Source: Komarekiella delphini-convector SJRDD-AB1
Lineage (GTDB): Bacteria; Cyanobacteriota; Cyanobacteriia; Cyanobacteriales; Nostocaceae
Direction of reading: 5' to 3'
Length of the DNA stretch: 36,577 bases
Assembly: GCF_014831675.1 (NCBI RefSeq)
Contig: NZ_VJXY01000060.1
Location: 1 to 36,577, forward strand
The notes beneath the pieces were generated by a model. The model ran no database searches and had not been told where the DNA came from. It saw only the letters and a program-made list of their open reading frames with translations. Each line of letters starts with the position of its first letter. The first letter of the stretch is position 1. The position numbers and the translations under genes are program-made. Positions 1 to 36,577 of the stretch are shown here, piece by piece.

Positions 1-2
1 GA

Positions 3-248
3 TTGATTGAGTATCCAATTTGGGATTGGGATCAAAAGCAACGGCAGAACCTACCGGAATCTTTGAAGGTGACAGCTTGGCGGTTGCACACTAGTACAGT
101 AGTGGAGTTGAAACAGCAAGCGATCGCCGCCTATCGCTCCCAAATCACAGACTTAATTGATGATGATCCAGCAGGCTTTCGTTTAACTGCTGAAATGTTA
201 GCGAATTTCACTCGTCCTTGGGAAGTTTATTTAGAGGAAACCCGATGA
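3..248 (+). CDS. PIG-L/LmbE-family deacetylase, C-terminal fragment (5' end outside window)
   Basis: The ORF is open to the window edge. 'KQQAIAAYRSQ' resembles the conserved C-terminal A-x-x-x-[HY]-x-SQ segment of PIG-L/LmbE deacetylases. Its TGA (246-248) overlaps the ATG (245-247) of the next gene (ATGA coupling). Only 81 aa are visible, so the family call is tentative. Confidence 0.45.
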   Translation: MIEYPIWDWDQKQRQNLPESLKVTAWRLHTSTVVELKQQAIAAYRSQITDLIDDDPAGFRLTAEMLANFTRPWEVYLEETR

Positions 249-835
249 ACCCATTACAATCCGACTCTTTACCACCCAGCTACTTCGATAAACTCTACAG
301 CGAAGATCCTGATCCGTGGAAGTTTGAAACAAGCGAATATGAAGCTAACAAATATGCTGCCACAATCGCATCTTTGCCCAAAGAACGCTATCGTTCTGCC
401 TTTGAAATTGGTTGTTCTATTGGTGTTTTGACGCAGCAGTTACAAAAGCGTTGTGATTTGCTGTTATCAGTTGATGTGTCAAAATTAGCACAAGATAAAG
501 CCATTGAGCGCTGCAAAGGTATAGAGCAAGTCCGCTTTGAGATTATGCGCGTACCAGAGCAATATCCTGATGAAATGTTTGATTTGACCCTAGTTTCAGA
601 AGTTGGTTACTACTGGGGATTAGAAGACATGAAAAAAGCCAAGCAATGCATTCTGGAACACTTGGAACCAGGAGGACATTTACTTTTAGTTCATTGGACA
701 CTTTATGCTCGCGATTATCCTTTAAGTGGGGATGAAGTTCACGAAGCGTTTTTTGAGTTGACTCCAGATAAACTGCGACATTTAAAAGGTCAACGAGAGG
801 AACAATACCGACTTGACCTGTTCGAGCGAATTTGA
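245..835 (+). CDS. class I SAM-dependent methyltransferase, NodS-like
   Basis: 'YFDKLYSEDPDPWKFETSEYEANKY', 'FEIGCSIGVLTQQL', 'LLSVDVS', 'FDLTLVSEVGYYW' and 'LEPGGHLLLVHW' fit the NodS-type methyltransferase pattern (DPW box, GCxxG motif I). ATG 245 is preferred over the track start 218 because of the ATGA overlap with the upstream stop. Confidence 0.8.
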   Translation: MNPLQSDSLPPSYFDKLYSEDPDPWKFETSEYEANKYAATIASLPKERYRSAFEIGCSIGVLTQQLQKRCDLLLSVDVSKLAQDKAIERCKGIEQVRFEIMRVPEQYPDEMFDLTLVSEVGYYWGLEDMKKAKQCILEHLEPGGHLLLVHWTLYARDYPLSGDEVHEAFFELTPDKLRHLKGQREEQYRLDLFERI

Positions 836-884
836 AATTAAAGGTTATACCAATTTAAAAAAAGAATGTGACAGATAGACCATG

Positions 885-911
885 TAGAGACGTTGCATTG
901 CAACGTCTCTA
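885..911. repeat. perfect palindrome 'tagagacgttgca t tgcaacgtctcta' (Nostoc-type dispersed palindromic element); possible bidirectional terminator between convergent genes
   Basis: Two 13-nt arms surround a single central base, read directly from the sequence. It lies between the + strand methyltransferase (ends 835) and the - strand GT2 gene (ends 1152). It is followed at 930-1020 by further GC-rich repeat-like sequence ('ctacgcgttggcggaagcctc...ctacgcgaacgtagagaagg'). Confidence 0.5.
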
Positions 912-1151
912 GCAAATGATTTGTTGCTCCGCGTCTATGCGTCCTTCTGGTGCGTCCGCTACGCGTTGGCGGAAGCCTCTGTCTACGACACGCTACGCGA
1001 ACGTAGAGAAGGCGGCTCGTAAAAAAATTGAATTTTGACAAAGAGTTTTAGCCTTAACACCAAAGACTTTTTGTAAAAATGTGGATAAAAGCAAAAGTAA
1101 CCACAGATAAACACCGATATTTATCTGTGGTTCGATTTAACAAATCTCGAC

Positions 1152-2390
1152 TTATGCAAGAAGTCTATTAGAAGACCCCAAACGCAAAAGTTCAAGGCGC
1201 GATCGCAAATCCTGAATTGCTTGCTCAATCTCCACGCTTTTCCAGCGAGAAGACCAAATTCCCTCTTCTTGCTGACGTTGTTCAACTTGTTCTAACAACT
1301 CACCAAAGGTATAAGAATGCTTGATTTTTTGAACGAGCCACCGCGCTGAAACGCCCAGCGTGTCTGCCAAAGATACTACACACCTGTGAGTTGGCTGATA
1401 GCCATTGAGAACGCACCACCACATCACTCGTAATTGGCGACGTGTAGTAAAACGAGTTTCAATAGCTGCTGCTGGCTCTACTAAAAATGATTGCTGTTGT
1501 TGTCCCATTTTTGCCCATTTACTCAACTGATTCGCCAAACCAATATCTGTGCGTCCGGTTTGTCTTGCCGAAGTTACTACACGTACTAGCGGACTGTGGC
1601 GAAAACGAGCATTTATCCGCACTAAAGCACGGTAAAACGCCACATCTTCAGGAGTTCGCACGGGTGGCAAGCCTCCTGCTAGTGCATAGATCTGGGCTGT
1701 TACTGCCAAACTTGCGCCATAGTGTTGATAGTGACGGGGAAAGCTGTCGTAGGGGTCGGGGTCGAGGTAAGTTTCCAATTCAGCAATTAAGTAGCGGTAG
1801 CCGACTTCACGCAGATGGCAAGCTCTGGCGTAGGGGTCTAAAGCTGCACGACTGTTGTGATCAGTGATAATTCGCCCCCCTACAGCATCAGCACCGCAGG
1901 CGATTTCGTATAGGTTAGCAGCAATCCAAGTTGGGCTAACTTGTGAGTCGCCGTCGGTTGAAGCAATTATCCCTCGTTTACGCCCTAAACTGCACAGGCG
2001 ACGGTATGCCTCATCCATCAAAATCTGGCGCACTCGACCAATATAAGCTTCTTCAGTAGGCAGAGTTTTTTCAACGACATGCAACGCTAAGTCTGGATGT
2101 TGTTGAGCAAAATTTCGAGCGATCGCAGCTGAATTATCACTACAATTATTTGCCAATAAAATTACTTCGTAGCGTCTGAGATCTAAACGTTGTCCTTCTA
2201 GATCAACTTGATGTAGCAAAGCCCTAAGGGTTGCTGCCAATGTCTGCGCTTCATTACAAACTGGAACAATTACGCAGACTTCACAATACTGTGATGGCGG
2301 TGTTTGAACTAAATGGGAAAAGTTCTTTTGGAGTTGTGCAGCCGGAAAGTCAGCAGCAAAAATCAAGCGCTTACTCTCCATAAAAACCAT
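1152..2390 (-). CDS. family-2 glycosyltransferase with ~150-aa C-terminal extension of unknown function
   Basis: 'VCVIVPVCNEAQTLAATLRALLHQ' and 'EVILLANNCSDNSAAIARNF' form a typical GT2 N-terminal nucleotide-sugar-binding region, and 'STDGDS' is a DxD-like motif. An alternative start (Met4) lies at 2381. Confidence 0.8.
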   Translation of the reverse strand: MVFMESKRLIFAADFPAAQLQKNFSHLVQTPPSQYCEVCVIVPVCNEAQTLAATLRALLHQVDLEGQRLDLRRYEVILLANNCSDNSAAIARNFAQQHPDLALHVVEKTLPTEEAYIGRVRQILMDEAYRRLCSLGRKRGIIASTDGDSQVSPTWIAANLYEIACGADAVGGRIITDHNSRAALDPYARACHLREVGYRYLIAELETYLDPDPYDSFPRHYQHYGASLAVTAQIYALAGGLPPVRTPEDVAFYRALVRINARFRHSPLVRVVTSARQTGRTDIGLANQLSKWAKMGQQQQSFLVEPAAAIETRFTTRRQLRVMWWCVLNGYQPTHRCVVSLADTLGVSARWLVQKIKHSYTFGELLEQVEQRQQEEGIWSSRWKSVEIEQAIQDLRSRLELLRLGSSNRLLA

Positions 2391-2704
2391 TTTTCCAACT
2401 CCAGGAAATCAGACACATATTCATTTAATACTCAAAAATTATTAAGATTTATAAACTTATTTTGGATATTTTATCCTTTAGTTTCAATCTATCTACAGCA
2501 TGACTCAGTCCTGATTCAAACTCTGTCAACAGATACAATCGAAGATTATTAACTTGTTTCTACTAAAATAATTACCAAGAATGTTTGACAGTAAATTTCA
2601 AATGCTTGAAATAGCGATCAAATATGATCCACAACCCCCCTTTTAACAACGGTTCTTCCCAAACGGCCCCAGCAGATATACTTGCTCGTATTAGTGAACA
2701 ACAT

Positions 2705-2735
2705 GATTCCCGACTTTTTAGTAAAGTCGGGAATC
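2705..2735. repeat. perfect 13-bp inverted repeat 'gattcccgacttt-ttagt-aaagtcgggaatc' (intergenic palindromic element)
   Basis: Read directly from the sequence, about 80 bp upstream of the GNAT start. No flanking T-run is present on either strand, so it is not called a terminator. Confidence 0.6.
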
Positions 2736-2813
2736 TGAGTCTTGCATCTCCTAAACTTGATATCCTTATACCAGAAGGTCAAACAGGCATGTAATCTCAA
2801 TGCTAGTCCTGAT

Positions 2814-3317
2814 ATGAGCGCTAACAAAATATCTCTTCGACCTGCTGAAGAAACAGATGCGTGGCCAATGAGTGCAATTCATATTGCTGCCATTAAAGCT
2901 TTGCCGCCAACTTTATACACCGAGAAAGAACTGTTAGCCTGGCGAAATTACCGTGACAAGCCCGATGGTTCAAATATCTTGAGAAGTATGAAAGTCGAAA
3001 CTTTCTGGGTTGCTGTCGAGCGTGATAGAGTCACAGGATTTGCTAGTTACATGGTAGATGAACTTATCGGACTATATGTGCATCCTAAATATCAAGGTAA
3101 AGGAATAGGACGCGCTCTAGTTGGACATTTTTGCAACGAAGCAGCTAATCATGGTATGGATAAAGTGATGACAACCGCTAGCCTTTATGCTGAAGGATTT
3201 TATTTGCGACAGGGATTTATTGCCATCCAAAGAGCGCCTCATCAATTAAGAAGTTGCATAATTGTTCCAGTTACTAAGATGAGTAAAACATTATCTGATA
3301 CTAATCTAAATTCGTAA
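2814..3317 (+). CDS. GNAT-family N-acetyltransferase
   Basis: 'LIGLYVHPKYQGKGIGRALVGHF' is the acetyl-CoA-binding motif A (Q/R-x-x-G-x-G/A), and 'YAEGFYLRQGF' is the C-terminal GNAT motif. ATG 2814 ('MSANKISLRP') is preferred over the track start 2742, whose N-terminus runs through intergenic-looking sequence. Confidence 0.8.
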   Translation: MSANKISLRPAEETDAWPMSAIHIAAIKALPPTLYTEKELLAWRNYRDKPDGSNILRSMKVETFWVAVERDRVTGFASYMVDELIGLYVHPKYQGKGIGRALVGHFCNEAANHGMDKVMTTASLYAEGFYLRQGFIAIQRAPHQLRSCIIVPVTKMSKTLSDTNLNS

Positions 3318-3370
3318 TAGTCTACGCCTACGTATTCAACTACTTTAGTGGTTTCGCTCCAGCAGTTTAT

Positions 3371-3415
3371 TCTTTGCGTTACTTCGCGGTTCCCTCTGTG
3401 TTCCTCTGCGTTTTT
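3371..3415. repeat. short dispersed GC-rich repeat, 'CTCTGCG/CTTCGCG' family, copy 1
   Basis: 'tctttgcgttacttcgcggttccctctgtgttcctctgcgttttt' has related copies at 14150-14190 and 20871-20916. Confidence 0.4.
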
Positions 3416-3515
3416 CTAATTTGATTACTAGAACTAGCCCTTTCAAGCAGACCATACTAGATAACTGTATACTTTTCGCAATAGCTAAACTACTTTTAAG
3501 TTCGGTAAATACTGT

Positions 3516-4787
3516 TTAACCAAACCACCGCAATCCCTTATCCTGTAAAATCTTCTCAATCTGCTCCATTTCTTTGATTGTCTCTCCAGCAACAATGCCG
3601 TAAATATCAGTGTAGATTGTTCCGTATTTAACCGACTCTTGAGCTGACAGAATGATAAAATCTTTGCGATCAAGTTCCGATTTTAAGGTTACTAGAATTG
3701 AGTCTAAAGCTCCAGCCATGCGATAACTACTCGAATATTTAGCAACTTCCTTTCCTAGTCCTAATAGGGTATGACGTTGTAAGCAGAGTGGAGTCGAGCC
3801 ATTAACTCGAAAATTGGCATCGATCGCATAAAGCTGTCCATCTTGATTTTCTAGCACATCGAAGCCAATAATACCAAAATAACCCTGCTGGTGAGCATAC
3901 TGACCGATGGCGGCAATCATCTCAAAAAACCTGCTCATATCGAATTGGCGGTAGTGAATCAGTCCGCCTAAATAGTTACCTTCTGGGGTGACGAGTTGGC
4001 TTGTAGTGCCGATGAGCGTTATATCTCCCGCCTTGCTAACATAAAATTGTACGCAGTAATTCTGTACAGTATTCTTAATAAACTCCGAGACAATAATTGT
4101 ATTCAACAATTTAATATCAAGGTATTTCCTCACTTCTTCAAAGCAGTAGTTCAAATCACTAACGCTTTTGATAATGTAAGTGCCTTCTCCTGAAAGTCCG
4201 TGAGACGTTTTGATCAAGTATGGGAATTGTGGTAACTGAATGTCTTCCAGACTGACTTGATGAAGATTGTAGCTCTTGTATTTCGGACATTGGACTCCCA
4301 ACTCGACTAGCGTCGCTTTGTCCAGCAAATGGTAGTGGGTGTCTGGCTCAACAGCGTGTTTTTCTTTGTGCAGACTATCAAAAGGAAACAGAGTCAGGAG
4401 TTTATCAAAACGTTCGCTTTGATTGAGATAATCCAGATAAAGCGAACGCTGCATCACCTCCATGTTGCTATAGCTGAAACCAAAATGCTCCCGCCAGTAG
4501 TCAACCAGCAATTTTCGCGGTGGACTAATAACAACTCCCGGAATAGCATCGCCTAGCACAGCTAGATTTTTCCAAGGTTCCTTCTGGCAAATCTTATCGT
4601 AGGATGTTTTACTAGCTTCATCATTGCCATCTTGAATAAAGTATTTTTTCGTATTAGGGTAAGCAGCCCAACTGGCAGTCGCCGGGTAATTTAAGATGAA
4701 CGCATAACGCGCATCTGTGATGTCTTGAGCAAAAAGATCACAAAGAGAACTTCCTTGAAAGTAAGGAAAGTCATATTTTAAGTTCAT
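3516..4787 (-). CDS. ATP-grasp fold protein, function unknown
   Basis: 'PYLIKTSHGLSGEGTYIIKS' resembles the ATP-grasp phosphate-binding loop. 'GIIGFDVLENQDGQLYAIDANFRVNGSTP' resembles the catalytic Mg-ATP segment (xEvNxR-like). It lies 56 bp downstream of por on the same strand. Confidence 0.6.
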   Translation of the reverse strand: MNLKYDFPYFQGSSLCDLFAQDITDARYAFILNYPATASWAAYPNTKKYFIQDGNDEASKTSYDKICQKEPWKNLAVLGDAIPGVVISPPRKLLVDYWREHFGFSYSNMEVMQRSLYLDYLNQSERFDKLLTLFPFDSLHKEKHAVEPDTHYHLLDKATLVELGVQCPKYKSYNLHQVSLEDIQLPQFPYLIKTSHGLSGEGTYIIKSVSDLNYCFEEVRKYLDIKLLNTIIVSEFIKNTVQNYCVQFYVSKAGDITLIGTTSQLVTPEGNYLGGLIHYRQFDMSRFFEMIAAIGQYAHQQGYFGIIGFDVLENQDGQLYAIDANFRVNGSTPLCLQRHTLLGLGKEVAKYSSSYRMAGALDSILVTLKSELDRKDFIILSAQESVKYGTIYTDIYGIVAGETIKEMEQIEKILQDKGLRWFG

Positions 4788-4843
4788 ACTAAATTAGTCT
4801 TGCTTTCTGTGAGAACTTGTGAATTATTAACAATTTTGTCCCA

Positions 4844-5842
<999 letters not shown>

Positions 5843-5861
5843 CTAAGGCTTTGAGGATGCG

Positions 5862-6059
5862 TTAGAGGAGTATAGTTATCTTTTCCCCGGACGAAGCTAA
5901 AGTACATGCAGGCGCATCAGCACGGCTCACCGTTATAACAATACGCAGGTAAGTCTGCCAAAGTTCATAGTTAAGGTTAACTCGGAAATAGCCACGGCGA
6001 TCGCCATTAAAAAACTTGATGTGTGGGTTGTCTGGAATCATTAAGCCGTAGTCGGGCAA
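5862..6059 (-). pseudogene. remnant of a PhoD-like alkaline phosphatase (C-terminal ~65 codons only)
   Basis: 'NPHIKFFNGDRRGYFRVNLNYELWQTYLRIV' resembles the C-terminal end of PhoD-family phosphatases ('NPH.KF....RGY..v.lt...w...yr.v'). The frame starts at a TTG immediately after an in-frame TAA (6060-6062). No catalytic N-terminal part is present. Confidence 0.5.
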
Positions 6060-6313
6060 TTATCTGCCTGCCGAATGCCAGCAGATATAGTCCTTGAGCG
6101 ATGGCGTAATAGCCCACCGTAGGCGATCGCATCAGTCGAGTGTATTCCGCGCTGGAGGATACAGTCAAGAATTTATGCCAGTCATTGGGGAAGCTGACTC
6201 GTCCTTCTTATAACTCCTGAATTTTTGTCAATACGTAACTTATGTGATAACTGCAAAAAAAGTTACGGTGGCAATTATTATTTATTAACTTTTTTAAATA
6301 TTTTAATTATCCG

Positions 6314-6433
6314 CTTAACTGCCTTAACTATCTTAACTGTCTTAACTGTCTATTTAATTATCCGCTTAACTGTCTTAACTGTCCTAAATGTCTTAACTGT
6401 CTTAATTGCTTATTAAATTGTTTACTTAACTGT
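6314..6433. repeat. tandem 9-mer array (consensus CTTAACTGT, ~11 copies, organised as a ~51-bp duplicated block)
   Basis: Units read directly: cttaactgc/cttaactat/cttaactgt/cttaactgt ... 'ttaattatccg' ... cttaactgt/cttaactgt/cctaaatgt/cttaactgt/cttaattg ... cttaactgt. The track ORF 6225-6416 is just its translation ('LTVLTVL'). Confidence 0.8.
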
Positions 6434-6700
6434 TCACTTACATTGTCTTACATGCTATTGCATTTTTTTAATAAATCTGAGATTCTTTGGAATAGTTTGA
6501 TAGTTTTTTAGAAAAAGTAGTATATATGTTATGTTTGAACAAAGCAATTTATTAATAGTATTGACAACATAAACGATATCTAAAACTGTTGCATATTTTG
6601 GCTTTGGATAACATCAATATACTTTCTTGGGCAAAACTATTCTGATAAGTAAGAGTTTTATAACTTCTTTAGCAACACAAATAGAGTAAGATATTAGAAT

Positions 6701-7240
6701 ATGCAGGCATCATTAATAAATAAGCATATTAATCCAGTTAACTTAAGTCCTTTTCAAAGAATTCTACTAACAAGTGATGGCACATTGACAGAAATATTAG
6801 AAGCTTATTTATTAGAAAAAATTCAGTTAGTAAAATTATCAGAAACATTACTCAGAGTTACAAAATATGTTCCAGCTTTAGACTTGGATATTGACACTGA
6901 AGTAATTGAAAGAAAAATCTTATTACAAGGCAAGATTAGTCTAAATAACTTTATTTACGCTGAATCCATAATTGTCCCTGAAAGATTAGATGCCGAGTTC
7001 AAGTCCAGACTAATAAAATCGCAAGAACCAATGGGTAGGCTCTGGTTAGAACATAGGCTTGAGACATTTAAAGAAATAATCGATTCAGCTATAGAAATAG
7101 CTGAGGACTTATCTGAATTTTTTAATATAGGAAGAGAAGACAAAATGCTTTCTCGTACTTATCGAGTTTTTTCTAACAAAAAGCCCATAATAATGATTAC
7201 TGAAAAATTTCCAGAAAGCTACTTTCCTAAAAACTTTTAA
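6701..7240 (+). CDS. chorismate pyruvate-lyase, Rv2949c/DUF98 type (predicted 4-hydroxybenzoate synthase)
   Basis: 'QRILLTSDGTLTEILEA', 'IERKILLQGKISLNNFIYAESIIVPERL', 'EPMGRLWLEHRLETFKE' and 'SRTYRVFSNKKPIIMITEKF' align segment by segment with M. tuberculosis Rv2949c as I recall it ('RILIAANGTLTRVLN', 'LQRYIILKG...FVAAESLIAIDRL', 'DPLGEVM..HIETFKE', 'RRYRVISGGQPIMVVTEHF'). Confidence 0.8.
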   Translation: MQASLINKHINPVNLSPFQRILLTSDGTLTEILEAYLLEKIQLVKLSETLLRVTKYVPALDLDIDTEVIERKILLQGKISLNNFIYAESIIVPERLDAEFKSRLIKSQEPMGRLWLEHRLETFKEIIDSAIEIAEDLSEFFNIGREDKMLSRTYRVFSNKKPIIMITEKFPESYFPKNF

Positions 7241-7303
7241 TTATAAAAATGCGTCGGGAAAACCCATGCCTTCTAGGGATAGGATGAAAGAGGCCCTAAC
7301 GCC

Positions 7304-7345
7304 GTTAACAGTCAACAGTAAACAGTCAACAGTAAACAATTAACG
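7304..7345. repeat. STRR-like heptamer array (gttaaca gtcaaca gtaaaca gtcaaca gtaaaca), intergenic
   Basis: Tandem 7-mers are read directly from the sequence, with the same CAACAGT/AAACAGT unit as at 19072-19169 and 29721-29748. The array is embedded in a 7250-7440 spacer with imperfect repeats ('tagggataggatga' / 'taggggtaagatga' / 'tctcatcccc'). Confidence 0.7.
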
Positions 7346-7531
7346 TAAAATCTCATCCCCTTTTAGTCTTTCGACTACACTCAGGGCTAACGGTGAGCGA
7401 AGCCGAACCGTTAGGGGTAAGATGAGCTTAATTAATCCCTAATTATGCAACTTATGGGCAGCAAATAGCTGTAATATATAAATAAATATGGAGTTGTTTA
7501 AGTATGTATATTGTTAACATCTGAGGTTATA

Positions 7532-9073
7532 ATGTTAGAAAAAAGACTTATTGAGGTTGTAAAAAAATATCCAGATAAAACTGCGATCGCTTATGACAAA
7601 TTAAGGATTAGCTATCAAGAACTTTATGCTAATATCAAAAATTTAAGTACCTATTTAAAAACAATTGGTATCGCCCAAGGTGACTGCATAGCATTAGTTT
7701 TGCCTAATAGTCCAGAATTTGCGATCGCCTTTTACGCTACTGCCAAACTGAATGCTATAGTTTTGCCAATCAATCCCCTCCTCAAAGAAGAAGAACTCAG
7801 CTTCTACATTATTGATAGTAATCCTAGTGCAATTATTACCAATAGTGATGGAGCAGATATCAGTCGTAAAATAATTTCAAAAATAGACAAAAAAATAGAG
7901 TTAATTATCCTTAATGATACTTGTCTACTTACTAAAGAAGTAGATAACTCAATAATTATAGAAAGTACCTCTACTTTTAAAGATGATGTGCTTTATCAAT
8001 ATTCCTCTGGTTCTACAGGTAGACCTAAAAGAGTATGTAGAACTCAAAATAACTTATATAACGAAGTTATAAACTTTACTGAAACCACTAATATATCTCC
8101 AGCAGATAATATTTTATGTATAGTGCCACTGTATCACGCACATGGGTTAGGAAATTGCTTATTAGCTGCTATACATAATGGCGCAACTCTGGTGATTTTA
8201 GAACAAGTTTCACATCAAGGAAAAACCATTGAAGTGCCATTTGTTTTTAGACGTTCGAGGGTATTAGAACTTATAGATAAAGAAAAAATTACTATTTTAC
8301 CTGCTGTTCCTTATATTTTTAATACTCTAGCAGAAACACCAGATGATACTCAAGTTGATGTTTCCACACTAAAACTATGCTTTTCTGCTGGTAACTTTTT
8401 ATCAAAAGATATTTTTGATAAATTTCTTCAGAGATTTGGCATTCCGGTGAGACAACTTTATGGTTGTACGGAAGCTGGTTCTATTGCGATTAATCTAGAT
8501 ACAAACTTAAAAAATACATATAGTTCTGTAGGTTGTCCTTTAAAAAATATTGACATTAAAATTATTGATGATGCAGCAAAAGAACTCCCAACTGGAAGTA
8601 TTGGAGAGTTAGTTATTAAAAGTCAAGCATTGACTAGAGGATATTGTAATAATCCAGAACTAAATCAACAGGTATTTCAAGATGGCTCGTTTTTCACTGG
8701 TGATTTAGGTAAGAAAGATGAAGTCGGGCGTATTTATATTACTGGTAGAAAGCAAATTTTCATTGATACAGGAGGTTACAAAGTTGACCCATTAGAAATA
8801 GAAAACATTTTGACAACTCATAATCAGGTTAAAGAAGCAGTTGTTGTTGGCATCAAAGGCTTGTTTGCAGGAGAAATTATTAAAGCGGTTATTGTACCTC
8901 AAAACCAAAATATTTGTGACGAGAAATGTATTTTATCTTACTGTAAAGATAGATTAGCTGATTTTAAAGTACCAAAAATTATTGAATTTCGTGACGAAAT
9001 TCCTAAAAGTCCATTAGGCAAAGTATTAAGGAAAAACTTAATTGATAATTTTTCAGAAACTATAAAATCATGA
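7532..9073 (+). CDS. stand-alone adenylate-forming enzyme (acyl/aryl-AMP ligase), predicted loader of the adjacent carrier protein
   Basis: The ANL-superfamily cores are present: 'YSSGSTGRPKRV' (A3), 'YGCTEAG' (A5), 'TGDLGKKDEVGRIYITGRKQIFIDTGGYKV' (A7/A8) and 'PKSPLGKVLRK' (A10). ATG 7532 is preceded by GAGG at 7523-7526; the track start 7511 is a TTG. The stop overlaps the next ATG (ATGA at 9070-9073). Confidence 0.85.
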   Translation: MLEKRLIEVVKKYPDKTAIAYDKLRISYQELYANIKNLSTYLKTIGIAQGDCIALVLPNSPEFAIAFYATAKLNAIVLPINPLLKEEELSFYIIDSNPSAIITNSDGADISRKIISKIDKKIELIILNDTCLLTKEVDNSIIIESTSTFKDDVLYQYSSGSTGRPKRVCRTQNNLYNEVINFTETTNISPADNILCIVPLYHAHGLGNCLLAAIHNGATLVILEQVSHQGKTIEVPFVFRRSRVLELIDKEKITILPAVPYIFNTLAETPDDTQVDVSTLKLCFSAGNFLSKDIFDKFLQRFGIPVRQLYGCTEAGSIAINLDTNLKNTYSSVGCPLKNIDIKIIDDAAKELPTGSIGELVIKSQALTRGYCNNPELNQQVFQDGSFFTGDLGKKDEVGRIYITGRKQIFIDTGGYKVDPLEIENILTTHNQVKEAVVVGIKGLFAGEIIKAVIVPQNQNICDEKCILSYCKDRLADFKVPKIIEFRDEIPKSPLGKVLRKNLIDNFSETIKS

Positions 9074-9324
9074 GAAGCATTGATTCAATCGAACAAAAAA
9101 CTAAAAAAGTTGTTTTAAGTGTTTTATCAAATAATATTAATAGTGAAGATTTTTCAGAGTACAGCAATCTTTTTGGCATGGGTCTGGATTCTGTTAACGC
9201 TATGGCACTAGTTCTAAAACTACAGAATACTTTTAATATTAAATTTGAAATTAATGATATTAATGTAGAAAACTTTCAAAGCATAGTAACTATTGTGAGG
9301 CTGATCAATAAAAAGCAAGGCTGA
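9070..9324 (+). CDS. stand-alone acyl/aryl carrier protein
   Basis: An 84-aa protein with 'FGMGLDSVNAMALV', the phosphopantetheine attachment motif (G-x-D-S). It is translationally coupled to the ligase gene. Confidence 0.8.
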   Translation: MRSIDSIEQKTKKVVLSVLSNNINSEDFSEYSNLFGMGLDSVNAMALVLKLQNTFNIKFEINDINVENFQSIVTIVRLINKKQG

Positions 9325-9401
9325 TAATTTTTAGAAACAGGCTTTCTTGCAAAACTAAAGACTCCAGCATATCCCTAAAGACCTGAAGAAAGAAGACTAA
9401 A

Positions 9402-12400
9402 ATGAGCTATTCTGCTGAAATAAATTCATTAGAACCAAACAAGCCAGCAAAAACAGGGGAAAATATCTGGCAAGCGATCGCAAGCATTCTCGAATTACAA
9501 AATCAAGCTCCAGCTTTGATGCCTGTATCTCGGAATAAACACTTGCCTTTGTCTTTTTCTCAAGAAAGATTATGGTTCCTTTACCAGTTACAGTCAGATA
9601 GCTCTACCTATAATGTTTCCTTTGCTTTTCGCCTTCAGGGTTTACTCAATATTTCCGCATTAGAGCATAGTTTCAATGAGATTATTAAACGCCACGAAAC
9701 ATTGCGAACTACGTTTTTAGCTTCCCAAAACAAACCTGTTCAGGTGATTTCTCCCAGCCTAAAATTTAAGTTACCTGTAGTGAATCTTCAGGAACTTCCT
9801 GAAAAAGAAAGAGAAACTCAAGTTTTGCAACTGATCAAAAATGAAGTTCAACAACCCTTTGATTTAGAGCAAGAATTACTGTTGCGGTCTTCCTTAGTGC
9901 ATCTGGATGAAAATGAATATGTCCTACTCCTGAGCGTCCACCATATTGCCTTTGATGGTTGGTCTGAAGGTATTTTGTGGCGCGAACTGACAACTTTATA
10001 CACAGCTTTTTCCACTCTTCAGCCCTCTTTCCTGCCTGAACTGCCCATTCAGTACGCAGACTTTGCCGTTTGGCAAAGACAGTGGTTGCAAGGTCAAGTC
10101 ATGGACACTCAACTAAACTACTGGAAGCAACAATTAGCAGACGTGCCTCCCCTGCTAGAACTGCCTACCGACCGAGTGCGCCCACCAATACAAACAAACC
10201 GCGGCAGTATCAAGCATTTTCAACTAGATGAGCATCTGACTCAAAAACTCAAAAGCCTTAGCGAACAGTCAGGCGCAACCTTATTTATGACTTTGCTAAC
10301 TGGCTTTGTCATCCTACTATCGCGCTACAGCAATCAACAAGATATTCTCGTCGGTTCCCCAATAGCCAACCGCAACCGTAGTGAAATAGAATCTCTCATC
10401 GGCTTTTTTGTCAATATTTTAGTATTGCGTACTGACGCTTCTGGAAATCCCAGCTTTTGGGAGTTACTGCAAAGAGTACGCCAAGTAGCTTTGAACGCAT
10501 ACTCTCATCAAGATGTGCCATTTGAGCAAGTAGTAGAAGCTTTACAGCCAGAAAGAAACCTTAACTACTCTCCATTGTTCCAGGTGATGTTCGTTTTGCT
10601 GAATACGCCGCCTGGAAAATTGGAATTGCCTGGTTTATCTCTAACTCCCTTAGAAATAGAAAACCCGACAGCTAAGTTTGATTTAACCTTGTTGATGACG
10701 GAAACTAAGCAAGGACTAAGTGGAAGTTTAGAGTACAACTGTGACTTATTTGAGAAAGCTACAATTACCCGGATGGTCGGGCATTTTGTGACCTTGCTAG
10801 AAGGTATTGTTGCTAACCCAAAAGAGCGAATTTCGCAATTACCGCTGCTGACACAAGCTGAGCAGCATCAGTTATTAGTTGAATGGAACGATACTCAGGC
10901 AAAATATCCTGCTGATAAGTGCATTCATCAGTTGTTTGAGGCGCAGGTTCAACGTACCCCCAATGCTGTGGCGGTAGTGTATGACAATCAACAACTTACC
11001 TACCAGCAGTTGAATACTCGTGCTAACCAGTTGGCGCATTACTTACGCTCATTAGGTGTGGGAGCTGATGTACTGGTGGGGGTGTGCATAGAACGCTCTT
11101 TAGAGATGGTAGTAGGAATACTTGGTATTCTTAAGGCGGGTGGAGCTTATGTGCCACTTGATCCTGAGTATCCCCAAGAGCGTTTGAGCTTTATGCTCGA
11201 AGATTCTCAAGTTAAGGTATTGCTGACTCAACAGCAATTAGTAGAATCTCTGCCTAAACATCAAGCGCGTATTATCTGCTTAGACATCGATTGGGAAAAA
11301 ATAGCTCAAAACAACCAGTCAAACCCTCTAAATGAGGCAACAGCCGATAACCTAGCATACGTCATCTACACTTCAGGTTCCACAGGTAAGCCCAAAGGCG
11401 TTTTAGTCAACCACAATAATGTAACTCGTCTGTTTGCGGCCACAGACGCTTGGTATAACTTCAATCAAAATGATGTGTGGACAATGTTCCACTCTTATGC
11501 ATTCGATTTCTCTGTTTGGGAGATTTGGGGTGCTTTGCTGTATGGTGGACGGCTGGTAGTAGTTCCTTACTTGGTGACGCGATCGCCTGAATTATTCTAC
11601 CAGTTATTAGCTCAAGAACAAGTCACAGTTCTTAATCAAACACCCTCAGCCTTCCGCCAATTAATTCAAGCCGAACAGTCAGGTTTAACCACTGGGGAAT
11701 TGAATTTGCGCTTAGTAATTTTTGGTGGAGAAACCTTAGAACTCAAAAGTTTACAGCCTTGGTTTGAGAGACATGGCGACACCTCACCCCAATTAGTGAA
11801 TATGTACGGGATTACGGAAACCACCGTACACGTCACTTATCGCCCATTGAGCAAAGCCGATTTAAATCACACCGCTAGTGTAATTGGTCGTCCAATACCC
11901 GACTTACAAGTGTATGTGCTAGATGAATATAAAAAACTAGCACCAATAGGCGTTCCAGGTGAGATGTATGTTGGTGGTGCAGGTGTGACACGTGGTTATC
12001 TCCATCGTCCAGAACTGACAGCAGAAAGCTTTATTTATCATCCTTTTAGCGAAAATCCCCAAACGCGACTATATAAAACAGGGGACTTGGCGCGGTATTT
12101 GCCCAATGGCGATTTAGAGTATTTAGGACGAATTGACAATCAGGTAAAAATCCGGGGCTTCCGCATTGAGTTGGGAGAAATTGAAGCATTACTGGCTACT
12201 CACCCAGCCGTTTGGGAAAGTGTGGTGGTGGTGCGGGAGGATGAACCGGGGGACAAACGTTTAATTGCTTACGTGGTATCGAATAGAGAACAATCTCTCA
12301 CCATCACAGAACTACGTCAGTTTTTGAAAGCAACGCTACCTGATTACATGATTCCAAGTGCTTTTGTAATGCTGGAATCCTTACCCCTGACATCTAACGG

Positions 12401-12761
12401 TAAGATAGACCGTCACGCCTTACCTGTCCCAGAGTCACGTGAGGGACTAAAGGTAAGTTTTGTAGCCCCGCGCACCCCGGAAGAAGAAATTTTGGTAAAA
12501 ATTTGGGCTGACATCCTGAAAGTAGAACAAGTAGGTATTCACGATAACTTCTTTGAACTAGGAGGAAATTCCCTGTTGGGGGCGCAAGTAATTTCGCGAT
12601 TGCGCGTTGCTTTCTCTATTGATTTGTCTTTACACCGTTTATTTGTATCTCCTACTGTAGCTGAGTTAGCTCATAACATTGAGGTGCTGCGAATTGCAAC
12701 AGAAGATGAAGATACTTTGATGATTGATACAGAAGAAGAATACGAAGAGGGGTGTTTATAA
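9402..12761 (+). CDS. NRPS module 1: C-A-T with acidic C-terminal tail; A-domain pocket reads DFWNIGMVHK (Thr-like)
   Basis: - C domain: 'LPLSFSQERLWF' and 'HHIAFDGWS' (9939-9959).
- A domain: 'LAYVIYTSGSTGKPKGV', 'FDFSVWE' (D235 at 11505), 'VLNQTPS', 'VIFGGE', 'NMYGITETTVHV', 'YKTGDLARY', 'GRIDNQVKIRGFRIELGEIE' and 'NGKIDR' (K at 12402).
- T domain: 'DNFFELGGNSLL' (Ser at 12570).
- The pocket was read by gap-free alignment to GrsA-PheA numbering. Confidence 0.95.
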   Translation: MSYSAEINSLEPNKPAKTGENIWQAIASILELQNQAPALMPVSRNKHLPLSFSQERLWFLYQLQSDSSTYNVSFAFRLQGLLNISALEHSFNEIIKRHETLRTTFLASQNKPVQVISPSLKFKLPVVNLQELPEKERETQVLQLIKNEVQQPFDLEQELLLRSSLVHLDENEYVLLLSVHHIAFDGWSEGILWRELTTLYTAFSTLQPSFLPELPIQYADFAVWQRQWLQGQVMDTQLNYWKQQLADVPPLLELPTDRVRPPIQTNRGSIKHFQLDEHLTQKLKSLSEQSGATLFMTLLTGFVILLSRYSNQQDILVGSPIANRNRSEIESLIGFFVNILVLRTDASGNPSFWELLQRVRQVALNAYSHQDVPFEQVVEALQPERNLNYSPLFQVMFVLLNTPPGKLELPGLSLTPLEIENPTAKFDLTLLMTETKQGLSGSLEYNCDLFEKATITRMVGHFVTLLEGIVANPKERISQLPLLTQAEQHQLLVEWNDTQAKYPADKCIHQLFEAQVQRTPNAVAVVYDNQQLTYQQLNTRANQLAHYLRSLGVGADVLVGVCIERSLEMVVGILGILKAGGAYVPLDPEYPQERLSFMLEDSQVKVLLTQQQLVESLPKHQARIICLDIDWEKIAQNNQSNPLNEATADNLAYVIYTSGSTGKPKGVLVNHNNVTRLFAATDAWYNFNQNDVWTMFHSYAFDFSVWEIWGALLYGGRLVVVPYLVTRSPELFYQLLAQEQVTVLNQTPSAFRQLIQAEQSGLTTGELNLRLVIFGGETLELKSLQPWFERHGDTSPQLVNMYGITETTVHVTYRPLSKADLNHTASVIGRPIPDLQVYVLDEYKKLAPIGVPGEMYVGGAGVTRGYLHRPELTAESFIYHPFSENPQTRLYKTGDLARYLPNGDLEYLGRIDNQVKIRGFRIELGEIEALLATHPAVWESVVVVREDEPGDKRLIAYVVSNREQSLTITELRQFLKATLPDYMIPSAFVMLESLPLTSNGKIDRHALPVPESREGLKVSFVAPRTPEEEILVKIWADILKVEQVGIHDNFFELGGNSLLGAQVISRLRVAFSIDLSLHRLFVSPTVAELAHNIEVLRIATEDEDTLMIDTEEEYEEGCL
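12693..12758 (+). other. acidic C-terminal tail of NRPS1 ('IATEDEDTLMIDTEEEYEEGCL'), candidate docking peptide
   Basis: A 22-aa Asp/Glu-rich extension follows the T domain. The next two ORFs both start with TubC-type docking domains, which bind short C-terminal peptides of upstream partners. Confidence 0.4.
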
Positions 12762-12762
12762 A

Positions 12763-12924
12763 GTGACAACAGTTGAATTTTTAGCTTCACTCAAAAGTTT
12801 AAGCATCAAAATCTGGATTGAAAATGATCAACTACGCTATCGCGCTCCTAAAGGAGTAATGAAATCAGATCTCAAACAGGAATTGGTGGAGCGGAAAACA
12901 GAAATAGTTAGATTTCTCAAACAA
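12763..12924 (+). other. TubC-type (beta-hairpin class) N-terminal docking domain on the methyltransferase
   Basis: The 'WIENDQLRYRAPKG...L...L..RK.EI' signature is shared with the N-termini of NRPS2 and NRPS3. Confidence 0.65.
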
Positions 12925-14082
12925 GCAAAAGATGTGATGGGCGACAAACGTTTAGTAACTGATGTCGTTCCTCAAAGAAATTTACAGTCAATATCTCAGG
13001 AAGAATGCGAAAAGCCTAATCAAATTGAACTATGGCCATCATTAGCAGAATTCTTTGTGTATGACGAGTTTTTATACTACGTTCTCACCAACGATCGCCG
13101 CAGAAATCACAGCTACAAAGTGGCTATTAATCAGTTAGTCAAAGATAAAGTAGTTGTCGATATCGGAACAGGTAAAGATGCAATTTTAGCTAGATTTTGT
13201 GCTGAAGCTAATGCACGGAAAGTCTATGCAATTGAAATGAGTGAAAAATATTACAACTCAGCCAAAGCTTGCATCAACAAACTTGGTTTAGCAGACAAAA
13301 TCACCTTAATTTTAGGGGATGCAACCAAAGTTAATTTACCTGAGATGGCTGACGTTTGTGTTTCAGAAATAGTTGGCTCCATTGGAGGAGTTGAAGGCGC
13401 GGCATTAATTTTAAATAACGCCCGCAGATTTTTGAAAGAAGATGGAGTAATGATTCCGGCAAGAAGCATTACTAAAATTGCTGGTGTTTGTCTACCTGAT
13501 GAGTTTTTGCAAAATCCAGGGTTTACGGAAATCCCAGCTTATTATACTCGTAAAATATTTGAGCAAGTTGGATACCCCTTTGATTTAAGGTTATGTCTGA
13601 GACATTTTTCCAAGTCCAGCATTATCTCCACTAGCTCGATTTTTGAAGACCTGAATTTCACAGGTATGATCGAACCAGAATATAGTCACGAAGTCAACCT
13701 CAGCATTTTAAAAGATTCAAGATTAGATGGCTTTATAGTCTGGCTCAATCTACACACTATAGAAGGGGAAGTTATTGATGTACTAGAGCATGAATATTGC
13801 TGGCTACCTGTATATTTTCCAGTCTTCTCTCCGGGAATTCAAGTTTCTCAAGGAGATAAAATTGAAGCAATTTGCAGTGGCTCGCTGTGTGAAAACAATC
13901 TGAATCCAGACTATAAAATAGAAGGTTACGTGATTAAAGAAACAGGAGAAAAAATAGAATTTAAATACTATTCATATCATTATAAAAATGATTTTGAACA
14001 AACACCATTTTATAAAACAATTTTTTCTCAATATGTATTTGAATCTAATATAAACAATTCTATCAAAACAGCAATAACTTAG
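12763..14082 (+). CDS. free-standing PRMT-fold SAM methyltransferase with N-terminal NRPS docking domain
   Basis: - N-terminus: 'TTVEFLASLKSLSIKIWIENDQLRYRAPKGVMKSDLKQELVERKTEIVRFLKQ' (docking domain).
- Core: 'LTNDRRRNHSYKVAI...KDKVVVDIGTG', 'KVYAIE' and 'DVCVSEIVGSIGGVEGA' (E-x8-E, 13366-13395).
- C-terminus: barrel-like part with 'YCWLPVYFP'.
- This matches the type I protein-arginine-methyltransferase layout.
- GTG 12763 (GAGGGG about 10 nt upstream, 1 nt after the NRPS1 stop) is preferred over ATG 12724, which lies inside NRPS1. Confidence 0.8.
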   Translation: MTTVEFLASLKSLSIKIWIENDQLRYRAPKGVMKSDLKQELVERKTEIVRFLKQAKDVMGDKRLVTDVVPQRNLQSISQEECEKPNQIELWPSLAEFFVYDEFLYYVLTNDRRRNHSYKVAINQLVKDKVVVDIGTGKDAILARFCAEANARKVYAIEMSEKYYNSAKACINKLGLADKITLILGDATKVNLPEMADVCVSEIVGSIGGVEGAALILNNARRFLKEDGVMIPARSITKIAGVCLPDEFLQNPGFTEIPAYYTRKIFEQVGYPFDLRLCLRHFSKSSIISTSSIFEDLNFTGMIEPEYSHEVNLSILKDSRLDGFIVWLNLHTIEGEVIDVLEHEYCWLPVYFPVFSPGIQVSQGDKIEAICSGSLCENNLNPDYKIEGYVIKETGEKIEFKYYSYHYKNDFEQTPFYKTIFSQYVFESNINNSIKTAIT

Positions 14083-14149
14083 TAAATACCACCTTGTGAA
14101 TAGTAGATCTCTTGCATGAATCAAACTATGAACTACTAAACAGATAACT

Positions 14150-14190
14150 TTCTCGTTATTCTCTGCGCCTCTGTGCCTCTGCGTGAACCT
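14150..14190. repeat. short dispersed GC-rich repeat, 'CTCTGCG' family, copy 2
   Basis: 'ttctcgttattctctgcgcctctgtgcctctgcgtgaacc' lies in the spacer between the methyltransferase and NRPS2. Confidence 0.4.
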
Positions 14191-14259
14191 TAAAATTCTT
14201 ATTTTTAAATATTTGTGCAAAAAGTCTAGTGTAATTTACTAGTAATTCAGCAAAAGAAC

Positions 14260-14442
14260 ATGAATAAAAATATTAATAAAATAACAGTATTTGAATTTTT
14301 ATCTTTACTAAACAGCTTAGATATAAAAGTTTGGATTGAAAACGACCAGCTGCGCTATCGCGCTCCCAAGGGAGTGATAACTTCAGCCCTCAAGCAGGAG
14401 TTGATAGAGCGAAAAAAAGAAATATTGGGTTGTCTTGAAGAA
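14260..14442 (+). other. TubC-type N-terminal docking domain of NRPS2
   Basis: It is near-identical in pattern to the methyltransferase N-terminus: 'KVWIENDQLRYRAPKGVITSALKQELIERKKEIL' versus 'KIWIENDQLRYRAPKGVMKSDLKQELVERKTEIV'. Confidence 0.65.
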
Positions 14443-17400
14443 GCAAGAACCGAAAACAAATTAGCTTTTGAACCTATTTTACCTGTTGACCGAGATTGCC
14501 ATTTACCTTTATCTTTTAGTCAACAAAGACTGTGGTTTCTCCATCAGTTAGATAAACAAAACTCTTTTTATAATGGCAATGTACAACTTCGGTTTATTGG
14601 TGCGCTAAACGTAACAGCATTAGAGCAAAGCATCAATGAAATTATCTGTCGCCACGAAGCTTTACGGACTGTTTTCTCAACAGTAGATGGATTGGCGGTG
14701 CAGAAGATTATCCCTACTTTAACTATCAACATCCCAGTATTGGATGTAGAAGGATTAGAAGAAGGTGAAATTCAACAACTAGTTACTAAAGAAATTCAGC
14801 AACCTTTTGATTTAAGTATCGCTCCTTTATTACGAGTTACTCTACTGCGCCAAGAAGTAGAATCTTACTTAATGGTCTTGACTATGCACCACATCATTAT
14901 TGATGCCTGGTCAATGGAAATATTCTTCAAAGAGCTAGAAGTCCTTTATGATGCTTTTACTAAAGGACAACCAAATCCTTTACCAGAGTTAACGATACAA
15001 TACGCTGATTTTGCCCTCTGGCAACGCCAATGTTTAACTAAAGAAGTTCAACAAAAGCAACTAGAGTACTGGAAACAACAGTTAGCTGATGCACCGCCCT
15101 TATTGGAGTTAACAACGGATTATCCGCGCCCCCCAGTTCAGACTTTTTCTGGTGCTACTAAAAGATTTCAACTCGAAAAGGATTTAACTTCTCAACTAGT
15201 AACCCTCAGCCAAAATTCAAGTGTCACTTTGTTTATGACTCTGCTGACAGCTTATACCGTTTTACTGTATCGTTACAGTGGTCAAGATGATATTTGTATA
15301 GGTTCGCCTTTCGCTAATCGCGATCGCCAAGAACTTGAATCACTCATCGGCTTTTTTGCCAATACTTTAGTTTTGCGTACCAACTTGGCAGGCAACCCCA
15401 GCTTTAACGAATTACTGAGTCGTGTTCGTGAAATGGCAATGGATGCCTATGCTCATCAAAATTTTCCCTTTGAAATGCTGGTTGAGGCATTGCAACCGCA
15501 AAGAGAACTCAGCCATACACCCCTATTCCAAGTAACGTTTGCCCTCCAGAATGCTTCCACATCTCCAGTAGAGTTGACTGGGTTAACTGTCACTTCATTG
15601 CCCACAGAAACTACAACTACCAAGTTTGATTTGACTTTATTAGTAGAAAATACTGCTGCTGGTTTGGTGAGTGTATGGGAGTATAACACTGATTTATTTA
15701 ATACCAGCACAATTGAGCGCATGGCTGAGCATTTTCAGACATTGCTTGAAGGTATTGTTGCTAACCCAGAGCAGCAAATTGCCCAATTGCCTTTACTGAC
15801 AAAAGTTGAGCAGCATCAATTATTAGTTGAATGGAACGATACTCAGACAGATTATCCCCAAGATAAGTGCATCCATCAATTGTTTGAGGAACAGGTTCAG
15901 CGCACCCCAGATGCAGTAGCAGTTGTGTTTGAAAATCAACAACTGACCTACCAGCAGTTGAACTGTCAGGCTAACTCTTTAGCGCACTACCTCAAGTCTT
16001 TAGGTGTGGGAGCAGATGTTTTGGTGGGTATTTGCGTGGAGCGTTCTTTAGAAATGATTGTGGGACTATTGGGAATTCTCAAAGCAGGTGGGGCTTATGT
16101 GCCACTTGACCCAGAGTATCCCCAAGAGCGCTTAAGTTTTATGCTGGCAGATACTCAGCTAAAAGTGCTGTTGACTCAAGAGAATTTAGTAGAGTCACTT
16201 CCTGAGCATCAGGCCCGTGTTGTCTGCTTAGAAACAGAATGGCAAAGCTTTAAGCAAGTAAATCAAGATAATCTCAACAGTACAGTCAGTTCCAAAAACC
16301 TAGCTTATGTGATTTACACCTCCGGTTCTACAGGTACACCCAAGGGAGTATTGGTCACACATCAAGCTGTAAATCGATTGGTCTTCAACACCAATTACAT
16401 ACAGTTAACACCCCATGACTGCGTTGCTCAAGCTGCAAATATTGCTTTTGATGCTGCAACTTTTGAAATTTGGGGAGCATTGCTGCACGGAGCAAAACTA
16501 GTTATTCTCAATCAATTTGTACTGCTTATCCCGAAAGAATTTGCTGTAAATATGCGCTCCCATGAGATCAGCGTCTTATTTTTAACCACAGCTTTATTCA
16601 ATCAATTAGCCAGTTTTGTACCACAAGCATTTAGTTCTCTACGATATCTACTATTTGGTGGTGAAGCCGTTGACCCTAGATGGGTGCAAGAAGTCCTAGA
16701 CAAAGGCGCACCACAGCAATTACTCCATGTCTATGGCCCAACAGAAAATACCACGTTTTCTACTTGGTATTTGGTAAAGAACTTACCAACAAAAACTGCA
16801 ACTATACCCATTGGTCGGGCAATTGCCAATACACAAATCTATTTATTAGACCAAAACTTACAACCTGTACCGATTGGTATACCAGGAGAATTGTACCTTG
16901 GTGGAGCAGGATTAGCACGCGGCTACCTCAACCGCCCAGAGTTGACACAAGAGAAATTCATCCCCAACCCCTTCGGTGGAAGCAGGGGAGAAGAACGCTT
17001 ATACAAAACAGGGGACTTAGCCCGTTATCTGCCAAATGGTAATATCGAATACCTGGGACGCATAGATAACCAGGTAAAAATTCGGGGCTTCCGCATTGAA
17101 TTAGGAGAAATTGAAGCAGTACTGAGCCAACATGATGATGTACAAGTATCTTGCGTCATCGCCAAGGAAGATAGTTCAGGTGGTAGGTGCTTAGTCGCTT
17201 ATGTAGTACCACATCAACAGCAGATACCCACAATTAGTGAACTGCGTCAATTCCTTTCTAATAAACTGCCTGGGTATATGATGCCATCTGCTTTTGTGAT
17301 ATTGGAGTCCTTACCTCTGACACCCAACTGCAAAGTAAACCGTCGCGCTCTACCTGACCCCGATTTAAATCAAGAACTATCAGATTATGTCATGCCAAAT

Positions 17401-17739
17401 ACAGAAGCAGAAAAAATTATTGCTGATATTTGGCAAAAAGCACTCTCATTAGAAAAAGTTGGAATTTATAATAATTTCTTTGATCTGGGAGGTCATTCTT
17501 TACTACTAGTAAAGATTAATCAGCAATTGCAAGAAACATTTGGGTTGGAAGTTTCAATAGTTGATATGTTTAACTACCCAACTATACATACTTTGAGCCA
17601 ATACTTAAGTAATAAGAATTATCAAGAAAATGCAATTAAGCAAAATAATTATCGAACTCAATCTCATAGTGAAATTAAATCTTTAAGAAACCAACAATTG
17701 CAATCCAGACAAGAATATCGTTCCCAGAGAAAAAGGTAA
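14260..17739 (+). CDS. NRPS module 2: dock-C-A-T; A-domain pocket reads DAFFLGVTFK (Ile/Val-like)
   Basis: - Dock: 'ITVFEFLSLLNSLDIKVWIENDQLRYRAPKG'.
- C domain: 'LPLSFSQQRLWF' and 'HHIIIDAWS' (14887-14907; Ala replaces the usual Gly).
- A domain: 'LAYVIYTSGSTGTPKGV', 'FDAATFE' (D235 at 16450), 'VLFLTT', 'LLFGGE', 'HVYGPTENTTFS' and 'NCKVNR' (K at 17332).
- T domain: 'NNFFDLGGHSLL'.
- The protein ends in a basic, Gln-rich tail. Confidence 0.95.
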   Translation: MNKNINKITVFEFLSLLNSLDIKVWIENDQLRYRAPKGVITSALKQELIERKKEILGCLEEARTENKLAFEPILPVDRDCHLPLSFSQQRLWFLHQLDKQNSFYNGNVQLRFIGALNVTALEQSINEIICRHEALRTVFSTVDGLAVQKIIPTLTINIPVLDVEGLEEGEIQQLVTKEIQQPFDLSIAPLLRVTLLRQEVESYLMVLTMHHIIIDAWSMEIFFKELEVLYDAFTKGQPNPLPELTIQYADFALWQRQCLTKEVQQKQLEYWKQQLADAPPLLELTTDYPRPPVQTFSGATKRFQLEKDLTSQLVTLSQNSSVTLFMTLLTAYTVLLYRYSGQDDICIGSPFANRDRQELESLIGFFANTLVLRTNLAGNPSFNELLSRVREMAMDAYAHQNFPFEMLVEALQPQRELSHTPLFQVTFALQNASTSPVELTGLTVTSLPTETTTTKFDLTLLVENTAAGLVSVWEYNTDLFNTSTIERMAEHFQTLLEGIVANPEQQIAQLPLLTKVEQHQLLVEWNDTQTDYPQDKCIHQLFEEQVQRTPDAVAVVFENQQLTYQQLNCQANSLAHYLKSLGVGADVLVGICVERSLEMIVGLLGILKAGGAYVPLDPEYPQERLSFMLADTQLKVLLTQENLVESLPEHQARVVCLETEWQSFKQVNQDNLNSTVSSKNLAYVIYTSGSTGTPKGVLVTHQAVNRLVFNTNYIQLTPHDCVAQAANIAFDAATFEIWGALLHGAKLVILNQFVLLIPKEFAVNMRSHEISVLFLTTALFNQLASFVPQAFSSLRYLLFGGEAVDPRWVQEVLDKGAPQQLLHVYGPTENTTFSTWYLVKNLPTKTATIPIGRAIANTQIYLLDQNLQPVPIGIPGELYLGGAGLARGYLNRPELTQEKFIPNPFGGSRGEERLYKTGDLARYLPNGNIEYLGRIDNQVKIRGFRIELGEIEAVLSQHDDVQVSCVIAKEDSSGGRCLVAYVVPHQQQIPTISELRQFLSNKLPGYMMPSAFVILESLPLTPNCKVNRRALPDPDLNQELSDYVMPNTEAEKIIADIWQKALSLEKVGIYNNFFDLGGHSLLLVKINQQLQETFGLEVSIVDMFNYPTIHTLSQYLSNKNYQENAIKQNNYRTQSHSEIKSLRNQQLQSRQEYRSQRKR

Positions 17740-17741
17740 AA

Positions 17742-20700
17742 ATGACAATGAATCCAGTACATAAAAATCATGAATATAATAATTCTGAAATAGCCATAAT
17801 TGCCGTTGCTGGTCGGTTCCCAGGAGCAAAAGACATCGAGTCTTTTTGGCAGAATATACATGATGGTGTAGAATCTATATCCAGGTTTACAGATGAAGAA
17901 TTATTAGAATCTGGTGTCTCTCCAGATTTACTGAGTAATTCTAATTATGTAAAAGCTAATCCTGTTGTATCAGACATTGAATTATTTGATGCAAATTTCT
18001 TTGCTTATAGTGCTAAAGAAGCTGAGTTAATAGATCCACAACAACGCCTATTTTTAGAATTGGCTTGGGAAGCAACAGAAAAGGCTGGTTATGATCCACA
18101 AACTTACAATGGTTTGATCGGGGTTTATGCTGGTGTGGGGATGAATCATTATTTGATAAAAAATATCTACTCTAATCATCAATTATTAGAAACAGTTGAC
18201 CCTCTTCAATTAATAGTTTCCAACGAGAAAGATTTTTTACCGACACGGGTTGCCTATAAACTCAACTTGACTGGGCCAGCAGTCAATGTGCAAACAGCTT
18301 GTTCTACTTCTTTAGTTGCAGTTCATCAAGCTTGTCAAAGTCTGTTCAATGGTGAATGTGACATGGCTTTAGCTGGTGGAGTTTCTCTAGGCATTCCCCA
18401 AAAAACAGGTTATTTGTATCAACCGGAAATGATCCTTTCTCCTGATGGACACTGCCGTAGTTTTGATGCAAAAGCCCAAGGAACTGTTGCTGGTAGCGGT
18501 GCTGGGATTGTGGTATTGAAAAGATTAAAGGATGCGATCGCAGATCGTGACCACATCCATGCAATCATTAAAGGTTCAGCCATTAATAACGATGGGGCAA
18601 TGAAAGTCGGTTACACTGCTCCTAGTGTCAGTGGTCAAGCCGCAGTCATTGGCGAGGCTCAAGCTATAGCTGGTGTAGATGCCGAAACAATTTCCTACAT
18701 CGAAGCACACGGTACAGCTACACCTTTAGGAGATCCCATTGAAATTGCCGCTTTAACTCAAGCTTTTAGGCAAACCACAGATAAAAAAGGTTTCTGTGCT
18801 ATTGGTTCGCTAAAAAGTAACTTAGGACATTTGGATACAGCAGCAGGTGTTGCAGGTTTGATAAAGACGGTATTAGCATTGCAAAATCAAATGCTGCCCC
18901 CTAGTTTGCACTACCAGACACCTAATCCCAAAATTGATTTTGCTAACAGTCCTTTTTATGTCAATACAACCCTAACTGAATGGAAAACAAATAACACCCC
19001 TCGCCGTGCTGGGGTTAGTTCCTTTGGTATGGGAGGGACTAATGCTCATGTAATTTTAGAAGAAGTAGTACCAGTCAACAGTCAACAGTCAACAGTAAAC
19101 AGTAAACAGTCAACAGTAAACAGTAAACAGTCAACAGTTAACAGTAAACAGTCAACAGTTAACAGTAAATATTTTCTGTTGTGTTTATCGGCTAAAACTG
19201 CGAATGCCCTTGAGCAGGCAACAACTAATTTAATTACACATTTAAAAGAGCATCCAGAACTGAACTTAGGCGATGTGGCTTATACGCTTAATAGTGGTCG
19301 TCGGGGTTTTAATTACCGACGAATGTTAATTTGTCAAGACTTAGAAGATGCGGTTGAAGCTCTCAGCAGTTTAGCAGTCCAACAAGTATTTACTAACTAT
19401 ACAGAGATTACTGAACGACCTGTTGTCTTTATGTTTCCCGGTCAAGGTTCTCAGTACGTCAACATGGCGCGGGAAATTTATCAAACCCAGACAGTATTTC
19501 AAGAACAAGTTGATTATTGCTCAGAAATTCTTAAACCTTTACTTGGGGAGGATTTGCGCCATATTCTCTATCCTAGCGAGTCAAAGATTGATGAAGCATC
19601 GCAGCAACTTCAACAAACCGCACTTGCCCAAAGCGCTATTTTTGTCATTGAATACGCCCTAACTCAATTATGGCAGTCATGGGGAGTGGAGCCACAAGCT
19701 GCGATCGGTCATAGTATTGGCGAATATGTAGCAGCAACTCTAGCTGGAGTTTTTTCTCTAGAAGATGCTTTATCTCTGGTAGCAGCACGCGGACAGTTGA
19801 TGCAGCAACTTCCCACTGGCGCAATGCTTTCAGTTCCCTTACCCGCAGACAAATTAAAATTCTTACTGGGGCAAGAACTTTCTATCGCCGCGATTAATCA
19901 ACCTTCGCAGTGTGTAATTTCTGGTTCAACAGCCGCCGTTGATGCACTACAAAATCAACTTGCTGCTCAAGGAATTGAGTGTCGCCGTCTGCATACATCC
20001 CATGCTTTCCATTCGCACATGATGGAACCAATCTTAGAGGCATTTAGACAGCGAGTTAGAAAAGTTACTTTAAATCCCCCAAAACTACCTTATATCTCCA
20101 ACCTAACTGGTACTTGGATTACAGTCAGCCAAGCCACAAATCCTGACTATTACGCTCAACATCTGCGTTCTACAGTACTGTTTGCCTCTGGTGTAGAGAA
20201 ACTATTGGCAACACCGGAGCAAGTCTTATTAGAAGTAGGGCCAGGACATACACTAATTACATTAGTCAAAAGACATCCAGACAAAACAGCCACACAAAGA
20301 GTCTTGAATTCAGTACGTCATCCTCAAGAAAAGCAATCCGATAATCATGTTTTATTAACCGCATTAGGTCAACTCTGGTTAGCTGGGGTTAAGGTAGATT
20401 GGTTTGGATTTTATAGTCAGGATGAGTATTATCGTCTTCCCTTAGCAACTTATCCCTTTGAGCGCCAACGTTATTGGATTGAACCACCAAAAAAACATAA
20501 CGATGAGCCTCTCAAAACTCTATCTTCACCAAAGTTAGATAATTTTCAGCCAGAAAATATATCTGCGCTCTACTCTAGACCTAATTTGCCAAATTCTTAT
20601 GTAGCTCCCCGCAATGAACTTGAAGAAAAAATTGCCAATATCTGGCAAGAATTATTAGGAATTCAACTCGTGGGAATCCATGACAACTTTTTTGAATTGG

Positions 20701-20858
20701 GAGGAGATTCACTAATAGGTGTTCAATTTATAACCCGATTACGAAATACTTTTTCTATTCAATTATCTGTAGCAAGTTTGTTTGAGTCTCCCACAATAGC
20801 TGACATATCACTAAAGCTAGAGCAACAAGAAATTGATAGAGAAGAAATCGCAATATGA
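17742..20858 (+). CDS. type I PKS module: KS-AT(malonyl)-carrier, no KR/DH/ER/MT
   Basis: - KS: 'VQTACSTSL' (Cys at 18300), 'EAHGTATPLGDP' and 'SNLGHLDTAAG'.
- AT: 'FPGQGSQ', 'GHSIGEYVAA' (Ser at 19713) and 'HAFHS' (20001-20012, malonyl-type).
- Carrier: 'APRNELEEKIANIWQELLGIQLVGIHDNFFELGGDSL' (Ser at 20709), which looks like an NRPS T domain.
- Only about 50 aa separate the post-AT linker from the carrier, leaving no room for a KR.
- The gene starts 3 nt after the NRPS2 stop. Confidence 0.95.
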   Translation: MTMNPVHKNHEYNNSEIAIIAVAGRFPGAKDIESFWQNIHDGVESISRFTDEELLESGVSPDLLSNSNYVKANPVVSDIELFDANFFAYSAKEAELIDPQQRLFLELAWEATEKAGYDPQTYNGLIGVYAGVGMNHYLIKNIYSNHQLLETVDPLQLIVSNEKDFLPTRVAYKLNLTGPAVNVQTACSTSLVAVHQACQSLFNGECDMALAGGVSLGIPQKTGYLYQPEMILSPDGHCRSFDAKAQGTVAGSGAGIVVLKRLKDAIADRDHIHAIIKGSAINNDGAMKVGYTAPSVSGQAAVIGEAQAIAGVDAETISYIEAHGTATPLGDPIEIAALTQAFRQTTDKKGFCAIGSLKSNLGHLDTAAGVAGLIKTVLALQNQMLPPSLHYQTPNPKIDFANSPFYVNTTLTEWKTNNTPRRAGVSSFGMGGTNAHVILEEVVPVNSQQSTVNSKQSTVNSKQSTVNSKQSTVNSKYFLLCLSAKTANALEQATTNLITHLKEHPELNLGDVAYTLNSGRRGFNYRRMLICQDLEDAVEALSSLAVQQVFTNYTEITERPVVFMFPGQGSQYVNMAREIYQTQTVFQEQVDYCSEILKPLLGEDLRHILYPSESKIDEASQQLQQTALAQSAIFVIEYALTQLWQSWGVEPQAAIGHSIGEYVAATLAGVFSLEDALSLVAARGQLMQQLPTGAMLSVPLPADKLKFLLGQELSIAAINQPSQCVISGSTAAVDALQNQLAAQGIECRRLHTSHAFHSHMMEPILEAFRQRVRKVTLNPPKLPYISNLTGTWITVSQATNPDYYAQHLRSTVLFASGVEKLLATPEQVLLEVGPGHTLITLVKRHPDKTATQRVLNSVRHPQEKQSDNHVLLTALGQLWLAGVKVDWFGFYSQDEYYRLPLATYPFERQRYWIEPPKKHNDEPLKTLSSPKLDNFQPENISALYSRPNLPNSYVAPRNELEEKIANIWQELLGIQLVGIHDNFFELGGDSLIGVQFITRLRNTFSIQLSVASLFESPTIADISLKLEQQEIDREEIAI
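19072..19169 (+). repeat. STRR-like heptamer array (14 tandem units cagtcaa/cagtaaa/cagttaa) inside the PKS coding frame
   Basis: Counted directly from the sequence. It translates in frame as 'VNSQQSTVNSKQSTVNSKQSTVNSKQSTVNSK', between the end of the KS ('NAHVILEE') and the start of the KS-AT linker ('LLCLSAKT'). Confidence 0.9.
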
Positions 20859-20870
20859 ATAAGCTCAAAA

Positions 20871-20916
20871 ACCCTCCGCGCCCCTTCGCGTAAAACTCTG
20901 CGCTACTTTGCGTTTA
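20871..20916. repeat. short dispersed GC-rich repeat, 'CTCTGCG/CTTCGCG' family, copy 3
   Basis: 'accctccgcgccccttcgcgtaaaactctgcgctactttgcgttt' lies in the spacer between the PKS and NRPS3. Confidence 0.4.
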
Positions 20917-20956
20917 AAAATAAAACATTTGGGATGCTCCCATCTACTAACCAGGT

Positions 20957-21133
20957 ATGGAGGTAATTTTTGTGAATATCAAGCAATTAGTATCTGAACT
21001 TTCTCAGCAAGGTGTGAAGTTGCGAGTTGAAGGTGAGCAGTTGCGTGTTAATGCTCCAAAAGGAGTATTGACAGCAGAAACTCGTGATTTACTAGCTAAG
21101 AATAAAGCAGAACTTATCTTGTTGCTTGAGCAG
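20957..21133 (+). other. TubC-type N-terminal docking domain of NRPS3 (divergent variant)
   Basis: 'GVKLRVEGEQLRVNAPKGVLTAETRDLLAKNKAELILLLEQ' has the same architecture as the other two docks but a different sequence. The upstream PKS ends in 'LEQQEIDREEIAI'. Confidence 0.6.
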
Positions 21134-24100
21134 AAAAATGCAATTACCACCGATACTAATTTACCTTTAATAAAAGGCGATCGCACTCAAAACTTACCTC
21201 TATCTTTTGCCCAAGAACAAATCTGGCTCTTGAGTCAGTTAGAACCAGATAACCCCTTTTACAACGAACTAGTAGCTCTGCGACTTCAAGGTCACTTAAA
21301 CATCACAGCACTGGAGCAAAGCCTCAACAAAATTATCGCTCGCCACGAAGCTTTACGTACCAATTTCCGCACCATCAACGAGCAACCAGTCCAGGTAATT
21401 GCTGAAACCTTAACCTTAAATGTACCAGTAATAGACTTAACAGAATTACCTGAAAGAGAAATCACTCTTGGGCAATTAGCTACAGCAAAAGCTACTCGAC
21501 CATTTAACCTTGCTAATTCTCCTTTAATCCAAGCTTGTGTAGTTAAACTCACAGAGGTAGAACACGTCTTCCTACTGACGATACACCACATTGTTTTTGA
21601 TGGTTGGTCAACAGGTGTATTGATGCGGGAGTTAGCCAGCATTTACTCGGCTCTGTGCCATAATTCTTCCCCACAGCTACCTGAGCTACCAATTCAGTAT
21701 GCCGACTTTGCGATTTGGCAACGGCAATTGTGGAAAACAGGGGTAATTCAAAAACAGCTTAATTACTGGAAGCAACAACTCAAAAATGCTCCTACCTTAT
21801 TAGAATTACCCACAGACCGTCCCAGACCAGCCATTCAAACTTTCCGGGGGGCGCGTCAATATATAGAACTGCCAATAGAACTAAGTGAAGCACTTACCAA
21901 TTTTAGTAAGCAAGAGAGAGCCTCCCTGTTCATGACGCTGTTCACAGCTTATGTTACCTTGCTTTATCGCTATACAGGCTCCGATGATATTGTAGTGGGT
22001 ATGCCCATTGCTAACCGCGATCGCTTAGAGATAGAAGGGTTAATTGGCTTTTTTGTCAACACTTTAGTCCTACGCACAGATTTGTCAGGCAAACCCAGTT
22101 TTCAGCAGTTGCTAGGTCGAGTACGGCAAGTGACACTGGAAGCTTACGCTCATCCAGACCTGCCTTTTGAAGAGTTGGTCAAAGCATTGCAGCCACAACG
22201 CGACCTCAGCCATACGCCACTATTTCAGGTGTTGTTTGCCTTTCAGAATGTACCTGCGTCTGGAGTAGAGATGACTGGTTTAACTGTCAGTCCATTTGCA
22301 GCAGAAAGCGCAACGGCAAAGTTTGATTTAACATTATCAATGCAGAACACTGCCACTGGACTAGTCGGTATGTGGGAGTACAATACTGACTTGTTTGATG
22401 CAGGCACTATCGAGCGGATGGCAGGGCATTTTGTGACGTTGCTTGAAGCCATTATTGCTAACCCACAGCAGCAAATCTCACAATTGCCCCTGCTGACAGA
22501 GGCAAAACAACAAAAGTTACTCGTTGAATGGAACAATACTCAAGTTGAATACCCCCGTGATAAGTGTATCCATCAGTTGTTTGAGGAGCAGGTAGAGCGT
22601 ACACCCGATGCAGTAGCGGTTGTATTTGGCGATCGCCAACTAACCTACCATGAATTGAACTGCCGTGCTAATCAGTTGGCGCACTACTTAAGAACTTTGG
22701 GTGTAAAACCAGATACGCTGGTAGGCATTTGCGTCGAGCGTTCTTTAGAAATGCTCGTCGGGCTATTGGGAATTCTTAAAGCGGGTGGTGCTTATGTGCC
22801 ACTTGACCCAGAGTATCCAACTGAACGTTTGCACTTTATGCTTGAAGATGCTCAAGTTTCAGTGTTACTCACCCAACAGCATTTAGTTGAGAAACTTCCT
22901 GAGCATCAAGCGAAACTTATATATTTGGATACTCAATGGGAGGGGATAGGTCAGTCAAGTCAGGATAATCTTATCAGTGACGTACAAGCAACTAATCTGG
23001 CTTATGTGATTTATACCTCTGGTTCTACAGGAACACCAAAAGGAGTGATGATTGAGCATCAGTCTTTGGTCAATTTTACAAAAGCTGAGGTAACACAATG
23101 GGGCATTAACCAAAAAGATTGCATCCTCCAGTTTAGTTCTTTTAGTTTTGATGTCTTTGCTAAAGATATTTATCCCTGCTTAAGTGTTGGCGGCACACTG
23201 GTACTGCGAACAGAACAAATGTTAAATTCCTGGTTCGCTTTGATTGCAGGAATTGAGCGTTGGCAAATAACCGTGCTAAATTTCCCAGCAGCCTACTGGC
23301 ATGAGTTGGTAACAGAACTGGCTCGAACAAACAAGAGTTTGTCGCCGAATCTACGACTAATAACTATTGGTGGAGAAAGGTTATTACCAGAAAAAATTAA
23401 ACTGTGGTATGAACATATACAAAAAAACTCAGATTTATCTAAGTTAGCAACTTCTCCCCAGCTAATTAACGGTTACGGGCCTACGGAAACAACAATTCAA
23501 GCTAGTGGCTGTCTCTTATCTGCCCAGATGTGTGATGCCTTGTACTCAATTCCCATTGGTCGTCCCATTCCTAACACACAAATCTACATCCTCGACTCAA
23601 ACTTACAAACAGTTCCCGTAGGTGTACCAGGAGAATTGCACATTGGTGGTGCTGGATTAGCACGAGGATACCTCAACCGCCCTGAATTAACACAAGAGAA
23701 ATTCATTCCTAACCCATTTGAGGAGGTACAAGGGAGTAGATTATATAAAACCGGGGATTTAGCACGCTACTTGCCCGATGGCAACATTGAATATATAGGA
23801 CGTATAGATAATCAAGTTAAGATTCGCGGCTTCCGCATTGAGTTGGGTGAAATCGAAACGGTACTAAGTCAACATGGAGATGTACAAGCATCCTGTGTCA
23901 TTGCCCGCGAAGATATCCCAGGTGATAAACGCTTAGTCGCTTACGTGATGCTGCATCAGCACTACACATCCAGAATCAATGAACTACGCCATTTCCTAAA
24001 GGCAAAACTTCCAGAGTACATGGTTCCAAATGCAATAGTCATTCTGGAGTATCTGCCACTCACTCCCAACGGCAAAGTAGACCGCCGCGCCTTACCCGCA

Positions 24101-27100
24101 CCAGATTTACACAGCGAACCCAAAGGTAAATTTGTTGCCCCACGCACACCTGTTGAAGAAATGCTGACACAAATTTGGGCGCAAGTGCTGAAAGTAGAGC
24201 AAGTGGGCATTCATGATAACTTCTTTGAACTCGGAGGACATTCGCTACTAGCAACACAACTGCTCTCACGTATTGGCAACATTTTCCAAGTGGAACTACC
24301 TTTGCGTAGCCTGTTTGCCGCAGCGACAGTTGCAGAATTAGGGCATTTGATTGAGCAGTTGCAGCAACAGAAATTAGAATTAACTTCCCCACCCATCTTA
24401 CCAAGACCAAAGGATGCAGAATTACCACTGTCTTATGCTCAACAGCGTTTGTGGTTTTTAGACCAGTTACAGCCGGACAGTGGCTCCTACAATATGCCTC
24501 TAACTTTGCATCTAGTAGGAACTCTCAATCAACCTGCCTTAAAACAAAGCTTACAAGAAATCATTCGTCGCCACGAAGCTTTACGCACCAATTTTATTAC
24601 GGTTGATGGCAAACCTTCTCAAGTTATCCAAACACAAACGAATTGGACACTATCAATTATTAACTGCGAAGATCTGCCAAAAAGCAAAAAAGAAATTGCT
24701 ATACAGCAATTAGCACAAAAACAAGCTATTCAATCTTTTAATTTGGCAGATGAACCATTAGTCAAGGCAACGTTAGTTGTGCTGTCCGAGACAGAACACG
24801 CTTTGTTGGTGTTTATACATCACATTGTCTCGGATGGCTGGTCAATGGGTGTGTTTATTCAAGAGTTAGCAGCCCTGTACAATGCTTATTCTCAAGGTCA
24901 GCCGTCACCCTTAGCGCCACTGCCGATTCAGTACGCAGATTTCGCAATTTGGCAGCGAAAGTGGTTACAAGGTGATGTACTGCAAAGCCAACTCTCGTAC
25001 TGGCAACAACAACTAGCCAACGCACCAGCTTTGTCATCCCTACCGACAGACCGACCTAGAGGGGCTGTGCAAACTTACCACGGGGCATATCAAGAGTTTA
25101 TACTTTCAAAGGAGCTAAGTGTTGCGCTCAAACAATTGAGTCAAAAAGAAGGTGTTACCTTATTTATGACGCTGTTAGCAGCATTTCAAATATTGCTATG
25201 GCGCTATAGTGGGCAGGATGATATCTGCATAGGAACACCGATCGCTAATCGTAACCGTACAGAAATAGAACCATTAATTGGCTTTTTTGTCAATACTCTT
25301 GTATTGCGTACCCGCTTAGATGGTAATCCTAGTTTTAAGCAGCTATTATCACGGGTGCGAGAAGTCGCTCTAGGAGCCTATGCTCATCAAGATTTGCCTT
25401 TTGAAATGTTGGTGGAAGCATTGCAACCAGAACGAAATCTCAGCCATAACCCAATTTTTCAAGTATGGTTTAATTTAATGAACTTGGCAGACACTCAACC
25501 GAAACTTTTTGAGTTGTCTGTAGAACCGATATCGATACCAGAGGCAGCTTCCAAGTTTGATTTAAGCTTGTATGTTACAGAACACAAACAAGAAATAACT
25601 CTGCAAGTAGTATATAATTCTGACCTATTTACTTCAGAAAGAATGGTGGAAATGCTGCAACAATTCCATCATTTACTCAATCAAATTGTTGTTGTTCCTG
25701 ATAGTGCAATTGCCTTTTATTCTCTTGTGACACCACAAGCTAGACTTTTGCTGCCAGATCCCACAACAGCCATACCACAACCAGAATACGAATTAGTCAC
25801 AACAACTTTTACTTCTTGGGTCAATAGCAGCCCAGAACTCTCAGCAGTTTGTCAAGGCTCTCGCACTTGGAACTATGGCGAATTAGGCAAAAGCTCTCAA
25901 GCTTTAGCTAGGGTGATGCTGAGTCACGGAATTGAACGAGGAGATGTCGTCGCCTTGTATGGTACATCCAGTTTTGGATTAATTGCTAGTGTGATCGCTA
26001 TTCTTTTGAGTGGCGGAGTGTTAATGACACTCGATCCCCAACTTCCTGATGAGCGTCAACGATTGATACTCAAAGAAGCTCAAGCTAAATACATATTAGA
26101 CCTTGATGGTCAGCACCCAGAAGCCCAGGAGCTATGGCAGTCTTTAACTGTCATACGTATAAATAAAGATACAGCAGAACCGATAAATCATCGCCAGCAA
26201 AGCAGTCATCCAATACCCTTGCCGGAAATATCCGGGGATGAGCCAGCCTATATTTTCTTTACTTCTGGTAGTACTGGCGTTCCGAAAGGAGTATTAGGGT
26301 GTCACAAAGGGATAGCACACTTTATCAGCTGGCAGCGTCAGACCTTTGGAATTAGTCAGCAAGACCGCATTGCCCAATTAACCAAACTTTCCTTTGATGC
26401 CATCTTAAGAGATATCTTCTTACCTTTAACCAGTGGTGCAACCTTATGTCTGCCAGCAGCAGGGGATAACTTAGAACCGACGAAAATTTTGCGTTACTTG
26501 GAACGAGAGCAGATTTCTGTTGTACACACAGTTCCTTCCTTGGCGCAATCATGGTTAGCTAATGTACCCAAAGAAGTCTCTGTGCATAACTTACGTTGGT
26601 TATTCTTTTCTGGAGAACCTCTCAAGGAGACACTCATACGGCGATGGCGAGATGCTTTTCCCCAAGCAGGAGAAATCATTAATCTTTATGGGGCGACAGA
26701 GACAACCTTAGTCAAGTGTTATTACCAAGTACCTAGCAAACCGACACCAGGGGTACAGCCAGTAGGACGACCAATGCCTGAAACTCAAGCACTAGTTTTG
26801 GGTGTAAATCATCAACTGTGCGGTATTGGGGAACCGGGCGAGATTATTTTACGCACACCATTCCGCAGTTTGGGCTACATTAATGCCCCAGAGGAAATGC
26901 GCTCTCGGTTTGTCAAAAACCATTTTCGTAATGATGACCAGGATTTGTTGTACTATACAGGCGATCGCGGCCGCTATCTTCCAGATGGCTCCTTAGAAAT
27001 TCTCGGTCGCCAAGATCATCAAGTCAAGATTCGCGGCATACGCATTGAGCTTGGAGAAATTGAAACAGTATTAGCACAACACCCATCTGTGCATCAGACT

Positions 27101-28447
27101 GTAGTGACTGCCCGTGAAGATGCTTTCGGCGAGCAAAGCTTAGTAGCTTACATCATCCCGCAGGAATCAGCACCCACAATTAGCAAGATCCGAGGCTTCC
27201 TCTCCACTAAGCTGCCACAGTACATGATTCCTTCTGGTTTTGTATTTTTAGATAGCTTGCCACTAACAGCCAACGGTAAGATAGACCGTCGCGCTTTGCC
27301 TGCACCTTCTCACATTAATAACTCAAGCACATTTGTCGAACCCCGTAACCAATTAGAGCTACAACTGGTGCAAATTTGGTCAAAGATTCTTCAACTTGAC
27401 AAGGTGGGAGTACAAGATAACTTTTTTGACCTTGGCGGTCATTCTCTTTTAGCTCCCTACTTAATGGCTCAAATTAAACAGCAGTTTGGTAAAAATATCC
27501 CTTTAGCAAGCCTGTTCCAAAATCCAACTATTGAACAGTTGGCGACAATTGTGCAAATAGACTCGGATAGCTCAAATTCGTCTTTGATACCAATTCAGCC
27601 AAACGGTTCAAACTCACCTTTCTTCTGTGTGCCTGGCGCTGGTGGCGAACCTTTCTACTTATATCACCTAGGGCGTTATTTAGGAGCAGACCAACCGTTA
27701 TACAGTTTTCAACCAAACAATATAAATGAACAATTAAAGCCAGCCACCCGAATTAAAGATATGGCTAGTAATTATATTCAAGCGATGCAAGCTGTTCAGC
27801 CGCAAGGGCCATACTTTTTGGGAGGGCATTCTTTTGGAGGCAAAGTAGCTTTTGAAATGGCCCAGCAGTTGCTTCATCAAGGACATCAGGTGGCGCTACT
27901 TATGATTATTGATACTACTGCACCAACCTCTAATGAAAGGCAAACACGTCTTGATTGTCTTGATTGGGATCATGCTAAATGGCTAATTGACTTGATCAAA
28001 ACAGTAGAAGTTGCGCTAGTAACGAACATGAATATTTCTTACGATACCCTGCGATCGCTGCCTGTGGAGGAGCAACTAAAATACGTTTTACAACATTTGA
28101 AAATGGTTAATATGCTTCCTCCTAACGCTGAAACTACACAGTTGAAAAATATCATCCAAACTTATAAAGCTAATTCTCTATGTCTAATTGATTATGTACC
28201 AAAACATATCTATCCTGGTCGAATTACGCTTCTACGCGCCAGCGAACCTCTTGGGGAAAATTATGCTAGAAAGTTACCTTCTGAAATGTTACAGGATTCA
28301 GCCTTGAGTTGGAACAAGTTTTCTTGCAAACCAGTGAATGTCGATTTTCTTCCAGGCAATCATGTGACGATGATGGCTGAACCCCATGTCCAGGTATTAG
28401 CCGAACGGTTGAAAGCTTACATCGAGCAAGCACAAGCAAACATCTAA
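20957..28447 (+). CDS. bimodular NRPS: dock-C-A-T-C-A-T-TE (modules 3 and 4, chain release)
   Basis: - Dock: 'IKQLVSELSQQGVKLRVEGEQLRVNAPKG'.
- C3: 'HHIVFDGWS'.
- A3: 'LAYVIYTSGSTGTPKGV', 'FDVFAKD' (D235 at 23150), 'VLNFPA', 'ITIGGE', 'NGYGPTETTIQA' and 'NGKVDR' (K at 24074).
- T3: 'FFELGGHSLL'.
- C4: 'LPLSYAQQRLWF' and 'HHIVSDGWS'.
- A4: 'AYIFFTSGSTGVPKGV', 'FDAILRD' (D235 at 26396), 'VVHTVP', 'FFSGE', 'NLYGATETTLVK' and 'NGKIDR' (K at 27278).
- T4: 'FFDLGGHSLL'.
- TE: 'FFCVPGAGG' and 'GGHSFGG'.
- No E domains are present. Confidence 0.95.
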   Translation: MEVIFVNIKQLVSELSQQGVKLRVEGEQLRVNAPKGVLTAETRDLLAKNKAELILLLEQKNAITTDTNLPLIKGDRTQNLPLSFAQEQIWLLSQLEPDNPFYNELVALRLQGHLNITALEQSLNKIIARHEALRTNFRTINEQPVQVIAETLTLNVPVIDLTELPEREITLGQLATAKATRPFNLANSPLIQACVVKLTEVEHVFLLTIHHIVFDGWSTGVLMRELASIYSALCHNSSPQLPELPIQYADFAIWQRQLWKTGVIQKQLNYWKQQLKNAPTLLELPTDRPRPAIQTFRGARQYIELPIELSEALTNFSKQERASLFMTLFTAYVTLLYRYTGSDDIVVGMPIANRDRLEIEGLIGFFVNTLVLRTDLSGKPSFQQLLGRVRQVTLEAYAHPDLPFEELVKALQPQRDLSHTPLFQVLFAFQNVPASGVEMTGLTVSPFAAESATAKFDLTLSMQNTATGLVGMWEYNTDLFDAGTIERMAGHFVTLLEAIIANPQQQISQLPLLTEAKQQKLLVEWNNTQVEYPRDKCIHQLFEEQVERTPDAVAVVFGDRQLTYHELNCRANQLAHYLRTLGVKPDTLVGICVERSLEMLVGLLGILKAGGAYVPLDPEYPTERLHFMLEDAQVSVLLTQQHLVEKLPEHQAKLIYLDTQWEGIGQSSQDNLISDVQATNLAYVIYTSGSTGTPKGVMIEHQSLVNFTKAEVTQWGINQKDCILQFSSFSFDVFAKDIYPCLSVGGTLVLRTEQMLNSWFALIAGIERWQITVLNFPAAYWHELVTELARTNKSLSPNLRLITIGGERLLPEKIKLWYEHIQKNSDLSKLATSPQLINGYGPTETTIQASGCLLSAQMCDALYSIPIGRPIPNTQIYILDSNLQTVPVGVPGELHIGGAGLARGYLNRPELTQEKFIPNPFEEVQGSRLYKTGDLARYLPDGNIEYIGRIDNQVKIRGFRIELGEIETVLSQHGDVQASCVIAREDIPGDKRLVAYVMLHQHYTSRINELRHFLKAKLPEYMVPNAIVILEYLPLTPNGKVDRRALPAPDLHSEPKGKFVAPRTPVEEMLTQIWAQVLKVEQVGIHDNFFELGGHSLLATQLLSRIGNIFQVELPLRSLFAAATVAELGHLIEQLQQQKLELTSPPILPRPKDAELPLSYAQQRLWFLDQLQPDSGSYNMPLTLHLVGTLNQPALKQSLQEIIRRHEALRTNFITVDGKPSQVIQTQTNWTLSIINCEDLPKSKKEIAIQQLAQKQAIQSFNLADEPLVKATLVVLSETEHALLVFIHHIVSDGWSMGVFIQELAALYNAYSQGQPSPLAPLPIQYADFAIWQRKWLQGDVLQSQLSYWQQQLANAPALSSLPTDRPRGAVQTYHGAYQEFILSKELSVALKQLSQKEGVTLFMTLLAAFQILLWRYSGQDDICIGTPIANRNRTEIEPLIGFFVNTLVLRTRLDGNPSFKQLLSRVREVALGAYAHQDLPFEMLVEALQPERNLSHNPIFQVWFNLMNLADTQPKLFELSVEPISIPEAASKFDLSLYVTEHKQEITLQVVYNSDLFTSERMVEMLQQFHHLLNQIVVVPDSAIAFYSLVTPQARLLLPDPTTAIPQPEYELVTTTFTSWVNSSPELSAVCQGSRTWNYGELGKSSQALARVMLSHGIERGDVVALYGTSSFGLIASVIAILLSGGVLMTLDPQLPDERQRLILKEAQAKYILDLDGQHPEAQELWQSLTVIRINKDTAEPINHRQQSSHPIPLPEISGDEPAYIFFTSGSTGVPKGVLGCHKGIAHFISWQRQTFGISQQDRIAQLTKLSFDAILRDIFLPLTSGATLCLPAAGDNLEPTKILRYLEREQISVVHTVPSLAQSWLANVPKEVSVHNLRWLFFSGEPLKETLIRRWRDAFPQAGEIINLYGATETTLVKCYYQVPSKPTPGVQPVGRPMPETQALVLGVNHQLCGIGEPGEIILRTPFRSLGYINAPEEMRSRFVKNHFRNDDQDLLYYTGDRGRYLPDGSLEILGRQDHQVKIRGIRIELGEIETVLAQHPSVHQTVVTAREDAFGEQSLVAYIIPQESAPTISKIRGFLSTKLPQYMIPSGFVFLDSLPLTANGKIDRRALPAPSHINNSSTFVEPRNQLELQLVQIWSKILQLDKVGVQDNFFDLGGHSLLAPYLMAQIKQQFGKNIPLASLFQNPTIEQLATIVQIDSDSSNSSLIPIQPNGSNSPFFCVPGAGGEPFYLYHLGRYLGADQPLYSFQPNNINEQLKPATRIKDMASNYIQAMQAVQPQGPYFLGGHSFGGKVAFEMAQQLLHQGHQVALLMIIDTTAPTSNERQTRLDCLDWDHAKWLIDLIKTVEVALVTNMNISYDTLRSLPVEEQLKYVLQHLKMVNMLPPNAETTQLKNIIQTYKANSLCLIDYVPKHIYPGRITLLRASEPLGENYARKLPSEMLQDSALSWNKFSCKPVNVDFLPGNHVTMMAEPHVQVLAERLKAYIEQAQANI
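27569..28444 (+). other. type I thioesterase domain
   Basis: 'FFCVPGAGGEPFYLY', the nucleophile elbow 'GGHSFGG', 'MIIDT' (Asp) and 'PGNHVTMM' (His) are all present. Confidence 0.85.
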
Positions 28448-28578
28448 GTGCAAAGATGGTTCTTTCCCTTATACTCCTACACCCTTATACCCAAAAGCCA
28501 ACTATATTGGGGGGTTTGCGCTTTACAAGCCTGCTATTTGCAGCGAAACCATAGCAATCACTGATTGGAAAAATATTT

Positions 28579-29376
28579 ATGAATAAAAAACTACCAATGC
28601 TTGGAGTTTTAGGCGGTATGGGGCCTGTAGTTACTGCCGAATTTCTTAAATCTATTTATGAATATAACCAGTTTATTGACAAGGAACAAGAAGCACCTAA
28701 CGTCATTGTGTTCTCACTTCCTTCTGCACCCGATCGCACGAGTTCTATAAATAATGGGAATGAAAGAGAATTTATTGATTTTATTCAACTGCATCTCGAA
28801 AATCTCAATAAATTGGTTGACCGTATAGTGATTAGCTGTTGTACATCTCATTATGCTCTGACTCATATCCCAGAACATCTTACTAATAAAGTAATTTCCT
28901 TAATTCAAATCGCAGATCAACAACTTCAAGAACATGATGAACCTGCCCTTTTGCTGGCAAGCACAGGCACTTATCATAAAAAATTGTTTCACGAAGGTTG
29001 TAATGGTGCAAATCGCATTATTTCTCTATCTGAAAAAGACCAATACTCAATTCATGAGATGATTTATCGAGTACTTAAACCAGGACAAGATCCACTCACA
29101 ATTCTTGGAAATATTCAAGCATTGTTACATAAATATAATACTCGTTCTTATATTTCGGGTTGTACAGAATTTCATTTATTCACAAAATCTCTCAAGCTCA
29201 ATAAAATTGATTCTATAAAAGCGATCGATCCTTTAACTACTATTGCCCAAAACTTTTATCAGCTATTAGAGCCAGCTACATCTAATTCTATTTTGTTCAA
29301 AGATAAAATAAAATTACCTAACCAATTTAATTCACCAAATATTAATTATAAAACGGCTTTATGTGAAACAATTTAA
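28579..29376 (+). CDS. Asp/Glu-racemase-family enzyme (McyF-like aspartate racemase)
   Basis: 'MLGVLGGMGPVVTAEF' is the N-terminal signature. Two catalytic-Cys boxes, 'ISCCTSHY' and 'ISGCTEFH', correspond to the CNTAH and GCTE boxes of the PLP-independent Asp/Glu racemase family. Confidence 0.8.
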   Translation: MNKKLPMLGVLGGMGPVVTAEFLKSIYEYNQFIDKEQEAPNVIVFSLPSAPDRTSSINNGNEREFIDFIQLHLENLNKLVDRIVISCCTSHYALTHIPEHLTNKVISLIQIADQQLQEHDEPALLLASTGTYHKKLFHEGCNGANRIISLSEKDQYSIHEMIYRVLKPGQDPLTILGNIQALLHKYNTRSYISGCTEFHLFTKSLKLNKIDSIKAIDPLTTIAQNFYQLLEPATSNSILFKDKIKLPNQFNSPNINYKTALCETI

Positions 29377-29435
29377 TCTATTAGTCACTCATCCTATAAA
29401 TTTCCAATACTGAAGCAGGGTTAACTCTATTAACA

Positions 29436-29735
29436 ATGTCTTCGAGCAAGCAGAAAATAAACGGGAGCAATGCTAAATCAGGACTTACGCAAAAATCGTC
29501 ATCACTGCGATTGACGACTAAGGAATTCAAAAAGGGAGAGCGCGTAATGCTCCGTTCTCATGATCAGGTGACAAAGCAACGGCTAGTTCTGGGCATTCAA
29601 CTAATCAACGAATCGTGGTTTTACTTTGTCGAGTGGATGCCACCTGCACTAGAAGAATGCACTAGTCTGGACAATCGCCTGGCTCTTGTACAAGAGAAAG
29701 ATTTAGTACGAGTGGTTTTTAACAGTAAACAGTAA
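29436..29735 (+). CDS. hypothetical 99-aa protein (coding status uncertain)
   Basis: An ORF only, with no recognisable motif. Its last codons and stop ('NSKQ*') lie inside an STRR heptamer run. Confidence 0.35.
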   Translation: MSSSKQKINGSNAKSGLTQKSSSLRLTTKEFKKGERVMLRSHDQVTKQRLVLGIQLINESWFYFVEWMPPALEECTSLDNRLALVQEKDLVRVVFNSKQ

Positions 29736-29748
29736 ACAGTAAACAGTA
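29721..29748. repeat. STRR-like heptamer run (aacagta x4)
   Basis: Read directly from the sequence. It overlaps the stop codon of ORF 29436-29735. Confidence 0.7.
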
Positions 29749-29880
29749 AAGAGTTATCAGTGATCTATTTATCCCTGAATCTAAACCTACTCCTGTTAAC
29801 TGATAACTGATAACCGACAACTAATTTCAGTGATTTGCGATCACTTAGTTACATAGATGATGAATCATAACTCTATGGTA

Positions 29881-30111
29881 TCAGTTTTCGCTTTCATCCC
29901 TCGTACTATATACAGACTTGCTCAAATTTTCATCTATCAAAAATAACAAAGCAATATGCTCGCGGTCATTGGAGTATATCCTATGATTCAGCAACGCCTA
30001 CCAACCTTGGATAATACCTGTCAATACAAAGGGATAGCTCGCTTCTTCTATACCAGACTGATCATCAATTGCGATCGCCTGTATTTTATTGTGGTTATAC
30101 TTTGAAAACAT
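29881..30111 (-). pseudogene. 76-codon reading frame interrupted by one in-frame TAG (codon 38), unknown family
   Basis: Hand translation of the - strand from ATG 30111 gives 'MFSKYNHNKIQAIAIDDQSGIEEASYPFVLTGIIQGW*ALLNHRIYSNDREHIALLFLIDENLSKSVYSTRDESEN*'. The TAG is at 29998-30000 and the TGA at 29881-29883. The frame is absent from the ORF track because each half is shorter than 60 aa. Confidence 0.25.
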
Positions 30112-30147
30112 GCCCTAGCCAGGCAGAGCCGTCAATTCTATTTTTTA

Positions 30148-30966
30148 TCACACTTGTTGTAGTAAAACATCATCTTCTACAGGTTGCAGTGGAGTATAAT
30201 CCCGACACACTAAGAATTCTGGTCTTGGCTTGCCAGAGGGACGTGGAATATTCTCGATACTGTTATAGGTAATGAGCAATAGTCTACGAGGGTAAGGAGA
30301 GATATTAGGGACTGAGCTATGAGCTATACTGCCGTGAAAGAAGAGAACAGATCCAGCACAACCAACAGGAGCTATTATACCTCCCCTTTTAACGAGTCGA
30401 GTTATAGTTGCATTATCTAGACAGTACTTAAGATTAGCACTGACATTAGCTTCCCAACTAACATCTTCGCTTTCAACTGCGGATTTATGCATCTCAAATC
30501 TGATAAGTCCTTCTTTATGGGAACCAGAAATCAAATACAGCGGGCCATTAAACTGATTAACTTCATCCAAGAAGATGCCGACATTGACTATTCTAGGTTC
30601 TGGCATACCATCTTCCTCATACCAAAATGCATAGTCTTGATGCCAAGGCCAAATATCGCCAGTAAAAGCAGCTTTCATGTTGATCTTGAACTGATAAAGA
30701 TAGACCGAATCTCCTAAAATTTGTTGAGCAGGTTCTAACAAAAGTGGATGTTGAATCAAACTCTGGAAAATTTTGCTGTGGATATGAACCCCATGAAGAG
30801 CTCGTATCGTTTGGTTGTCCTTTTCCATCATTCGTCCAGAGGAATTCTCTGGTAATAGTGAAAGTTCTTCGCGCAAAACACTAACTTCTGCCTCAGAGAA
30901 ATAATTGGGGAGAAATAACATCCCCTCATCTTCGTACTTTCGTATCTGATCTTGGGTAAGTTTCAT
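30148..30966 (-). CDS. Fe(II)/2-oxoglutarate-dependent oxygenase, PhyH/ectoine-hydroxylase-like
   Basis: 'LTQDQIRKYEDEGMLFLPNYFS' is a PhyH-type N-terminus. 'GDIWPWHQDYAFWYEEDGMPEP' closely resembles the EctD signature (W-H-S-D-F-E-T-W-H-x-E-D-G-M-P) and contains the H-x-D iron ligands. 'FFHGSIAHSSVPN' supplies the distal His. Confidence 0.85.
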   Translation of the reverse strand: MKLTQDQIRKYEDEGMLFLPNYFSEAEVSVLREELSLLPENSSGRMMEKDNQTIRALHGVHIHSKIFQSLIQHPLLLEPAQQILGDSVYLYQFKINMKAAFTGDIWPWHQDYAFWYEEDGMPEPRIVNVGIFLDEVNQFNGPLYLISGSHKEGLIRFEMHKSAVESEDVSWEANVSANLKYCLDNATITRLVKRGGIIAPVGCAGSVLFFHGSIAHSSVPNISPYPRRLLLITYNSIENIPRPSGKPRPEFLVCRDYTPLQPVEDDVLLQQV

Positions 30967-31029
30967 GGTAGTTCGCCTTTCTATTTATAATTAGTGGGAC
31001 TTTAAAACTTTCTGGCATGAAAAATCTCT

Positions 31030-31047
31030 AAACCCCTTGTGGGGTTT
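31030..31047 (-). terminator. weak stem-loop (aaacccc-ttgt-ggggttt) followed on the - strand by 'agagattttt'; possible attenuator between the two oxygenase genes
   Basis: A 7-bp stem with a 4-nt loop, read directly from the sequence. The T-run is short and offset, so the call is tentative. Confidence 0.3.
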
Positions 31048-31092
31048 GTCTGACAAATTTCTTAACAGAATCTTATGAAAATGTACCCATCC

Positions 31093-32082
31093 TTAACTTA
31101 ATAGGGCCAGATTAATTGTTGTATTGTAATATCCACTTCGCATAACTAACTGTAGATTGCATACTGAATCGTTGAAAATTTCAAACTCTAAATGTCGCTC
31201 GCAAGTCCAACCATTAAAGCAAAAGCGTGTCGGAGAAATGGGAACCAGTGAGATTAATGGTCTCTCTTCTACGAAGAATACAATCTGCCCGTTTAGTAGT
31301 CTTATACTTGCATCAAATGCACCAGGAATTCCATCATCCGTCTCGAAAATCCCCTTCATCAGACCTGCTGGAATTATAAATTTACATTCAAATTTCTTGA
31401 GTTCTTCTTCAGTAAGATCTATTGGCTCTTGATGCTTGATGATGCCATTAGCTCTAACTTTACAAACAAAGTCCTCAGGAAATAGGCTTAATACAAAATC
31501 ATTAATACAGACATCAATGATCAAATGTATCCTATCCAAAGAACTGTTATTCATCACCCAGTGAGGTTTTGCAAAGTTACCATACCAAAGTTGACCAGCT
31601 TCCCACTTACAGCGATCGCCGTCAATTACTATTACTACATCCTCATGAGTAACAAGCGGTATGTGTAAACGTATTTGTCCGTATTTAAAGTCATGATAAG
31701 TATCACAATGCTCTTGAATAGAAGCCCCTGCTGGCAGCAGAGATAAGCGGATACTTCGTTTATGACATTTTAAGCTGTCAATGATTTCTTTAAAATAAGG
31801 AGTATGCTTCAGAATTGCTGTTTCTTCAAATGGCTCTAAACCCGGCCCACCTGGATCAGATTTGTCCCATCTTCCTCCTTGCGATTTTAAACTTAGACCT
31901 TTCCACTTGCCATCATGGAAAACTGTCGGGGAAGAACCCCATAAATCTTTGAGCGAAAAAGGTTCCTCTGGTATCCAGCTAAATGAATTGACTATTTTTA
32001 GTTCTTCTTGAATTCTTGCAATATCAAAAGACATTCCTAATGAGATAGAAGAGGGTAGCTTTTCTGTTTTTAGTTCAACCAT
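31093..32082 (-). CDS. aspartyl/asparaginyl beta-hydroxylase-family (cupin) oxygenase with extra N- and C-terminal regions
   Basis: 'LLPAGASIQEHCDTYHDFKYGQIRLHIPLVTHEDVVIVIDGDRCKWEAGQLWYGNFAKPHWVMNNSSLDRIHLIID' fits the AspH/LpxO-family core pattern (pH.D....R.H.PL....l.v.g....W..G.....f....H.v.N.s...R..L..D). Confidence 0.75.
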   Translation of the reverse strand: MVELKTEKLPSSISLGMSFDIARIQEELKIVNSFSWIPEEPFSLKDLWGSSPTVFHDGKWKGLSLKSQGGRWDKSDPGGPGLEPFEETAILKHTPYFKEIIDSLKCHKRSIRLSLLPAGASIQEHCDTYHDFKYGQIRLHIPLVTHEDVVIVIDGDRCKWEAGQLWYGNFAKPHWVMNNSSLDRIHLIIDVCINDFVLSLFPEDFVCKVRANGIIKHQEPIDLTEEELKKFECKFIIPAGLMKGIFETDDGIPGAFDASIRLLNGQIVFFVEERPLISLVPISPTRFCFNGWTCERHLEFEIFNDSVCNLQLVMRSGYYNTTINLALLS

Positions 32083-32115
32083 TTTTAGATCTCCTAAACT
32101 GACTATATTGAGAGA

Positions 32116-33432
32116 TTAACTTGTGACAATATCGGGCAATTCGTGTTCTACTAACCTTAAGGGAGCATATTGATAGGCAGTAATAGTCATCAACATAGTT
32201 AATGTTCCAAAAACAATAAACATTAGACCAATACCTCGACCGGGCCCGGTTCCGATGAGTTTTCCGATATTTCCGGCGAGAGCACCATTAACTGTCATTA
32301 AAGGTTCAAATATTCTGTCTGCTAAAGGGCCAGCAACAAGATAAGCTAAGGGTAAACAGGAGCCACTAATCGCATTCTTAAGAGAGAAAACTCTTCCTTG
32401 TACATCAGGAGCAACTTTCTTTTGAAAAATTACTTGACATGAACTGCTGATAAAAGGGAGTCCAAGAAAAAATAGAAAAGCAGCTATGTTAAGCATGAAA
32501 ATGGAAGGATAAAACCCTGCAACTATCATGGAAAATCCGTTAAGCAGCATGAAGCAGAAAAATATATTGATATAGTTTTGCCGTCCACTTCCCCAAGTAC
32601 TCATAAGCAGGCCGCCTGTTAGCATACCCACACCGCCAAGGGACATGATAGTGCCAAGTTGAGCTGAGGAAGCAAAGGAGAGTATTAAGGGATAAATGAG
32701 TACTTGAAGAATTCCAACAAGAAAGTTGCTACTAGCAAGAAATAATAATAGAGCCAGTAGTCCAGAACGAGCCTTCAGATAATGGAAACCATAAATAGCT
32801 TGTGTGAGTAGTGAGGTTTTATTAATTTGCTGGTGACGTGTTACTTTGTGGTGAGGAAATCGAACCAAGAGTAGAGTAGTTAGGGCAAATACAAAACTGC
32901 CCAAGTCTACAATAAAAATTCCTGATAGCTGTATGATTCCTAGGAGTACACCACCTAAAATGGGAGAAAAAAGTTGTCCTAAAGCGTATGCTAAATGAGT
33001 CATTCCACTGGCTCTACCTAAGTATTTCTTGGGTACTAACAAGGTAGTGGCAGCGCTGTAAGCAGGCCATTGGAATGCACTGAAGCTAGAAATTACTGCA
33101 CTTGCCAGATATATATGCCAAATTTGTATTTTTCCGGTGACCAGTAAGGCGGCTAGAGTTAGGGTACTTAAAGCTGCACCTGAATCGCTGAGAATCATCA
33201 CCCAACGGCGGTTCCAACTGTCTACTAAGACACCAGCAAAAGGAGAAATGATGACGCTAGGGAGAGTAGTGAACAGAATTAGAAAAGATAGCTGGGTAAC
33301 GGAACCACTCTGCTGATAAACCCAAACATCAAGAGCAAAGTTGCTCAGACTAGATCCCAATAAAGAGACTAGTTGCCCCAACCAGACCACAATGAAAATC
33401 GACATTCCTTCAATTTTGAGTGGTTTGGGCAT
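32116..33432 (-). CDS. MFS transporter (EntS/DHA3-like efflux type)
   Basis: It is a highly hydrophobic protein that looks like 12 transmembrane segments. 'GVLVDSWNRRWVM' is the D-R-x-x-R-R-like loop 2-3 motif of the enterobactin-exporter/macrolide-efflux MFS subfamily. ATG 33432 overlaps the NRPS 3' end by 23 nt; an alternative Met10 lies at 33405. Confidence 0.85.
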   Translation of the reverse strand: MPKPLKIEGMSIFIVVWLGQLVSLLGSSLSNFALDVWVYQQSGSVTQLSFLILFTTLPSVIISPFAGVLVDSWNRRWVMILSDSGAALSTLTLAALLVTGKIQIWHIYLASAVISSFSAFQWPAYSAATTLLVPKKYLGRASGMTHLAYALGQLFSPILGGVLLGIIQLSGIFIVDLGSFVFALTTLLLVRFPHHKVTRHQQINKTSLLTQAIYGFHYLKARSGLLALLLFLASSNFLVGILQVLIYPLILSFASSAQLGTIMSLGGVGMLTGGLLMSTWGSGRQNYINIFFCFMLLNGFSMIVAGFYPSIFMLNIAAFLFFLGLPFISSSCQVIFQKKVAPDVQGRVFSLKNAISGSCLPLAYLVAGPLADRIFEPLMTVNGALAGNIGKLIGTGPGRGIGLMFIVFGTLTMLMTITAYQYAPLRLVEHELPDIVTS

Positions 33433-36400
33433 TTGATTTTTCTAATTGATAGATATTGTGTGCTTGTTCAAGAGATTTTTGGAGTTTTTGAGCTAGTACC
33501 TTAACATGAGGCTTACTAAGCATTGATATATGAGTACCAGGAACAAAATGAACTTCCACTTCTCCATCAGCAAACTGACTCCAACCCCATGTTGGATCTT
33601 GTAAAAGGCGATCGCAATTTTCCTGTTGAGAATTTCCCTCCTGAGCAAGAAACAAAGTAATTGGAACCGGATAAGTATTGTGTGGCACGTAATCTATTTG
33701 AACTTGAGTTTGGAAAACTTGTAATAAGCCACGAACTAATTTGATATCTGCCTGAGGAGGTAAAATGCCAACTATTTCTAACTGTTGCTTGAAATAGTTT
33801 ATTTGTTCCTCTGGTGTAAGAGAAGATAGAGCTTCATGAGATATTTGGAGATTTTCTCCAAACAATTCCTCAGCTATCCCAGCAATTGCATACATCCACT
33901 TGGCATTATCCCAATCAGAATAACTAACTTCAAGTTCAGAAGCCGGTGAAGTGTCTAAAATGGCAACATATGCAACAGATTGTCCAATACATCGTAACTG
34001 AGCCGCCATTTCAAAAGCGACTCTAGCTCCAAAGGAATGACCTCCCAAGAAATAAGGGCCGACTGGTTGAACTGTCTGAATAGCGTTAATGTATTGGGAT
34101 GCTATTTCTTCAATGCTCCCAAGAGGTTTTGTTTCACCATCAAAACCCTGTGCTTGTAGACCGTAGAAGGGTTGATCTTCTCCAAGATATTGTGCTAAGT
34201 CGTAAAAATAAAGAGCATTTCCCCCAGATCCAGGAACACAGAAAAAAGATGGTAATGAACCTTTAGGTTGAATTGGTACTAAAGGAGACCAGAGTTTTTC
34301 AGATGAATCAGAACTAAGAACAACCGCCATTTGTTCGATAGTAGGACTTTGGAACAGGATGGCTAAAGGTAAATTTTTCTGGAATTGTTGTTGAATTCTG
34401 GACATTAGACGGACAGCTAGAAGAGAATGACCGCCAAGTTCAAAGAAATTATCTCGAACCCCCACCGAAGTTATATTAAGAACTTGTGACCAGATTTGAG
34501 TTAGTTGAATTTCTATGAGTGTGCGTGGTGCGACATATTTATTTTCTCTGGTAATTTCTGCATCAAGCGCTAGTAGTGCTTTGCGGTCAAGTTTGCCATT
34601 GGGTGTAAGAGGTAGAGAGTCTAAGGTGACAAATGCACTAGGCAGCATGTACTCTGGTAGCTGTTGTCTGAGGTATTGACGCAATTGACTGATTGTGAGT
34701 GATTTGTCCTTAGCAACTACATAGGCGATTAAGCGTTTGCTAGTGTAGATATTCTCGGTGGCAATCACAACAGCTTGTTGGATGTGGGGATGGGTATTGA
34801 GGAGTGTTTCAATTTCTCCAAGTTCGATGCGGAAGCCTCGAATCTTGACTTGATGATCGATACGACCAAGAAACTCAATGTTACCATCACGACTATAGCG
34901 GGCTAAGTCGCCTGTTTTGTAAAGGCGTTCGGATTTTGAATTATTAAAGGGATTTGGGATAAATTTTTCTTGGGTTAATTCTGGGCGGTTGAGATAGCCT
35001 CTAGCTAAGCTATCACCCCCAATGTACAACTCTCCACAAACACCAACCGGAACTGGTTGTAAATGCTCATCTAAGATATAGATTTGGGTGTTGGCTATTG
35101 GTTTACCCATAGGGGGACAAATCGGCCATTTCTGGGGTGATTGTGTGAAAACGTAAGAAAGTACGACATGGGTTTCAGAAGGGCCGTATTGGTTATAGAA
35201 TTTACACTGGTCGAGACAAGAAAACAGATTGCTCATCTGTTGGCTAATCTGAAGTTGCTCCCCTGTTGCGATCGCTTCTGTAAGATTGGCAAACAACTGA
35301 GGTTGGTCTGCGTAAGCTTCTGCTAATTGCTGCCAAAGCACAACCGGCAGAGTTGCTTTTTGGATTGGGTTTTGTGCAAGGAAATGTACTAATTTATCCA
35401 AATCCAAACGAGAGTTCTCAGGAATTAAAAACAGTGTACCCCCCGAACACCAAGCAGCAAAGATTTCATGGAAACTGGCATCAAAACTCAGGGAGGCAAA
35501 CTGGAGGACTCCAACCCCTTTTGCCATTGTTGCTGAATGCCACTCAATGAGGTTGGTGAGGGTGCGATGGCATAGAGCGACTCCTTTAGGTAAACCTGTA
35601 GAACCAGAGGTGTAAATCACATAGAGCAAATTCTCAGGCTGCACTTGTGATTGTGGGTTGATGTCAGACTCAGCAGCGATTAACTGCCAGTGAGTATCTA
35701 GACAAACGACCTGTGCGGTGTGTGTAGGTAAGGATTCTAGTAACGATTGTTGGCTTAACAAGACTCCAACACTAGAATCCGCCAACATATAACTCAGGCG
35801 TTCTTGAGGATAGTTGGGGTCAAGAGGTACACATACTCCTCCAGCTTTAAGTATCCCCAATAGTCCCACCATCATCTCTATTGAACGTTCCACGCAAATA
35901 CCAACTAGCACTTCTGGCCCCACTCCCAGAGTTTGTAGATGATGCGCTAGTTGGTTGGCTGTTTGATTTAATTGTTGATAGGTCAACTGCTCTCTATCAA
36001 ACACCACTGCTACCGCATCCGGTGTTTTCTCTGCCTGCTGCTCAAACAACTGATGAATACATTTATGAGAGTACTCAGTAGCGGTATCATTCCACTCGCT
36101 CAATAACTGATGACGTTCTGCTTGAGTTAACAAAGGTAATTCACCCACCGTCTGTGAAGGATTTTCTACAATTGCTAACAACAAGTTCTGGAAATGCTTA
36201 GCCATCTGCTCAATGGTTGACCCATCAAACAAGTCAGTATTGTACTCCCATGACCCTACTAATCCCTGGTCAGTTTCGATGACTGACACTGTCAAATCAA
36301 ACTTCGCAATTGTGCTTTGTTGATTTAACTGAGTCAAAGTTACACCAGGTAACTTCACTTCTGCCATTGGGGCATTTTGTAATATAAACATTACCTGGAA

Positions 36401-36577
36401 CAAAGCAGAGTAAGCTAAAGAACGTTGTGGTTGTAGTGCTTCAACTACTTGTTCAAAAGGCACATCCTGATGTTCATAAGCTTTGAGTGTGGTTTCTCTG
36501 ACTTGTGCAAGTAAACTCTCAAAACTAGGATTATCTTCAAAACGGCTTCTCAACACCAAGGTATTCACAAAAAAGCC
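33410..36577 (-). CDS. NRPS, terminal module (partial C)-A-T-TE; 5' end outside window
   Basis: - The frame is open to the window edge ('GFFVNTLVLRSRF...', the C-domain C5-C7 region).
- A domain: 'LLYVIYTSGSTGLPKGV', 'FDASFHE', 'KATLPV', 'AIATGE', 'NQYGPSETHVVL', 'YKTGDLARY', 'GRIDHQVKIRGFRIELGEIE' and 'NGKLDR'.
- T domain: 'FFELGGHSLL'.
- TE: 'FFCVPGSGG', 'GGHSFGA' and 'PGTHISML'.
- The pocket reads approximately D-A-H-T-I-T-Q-V-V-K, which I cannot assign. Confidence 0.95.
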   Translation of the reverse strand, partial: GFFVNTLVLRSRFEDNPSFESLLAQVRETTLKAYEHQDVPFEQVVEALQPQRSLAYSALFQVMFILQNAPMAEVKLPGVTLTQLNQQSTIAKFDLTVSVIETDQGLVGSWEYNTDLFDGSTIEQMAKHFQNLLLAIVENPSQTVGELPLLTQAERHQLLSEWNDTATEYSHKCIHQLFEQQAEKTPDAVAVVFDREQLTYQQLNQTANQLAHHLQTLGVGPEVLVGICVERSIEMMVGLLGILKAGGVCVPLDPNYPQERLSYMLADSSVGVLLSQQSLLESLPTHTAQVVCLDTHWQLIAAESDINPQSQVQPENLLYVIYTSGSTGLPKGVALCHRTLTNLIEWHSATMAKGVGVLQFASLSFDASFHEIFAAWCSGGTLFLIPENSRLDLDKLVHFLAQNPIQKATLPVVLWQQLAEAYADQPQLFANLTEAIATGEQLQISQQMSNLFSCLDQCKFYNQYGPSETHVVLSYVFTQSPQKWPICPPMGKPIANTQIYILDEHLQPVPVGVCGELYIGGDSLARGYLNRPELTQEKFIPNPFNNSKSERLYKTGDLARYSRDGNIEFLGRIDHQVKIRGFRIELGEIETLLNTHPHIQQAVVIATENIYTSKRLIAYVVAKDKSLTISQLRQYLRQQLPEYMLPSAFVTLDSLPLTPNGKLDRKALLALDAEITRENKYVAPRTLIEIQLTQIWSQVLNITSVGVRDNFFELGGHSLLAVRLMSRIQQQFQKNLPLAILFQSPTIEQMAVVLSSDSSEKLWSPLVPIQPKGSLPSFFCVPGSGGNALYFYDLAQYLGEDQPFYGLQAQGFDGETKPLGSIEEIASQYINAIQTVQPVGPYFLGGHSFGARVAFEMAAQLRCIGQSVAYVAILDTSPASELEVSYSDWDNAKWMYAIAGIAEELFGENLQISHEALSSLTPEEQINYFKQQLEIVGILPPQADIKLVRGLLQVFQTQVQIDYVPHNTYPVPITLFLAQEGNSQQENCDRLLQDPTWGWSQFADGEVEVHFVPGTHISMLSKPHVKVLAQKLQKSLEQAHNIYQLEKSNAQTTQN

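Follow-up and report, generated by a model that had tools for sequence, protein, structure and literature searches.

What a hybrid NRPS-PKS locus in Komarekiella delphini-convector SJRDD-AB1 makes, and whether it stands apart from the cyanobacterial pathways already characterised, is the question raised by a 36,577-nucleotide stretch of contig NZ_VJXY01000060.1 (hereafter the window, meaning the whole stretch analysed). The list of open reading frames and Pfam scans place nine co-directional genes on the forward strand between positions 6701 and 29376, as an earlier note made from the letters had claimed. Its domain-by-domain order was likewise borne out, running from an aryl starter through Thr, a docked methyltransferase, Ile, a non-reducing malonyl step and two further modules to a thioesterase (TE) and a racemase. 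The genes and the features discussed below are as follows.

6701..7240, + strand: chorismate pyruvate-lyase-like protein, 179 aa (PF01947, Rv2949c-like; full-length match, 66.8 bits)
7532..9073, + strand: stand-alone ANL-family acid ligase, 513 aa (AMP-binding and AMP-binding_C, Pfam)
9070..9324, + strand: free-standing carrier protein, 84 aa (PF00550; Ser motif GLDS)
9402..12761, + strand: NRPS module 1, C-A(Thr)-T (Pfam; code DFWNIGMVHK; HHIAFDG; carrier Ser)
12763..14082, + strand: trans-acting SAM methyltransferase, 439 aa (Pfam TubC_N and PRMT5/Methyltransf)
14260..17739, + strand: NRPS module 2, dock-C-A(Ile)-T (Pfam; code DAFFLGVTFK)
17742..20858, + strand: PKS module KS-AT(malonyl)-ACP, ORF6 (Pfam)
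19072..19166, + strand: heptanucleotide repeat CAGTCAA, 13.6 copies (TRF and translation)
20957..28447, + strand: ORF7, bimodular NRPS dock-C-A(X)-T-C-A(Asp, side-chain type)-T-TE, 2496 aa (Pfam; MinD homologue)
22517..24136, + strand: A3 domain (code DVKNTGGIQK)
25757..27361, + strand: A4 domain (code DARHFSLLVK)
27557..28447, + strand: type I thioesterase (PF00975; GHSFG)
28579..29376, + strand: McyF-type aspartate racemase, ORF8, 265 aa (PDB McyF 5WXX)

The nine genes form a genuine, intact peptide-polyketide assembly line. Gaps at the successive junctions are, 5' to 3', 291, -4, 77, 1, 177, 2, 98 and 131 nt, the negative value being the 4-nt overlap of the carrier start with the ligase stop. 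All nine open reading frames are unbroken and agree in length with their orthologues, and every catalytic motif examined is intact across the line, with HHxxxD in all four C domains and the carrier Ser in all six carriers. For the methyltransferase, the start codon is GTG 12763, which gives the 439 aa of the NCBI protein, and TTG 12724 was rejected. The ligase, whose reading frame opens at TTG 7511, most probably begins at ATG 7532 and so has the 513 aa of its orthologues. Promoter and terminator scans gave no excess over shuffled expectation. A gene for an MFS transporter follows 3 kb after the line; this gene, the right-hand NRPS and the hydroxylases were considered as cluster members and dropped, as none of them adjoins the orthologous clusters.

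The relatives of the line are more telling than its gene order. The minutumamide (min) cluster of Nostoc minutum NIES-26 was described by Ishida et al. (2025, PMC12184294), and the NIES-26 locus used here (L052) is collinear with the published cluster. ORF7 is 75% identical to MinD of that locus over the full length of 2496 aa, the KS-AT part of ORF6 shares 84% identity with MinC (L052 and L027) and 84.5% with the PKS of the nostopeptolide-type clusters L015 and L017, and ORF8 matches McyF (5WXX) with about 78% identity (E = 3e-115, 387 bits). Because of these three identities (75%, 84% and 78%), the cluster is, as far as sequence relationships speak, an uncharacterised variant of the minutumamide/nostopeptolide family, a mosaic rather than an isolated novelty. 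That it is an intact hybrid cluster of this family, rebuilt by module mixing and making an aroyl depsipeptide by the steps set out below, is a reading we hold to be probable, with appreciable room for error. The chemistry of these steps is inferred throughout, and only the relationships among the sequences are observed.

The part of the pathway shared with minutumamide is its core. As in the min clusters of NIES-26 and N. linckia NIES-25, a Thr module stands early in the window's line and a C-A-T-C-A(Asp)-T-TE bimodule ends it. In minutumamide an amino acid is turned into a 4-amino-3-oxo acid by a non-reducing KS-AT-ACP, and the same is predicted for the window. ORF6 carries TACSTS, HGTAT and NLGH (the Cys, His and His of the KS) as well as GHSIG and HAFH (a malonyl-type AT), and a Pfam scan of it detected no KR, DH, ER or MT. 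The PKS of minutumamide has a C-methyltransferase, the origin of the 2-methyl group of Amopa, whereas the cMT region of MinC finds no counterpart in ORF6. Module 2 would add Ile where minutumamide has Phe, and the NosB/MinC-like KS-AT-ACP would then extend this residue by malonate, with neither reduction nor C-methylation, to give a 4-amino-5-methyl-3-oxoheptanoyl unit. The Scytonema orthologue of module 2 has a Val-type code. Within the linker between KS and AT, the CAGTCAA repeat runs in frame and encodes (QSTVNSK)n. The min cluster further includes a hydroxymethylproline module with its supply genes, while the window has no Pro-type A code, and neither the Zn-dehydrogenase nor the WelO5-like protein of L052 gave a tblastn match in the window. 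Compared with min, the window adds the McyF racemase, an altered A4 pocket and the docked methyltransferase. The C domain of module 2 reads HHIIIDA, and its orthologues HHIITDG and HHIITDA; HHxxxDA in place of HHxxxDG was counted against the favoured explanation.

The kinship of ORF7 with MinD is uneven along the protein, at 76% for dock-C3, 60% for A3, 80% for T3-C4, 83% for A4 and 76% for T4-TE. The low point is the A3 domain, which is Tyr-specific in minutumamide and has a swapped core in the window, where its code is not of Tyr type and matches no recognised substrate. The A3 pocket region is confined to six related clusters, its next relatives (46-49% identity) have Glu at position 239 where the window's A3 has Lys, and a literature search with the Stachelhaus strings of the A domains returned no match. 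ORF7 would add a residue X that is possibly anionic. A4, by comparison, shares 82-83% identity with the MinD domain for Asp and is predicted, by analogy with minutumamide, to load Asp through its beta-carboxyl, so that ORF7 would next add an aspartate activated at the side chain. The Arg239/His278 pair of A4 is also present in the iso-D-Glu domain of McyE (DPRHSGVVGK, checked in three mcyE genes), with which Asp235 is shared as well. Overall identity between the two domains is just 30%, and their pocket likeness may therefore be convergent or ancient. A search for A4 homologues revealed a widespread clade with a D-x-R-H-F pocket and returned fragments only, none of them tying A4 to McyB. The DARHFSLLV-type code accompanies the racemase in four clusters, and a DVRHFALLA-type code is found in nine clusters in which no racemase was detected.

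The racemase ties the locus to microcystin. McyF is an aspartate racemase, and the Asp or MeAsp residue of microcystin is iso-linked (PMC6950048). ORF8 (33% GC) aligns with McyF at both catalytic Cys motifs, CCT(S/A)HY and SGCTEFH, and groups in the McyF clade with racemases of genuine mcyE-mcyF-mcyI loci, sharing 71-81% identity with racemases that adjoin mcyE and mcyI. In microcystin biosynthesis, too, a free racemase provides a dicarboxylic amino acid in its D form for incorporation by way of the side-chain carboxyl, and the window may follow the same logic. The mcy cluster proper includes the Adda PKS, McyI, McyJ and McyH, all of which are absent from the window, where the racemase instead follows a MinD-like NRPS; Pfam detected no McyE-, McyI- or McyH-like genes in the window, unlike in loci L088-L090 and L093. 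The McyF-type racemase would provide D-Asp. As C4 is LCL-like, X should be L-configured and the D residue the last one, and the final residue, which the earlier note had left as Y, is probably a side-chain-linked Asp of D configuration.

In minutumamide, the side-chain carbonyl of L-Asp is esterified to the hydroxyl of Thr (Ishida et al. 2025, PMC12184294). Over the T4-TE segment (ORF7 residues 2136-2496), ORF7 and MinD share 74-76% identity, and a tblastn search with the TE gave 71-74% identity to the NIES-25 and NIES-26 loci. By analogy, the TE is predicted to close a macrolactone onto Thr-OH. The MinD-like enzyme would link this hydroxyl to the beta-carbonyl of Asp, closing a 16-membered depsipeptide ring that keeps its alpha-carboxylate free and bears an N-aroyl side chain. 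The predicted product is 4-hydroxy- or 4-methoxybenzoyl-Thr-(Ile+C2, 3-oxo)-X-D-isoAsp, with a ring one residue smaller than that of minutumamide. The skeleton suggested in the earlier note, including its cyclisation onto the Thr hydroxyl, is consistent with this closest characterised pathway.

Such a lactone presupposes a free Thr hydroxyl, which brings in the methyltransferase encoded next to module 1. Compared with known structures, the C domain of module 1 is closest to those of LCL type (302 bits for TycC, 134 for SrfA-C and about 54 for starter C domains); it is unrelated to the C1 domain of MinB, which is adapted to the MinA starter, identity to the Min C domains being about 56%, while the whole module 1 gene is 81-87% identical among aryl-starter clusters. 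The module ends in an acidic docking tail (...EDEDTLMIDTEEEYEEGCL). The methyltransferase starts with a beta-hairpin docking domain (PF18563, TubC_N, 71 bits), and its PDB matches are PRMT6/CARM1 and, for the N-terminal 54 aa, the docking domain of AerJ (8AQQ). The hallmarks of trans-acting tailoring enzymes recruited through TubC_N, namely a docking domain on a non-megasynthase enzyme and an acidic tail on the module upstream, are therefore both present. The docking domain of the methyltransferase shares 66% identity with the one on module 2 and 30% with the one on ORF7; such a copy from the next NRPS along the line sets the enzyme apart from AerJ. In its catalytic part, the enzyme is homologous to methyltransferases embedded in A domains, yet it is a separate protein. 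These embedded homologues lie between A8 and A9 of their NRPS modules. The closest (63-65% identity) are located in Tyr-activating modules, and the modules that contain related MT domains have codes, read by eye, of Tyr type, of Gln type or without assignment. One homologue forms a tandem with a classical N-MT, an arrangement that favours methylation of a side chain. Through its near copy of the module 2 docking domain, the methyltransferase may accordingly attach to the acidic tail at the end of module 1 and methylate the intermediate on T1 at a side-chain hydroxyl, the phenol being the likeliest target, to give a 4-methoxybenzoyl group.

Alternatively, the hydroxyl methylated could be that of Thr, which would block the proposed lactone and leave the TE to release a linear 4-hydroxybenzoyl-Thr(OMe)-(Ile+C2)-X-Asp. 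A ColG-type relative O-methylates Ser, and O-methyl-Thr occurs in lipopeptides of Nostocales. The enzyme does dock at the Thr module, and its embedded homologues occupy the a8-a9 site of side-chain O-MT domains, one of them beside the classical N-MT. This outcome is nevertheless unlikely, though it deserves to be kept in mind, as the 74-76% identity of T4-TE is to a protein whose TE takes Thr-OH as its nucleophile, and as the nearest embedded homologues (63-65%) sit in Tyr modules and thus point to phenols. In addition, the following Ser module of the related clusters L003 and L041 contains a further MT, of FkbM type, and were Thr-OH also methylated there, no aliphatic hydroxyl would be left for ring closure. 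Methylation of the phenol, followed by lactonisation onto Thr, hence remains the preferred course.

The aroyl cap is presumed to come from the first three genes. Adjacency of a PF01947 lyase to an adenylating ligase and a carrier is a hallmark of lines primed with 4-hydroxybenzoate and is seen in the window. Lyase, ligase and carrier are an established set for such priming, as in mycobacterial Rv2949c/FadD22 (phenolic glycolipids) and Ab5/Ab6/Ab8 of the ambigol pathway in Fischerella. The likeness of the window's trio to these systems is drawn from protein family and gene adjacency. In the mycobacterial and ambigol lines, the aryl group enters a PKS or a halogenase/phenol-coupling route, whereas the window's aryl-carrier thioester is predicted to feed an NRPS C domain and so to cap a peptide. 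The min cluster differs again, its starter being the phenylbutyrate of the polyketide synthase MinA, while the window has no PKS upstream. The PF01947 protein would be the presumed supplier of 4-hydroxybenzoate, which the free-standing ligase would adenylate and load onto the 84-aa carrier, and C1 would join it to Thr on module 1. Position 235 of the ligase is Ala instead of Asp, and its substrate is therefore no alpha-amino acid. The three genes are unusually poor in GC (28-31%; the lyase gene, 30%), which suggests a single acquired cassette. They are kept together in L001, L003, L006 and L072 and are conserved jointly with module 1 in at least seven genomes, and ligase orthologues share 82-87% identity.

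Parts of this evidence leave the starter less firmly assigned, and it is conceivable, if rather improbable, that the carboxylic acid loaded by ligase and carrier is a different one (a fatty acid, benzoic acid or a further aryl acid), and that the PF01947 protein is not its source. PDB matches of the ligase are generic acyl- and aryl-CoA ligases that do not resolve the substrate, the highest scores going to fatty-acyl, oxalyl and coumaroyl-CoA ligases. The lyase-like protein scores just 36 bits against the NCBIfam equivalog model of the cyanobacterial chorismate lyase, far under the cut-off of 175, and is therefore a paralogue of the housekeeping enzyme. Its top PDB match is the hypothetical protein 2NWI, with no sequence-level match to UbiC, and an exact look-up of the protein gave no match. 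Against a different starter speak the full-length PF01947 match, well over threshold, the adjacency of the three genes and their retention with module 1 in many genomes, the shared low GC content of what looks like one acquired cassette, and the standing of the trio as the usual 4-hydroxybenzoate priming set. Priming with 4-hydroxybenzoate is thus retained.

The earlier note had called the line complete, which holds for the assembly line proper and fails for export. Five related clusters were checked for an ABC exporter behind the racemase, and four have it (L068, L072, L008 and L091); no match to it was found anywhere in the window. This loss, together with the fragmented state of the related copies in L008 and L092 and with the heptamer repeats of the PKS linker, which could cause a frameshift, would fit a cluster that is silent or decaying in this strain and may make nothing. 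We regard this as improbable, however, since the nine reading frames are uninterrupted, match their orthologues in length and keep their examined motifs; the MFS transporter 3 kb downstream also weighs against it, and the fragmented copies, found in MAGs, may be an assembly artefact. An intact and probably productive line accordingly remains the better description.

Nostopeptolide (nos; NosB and NosC) is the second point of reference. Its internal KS-AT-ACP likewise gives an acetate-extended, unreduced unit, and its megasynthases are joined through TubC-type docking domains, as in the window. The order in the nostopeptolide-type clusters L015 and L017 is Ser, Pro, Leu, then the PKS, then Leu, Gly and Asn. 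Nostopeptolide has nine amino acids, a butyrate starter, methylproline genes and a Tyr-Pro-TE termination, in all of which the window differs; the aryl cap, the Asp, the racemase and the trans methyltransferase of the window are absent from nostopeptolide. Listing nostopeptolide among the non-matching pathways was thus right for gene order, while overlooking a PKS 84% identical to that of nostopeptolide-type clusters. The broader claim of a match to no characterised cyanobacterial pathway falls with the 75% identity of ORF7 to MinD, with that same PKS and with the place of the racemase in the McyF clade. The label "orphan" stands insofar as the accessible literature links no product to this exact architecture, a very recent or subscription-only description being possible, and it fails insofar as relatives such as MinD and MinC are characterised. 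Searches of the literature on chorismate lyase or hydroxybenzoate with cyanobacterial NRPS, and on Komarekiella clusters, revealed no relevant pathway.

The whole cluster recurs in Nostoc sp. MG11 and Scytonema sp. NIES-4073 with 79-92% identity per gene, a Nostoc sp. assembly (L091) holds part of it in the same layout, and Nostoc JTS-RE202 has a partial copy. An isolated assembly line unrelated to characterised cyanobacterial pathways, as the earlier note implied, can be set aside as very improbable: the gene order does equal none of the pathways it listed, and no characterised counterpart of the starter cassette or of A3 was found, but the identities to MinD (75%), to MinC/NosB-type PKS (84%) and to McyF (78%) already refute it. 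Full orthologues in three other genomes also speak against it, and two further genomes have copies that are partial or fragmented.

In the proposal of Ishida et al. (2025, PMC12184294), cis-AT NRPS-PKS lines of cyanobacteria evolve as blocks from different clusters are combined, and the window's cluster is a further, undescribed example. Around a conserved MinC/MinD core, at least four apparently foreign inserts can be recognised: the low-GC aryl cassette, the docked methyltransferase, the swapped A3 core and the racemase shared with microcystin. The cluster reveals no new kind of biochemistry, yet it could be speculated that three changes coincide in it. First, a minutumamide-type module for side-chain-activated L-Asp may have been turned to D-Asp by gaining McyF together with V236A, A301S and A331V. 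Second, the free methyltransferase may reach one specific carrier by docking mimicry, using a duplicate of the docking domain found on the module that follows. Third, the aroyl-capped product may be new. That all three hold together is a tentative proposal, which we consider somewhat more likely to fail in some part than to hold. If they do, the new depsipeptide would combine a 16-membered ring and an aroyl cap with two further features, an electrophilic gamma-amino-beta-keto amide and a D-isoAsp lactone, on a scaffold that is plausibly protease-directed. The cluster offers two testable engineering rules: the three-residue pocket difference correlates with the supply of L- or D-Asp, and the duplicated docking domain appears to steer a tailoring enzyme to one carrier. 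The cluster implies an as yet unisolated metabolite that could be looked for in the culture-collection strain Scytonema sp. NIES-4073.

Two readings of related loci were discarded during the comparison. The 272-aa gene after minD was considered as a NosF-type reductase and rejected, as Pfam assigns it to WelO5-like oxygenases, and an epoxyketone (carmaphycin-like) reading of the KS-AT-cMT relatives was dropped in view of their downstream C-A-T-C-A-T-TE genes and the minutumamide paper.

The nine co-directional genes that the earlier note read as an NRPS-PKS assembly line lie on the + strand at 6701-29376, where ORF calling found nine ORFs, none of them interrupted, with gaps of -4 to 291 nt between the genes. 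Pfam gives the following layout:

Gene 1, + strand, PF01947 chorismate pyruvate-lyase-like protein (lyase)
Gene 2, + strand, AMP-binding ligase, start adjusted to ATG 7532 to fit the orthologues
Gene 3, + strand, 84-aa carrier protein
Gene 4, + strand, C-A-T (module 1)
Gene 5, + strand, TubC_N docking domain and PRMT-like methyltransferase, start likewise adjusted to orthologues, to GTG 12763
Gene 6, + strand, dock-C-A-T (module 2)
Gene 7 (ORF6), 17742-20858, + strand, KS-AT-ACP (PKS)
Gene 8 (ORF7), 20957-28447, + strand, dock-C-A-T-C-A-T-TE (bimodular NRPS)
Gene 9 (ORF8), 28579-29376, + strand, Asp/Glu racemase

Every motif checked is present: HHxxxD in all four C domains (numbered, like the A and T domains, by NRPS module order; C2 reads HHIIIDA, its final position being variable among orthologues), the phosphopantetheine Ser in six of six carriers, Cys-His-His in the KS, GHSIG and HAFH (malonyl) in the AT, GHSFG in the TE, and both cysteines in the racemase. 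Together with the uninterrupted ORFs and the Pfam layout, these motifs confirm the assembly line, and the cluster is real and intact. The domain architecture and the skeleton proposed from it, aryl-CO-Thr-(Ile/Val)-CH2CO-X-Y, where X is loaded by A3 and Y by A4, also proved right, and an identity can now be given to Y. What the cluster makes, and all of its chemistry, are inferred.

The view of the cluster as an unrelated orphan did not hold, since ORF7 is 75% identical to MinD and ORF6 84% identical to MinC of the minutumamide (min) cluster. Ishida et al. [quoted passage not shown] The loci of NIES-26 (L052) and NIES-25 (L027) are collinear with the published min cluster, with the codes [Thr, Pro-type, Phe], KS-AT-MT-ACP, [Tyr, DVRHFALLA]-TE.

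Identity of window proteins and domains to min proteins.
ORF7, full length, to MinD: 75%
Dock-C3 of ORF7 to MinD: 76%
A3 to the MinD Tyr domain: 60% (background level)
T3-C4 of ORF7 to MinD: 80%
A4 to the MinD Asp domain: 83%
T4-TE of ORF7 to MinD: 76%
ORF6 KS-AT to MinC: 84%

The drop of A3 to background identity points to a swapped core, and MinC has a C-methyltransferase (cMT), whereas ORF6 has none. Two further loci (L015 and L017), whose codes (Ser, Pro, Leu, then PKS, then Leu, Gly, Asn) fit nostopeptolide, have a PKS with 84.5% identity to ORF6. By sequence comparison, the cluster is a new variant inside the minutumamide/nostopeptolide family. Neither PMC12184294 nor its supplement mentions hydroxybenzoate, chorismate or a racemase, and the aryl-capped variant is thus not described there. 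The cluster reveals no new type of enzymology; it is a further clear example of mixing between clusters and offers engineering rules that can be tested.

Stachelhaus positions were taken from an alignment to GrsA-PheA, for which the reference sequence gives DAWTIAAICK as it should.

A-domain codes and assignments.
A1: DFWNIGMVHK, Thr
A2: DAFFLGVTFK, Ile (the Scytonema orthologue is Val-type)
A3: DVKNTGGIQK, no assignment
A4: DARHFSLLVK, Asp at its side chain as the best reading

Position 235 of the ligase is Ala, so that an alpha-amino acid is not its substrate. C1 and C4 group with LCL-type structures (TycC5-6, 288-302 bits), as against 134-165 bits to the DCL examples SrfA-C and McyB and about 55-62 bits to starter C domains. 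From this ranking, residue X is expected to be L-configured.

For A4, the best reading is activation of Asp at its side chain, suggested by the pocket in common with the microcystin protein McyE and by minutumamide chemistry. The A domain of McyE (code DPRHSGVVGK, verified in three loci) and A4 have Asp235-Arg239-His278 in common at an overall identity of only 30%. In microcystin, D-Asp/MeAsp and D-Glu are iso-linked (PMC6950048), and in minutumamide the side-chain carbonyl of Asp, which is L-Asp, forms the ester to Thr-OH, as determined by LiBH4 reduction (PMC12184294 supplement). The racemase ORF8 matches crystallised McyF, an aspartate racemase (PMC6950048), at E = 3e-115 and about 78% identity. 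Among its homologues, those at 68% identity or more make up a tight clade, after which identity falls to 59% and below; this clade holds the racemases of orthologous clusters together with those adjoining mcyE/mcyI in genuine microcystin loci. The A4 pockets fall into two clearly separate groups: DARHFSLLV-type codes occur in four clusters with a racemase (the window, L068, L072 and L091), and DVRHFALLA-type codes in nine clusters with none detected within the fetched locus. We infer that the window cluster would use D-Asp. The A4-type pocket, D-[V/A/P]-R-H-F-x-L-x-x-K, marks a widespread clade (homologue set P0122-P0240) found in Acidobacteriota, Deltaproteobacteria, Planctomycetota, Chloroflexi and cyanobacteria, often as free-standing proteins of A-T type, about 630 aa long, or of A-T-TE type, about 890 aa long. 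If all members activate Asp at the side chain, they would represent an under-recognised class of building block.

With the PKS as query, a scan of species-representative genomes yielded 80 loci, which were compared gene by gene using tblastn. Nostoc sp. MG11 (L068) and Scytonema sp. NIES-4073 (L072), whose loci start at or within the lyase gene, have the ligase-to-racemase genes in the same order at 79-92% identity (70-81% for the small carrier), and in a Nostoc sp. assembly (L091) the stretch that starts with module 2 and ends with the racemase is laid out alike. Partly fragmented copies are present in Nostoc JTS-RE202 (L008, 6692-13445) and in L092 (1-9901); they are split into several ORFs across the A4 region or throughout, which may reflect decay or metagenome-assembly error. 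The PKS and terminal bimodule are common to many Nostocales loci. The head, comprising lyase, ligase, carrier, Thr module and methyltransferase, is common to a larger set of loci with differing continuation; the continuation in Tolypothrix NIES-4075, Stigonema and other Nostoc consists of two NRPS modules plus a KS-AT-cMT-ACP PKS. In L003 and L041, which share this head, the second NRPS module is specific for Ser and has an FkbM-type (PF05050) methyltransferase embedded in it, implying two different O-methylations in one product.

Homologues of the PRMT-like methyltransferase are mostly domains inserted into NRPS A domains, between motifs A8 and A9, the nearest embedded ones (63-65%) lying in Tyr modules of min-like clusters. 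One homologue is arranged in tandem with a classical N-MT, an arrangement that favours methylation of the side chain over that of the backbone. Since a MinD-like TE needs the Thr-OH, methylation of the phenol is favoured and is the probable target, while the Thr-OH itself is an unlikely one. The docking domain of the methyltransferase shares 66% identity with its module 2 counterpart and 30% with the one in ORF7; by this resemblance, the acidic tail at the end of module 1 should bind both the methyltransferase and module 2. The Tyr modules with the embedded homologue are found in L026 and L067 (at about 8.7 kb), directly upstream of the PKS, and in L054 (about 4.0 kb), which suggests that these min-like or related clusters may make O-methyl-Tyr-derived keto-acid congeners.

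Family membership and gene context are the basis for the putative roles of lyase, ligase and carrier, and in relatives these genes travel with module 1. Their GC content is 28-31%, versus 40-43% in the megasynthases, in keeping with acquisition as a cassette. In composition the racemase (33%) and methyltransferase (36%) are distinct as well, and the contrast between these low-GC accessory genes (6701-9324, 12763-14082 and 28579-29376) and the megasynthases is consistent with separate origins.

The flanking genes are not conserved beside relatives. Upstream lie a protochlorophyllide reductase-like SDR and, at 218-4787, a NodS-like methyltransferase, a GT2 glycosyltransferase, a GNAT acetyltransferase and an ATP-grasp protein resembling the L-Asp--L-Met ligase LdmS (99 bits, under the cut-off). 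Downstream, a second, convergent cluster (30148-36568, - strand), truncated by the contig end, encodes an NRPS ending in C-A-T-TE (A code DAHTITQVVK, without assignment), an MFS transporter, an Asp/Asn beta-hydroxylase-like (AspH-type) protein and a PhyH/ectoine-hydroxylase-like dioxygenase; at 30129-30112 there is a terminator-like hairpin. An ABC transporter follows the racemase in L068 (21997-23421), L072 (22408-23484), L091 (10908-12719) and L008 and was not found anywhere in the window. The stretch 29376-30148 holds only a DUF1392 fragment ORF (29436-29735) and a heptamer repeat.

STRR-like heptanucleotide repeats are located at 7307-7349, 19072-19166 and 29721-29754. The second, CAGTCAA x13.6, is in frame in the KS-AT linker of ORF6 and encodes (QSTVNSK)n. 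Gain or loss of units in numbers not divisible by three would cause a frameshift. Similar heptamer runs also occur inside MinC and related PKS genes (L052 11693-11722, L027 11696-11727). In the 870-nt gap 5' of the lyase gene, a dense block of 9-nt (CTTAACTGT) and 51/60-nt tandem repeats at 6302-6451 yields a spurious 63-aa ORF.

Follow-up and report, generated by a model that had tools for sequence, protein, structure and literature searches.

A McyF-type racemase gene and a candidate D-aspartate-loading module in an orphan Nostocales NRPS-PKS cluster

Standard NRPS annotation misses D-residues that are placed without an epimerisation (E) domain. To our knowledge, microcystin and nodularin are the only well-known cyanobacterial case of such a residue. 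In Komarekiella delphini-convector SJRDD-AB1 an orphan assembly line without any E domain is directly followed by an Asp-type racemase gene. The question raised by this locus is which module, if any, the racemase serves, and how a D-residue would enter the line. The window, i.e. the whole stretch of DNA analysed, comprises 36,577 nucleotides and shows a microcystin racemase gene reused by an unrelated assembly line.

Layout of the cluster

Positions 6701-29376 of the window are a single orphan Nostocales hybrid NRPS-PKS cluster with the Pfam domain strings C-A-T, C-A-T, KS-AT-T and C-A-T-C-A-T-TE. The features are:

6701..7240, plus strand, chorismate pyruvate-lyase-like gene (PF01947, Rv2949c-like, E = 2.8e-18)
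7511..9073, plus strand, stand-alone acyl/aryl-AMP ligase (PF00501 and PF13193)
9070..9324, plus strand, putative carrier protein for the starter acid, 84 aa (ORF with a GLDS motif)
9402..12761, plus strand, NRPS1, C-A-T (Pfam; A1 code DFWNIGMVHK)
12724..14082, plus strand, stand-alone PRMT-like methyltransferase with an N-terminal TubC_N/AerJ-type docking domain (PF18563 and PRMT5/Methyltransf matches)
14260..17739, plus strand, NRPS2, dock-C-A-T (Pfam; A2 code DAFFLGVTFK)
17742..20858, plus strand, PKS module KS-AT-ACP without KR (Pfam and motifs)
20957..28447, plus strand, terminal NRPS, dock-C3-A3-T3-C4-A4-T4-TE (Pfam)
22580..24094, plus strand, A3 domain, code DVKNTGGIQK (pocket alignment)
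24419..25738, plus strand, C4 condensation domain, LCL-type (scores against reference C domains)
25808..27292, plus strand, A4 domain, code DARHFSLLVK (pocket alignment)
27617..28411, plus strand, thioesterase domain with GHSFGG (Pfam and motif)
28579..29376, plus strand, McyF-orthologous PLP-independent Asp-type racemase (PF01177, 5WXX match)

The terminal NRPS is 84-88% identical to its orthologues in loci L001, L002, L003 and L015. Synteny with the four orthologous clusters ends exactly at the racemase stop codon, the racemase being the last common gene. Downstream minus-strand genes (hydroxylases, MFS, NRPS) were considered as an Asp-tailoring part and rejected, since they are absent in all orthologous loci and synteny stops at the racemase. 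Short tandem repeats are found at the cluster edges. No published cluster that unites chorismate lyase, NRPS and McyF was found in the literature searched.

The product of the first gene shows a weak NCBIfam match to cyanobacterial chorismate lyase, and its role is probably the supply of 4-hydroxybenzoate as starter acid. The start of the carrier ORF overlaps the stop codon of the ligase gene. We take the codes of A1 and A2 to be of Thr type and Ile/Val type, respectively. The PKS module carries a malonyl-type AT motif (GHSIG...HAFH) and the KS motifs TACST, EAHGTAT and NLGH. The docking domain of the methyltransferase has AerJ, a halogenase, as its top PDB match, and the enzyme itself is PRMT-like, with PRMT6 and CARM1 as top PDB matches. 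The AerJ-type docking structure of a trans-acting tailoring enzyme (PDB 8AQQ) has the same N-terminal fold. Both Glu residues of the double-E loop, which in PRMTs binds the guanidinium group, are retained (SEIVGSIGGVE). The methyltransferase thus looks guanidino-directed, yet the predicted residues lack a guanidino group, so that the residue list may be wrong somewhere; among the predicted residues, that of A3 is the least certain.

Pocket codes, module 3 and the C4 domain

Pocket residues were read at positions 235/236/239/278/299/301/322/330/331/517 in GrsA numbering, with a GrsA reference segment identical to PDB 1AMU residues 234-526. Against this reference we recovered the codes that a preliminary description of the locus had given for modules 3 and 4, including a basic residue at position 239 in both. 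Its statement that the alignment is gap-free does not hold for A3, which has insertions between 278 and 299 and before 322; the A3 code itself stands by motif anchoring. The A3 codons for D235 and K239 lie at 23150 and 23162-23164, those of A4 for R239 and H278 at 26408-26410 and 26525. One pairwise MAFFT run opened a gap at A4 position 278 and read S, whereas the gap-free register 'ISVVH-TVPS' reads H; H278 is backed by HMMER alignments to 8XJZ, FscH and Txo1/2 ('vsvvHfvps'). Nostoc sp. MG11, Scytonema NIES-4073 and two Nostoc MAGs have orthologous clusters in which both codes are kept. A literature search with ten pocket codes as strings, including both window codes, DARHVGIFVK, DPRHSGVVGK and DAKDLGVVDK, gave no matches; textbook codes were missed as well, such strings not being searchable.

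In the 120 database proteins most closely related to A3, position 239 is E in 75, K in two and R in none. Such E239 codes are of a type that we take to specify basic amino acids. The nearest solved structure is ApnA A1 of the anabaenopeptin synthetase (4D4G, 624 bits), which has the unusual insertion of A3 before the A5 motif and E at the aligned position 239. The pockets read DVESIGVIAK in ApnA A1, which presumably activates Arg and Tyr, and DVKNTGGIQK in A3, the pocket base thus being Glu in the former and Lys in the latter. With DAKDLGVVDK, a code of Glu-activating A domains, A3 has only D235, K239, G301 and K517 in common; D278 and the V/V/D lower pocket are not found in A3. K239 is a Glu-to-Lys charge reversal within a lineage for basic amino acids, and an acidic substrate for module 3 is only suggested by it: it fits a long acidic side chain, but also a neutral polar one. 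Module 3 most likely takes an L-residue with a long polar side chain, activated at its alpha-carboxyl. A Glu-like residue is the best guess, as Lys239 takes the place of the Glu by which related domains bind Arg.

The absence of E domains, as previously described, is borne out. A six-frame scan of the whole window found exactly four HHxxxD(G/A) motifs and neither of the E-domain motifs EGHGRE and TVGWFT; Pfam finds four C domains and no E domain. The carrier motif is GGHSL in NRPS2 and the terminal NRPS and GGNSL in NRPS1. C4 is 50-57% identical to C1-C3. It scores about 289 bits against TycC6, which we take to be LCL, and 105-140 bits against the reference D-donor C domains, namely 139 against McyB1, 134 against SrfA-C and 105 against TycB1, the latter two presumably of D-donor type; the C2 control shows the same score profile. 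McyB1 was taken as D-donor type from the record of PDB 8HLK, which is McyB module 1, and from PMC2174460. The preliminary description had looked to the C4 subtype for evidence on a D-residue. C4 turned out to be of LCL and not of DCL type, but this is not a valid refutation and is not decisive, since the McyC C domain clusters with L-donor C domains despite its iso-linked D-MeAsp donor (PMC2174460). Moreover, a D-configured residue 4 would never reach C4 as a donor.

The racemase and the A4 pocket type

The racemase matches PF01177 with 49.4 bits (cut-off 31). Its TIGR00035 score of 82.5 bits is slightly under the cut-off of 93.1, and a bona fide mcyF neighbour (L004) reaches 77.3. The match to McyF (PDB 5WXX; E = 3e-115) covers 231 residues at 78% identity. 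The motifs CCTSH and GCTEFH contain Cys87 (codon 28837) and Cys195 (codon 29161); these are the positions mutated to Ser in PDB 5XNK/5WXY. The two-Cys, PLP-independent, McyF-like racemase that the preliminary description had placed behind the terminal NRPS is thus confirmed by its identity to crystallised McyF and both catalytic Cys. In an NJ tree calculated without support values, it is nested within the Nostocales mcyF/ndaG clade. At the DNA level it matches mcyF genes with 82-86% identity; this similarity sets in 4-33 bp before the ATG and ends 49-106 bp before the stop codon in five of six loci compared, so that the last part of the gene is not common to mcyF genes. The racemase is a discrete, gene-sized cassette with unrelated flanks. 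It occupies the same position in four orthologous clusters of different genera, is disrupted in a fifth (MAG L013) and evolves under purifying selection (dN/dS 0.12-0.16). No McyF-like gene was found on any cyanobacterial plasmid in the plasmid collection searched. Judged by its sequence, the gene is a genuine orthologue of McyF that was taken over from a microcystin/nodularin-type cluster. McyF is a characterised Asp racemase according to reviews, and its homologues RacX and YgeA act on Lys/Arg/Orn and on homoserine, respectively. Since these differ and TIGR00035 is named merely 'amino acid racemase', family membership alone does not name the substrate; by orthology to McyF, Asp racemase activity is the most likely prediction.

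The nearest precedent is McyF with McyB module 2 (NdaG in nodularin). As in the window, a two-Cys Asp racemase gene lies right after an NRPS gene and no E domain serves the residue. McyB module 2, which we take to have the code DARHVGIFVK and to handle iso-linked (Me)Asp, would share R239 and H278 with A4; the mcyF-flanking loci compared here do not extend to mcyB. The lines as a whole differ, the window having an aryl starter, Thr, Ile/Val and one ketide and no Adda genes. Neither mcyE/ndaF nor Adda genes lie upstream of the window racemase, where C-A-T-C-A-T-TE is found instead, and the mcyE-like loci (L004-L012 and L014) are separate. The A domain of McyE/NdaF, for iso-linked D-Glu, also has R239/H278 with mcyF immediately downstream, but unlike A4 it is part of a PKS-aminotransferase-NRPS hybrid protein. 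Ten mcyE/ndaF-like genes beside mcyF homologues have a code like DPRH[S/I]GVVGK; in these McyE-type domains (L004-L014) DPR was read at 235/236/239 and H278 in four of ten, pairwise alignment displacing it in the rest. A4 as a McyE-type domain was rejected: its identity to McyE-type A domains is 31-32%, no closer than to any other A domain, and these score lower on the Lys2 model. That McyE links D-Glu through its side chain is taken from the naming 'D-iso-glutamic acid' in the mcy papers (PMC2174460).

A4 shares 37% identity with A1-A3, against 55-59% among those three, in agreement with the separate lineage proposed for it earlier. It belongs to a widespread, uncharacterised family of many phyla with R239 as its invariant; in 120 proteins from databases and 80 loci from metagenomes, R239, H278 and F299 are near-invariant. 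Lys2 uses the code DPRHFVMRA- to activate aminoadipate at its distal carboxyl, and the D-x-R-H-F start of this aminoadipate reductase code is that of A4. The Lys2 model TIGR03443 gives 294-331 bits for A4 and its family, 242-249 for A1-A3 and 186-189 for McyE-type A domains. A4 itself reaches 294 bits against a cut-off of 1030, is 34% identical to a presumed Lys2 sequence, and is followed by T-TE and no reductase.

As a racemase partner we counted a TIGR00035 Asp-type gene that runs in the same direction as the NRPS gene of the module and either abuts it or lies no more than about 1.7 kb away. Eight of 80 A4-family metagenome loci have such a partner and 72 lack one. The neighbourhoods first examined (L017, L018, L024 and L026) showed no racemase, and the link is visible only after the family is split by pocket code. 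Grouped by residue 236, partners occur with A in 7/12, with P in 1/6, with V in 0/60 and with M in 0/2 (Fisher p = 5e-7). We define a DARHF..[V/I]K subgroup by A236, R239, H278, F299 and V/I331. The window has this pocket together with an adjacent TIGR00035 racemase, and the same pairing is found in L022, L043, L052, L058, L060, L074, L084 and L089. L045, an eighth DARHF-type locus, lies on the same 49-kb contig as L043 and its racemase; the loci are therefore not fully independent, L060 and L074 also being 89% alike in the pocket segment. The A4 pocket type and adjacent Asp-type racemase genes are thus statistically associated across unrelated bacteria. R239 alone does not imply a D-substrate, as 72 of 80 loci and the closest relatives of A4 lack a racemase. 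The nearest relative, L027, is 81% identical with the code DVRHFALLAK and no racemase.

The partner racemases span at least three sub-lineages, and those of L060 and L074 pass the NCBIfam cysteate-racemase cut-off, so that 'Asp-like' could mean cysteate in some clusters. P0079 and P0099 (both DPRHFALMAK) share 65-69% identity with P0086 (DARHFSLMIK with racemase), and in an otherwise similar cluster they have a JmjC/Cupin_8 gene in the racemase slot. These comparisons suggest several independent origins of the DARHF pocket. We tentatively propose, short of holding it probable, that DARHF..[V/I]K is a convergent and previously unrecognised signature for direct loading of D-Asp-like substrates, reached repeatedly from a DVRHFALLAK/DPRHF-type ancestor through positions 236, 301 and 331, with a racemase recruited each time.

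Proposed assembly line and alternative readings

Substrates, stereochemistry and product as given here are predictions from sequence. An aryl acid from the chorismate lyase, probably 4-hydroxybenzoate, would be adenylated, loaded onto the small carrier protein and condensed with Thr. Ile/Val would then be added, followed by one malonyl extension without reduction, two more residues and TE release; the docked PRMT-like methyltransferase would act somewhere along the line. The racemase would provide a free D-acidic amino acid, most likely D-Asp, and A4 would select this isomer directly, Arg239 pairing with the second carboxylate of the substrate. An E domain is not needed if A4 loads the free D-isomer. 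The logic would be that of McyF and McyB module 2, via an unrelated A-domain lineage, with A4 derived from a cyanobacterial DVRHFALLAK-type domain by V236A, A301S and A331V. D-Aspartate, or an amino acid closely resembling it, is the probable last residue, and the predicted product is an aryl-capped Thr-(Ile/Val-ketide)-X-D-Asp peptide. MeAsp is less likely than plain Asp, no mcyI homologue having been noticed among the genes described here. We favour this explanation as a whole with moderate confidence. The preliminary description had expected one or two acidic residues, at least one supplied as the free D-isomer; for module 4 this is upheld by McyF orthology, purifying selection and the racemase-linked pocket, while for module 3 it is suggestive only.

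In a refinement of the favoured explanation, the side-chain carboxyl of the D-acidic residue 4 would tether it to T4, as in McyB2 and McyE, and the TE would form an iso-linked macrolactone. R239/H278 as in McyE-type domains and the relatively high Lys2 scores of A4 and its family point this way. However, D235 is retained, the A4 pocket has no acidic residue deep inside for the alpha-ammonium group, and the relation to Lys2 is weak at 34% identity to the presumed Lys2 sequence. We regard the linkage as rather unlikely. Were the TE to hydrolyse, side-chain linkage of the C-terminal residue would leave no trace. The racemase might also serve module 3, A3 (K239) loading D-Glu or D-Asp and A4 an L-residue. 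We consider this very unlikely. The statistical racemase link concerns the A4 type of pocket and not the A3 type, C4 is LCL-type, the A3 lineage is ordinary and alpha-carboxyl activating, so that the iso-linked exception of McyC is less likely to apply, and P0137, the other K239 domain whose neighbourhood was inspected, has no racemase among its listed neighbours. These points outweigh the rarity of K239 (two of 120 A3 relatives), the Lys at 239 of the Glu code and the nearest A4 relatives, which do without a racemase and presumably load an L-residue.

The basic residues at 239 might have nothing to do with carboxylates, A3 taking a long-chain residue that is polar but neutral (Gln, citrulline or acylated Orn/Lys) or a hydroxylated aromatic residue and A4 a non-carboxylate anion such as cysteate, or another substrate. 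This would suit an A3 pocket that is polar throughout (K, N, T, Q) with no known match, the two partner racemases elsewhere that score as cysteate racemase and the guanidino-directed look of the methyltransferase. It is nevertheless distinctly unlikely, given the 78% identity of the window racemase to the Asp racemase McyF and the JmjC/Cupin_8 partners of the sister clusters, which suit an Asp-type substrate; FIH-type enzymes hydroxylate Asp/Asn. That A4 activates L-Asp or L-Glu and the racemase is a passenger from recombination with an mcy/nda cluster, with no role in the pathway, is hardly credible. The discrete cassette with its unrelated flanks and the tandem repeats at the cluster edges would agree with such an origin, but four orthologous clusters have the racemase at an unchanged position, its dN/dS is 0.12-0.16 and its catalytic Cys are intact, and the same pairing recurs in unrelated phyla.

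The comparison of loci yields a testable rule: the DARHF..[V/I]K pocket goes with an adjacent Asp-type racemase, in a large and uncharacterised multi-phylum A-domain family. If the convergent signature is true, D-Asp (or D-cysteate) residues could be read off the sequences of many orphan NRPS and NRPS-PKS clusters in different phyla, and the A-domain pocket would have a defined L-to-D switch of three residues. A4 and L027, with DARHFSLLVK plus racemase in the one and DVRHFALLAK without racemase in the other, form a natural experiment on the choice of enantiomer or substrate, and the contrast is useful for A-domain prediction and engineering.

Layout of the cluster and its neighbours

The window carries one operon-like biosynthetic cluster on the plus strand (6701-29376), for which literature searches found no published description. 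A convergent set of genes lies downstream of it on the minus strand.

Genes of the cluster, in order, and of the neighbouring set
Gene 1, +, chorismate pyruvate-lyase-like gene
Gene 2, +, stand-alone AMP ligase
Gene 3, +, carrier protein of 84 aa
Gene 4, +, NRPS1, C-A-T
Gene 5, 12724-14082, +, methyltransferase with N-terminal TubC_N docking domain
Gene 6, +, NRPS2, dock-C-A-T
Gene 7, +, PKS module KS-AT-ACP without KR, malonyl-type HAFH motif
Gene 8, +, terminal NRPS, dock-C-A-T-C-A-T-TE
Gene 9 (last), +, Asp/Glu-family racemase, 265 aa
Within 30148-36577, -, PhyH/ectoine-hydroxylase-like dioxygenase, AspH-like hydroxylase, MFS transporter
Within 30148-36577, -, end of a second NRPS, C-A-T-TE, code DAHTITQVLK, running off the window

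Racemase relatives from reference genomes place the window in a Nostocales cyanobacterium. The PKS, the terminal NRPS and the racemase are also found in Nostoc sp. MG11, Scytonema sp. NIES-4073 and three Nostoc MAGs, with 82-92% identity. At the DNA level, synteny with these orthologous loci stops at most 5 bases from the racemase stop codon; the minus-strand genes, which are not present in the orthologous loci, are therefore regarded as a separate neighbour. In Nostoc sp. MG11 the racemase is followed by an ABC_membrane_2-type ABC transporter (10804-12828 of that locus, 674 aa), of which no trace was found in the window, and in Scytonema sp. NIES-4073 an ORF of 677 aa takes the same position (11053-13086). 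In the Nostoc MAG JTS-RE202 (about 8000-10940) the terminal NRPS is missing the part that corresponds to residues 1607-1878 (N-terminal half of A4), and the racemase frame is broken at its start; either this copy is decaying or the assembly contains an error. The cluster is bordered on either side by short tandem repeats, an array of the 9-mer CTTAACTGT upstream (6292-6451) and the 7-mers AACAGTA and CTGATAA downstream (29721-29754, 29793-29822); they are possible recombination sites.

GC content is 33% across 6001-10000, which includes the chorismate-lyase-like, AMP ligase and carrier genes (6701-9324, +), as compared to 38-44% in the rest of the cluster. These starter genes may be a separately acquired cassette, and their logic resembles that of Rv2949c/FadD22 of mycobacteria. 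The methyltransferase is PRMT-like, with PRMT6, CARM1 and PRMT1 as best PDB matches and both Glu of the double-E loop kept (SEIVGSIGGVE); no residue predicted for the product contains a guanidino group. Its docking domain is of the AerJ/TubC_N type and, therefore, the enzyme probably docks on the assembly line.

Module 4 and the McyF-type racemase

The racemase is orthologous to McyF, which reviews report as an aspartate racemase. Crystallised McyF matches it with 78% identity (E = 3e-115), and Cys87 and Cys195, the two positions where the mutant structures of McyF have Ser, are kept, which bears out the preliminary description of a McyF-like two-Cys enzyme next to the terminal NRPS. In a neighbour-joining tree, racemases from clusters of this type group together within the mcyF/ndaG genes that lie downstream of mcyE/ndaF-like genes in other Nostocales. 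DNA identity to those mcyF genes is 82-86%; it starts 4-33 bp before the start codon and in most of them ends about 50-100 bp short of the stop codon, and the flanks of the racemase are unrelated to the flanks of the mcyF genes. The dN/dS ratio is 0.12-0.16 against both groups, its own cluster type and mcyF/ndaG. As judged from these sequence comparisons, the racemase is a recruited, functional cassette.

The pocket codes (GrsA numbering; reference identical to PDB 1AMU across residues 234-526) reproduce exactly those given earlier for A3 and A4, and both are kept in the orthologues.

Pocket codes of the four adenylation domains
A1, DFWNIGMVHK
A2, DAFFLGVTFK
A3, DVKNTGGIQK
A4, DARHFSLLVK (position 278 alignment-dependent; His by the gap-free register and by HMMER alignments to other domains of the A4 lineage)

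Two further claims of that description hold. A4 belongs to a different lineage, being 37% identical to A1-A3 as compared to 55-59% among A1-A3, and the line has no E domain: Pfam gives one C-type domain per module, and a six-frame scan of the window for E-specific motifs found none, with four HHxxxD motifs.

The condensation domains C1-C4 share 50-57% identity. A cognate C domain can be required for an A domain to be active. C4 and C2 have an identical profile against solved structures, with high scores for TycC6 and for C domains of the FscG type and low scores for McyB1, SrfA-C and TycB1. The McyB1 C domain is taken as a D-donor type, as it comes after the E domain of McyA; those of SrfA-C and TycB1 we assume to be D-donor types as well. 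C4 is on this profile classed as LCL-type. An LCL-type C4 had been expected to speak against a D-residue. The subtype was found, but the D-residue reading is not refuted by it, because a D-residue in the last position would meet C4 only as acceptor and because the McyC C domain groups with L-donor domains in a published phylogeny although its donor is iso-linked D-MeAsp (PMC2174460).

The sequence data show the domain order, the pocket codes, the orthology of the racemase and the link of racemase genes to the pocket type, and we infer from them substrates, stereochemistry, regiochemistry and product of the line. Most likely, the racemase would supply free D-Asp or a close analogue. A4 would select it directly, and Arg239 would form a pair with the second carboxylate; C4 would then join the D-residue to residue 3 in L-configuration, after which the chain would be released by the TE. 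The loading of a racemase-made free D-amino acid by a D-accepting A domain is already known, and the logic is shared with McyF and McyB module 2 of microcystin synthesis. Yet the assembly line is neither a microcystin nor a nodularin synthetase, and A4 falls outside the McyE type. New are the assembly line itself and a widespread family of A domains with an apparently undescribed pocket signature that is linked to racemases.

The A4 family and its racemase-linked pocket

The A4 family is large and present in many phyla (50-66% identity), with the code pattern D[V/A/P]RHF[A/S]L[L/M][A/V]K. Against the NCBIfam model of the Lys2 aminoadipate reductase, scores are 294-331 bits for A4 and two relatives, as compared to 242-249 for A1-A3 and 186-189 for McyE-type domains. 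The relatively high scores agree with the Lys2 code, which begins DPRHF, but the relation is distant. The closest relatives of A4 are found in a recurrent bimodular NRPS on metagenome contigs (L028-L038). As read in L028, L032, L035, L037 and L038, this NRPS (A-T-C-A-T-TE, about 2000 aa) has the codes DPW(A/G)TGCIDK and DVRHFAL(L/M)AK and is not accompanied by a racemase.

An alignment of the pocket segment specific to the family, used to search metagenome contigs, yielded 80 loci. Eight of them have a racemase gene of the TIGR00035 type, encoded on the same strand; in five it overlaps the NRPS gene carrying the family A domain or lies within 190 bp of it, and in three the distance is 0.9-1.7 kb. 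Racemases accompany 7/12 loci with Ala at residue 236 (DARHF...), 1/6 with Pro and 0/60 with Val (DVRHFALLAK type; Fisher p = 5e-7, some of the 80 loci being related to each other). Residue 331 is Val or Ile in every racemase-linked Ala236 domain and Ala in the family majority. Ala236 domains are dispersed over the family tree, which carries no support values, each nearest to a Val236 or Pro236 domain. The A4 of the window is 81% identical to a DVRHFALLAK domain from a different NRPS without racemase (locus L027), and protein P0086 (DARHFSLMIK, with racemase) shares 65-69% identity with P0079 and P0099 (DPRHFALMAK, with JmjC). The partner racemases represent three or more sub-lineages, one being the McyF type of the window and two others sharing only 24-40% identity with reference sequences. 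Most family members have no racemase nearby.

At one locus a stand-alone A-T of the family is followed by an Asp/Glu-family racemase, with overlapping stop and start codons, and then by KS-AT-ACP-C-A-T-TE; sister clusters hold a JmjC/Cupin_8 gene in the racemase slot. A widespread cluster type of uncultured bacteria (L020, L022, L025, L026), one named Bryobacteraceae, has the order stand-alone R239-family A-T, JmjC/Cupin_8 gene or Asp-type racemase, KS-AT-ACP-C(-A-T-TE), with a second A-T in the middle position in L026. Two racemases adjoining DARHFVFLIK-type A domains (L060 186-905, L074 1313-2032) pass the NCBIfam cut-off for the cysteate racemase CuyB (226-236 bits against 190), a hint of D-cysteate rather than D-Asp in these clusters.

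The pocket of module 3

Position 239 rarely holds Lys and never Arg in the 120 nearest relatives of A3 (E 75, W 23, K 2, R 0). Most close relatives have codes of the DAEDIGTVVK kind, which we take to specify basic amino acids. The nearest solved structure is ApnA A1 (DVESIGVIAK in the printed alignment), whose pocket-base Glu aligns with the Lys of A3. This Glu-to-Lys exchange, together with V322G and I299T, would suit an acidic substrate, as the preliminary description proposed, with an extended side chain, for instance Glu; alternatively, the substrate may be a neutral polar residue. Of the two other relatives with K239, P0137 (Scytonema) belongs to a different cluster that likewise has genes for a chorismate lyase, a ligase and a carrier protein; the genes listed within 10 kb of it do not include a racemase. 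The cluster at locus L019 (Scytonema sp. NUACC26), which holds one of the two (code DVKNFGAVV-, with an inserted methyltransferase), combines a chorismate-lyase-like gene, AMP ligase and carrier protein with a radical SAM gene, sulfotransferases, AspH-like genes and an HMGL-like gene.
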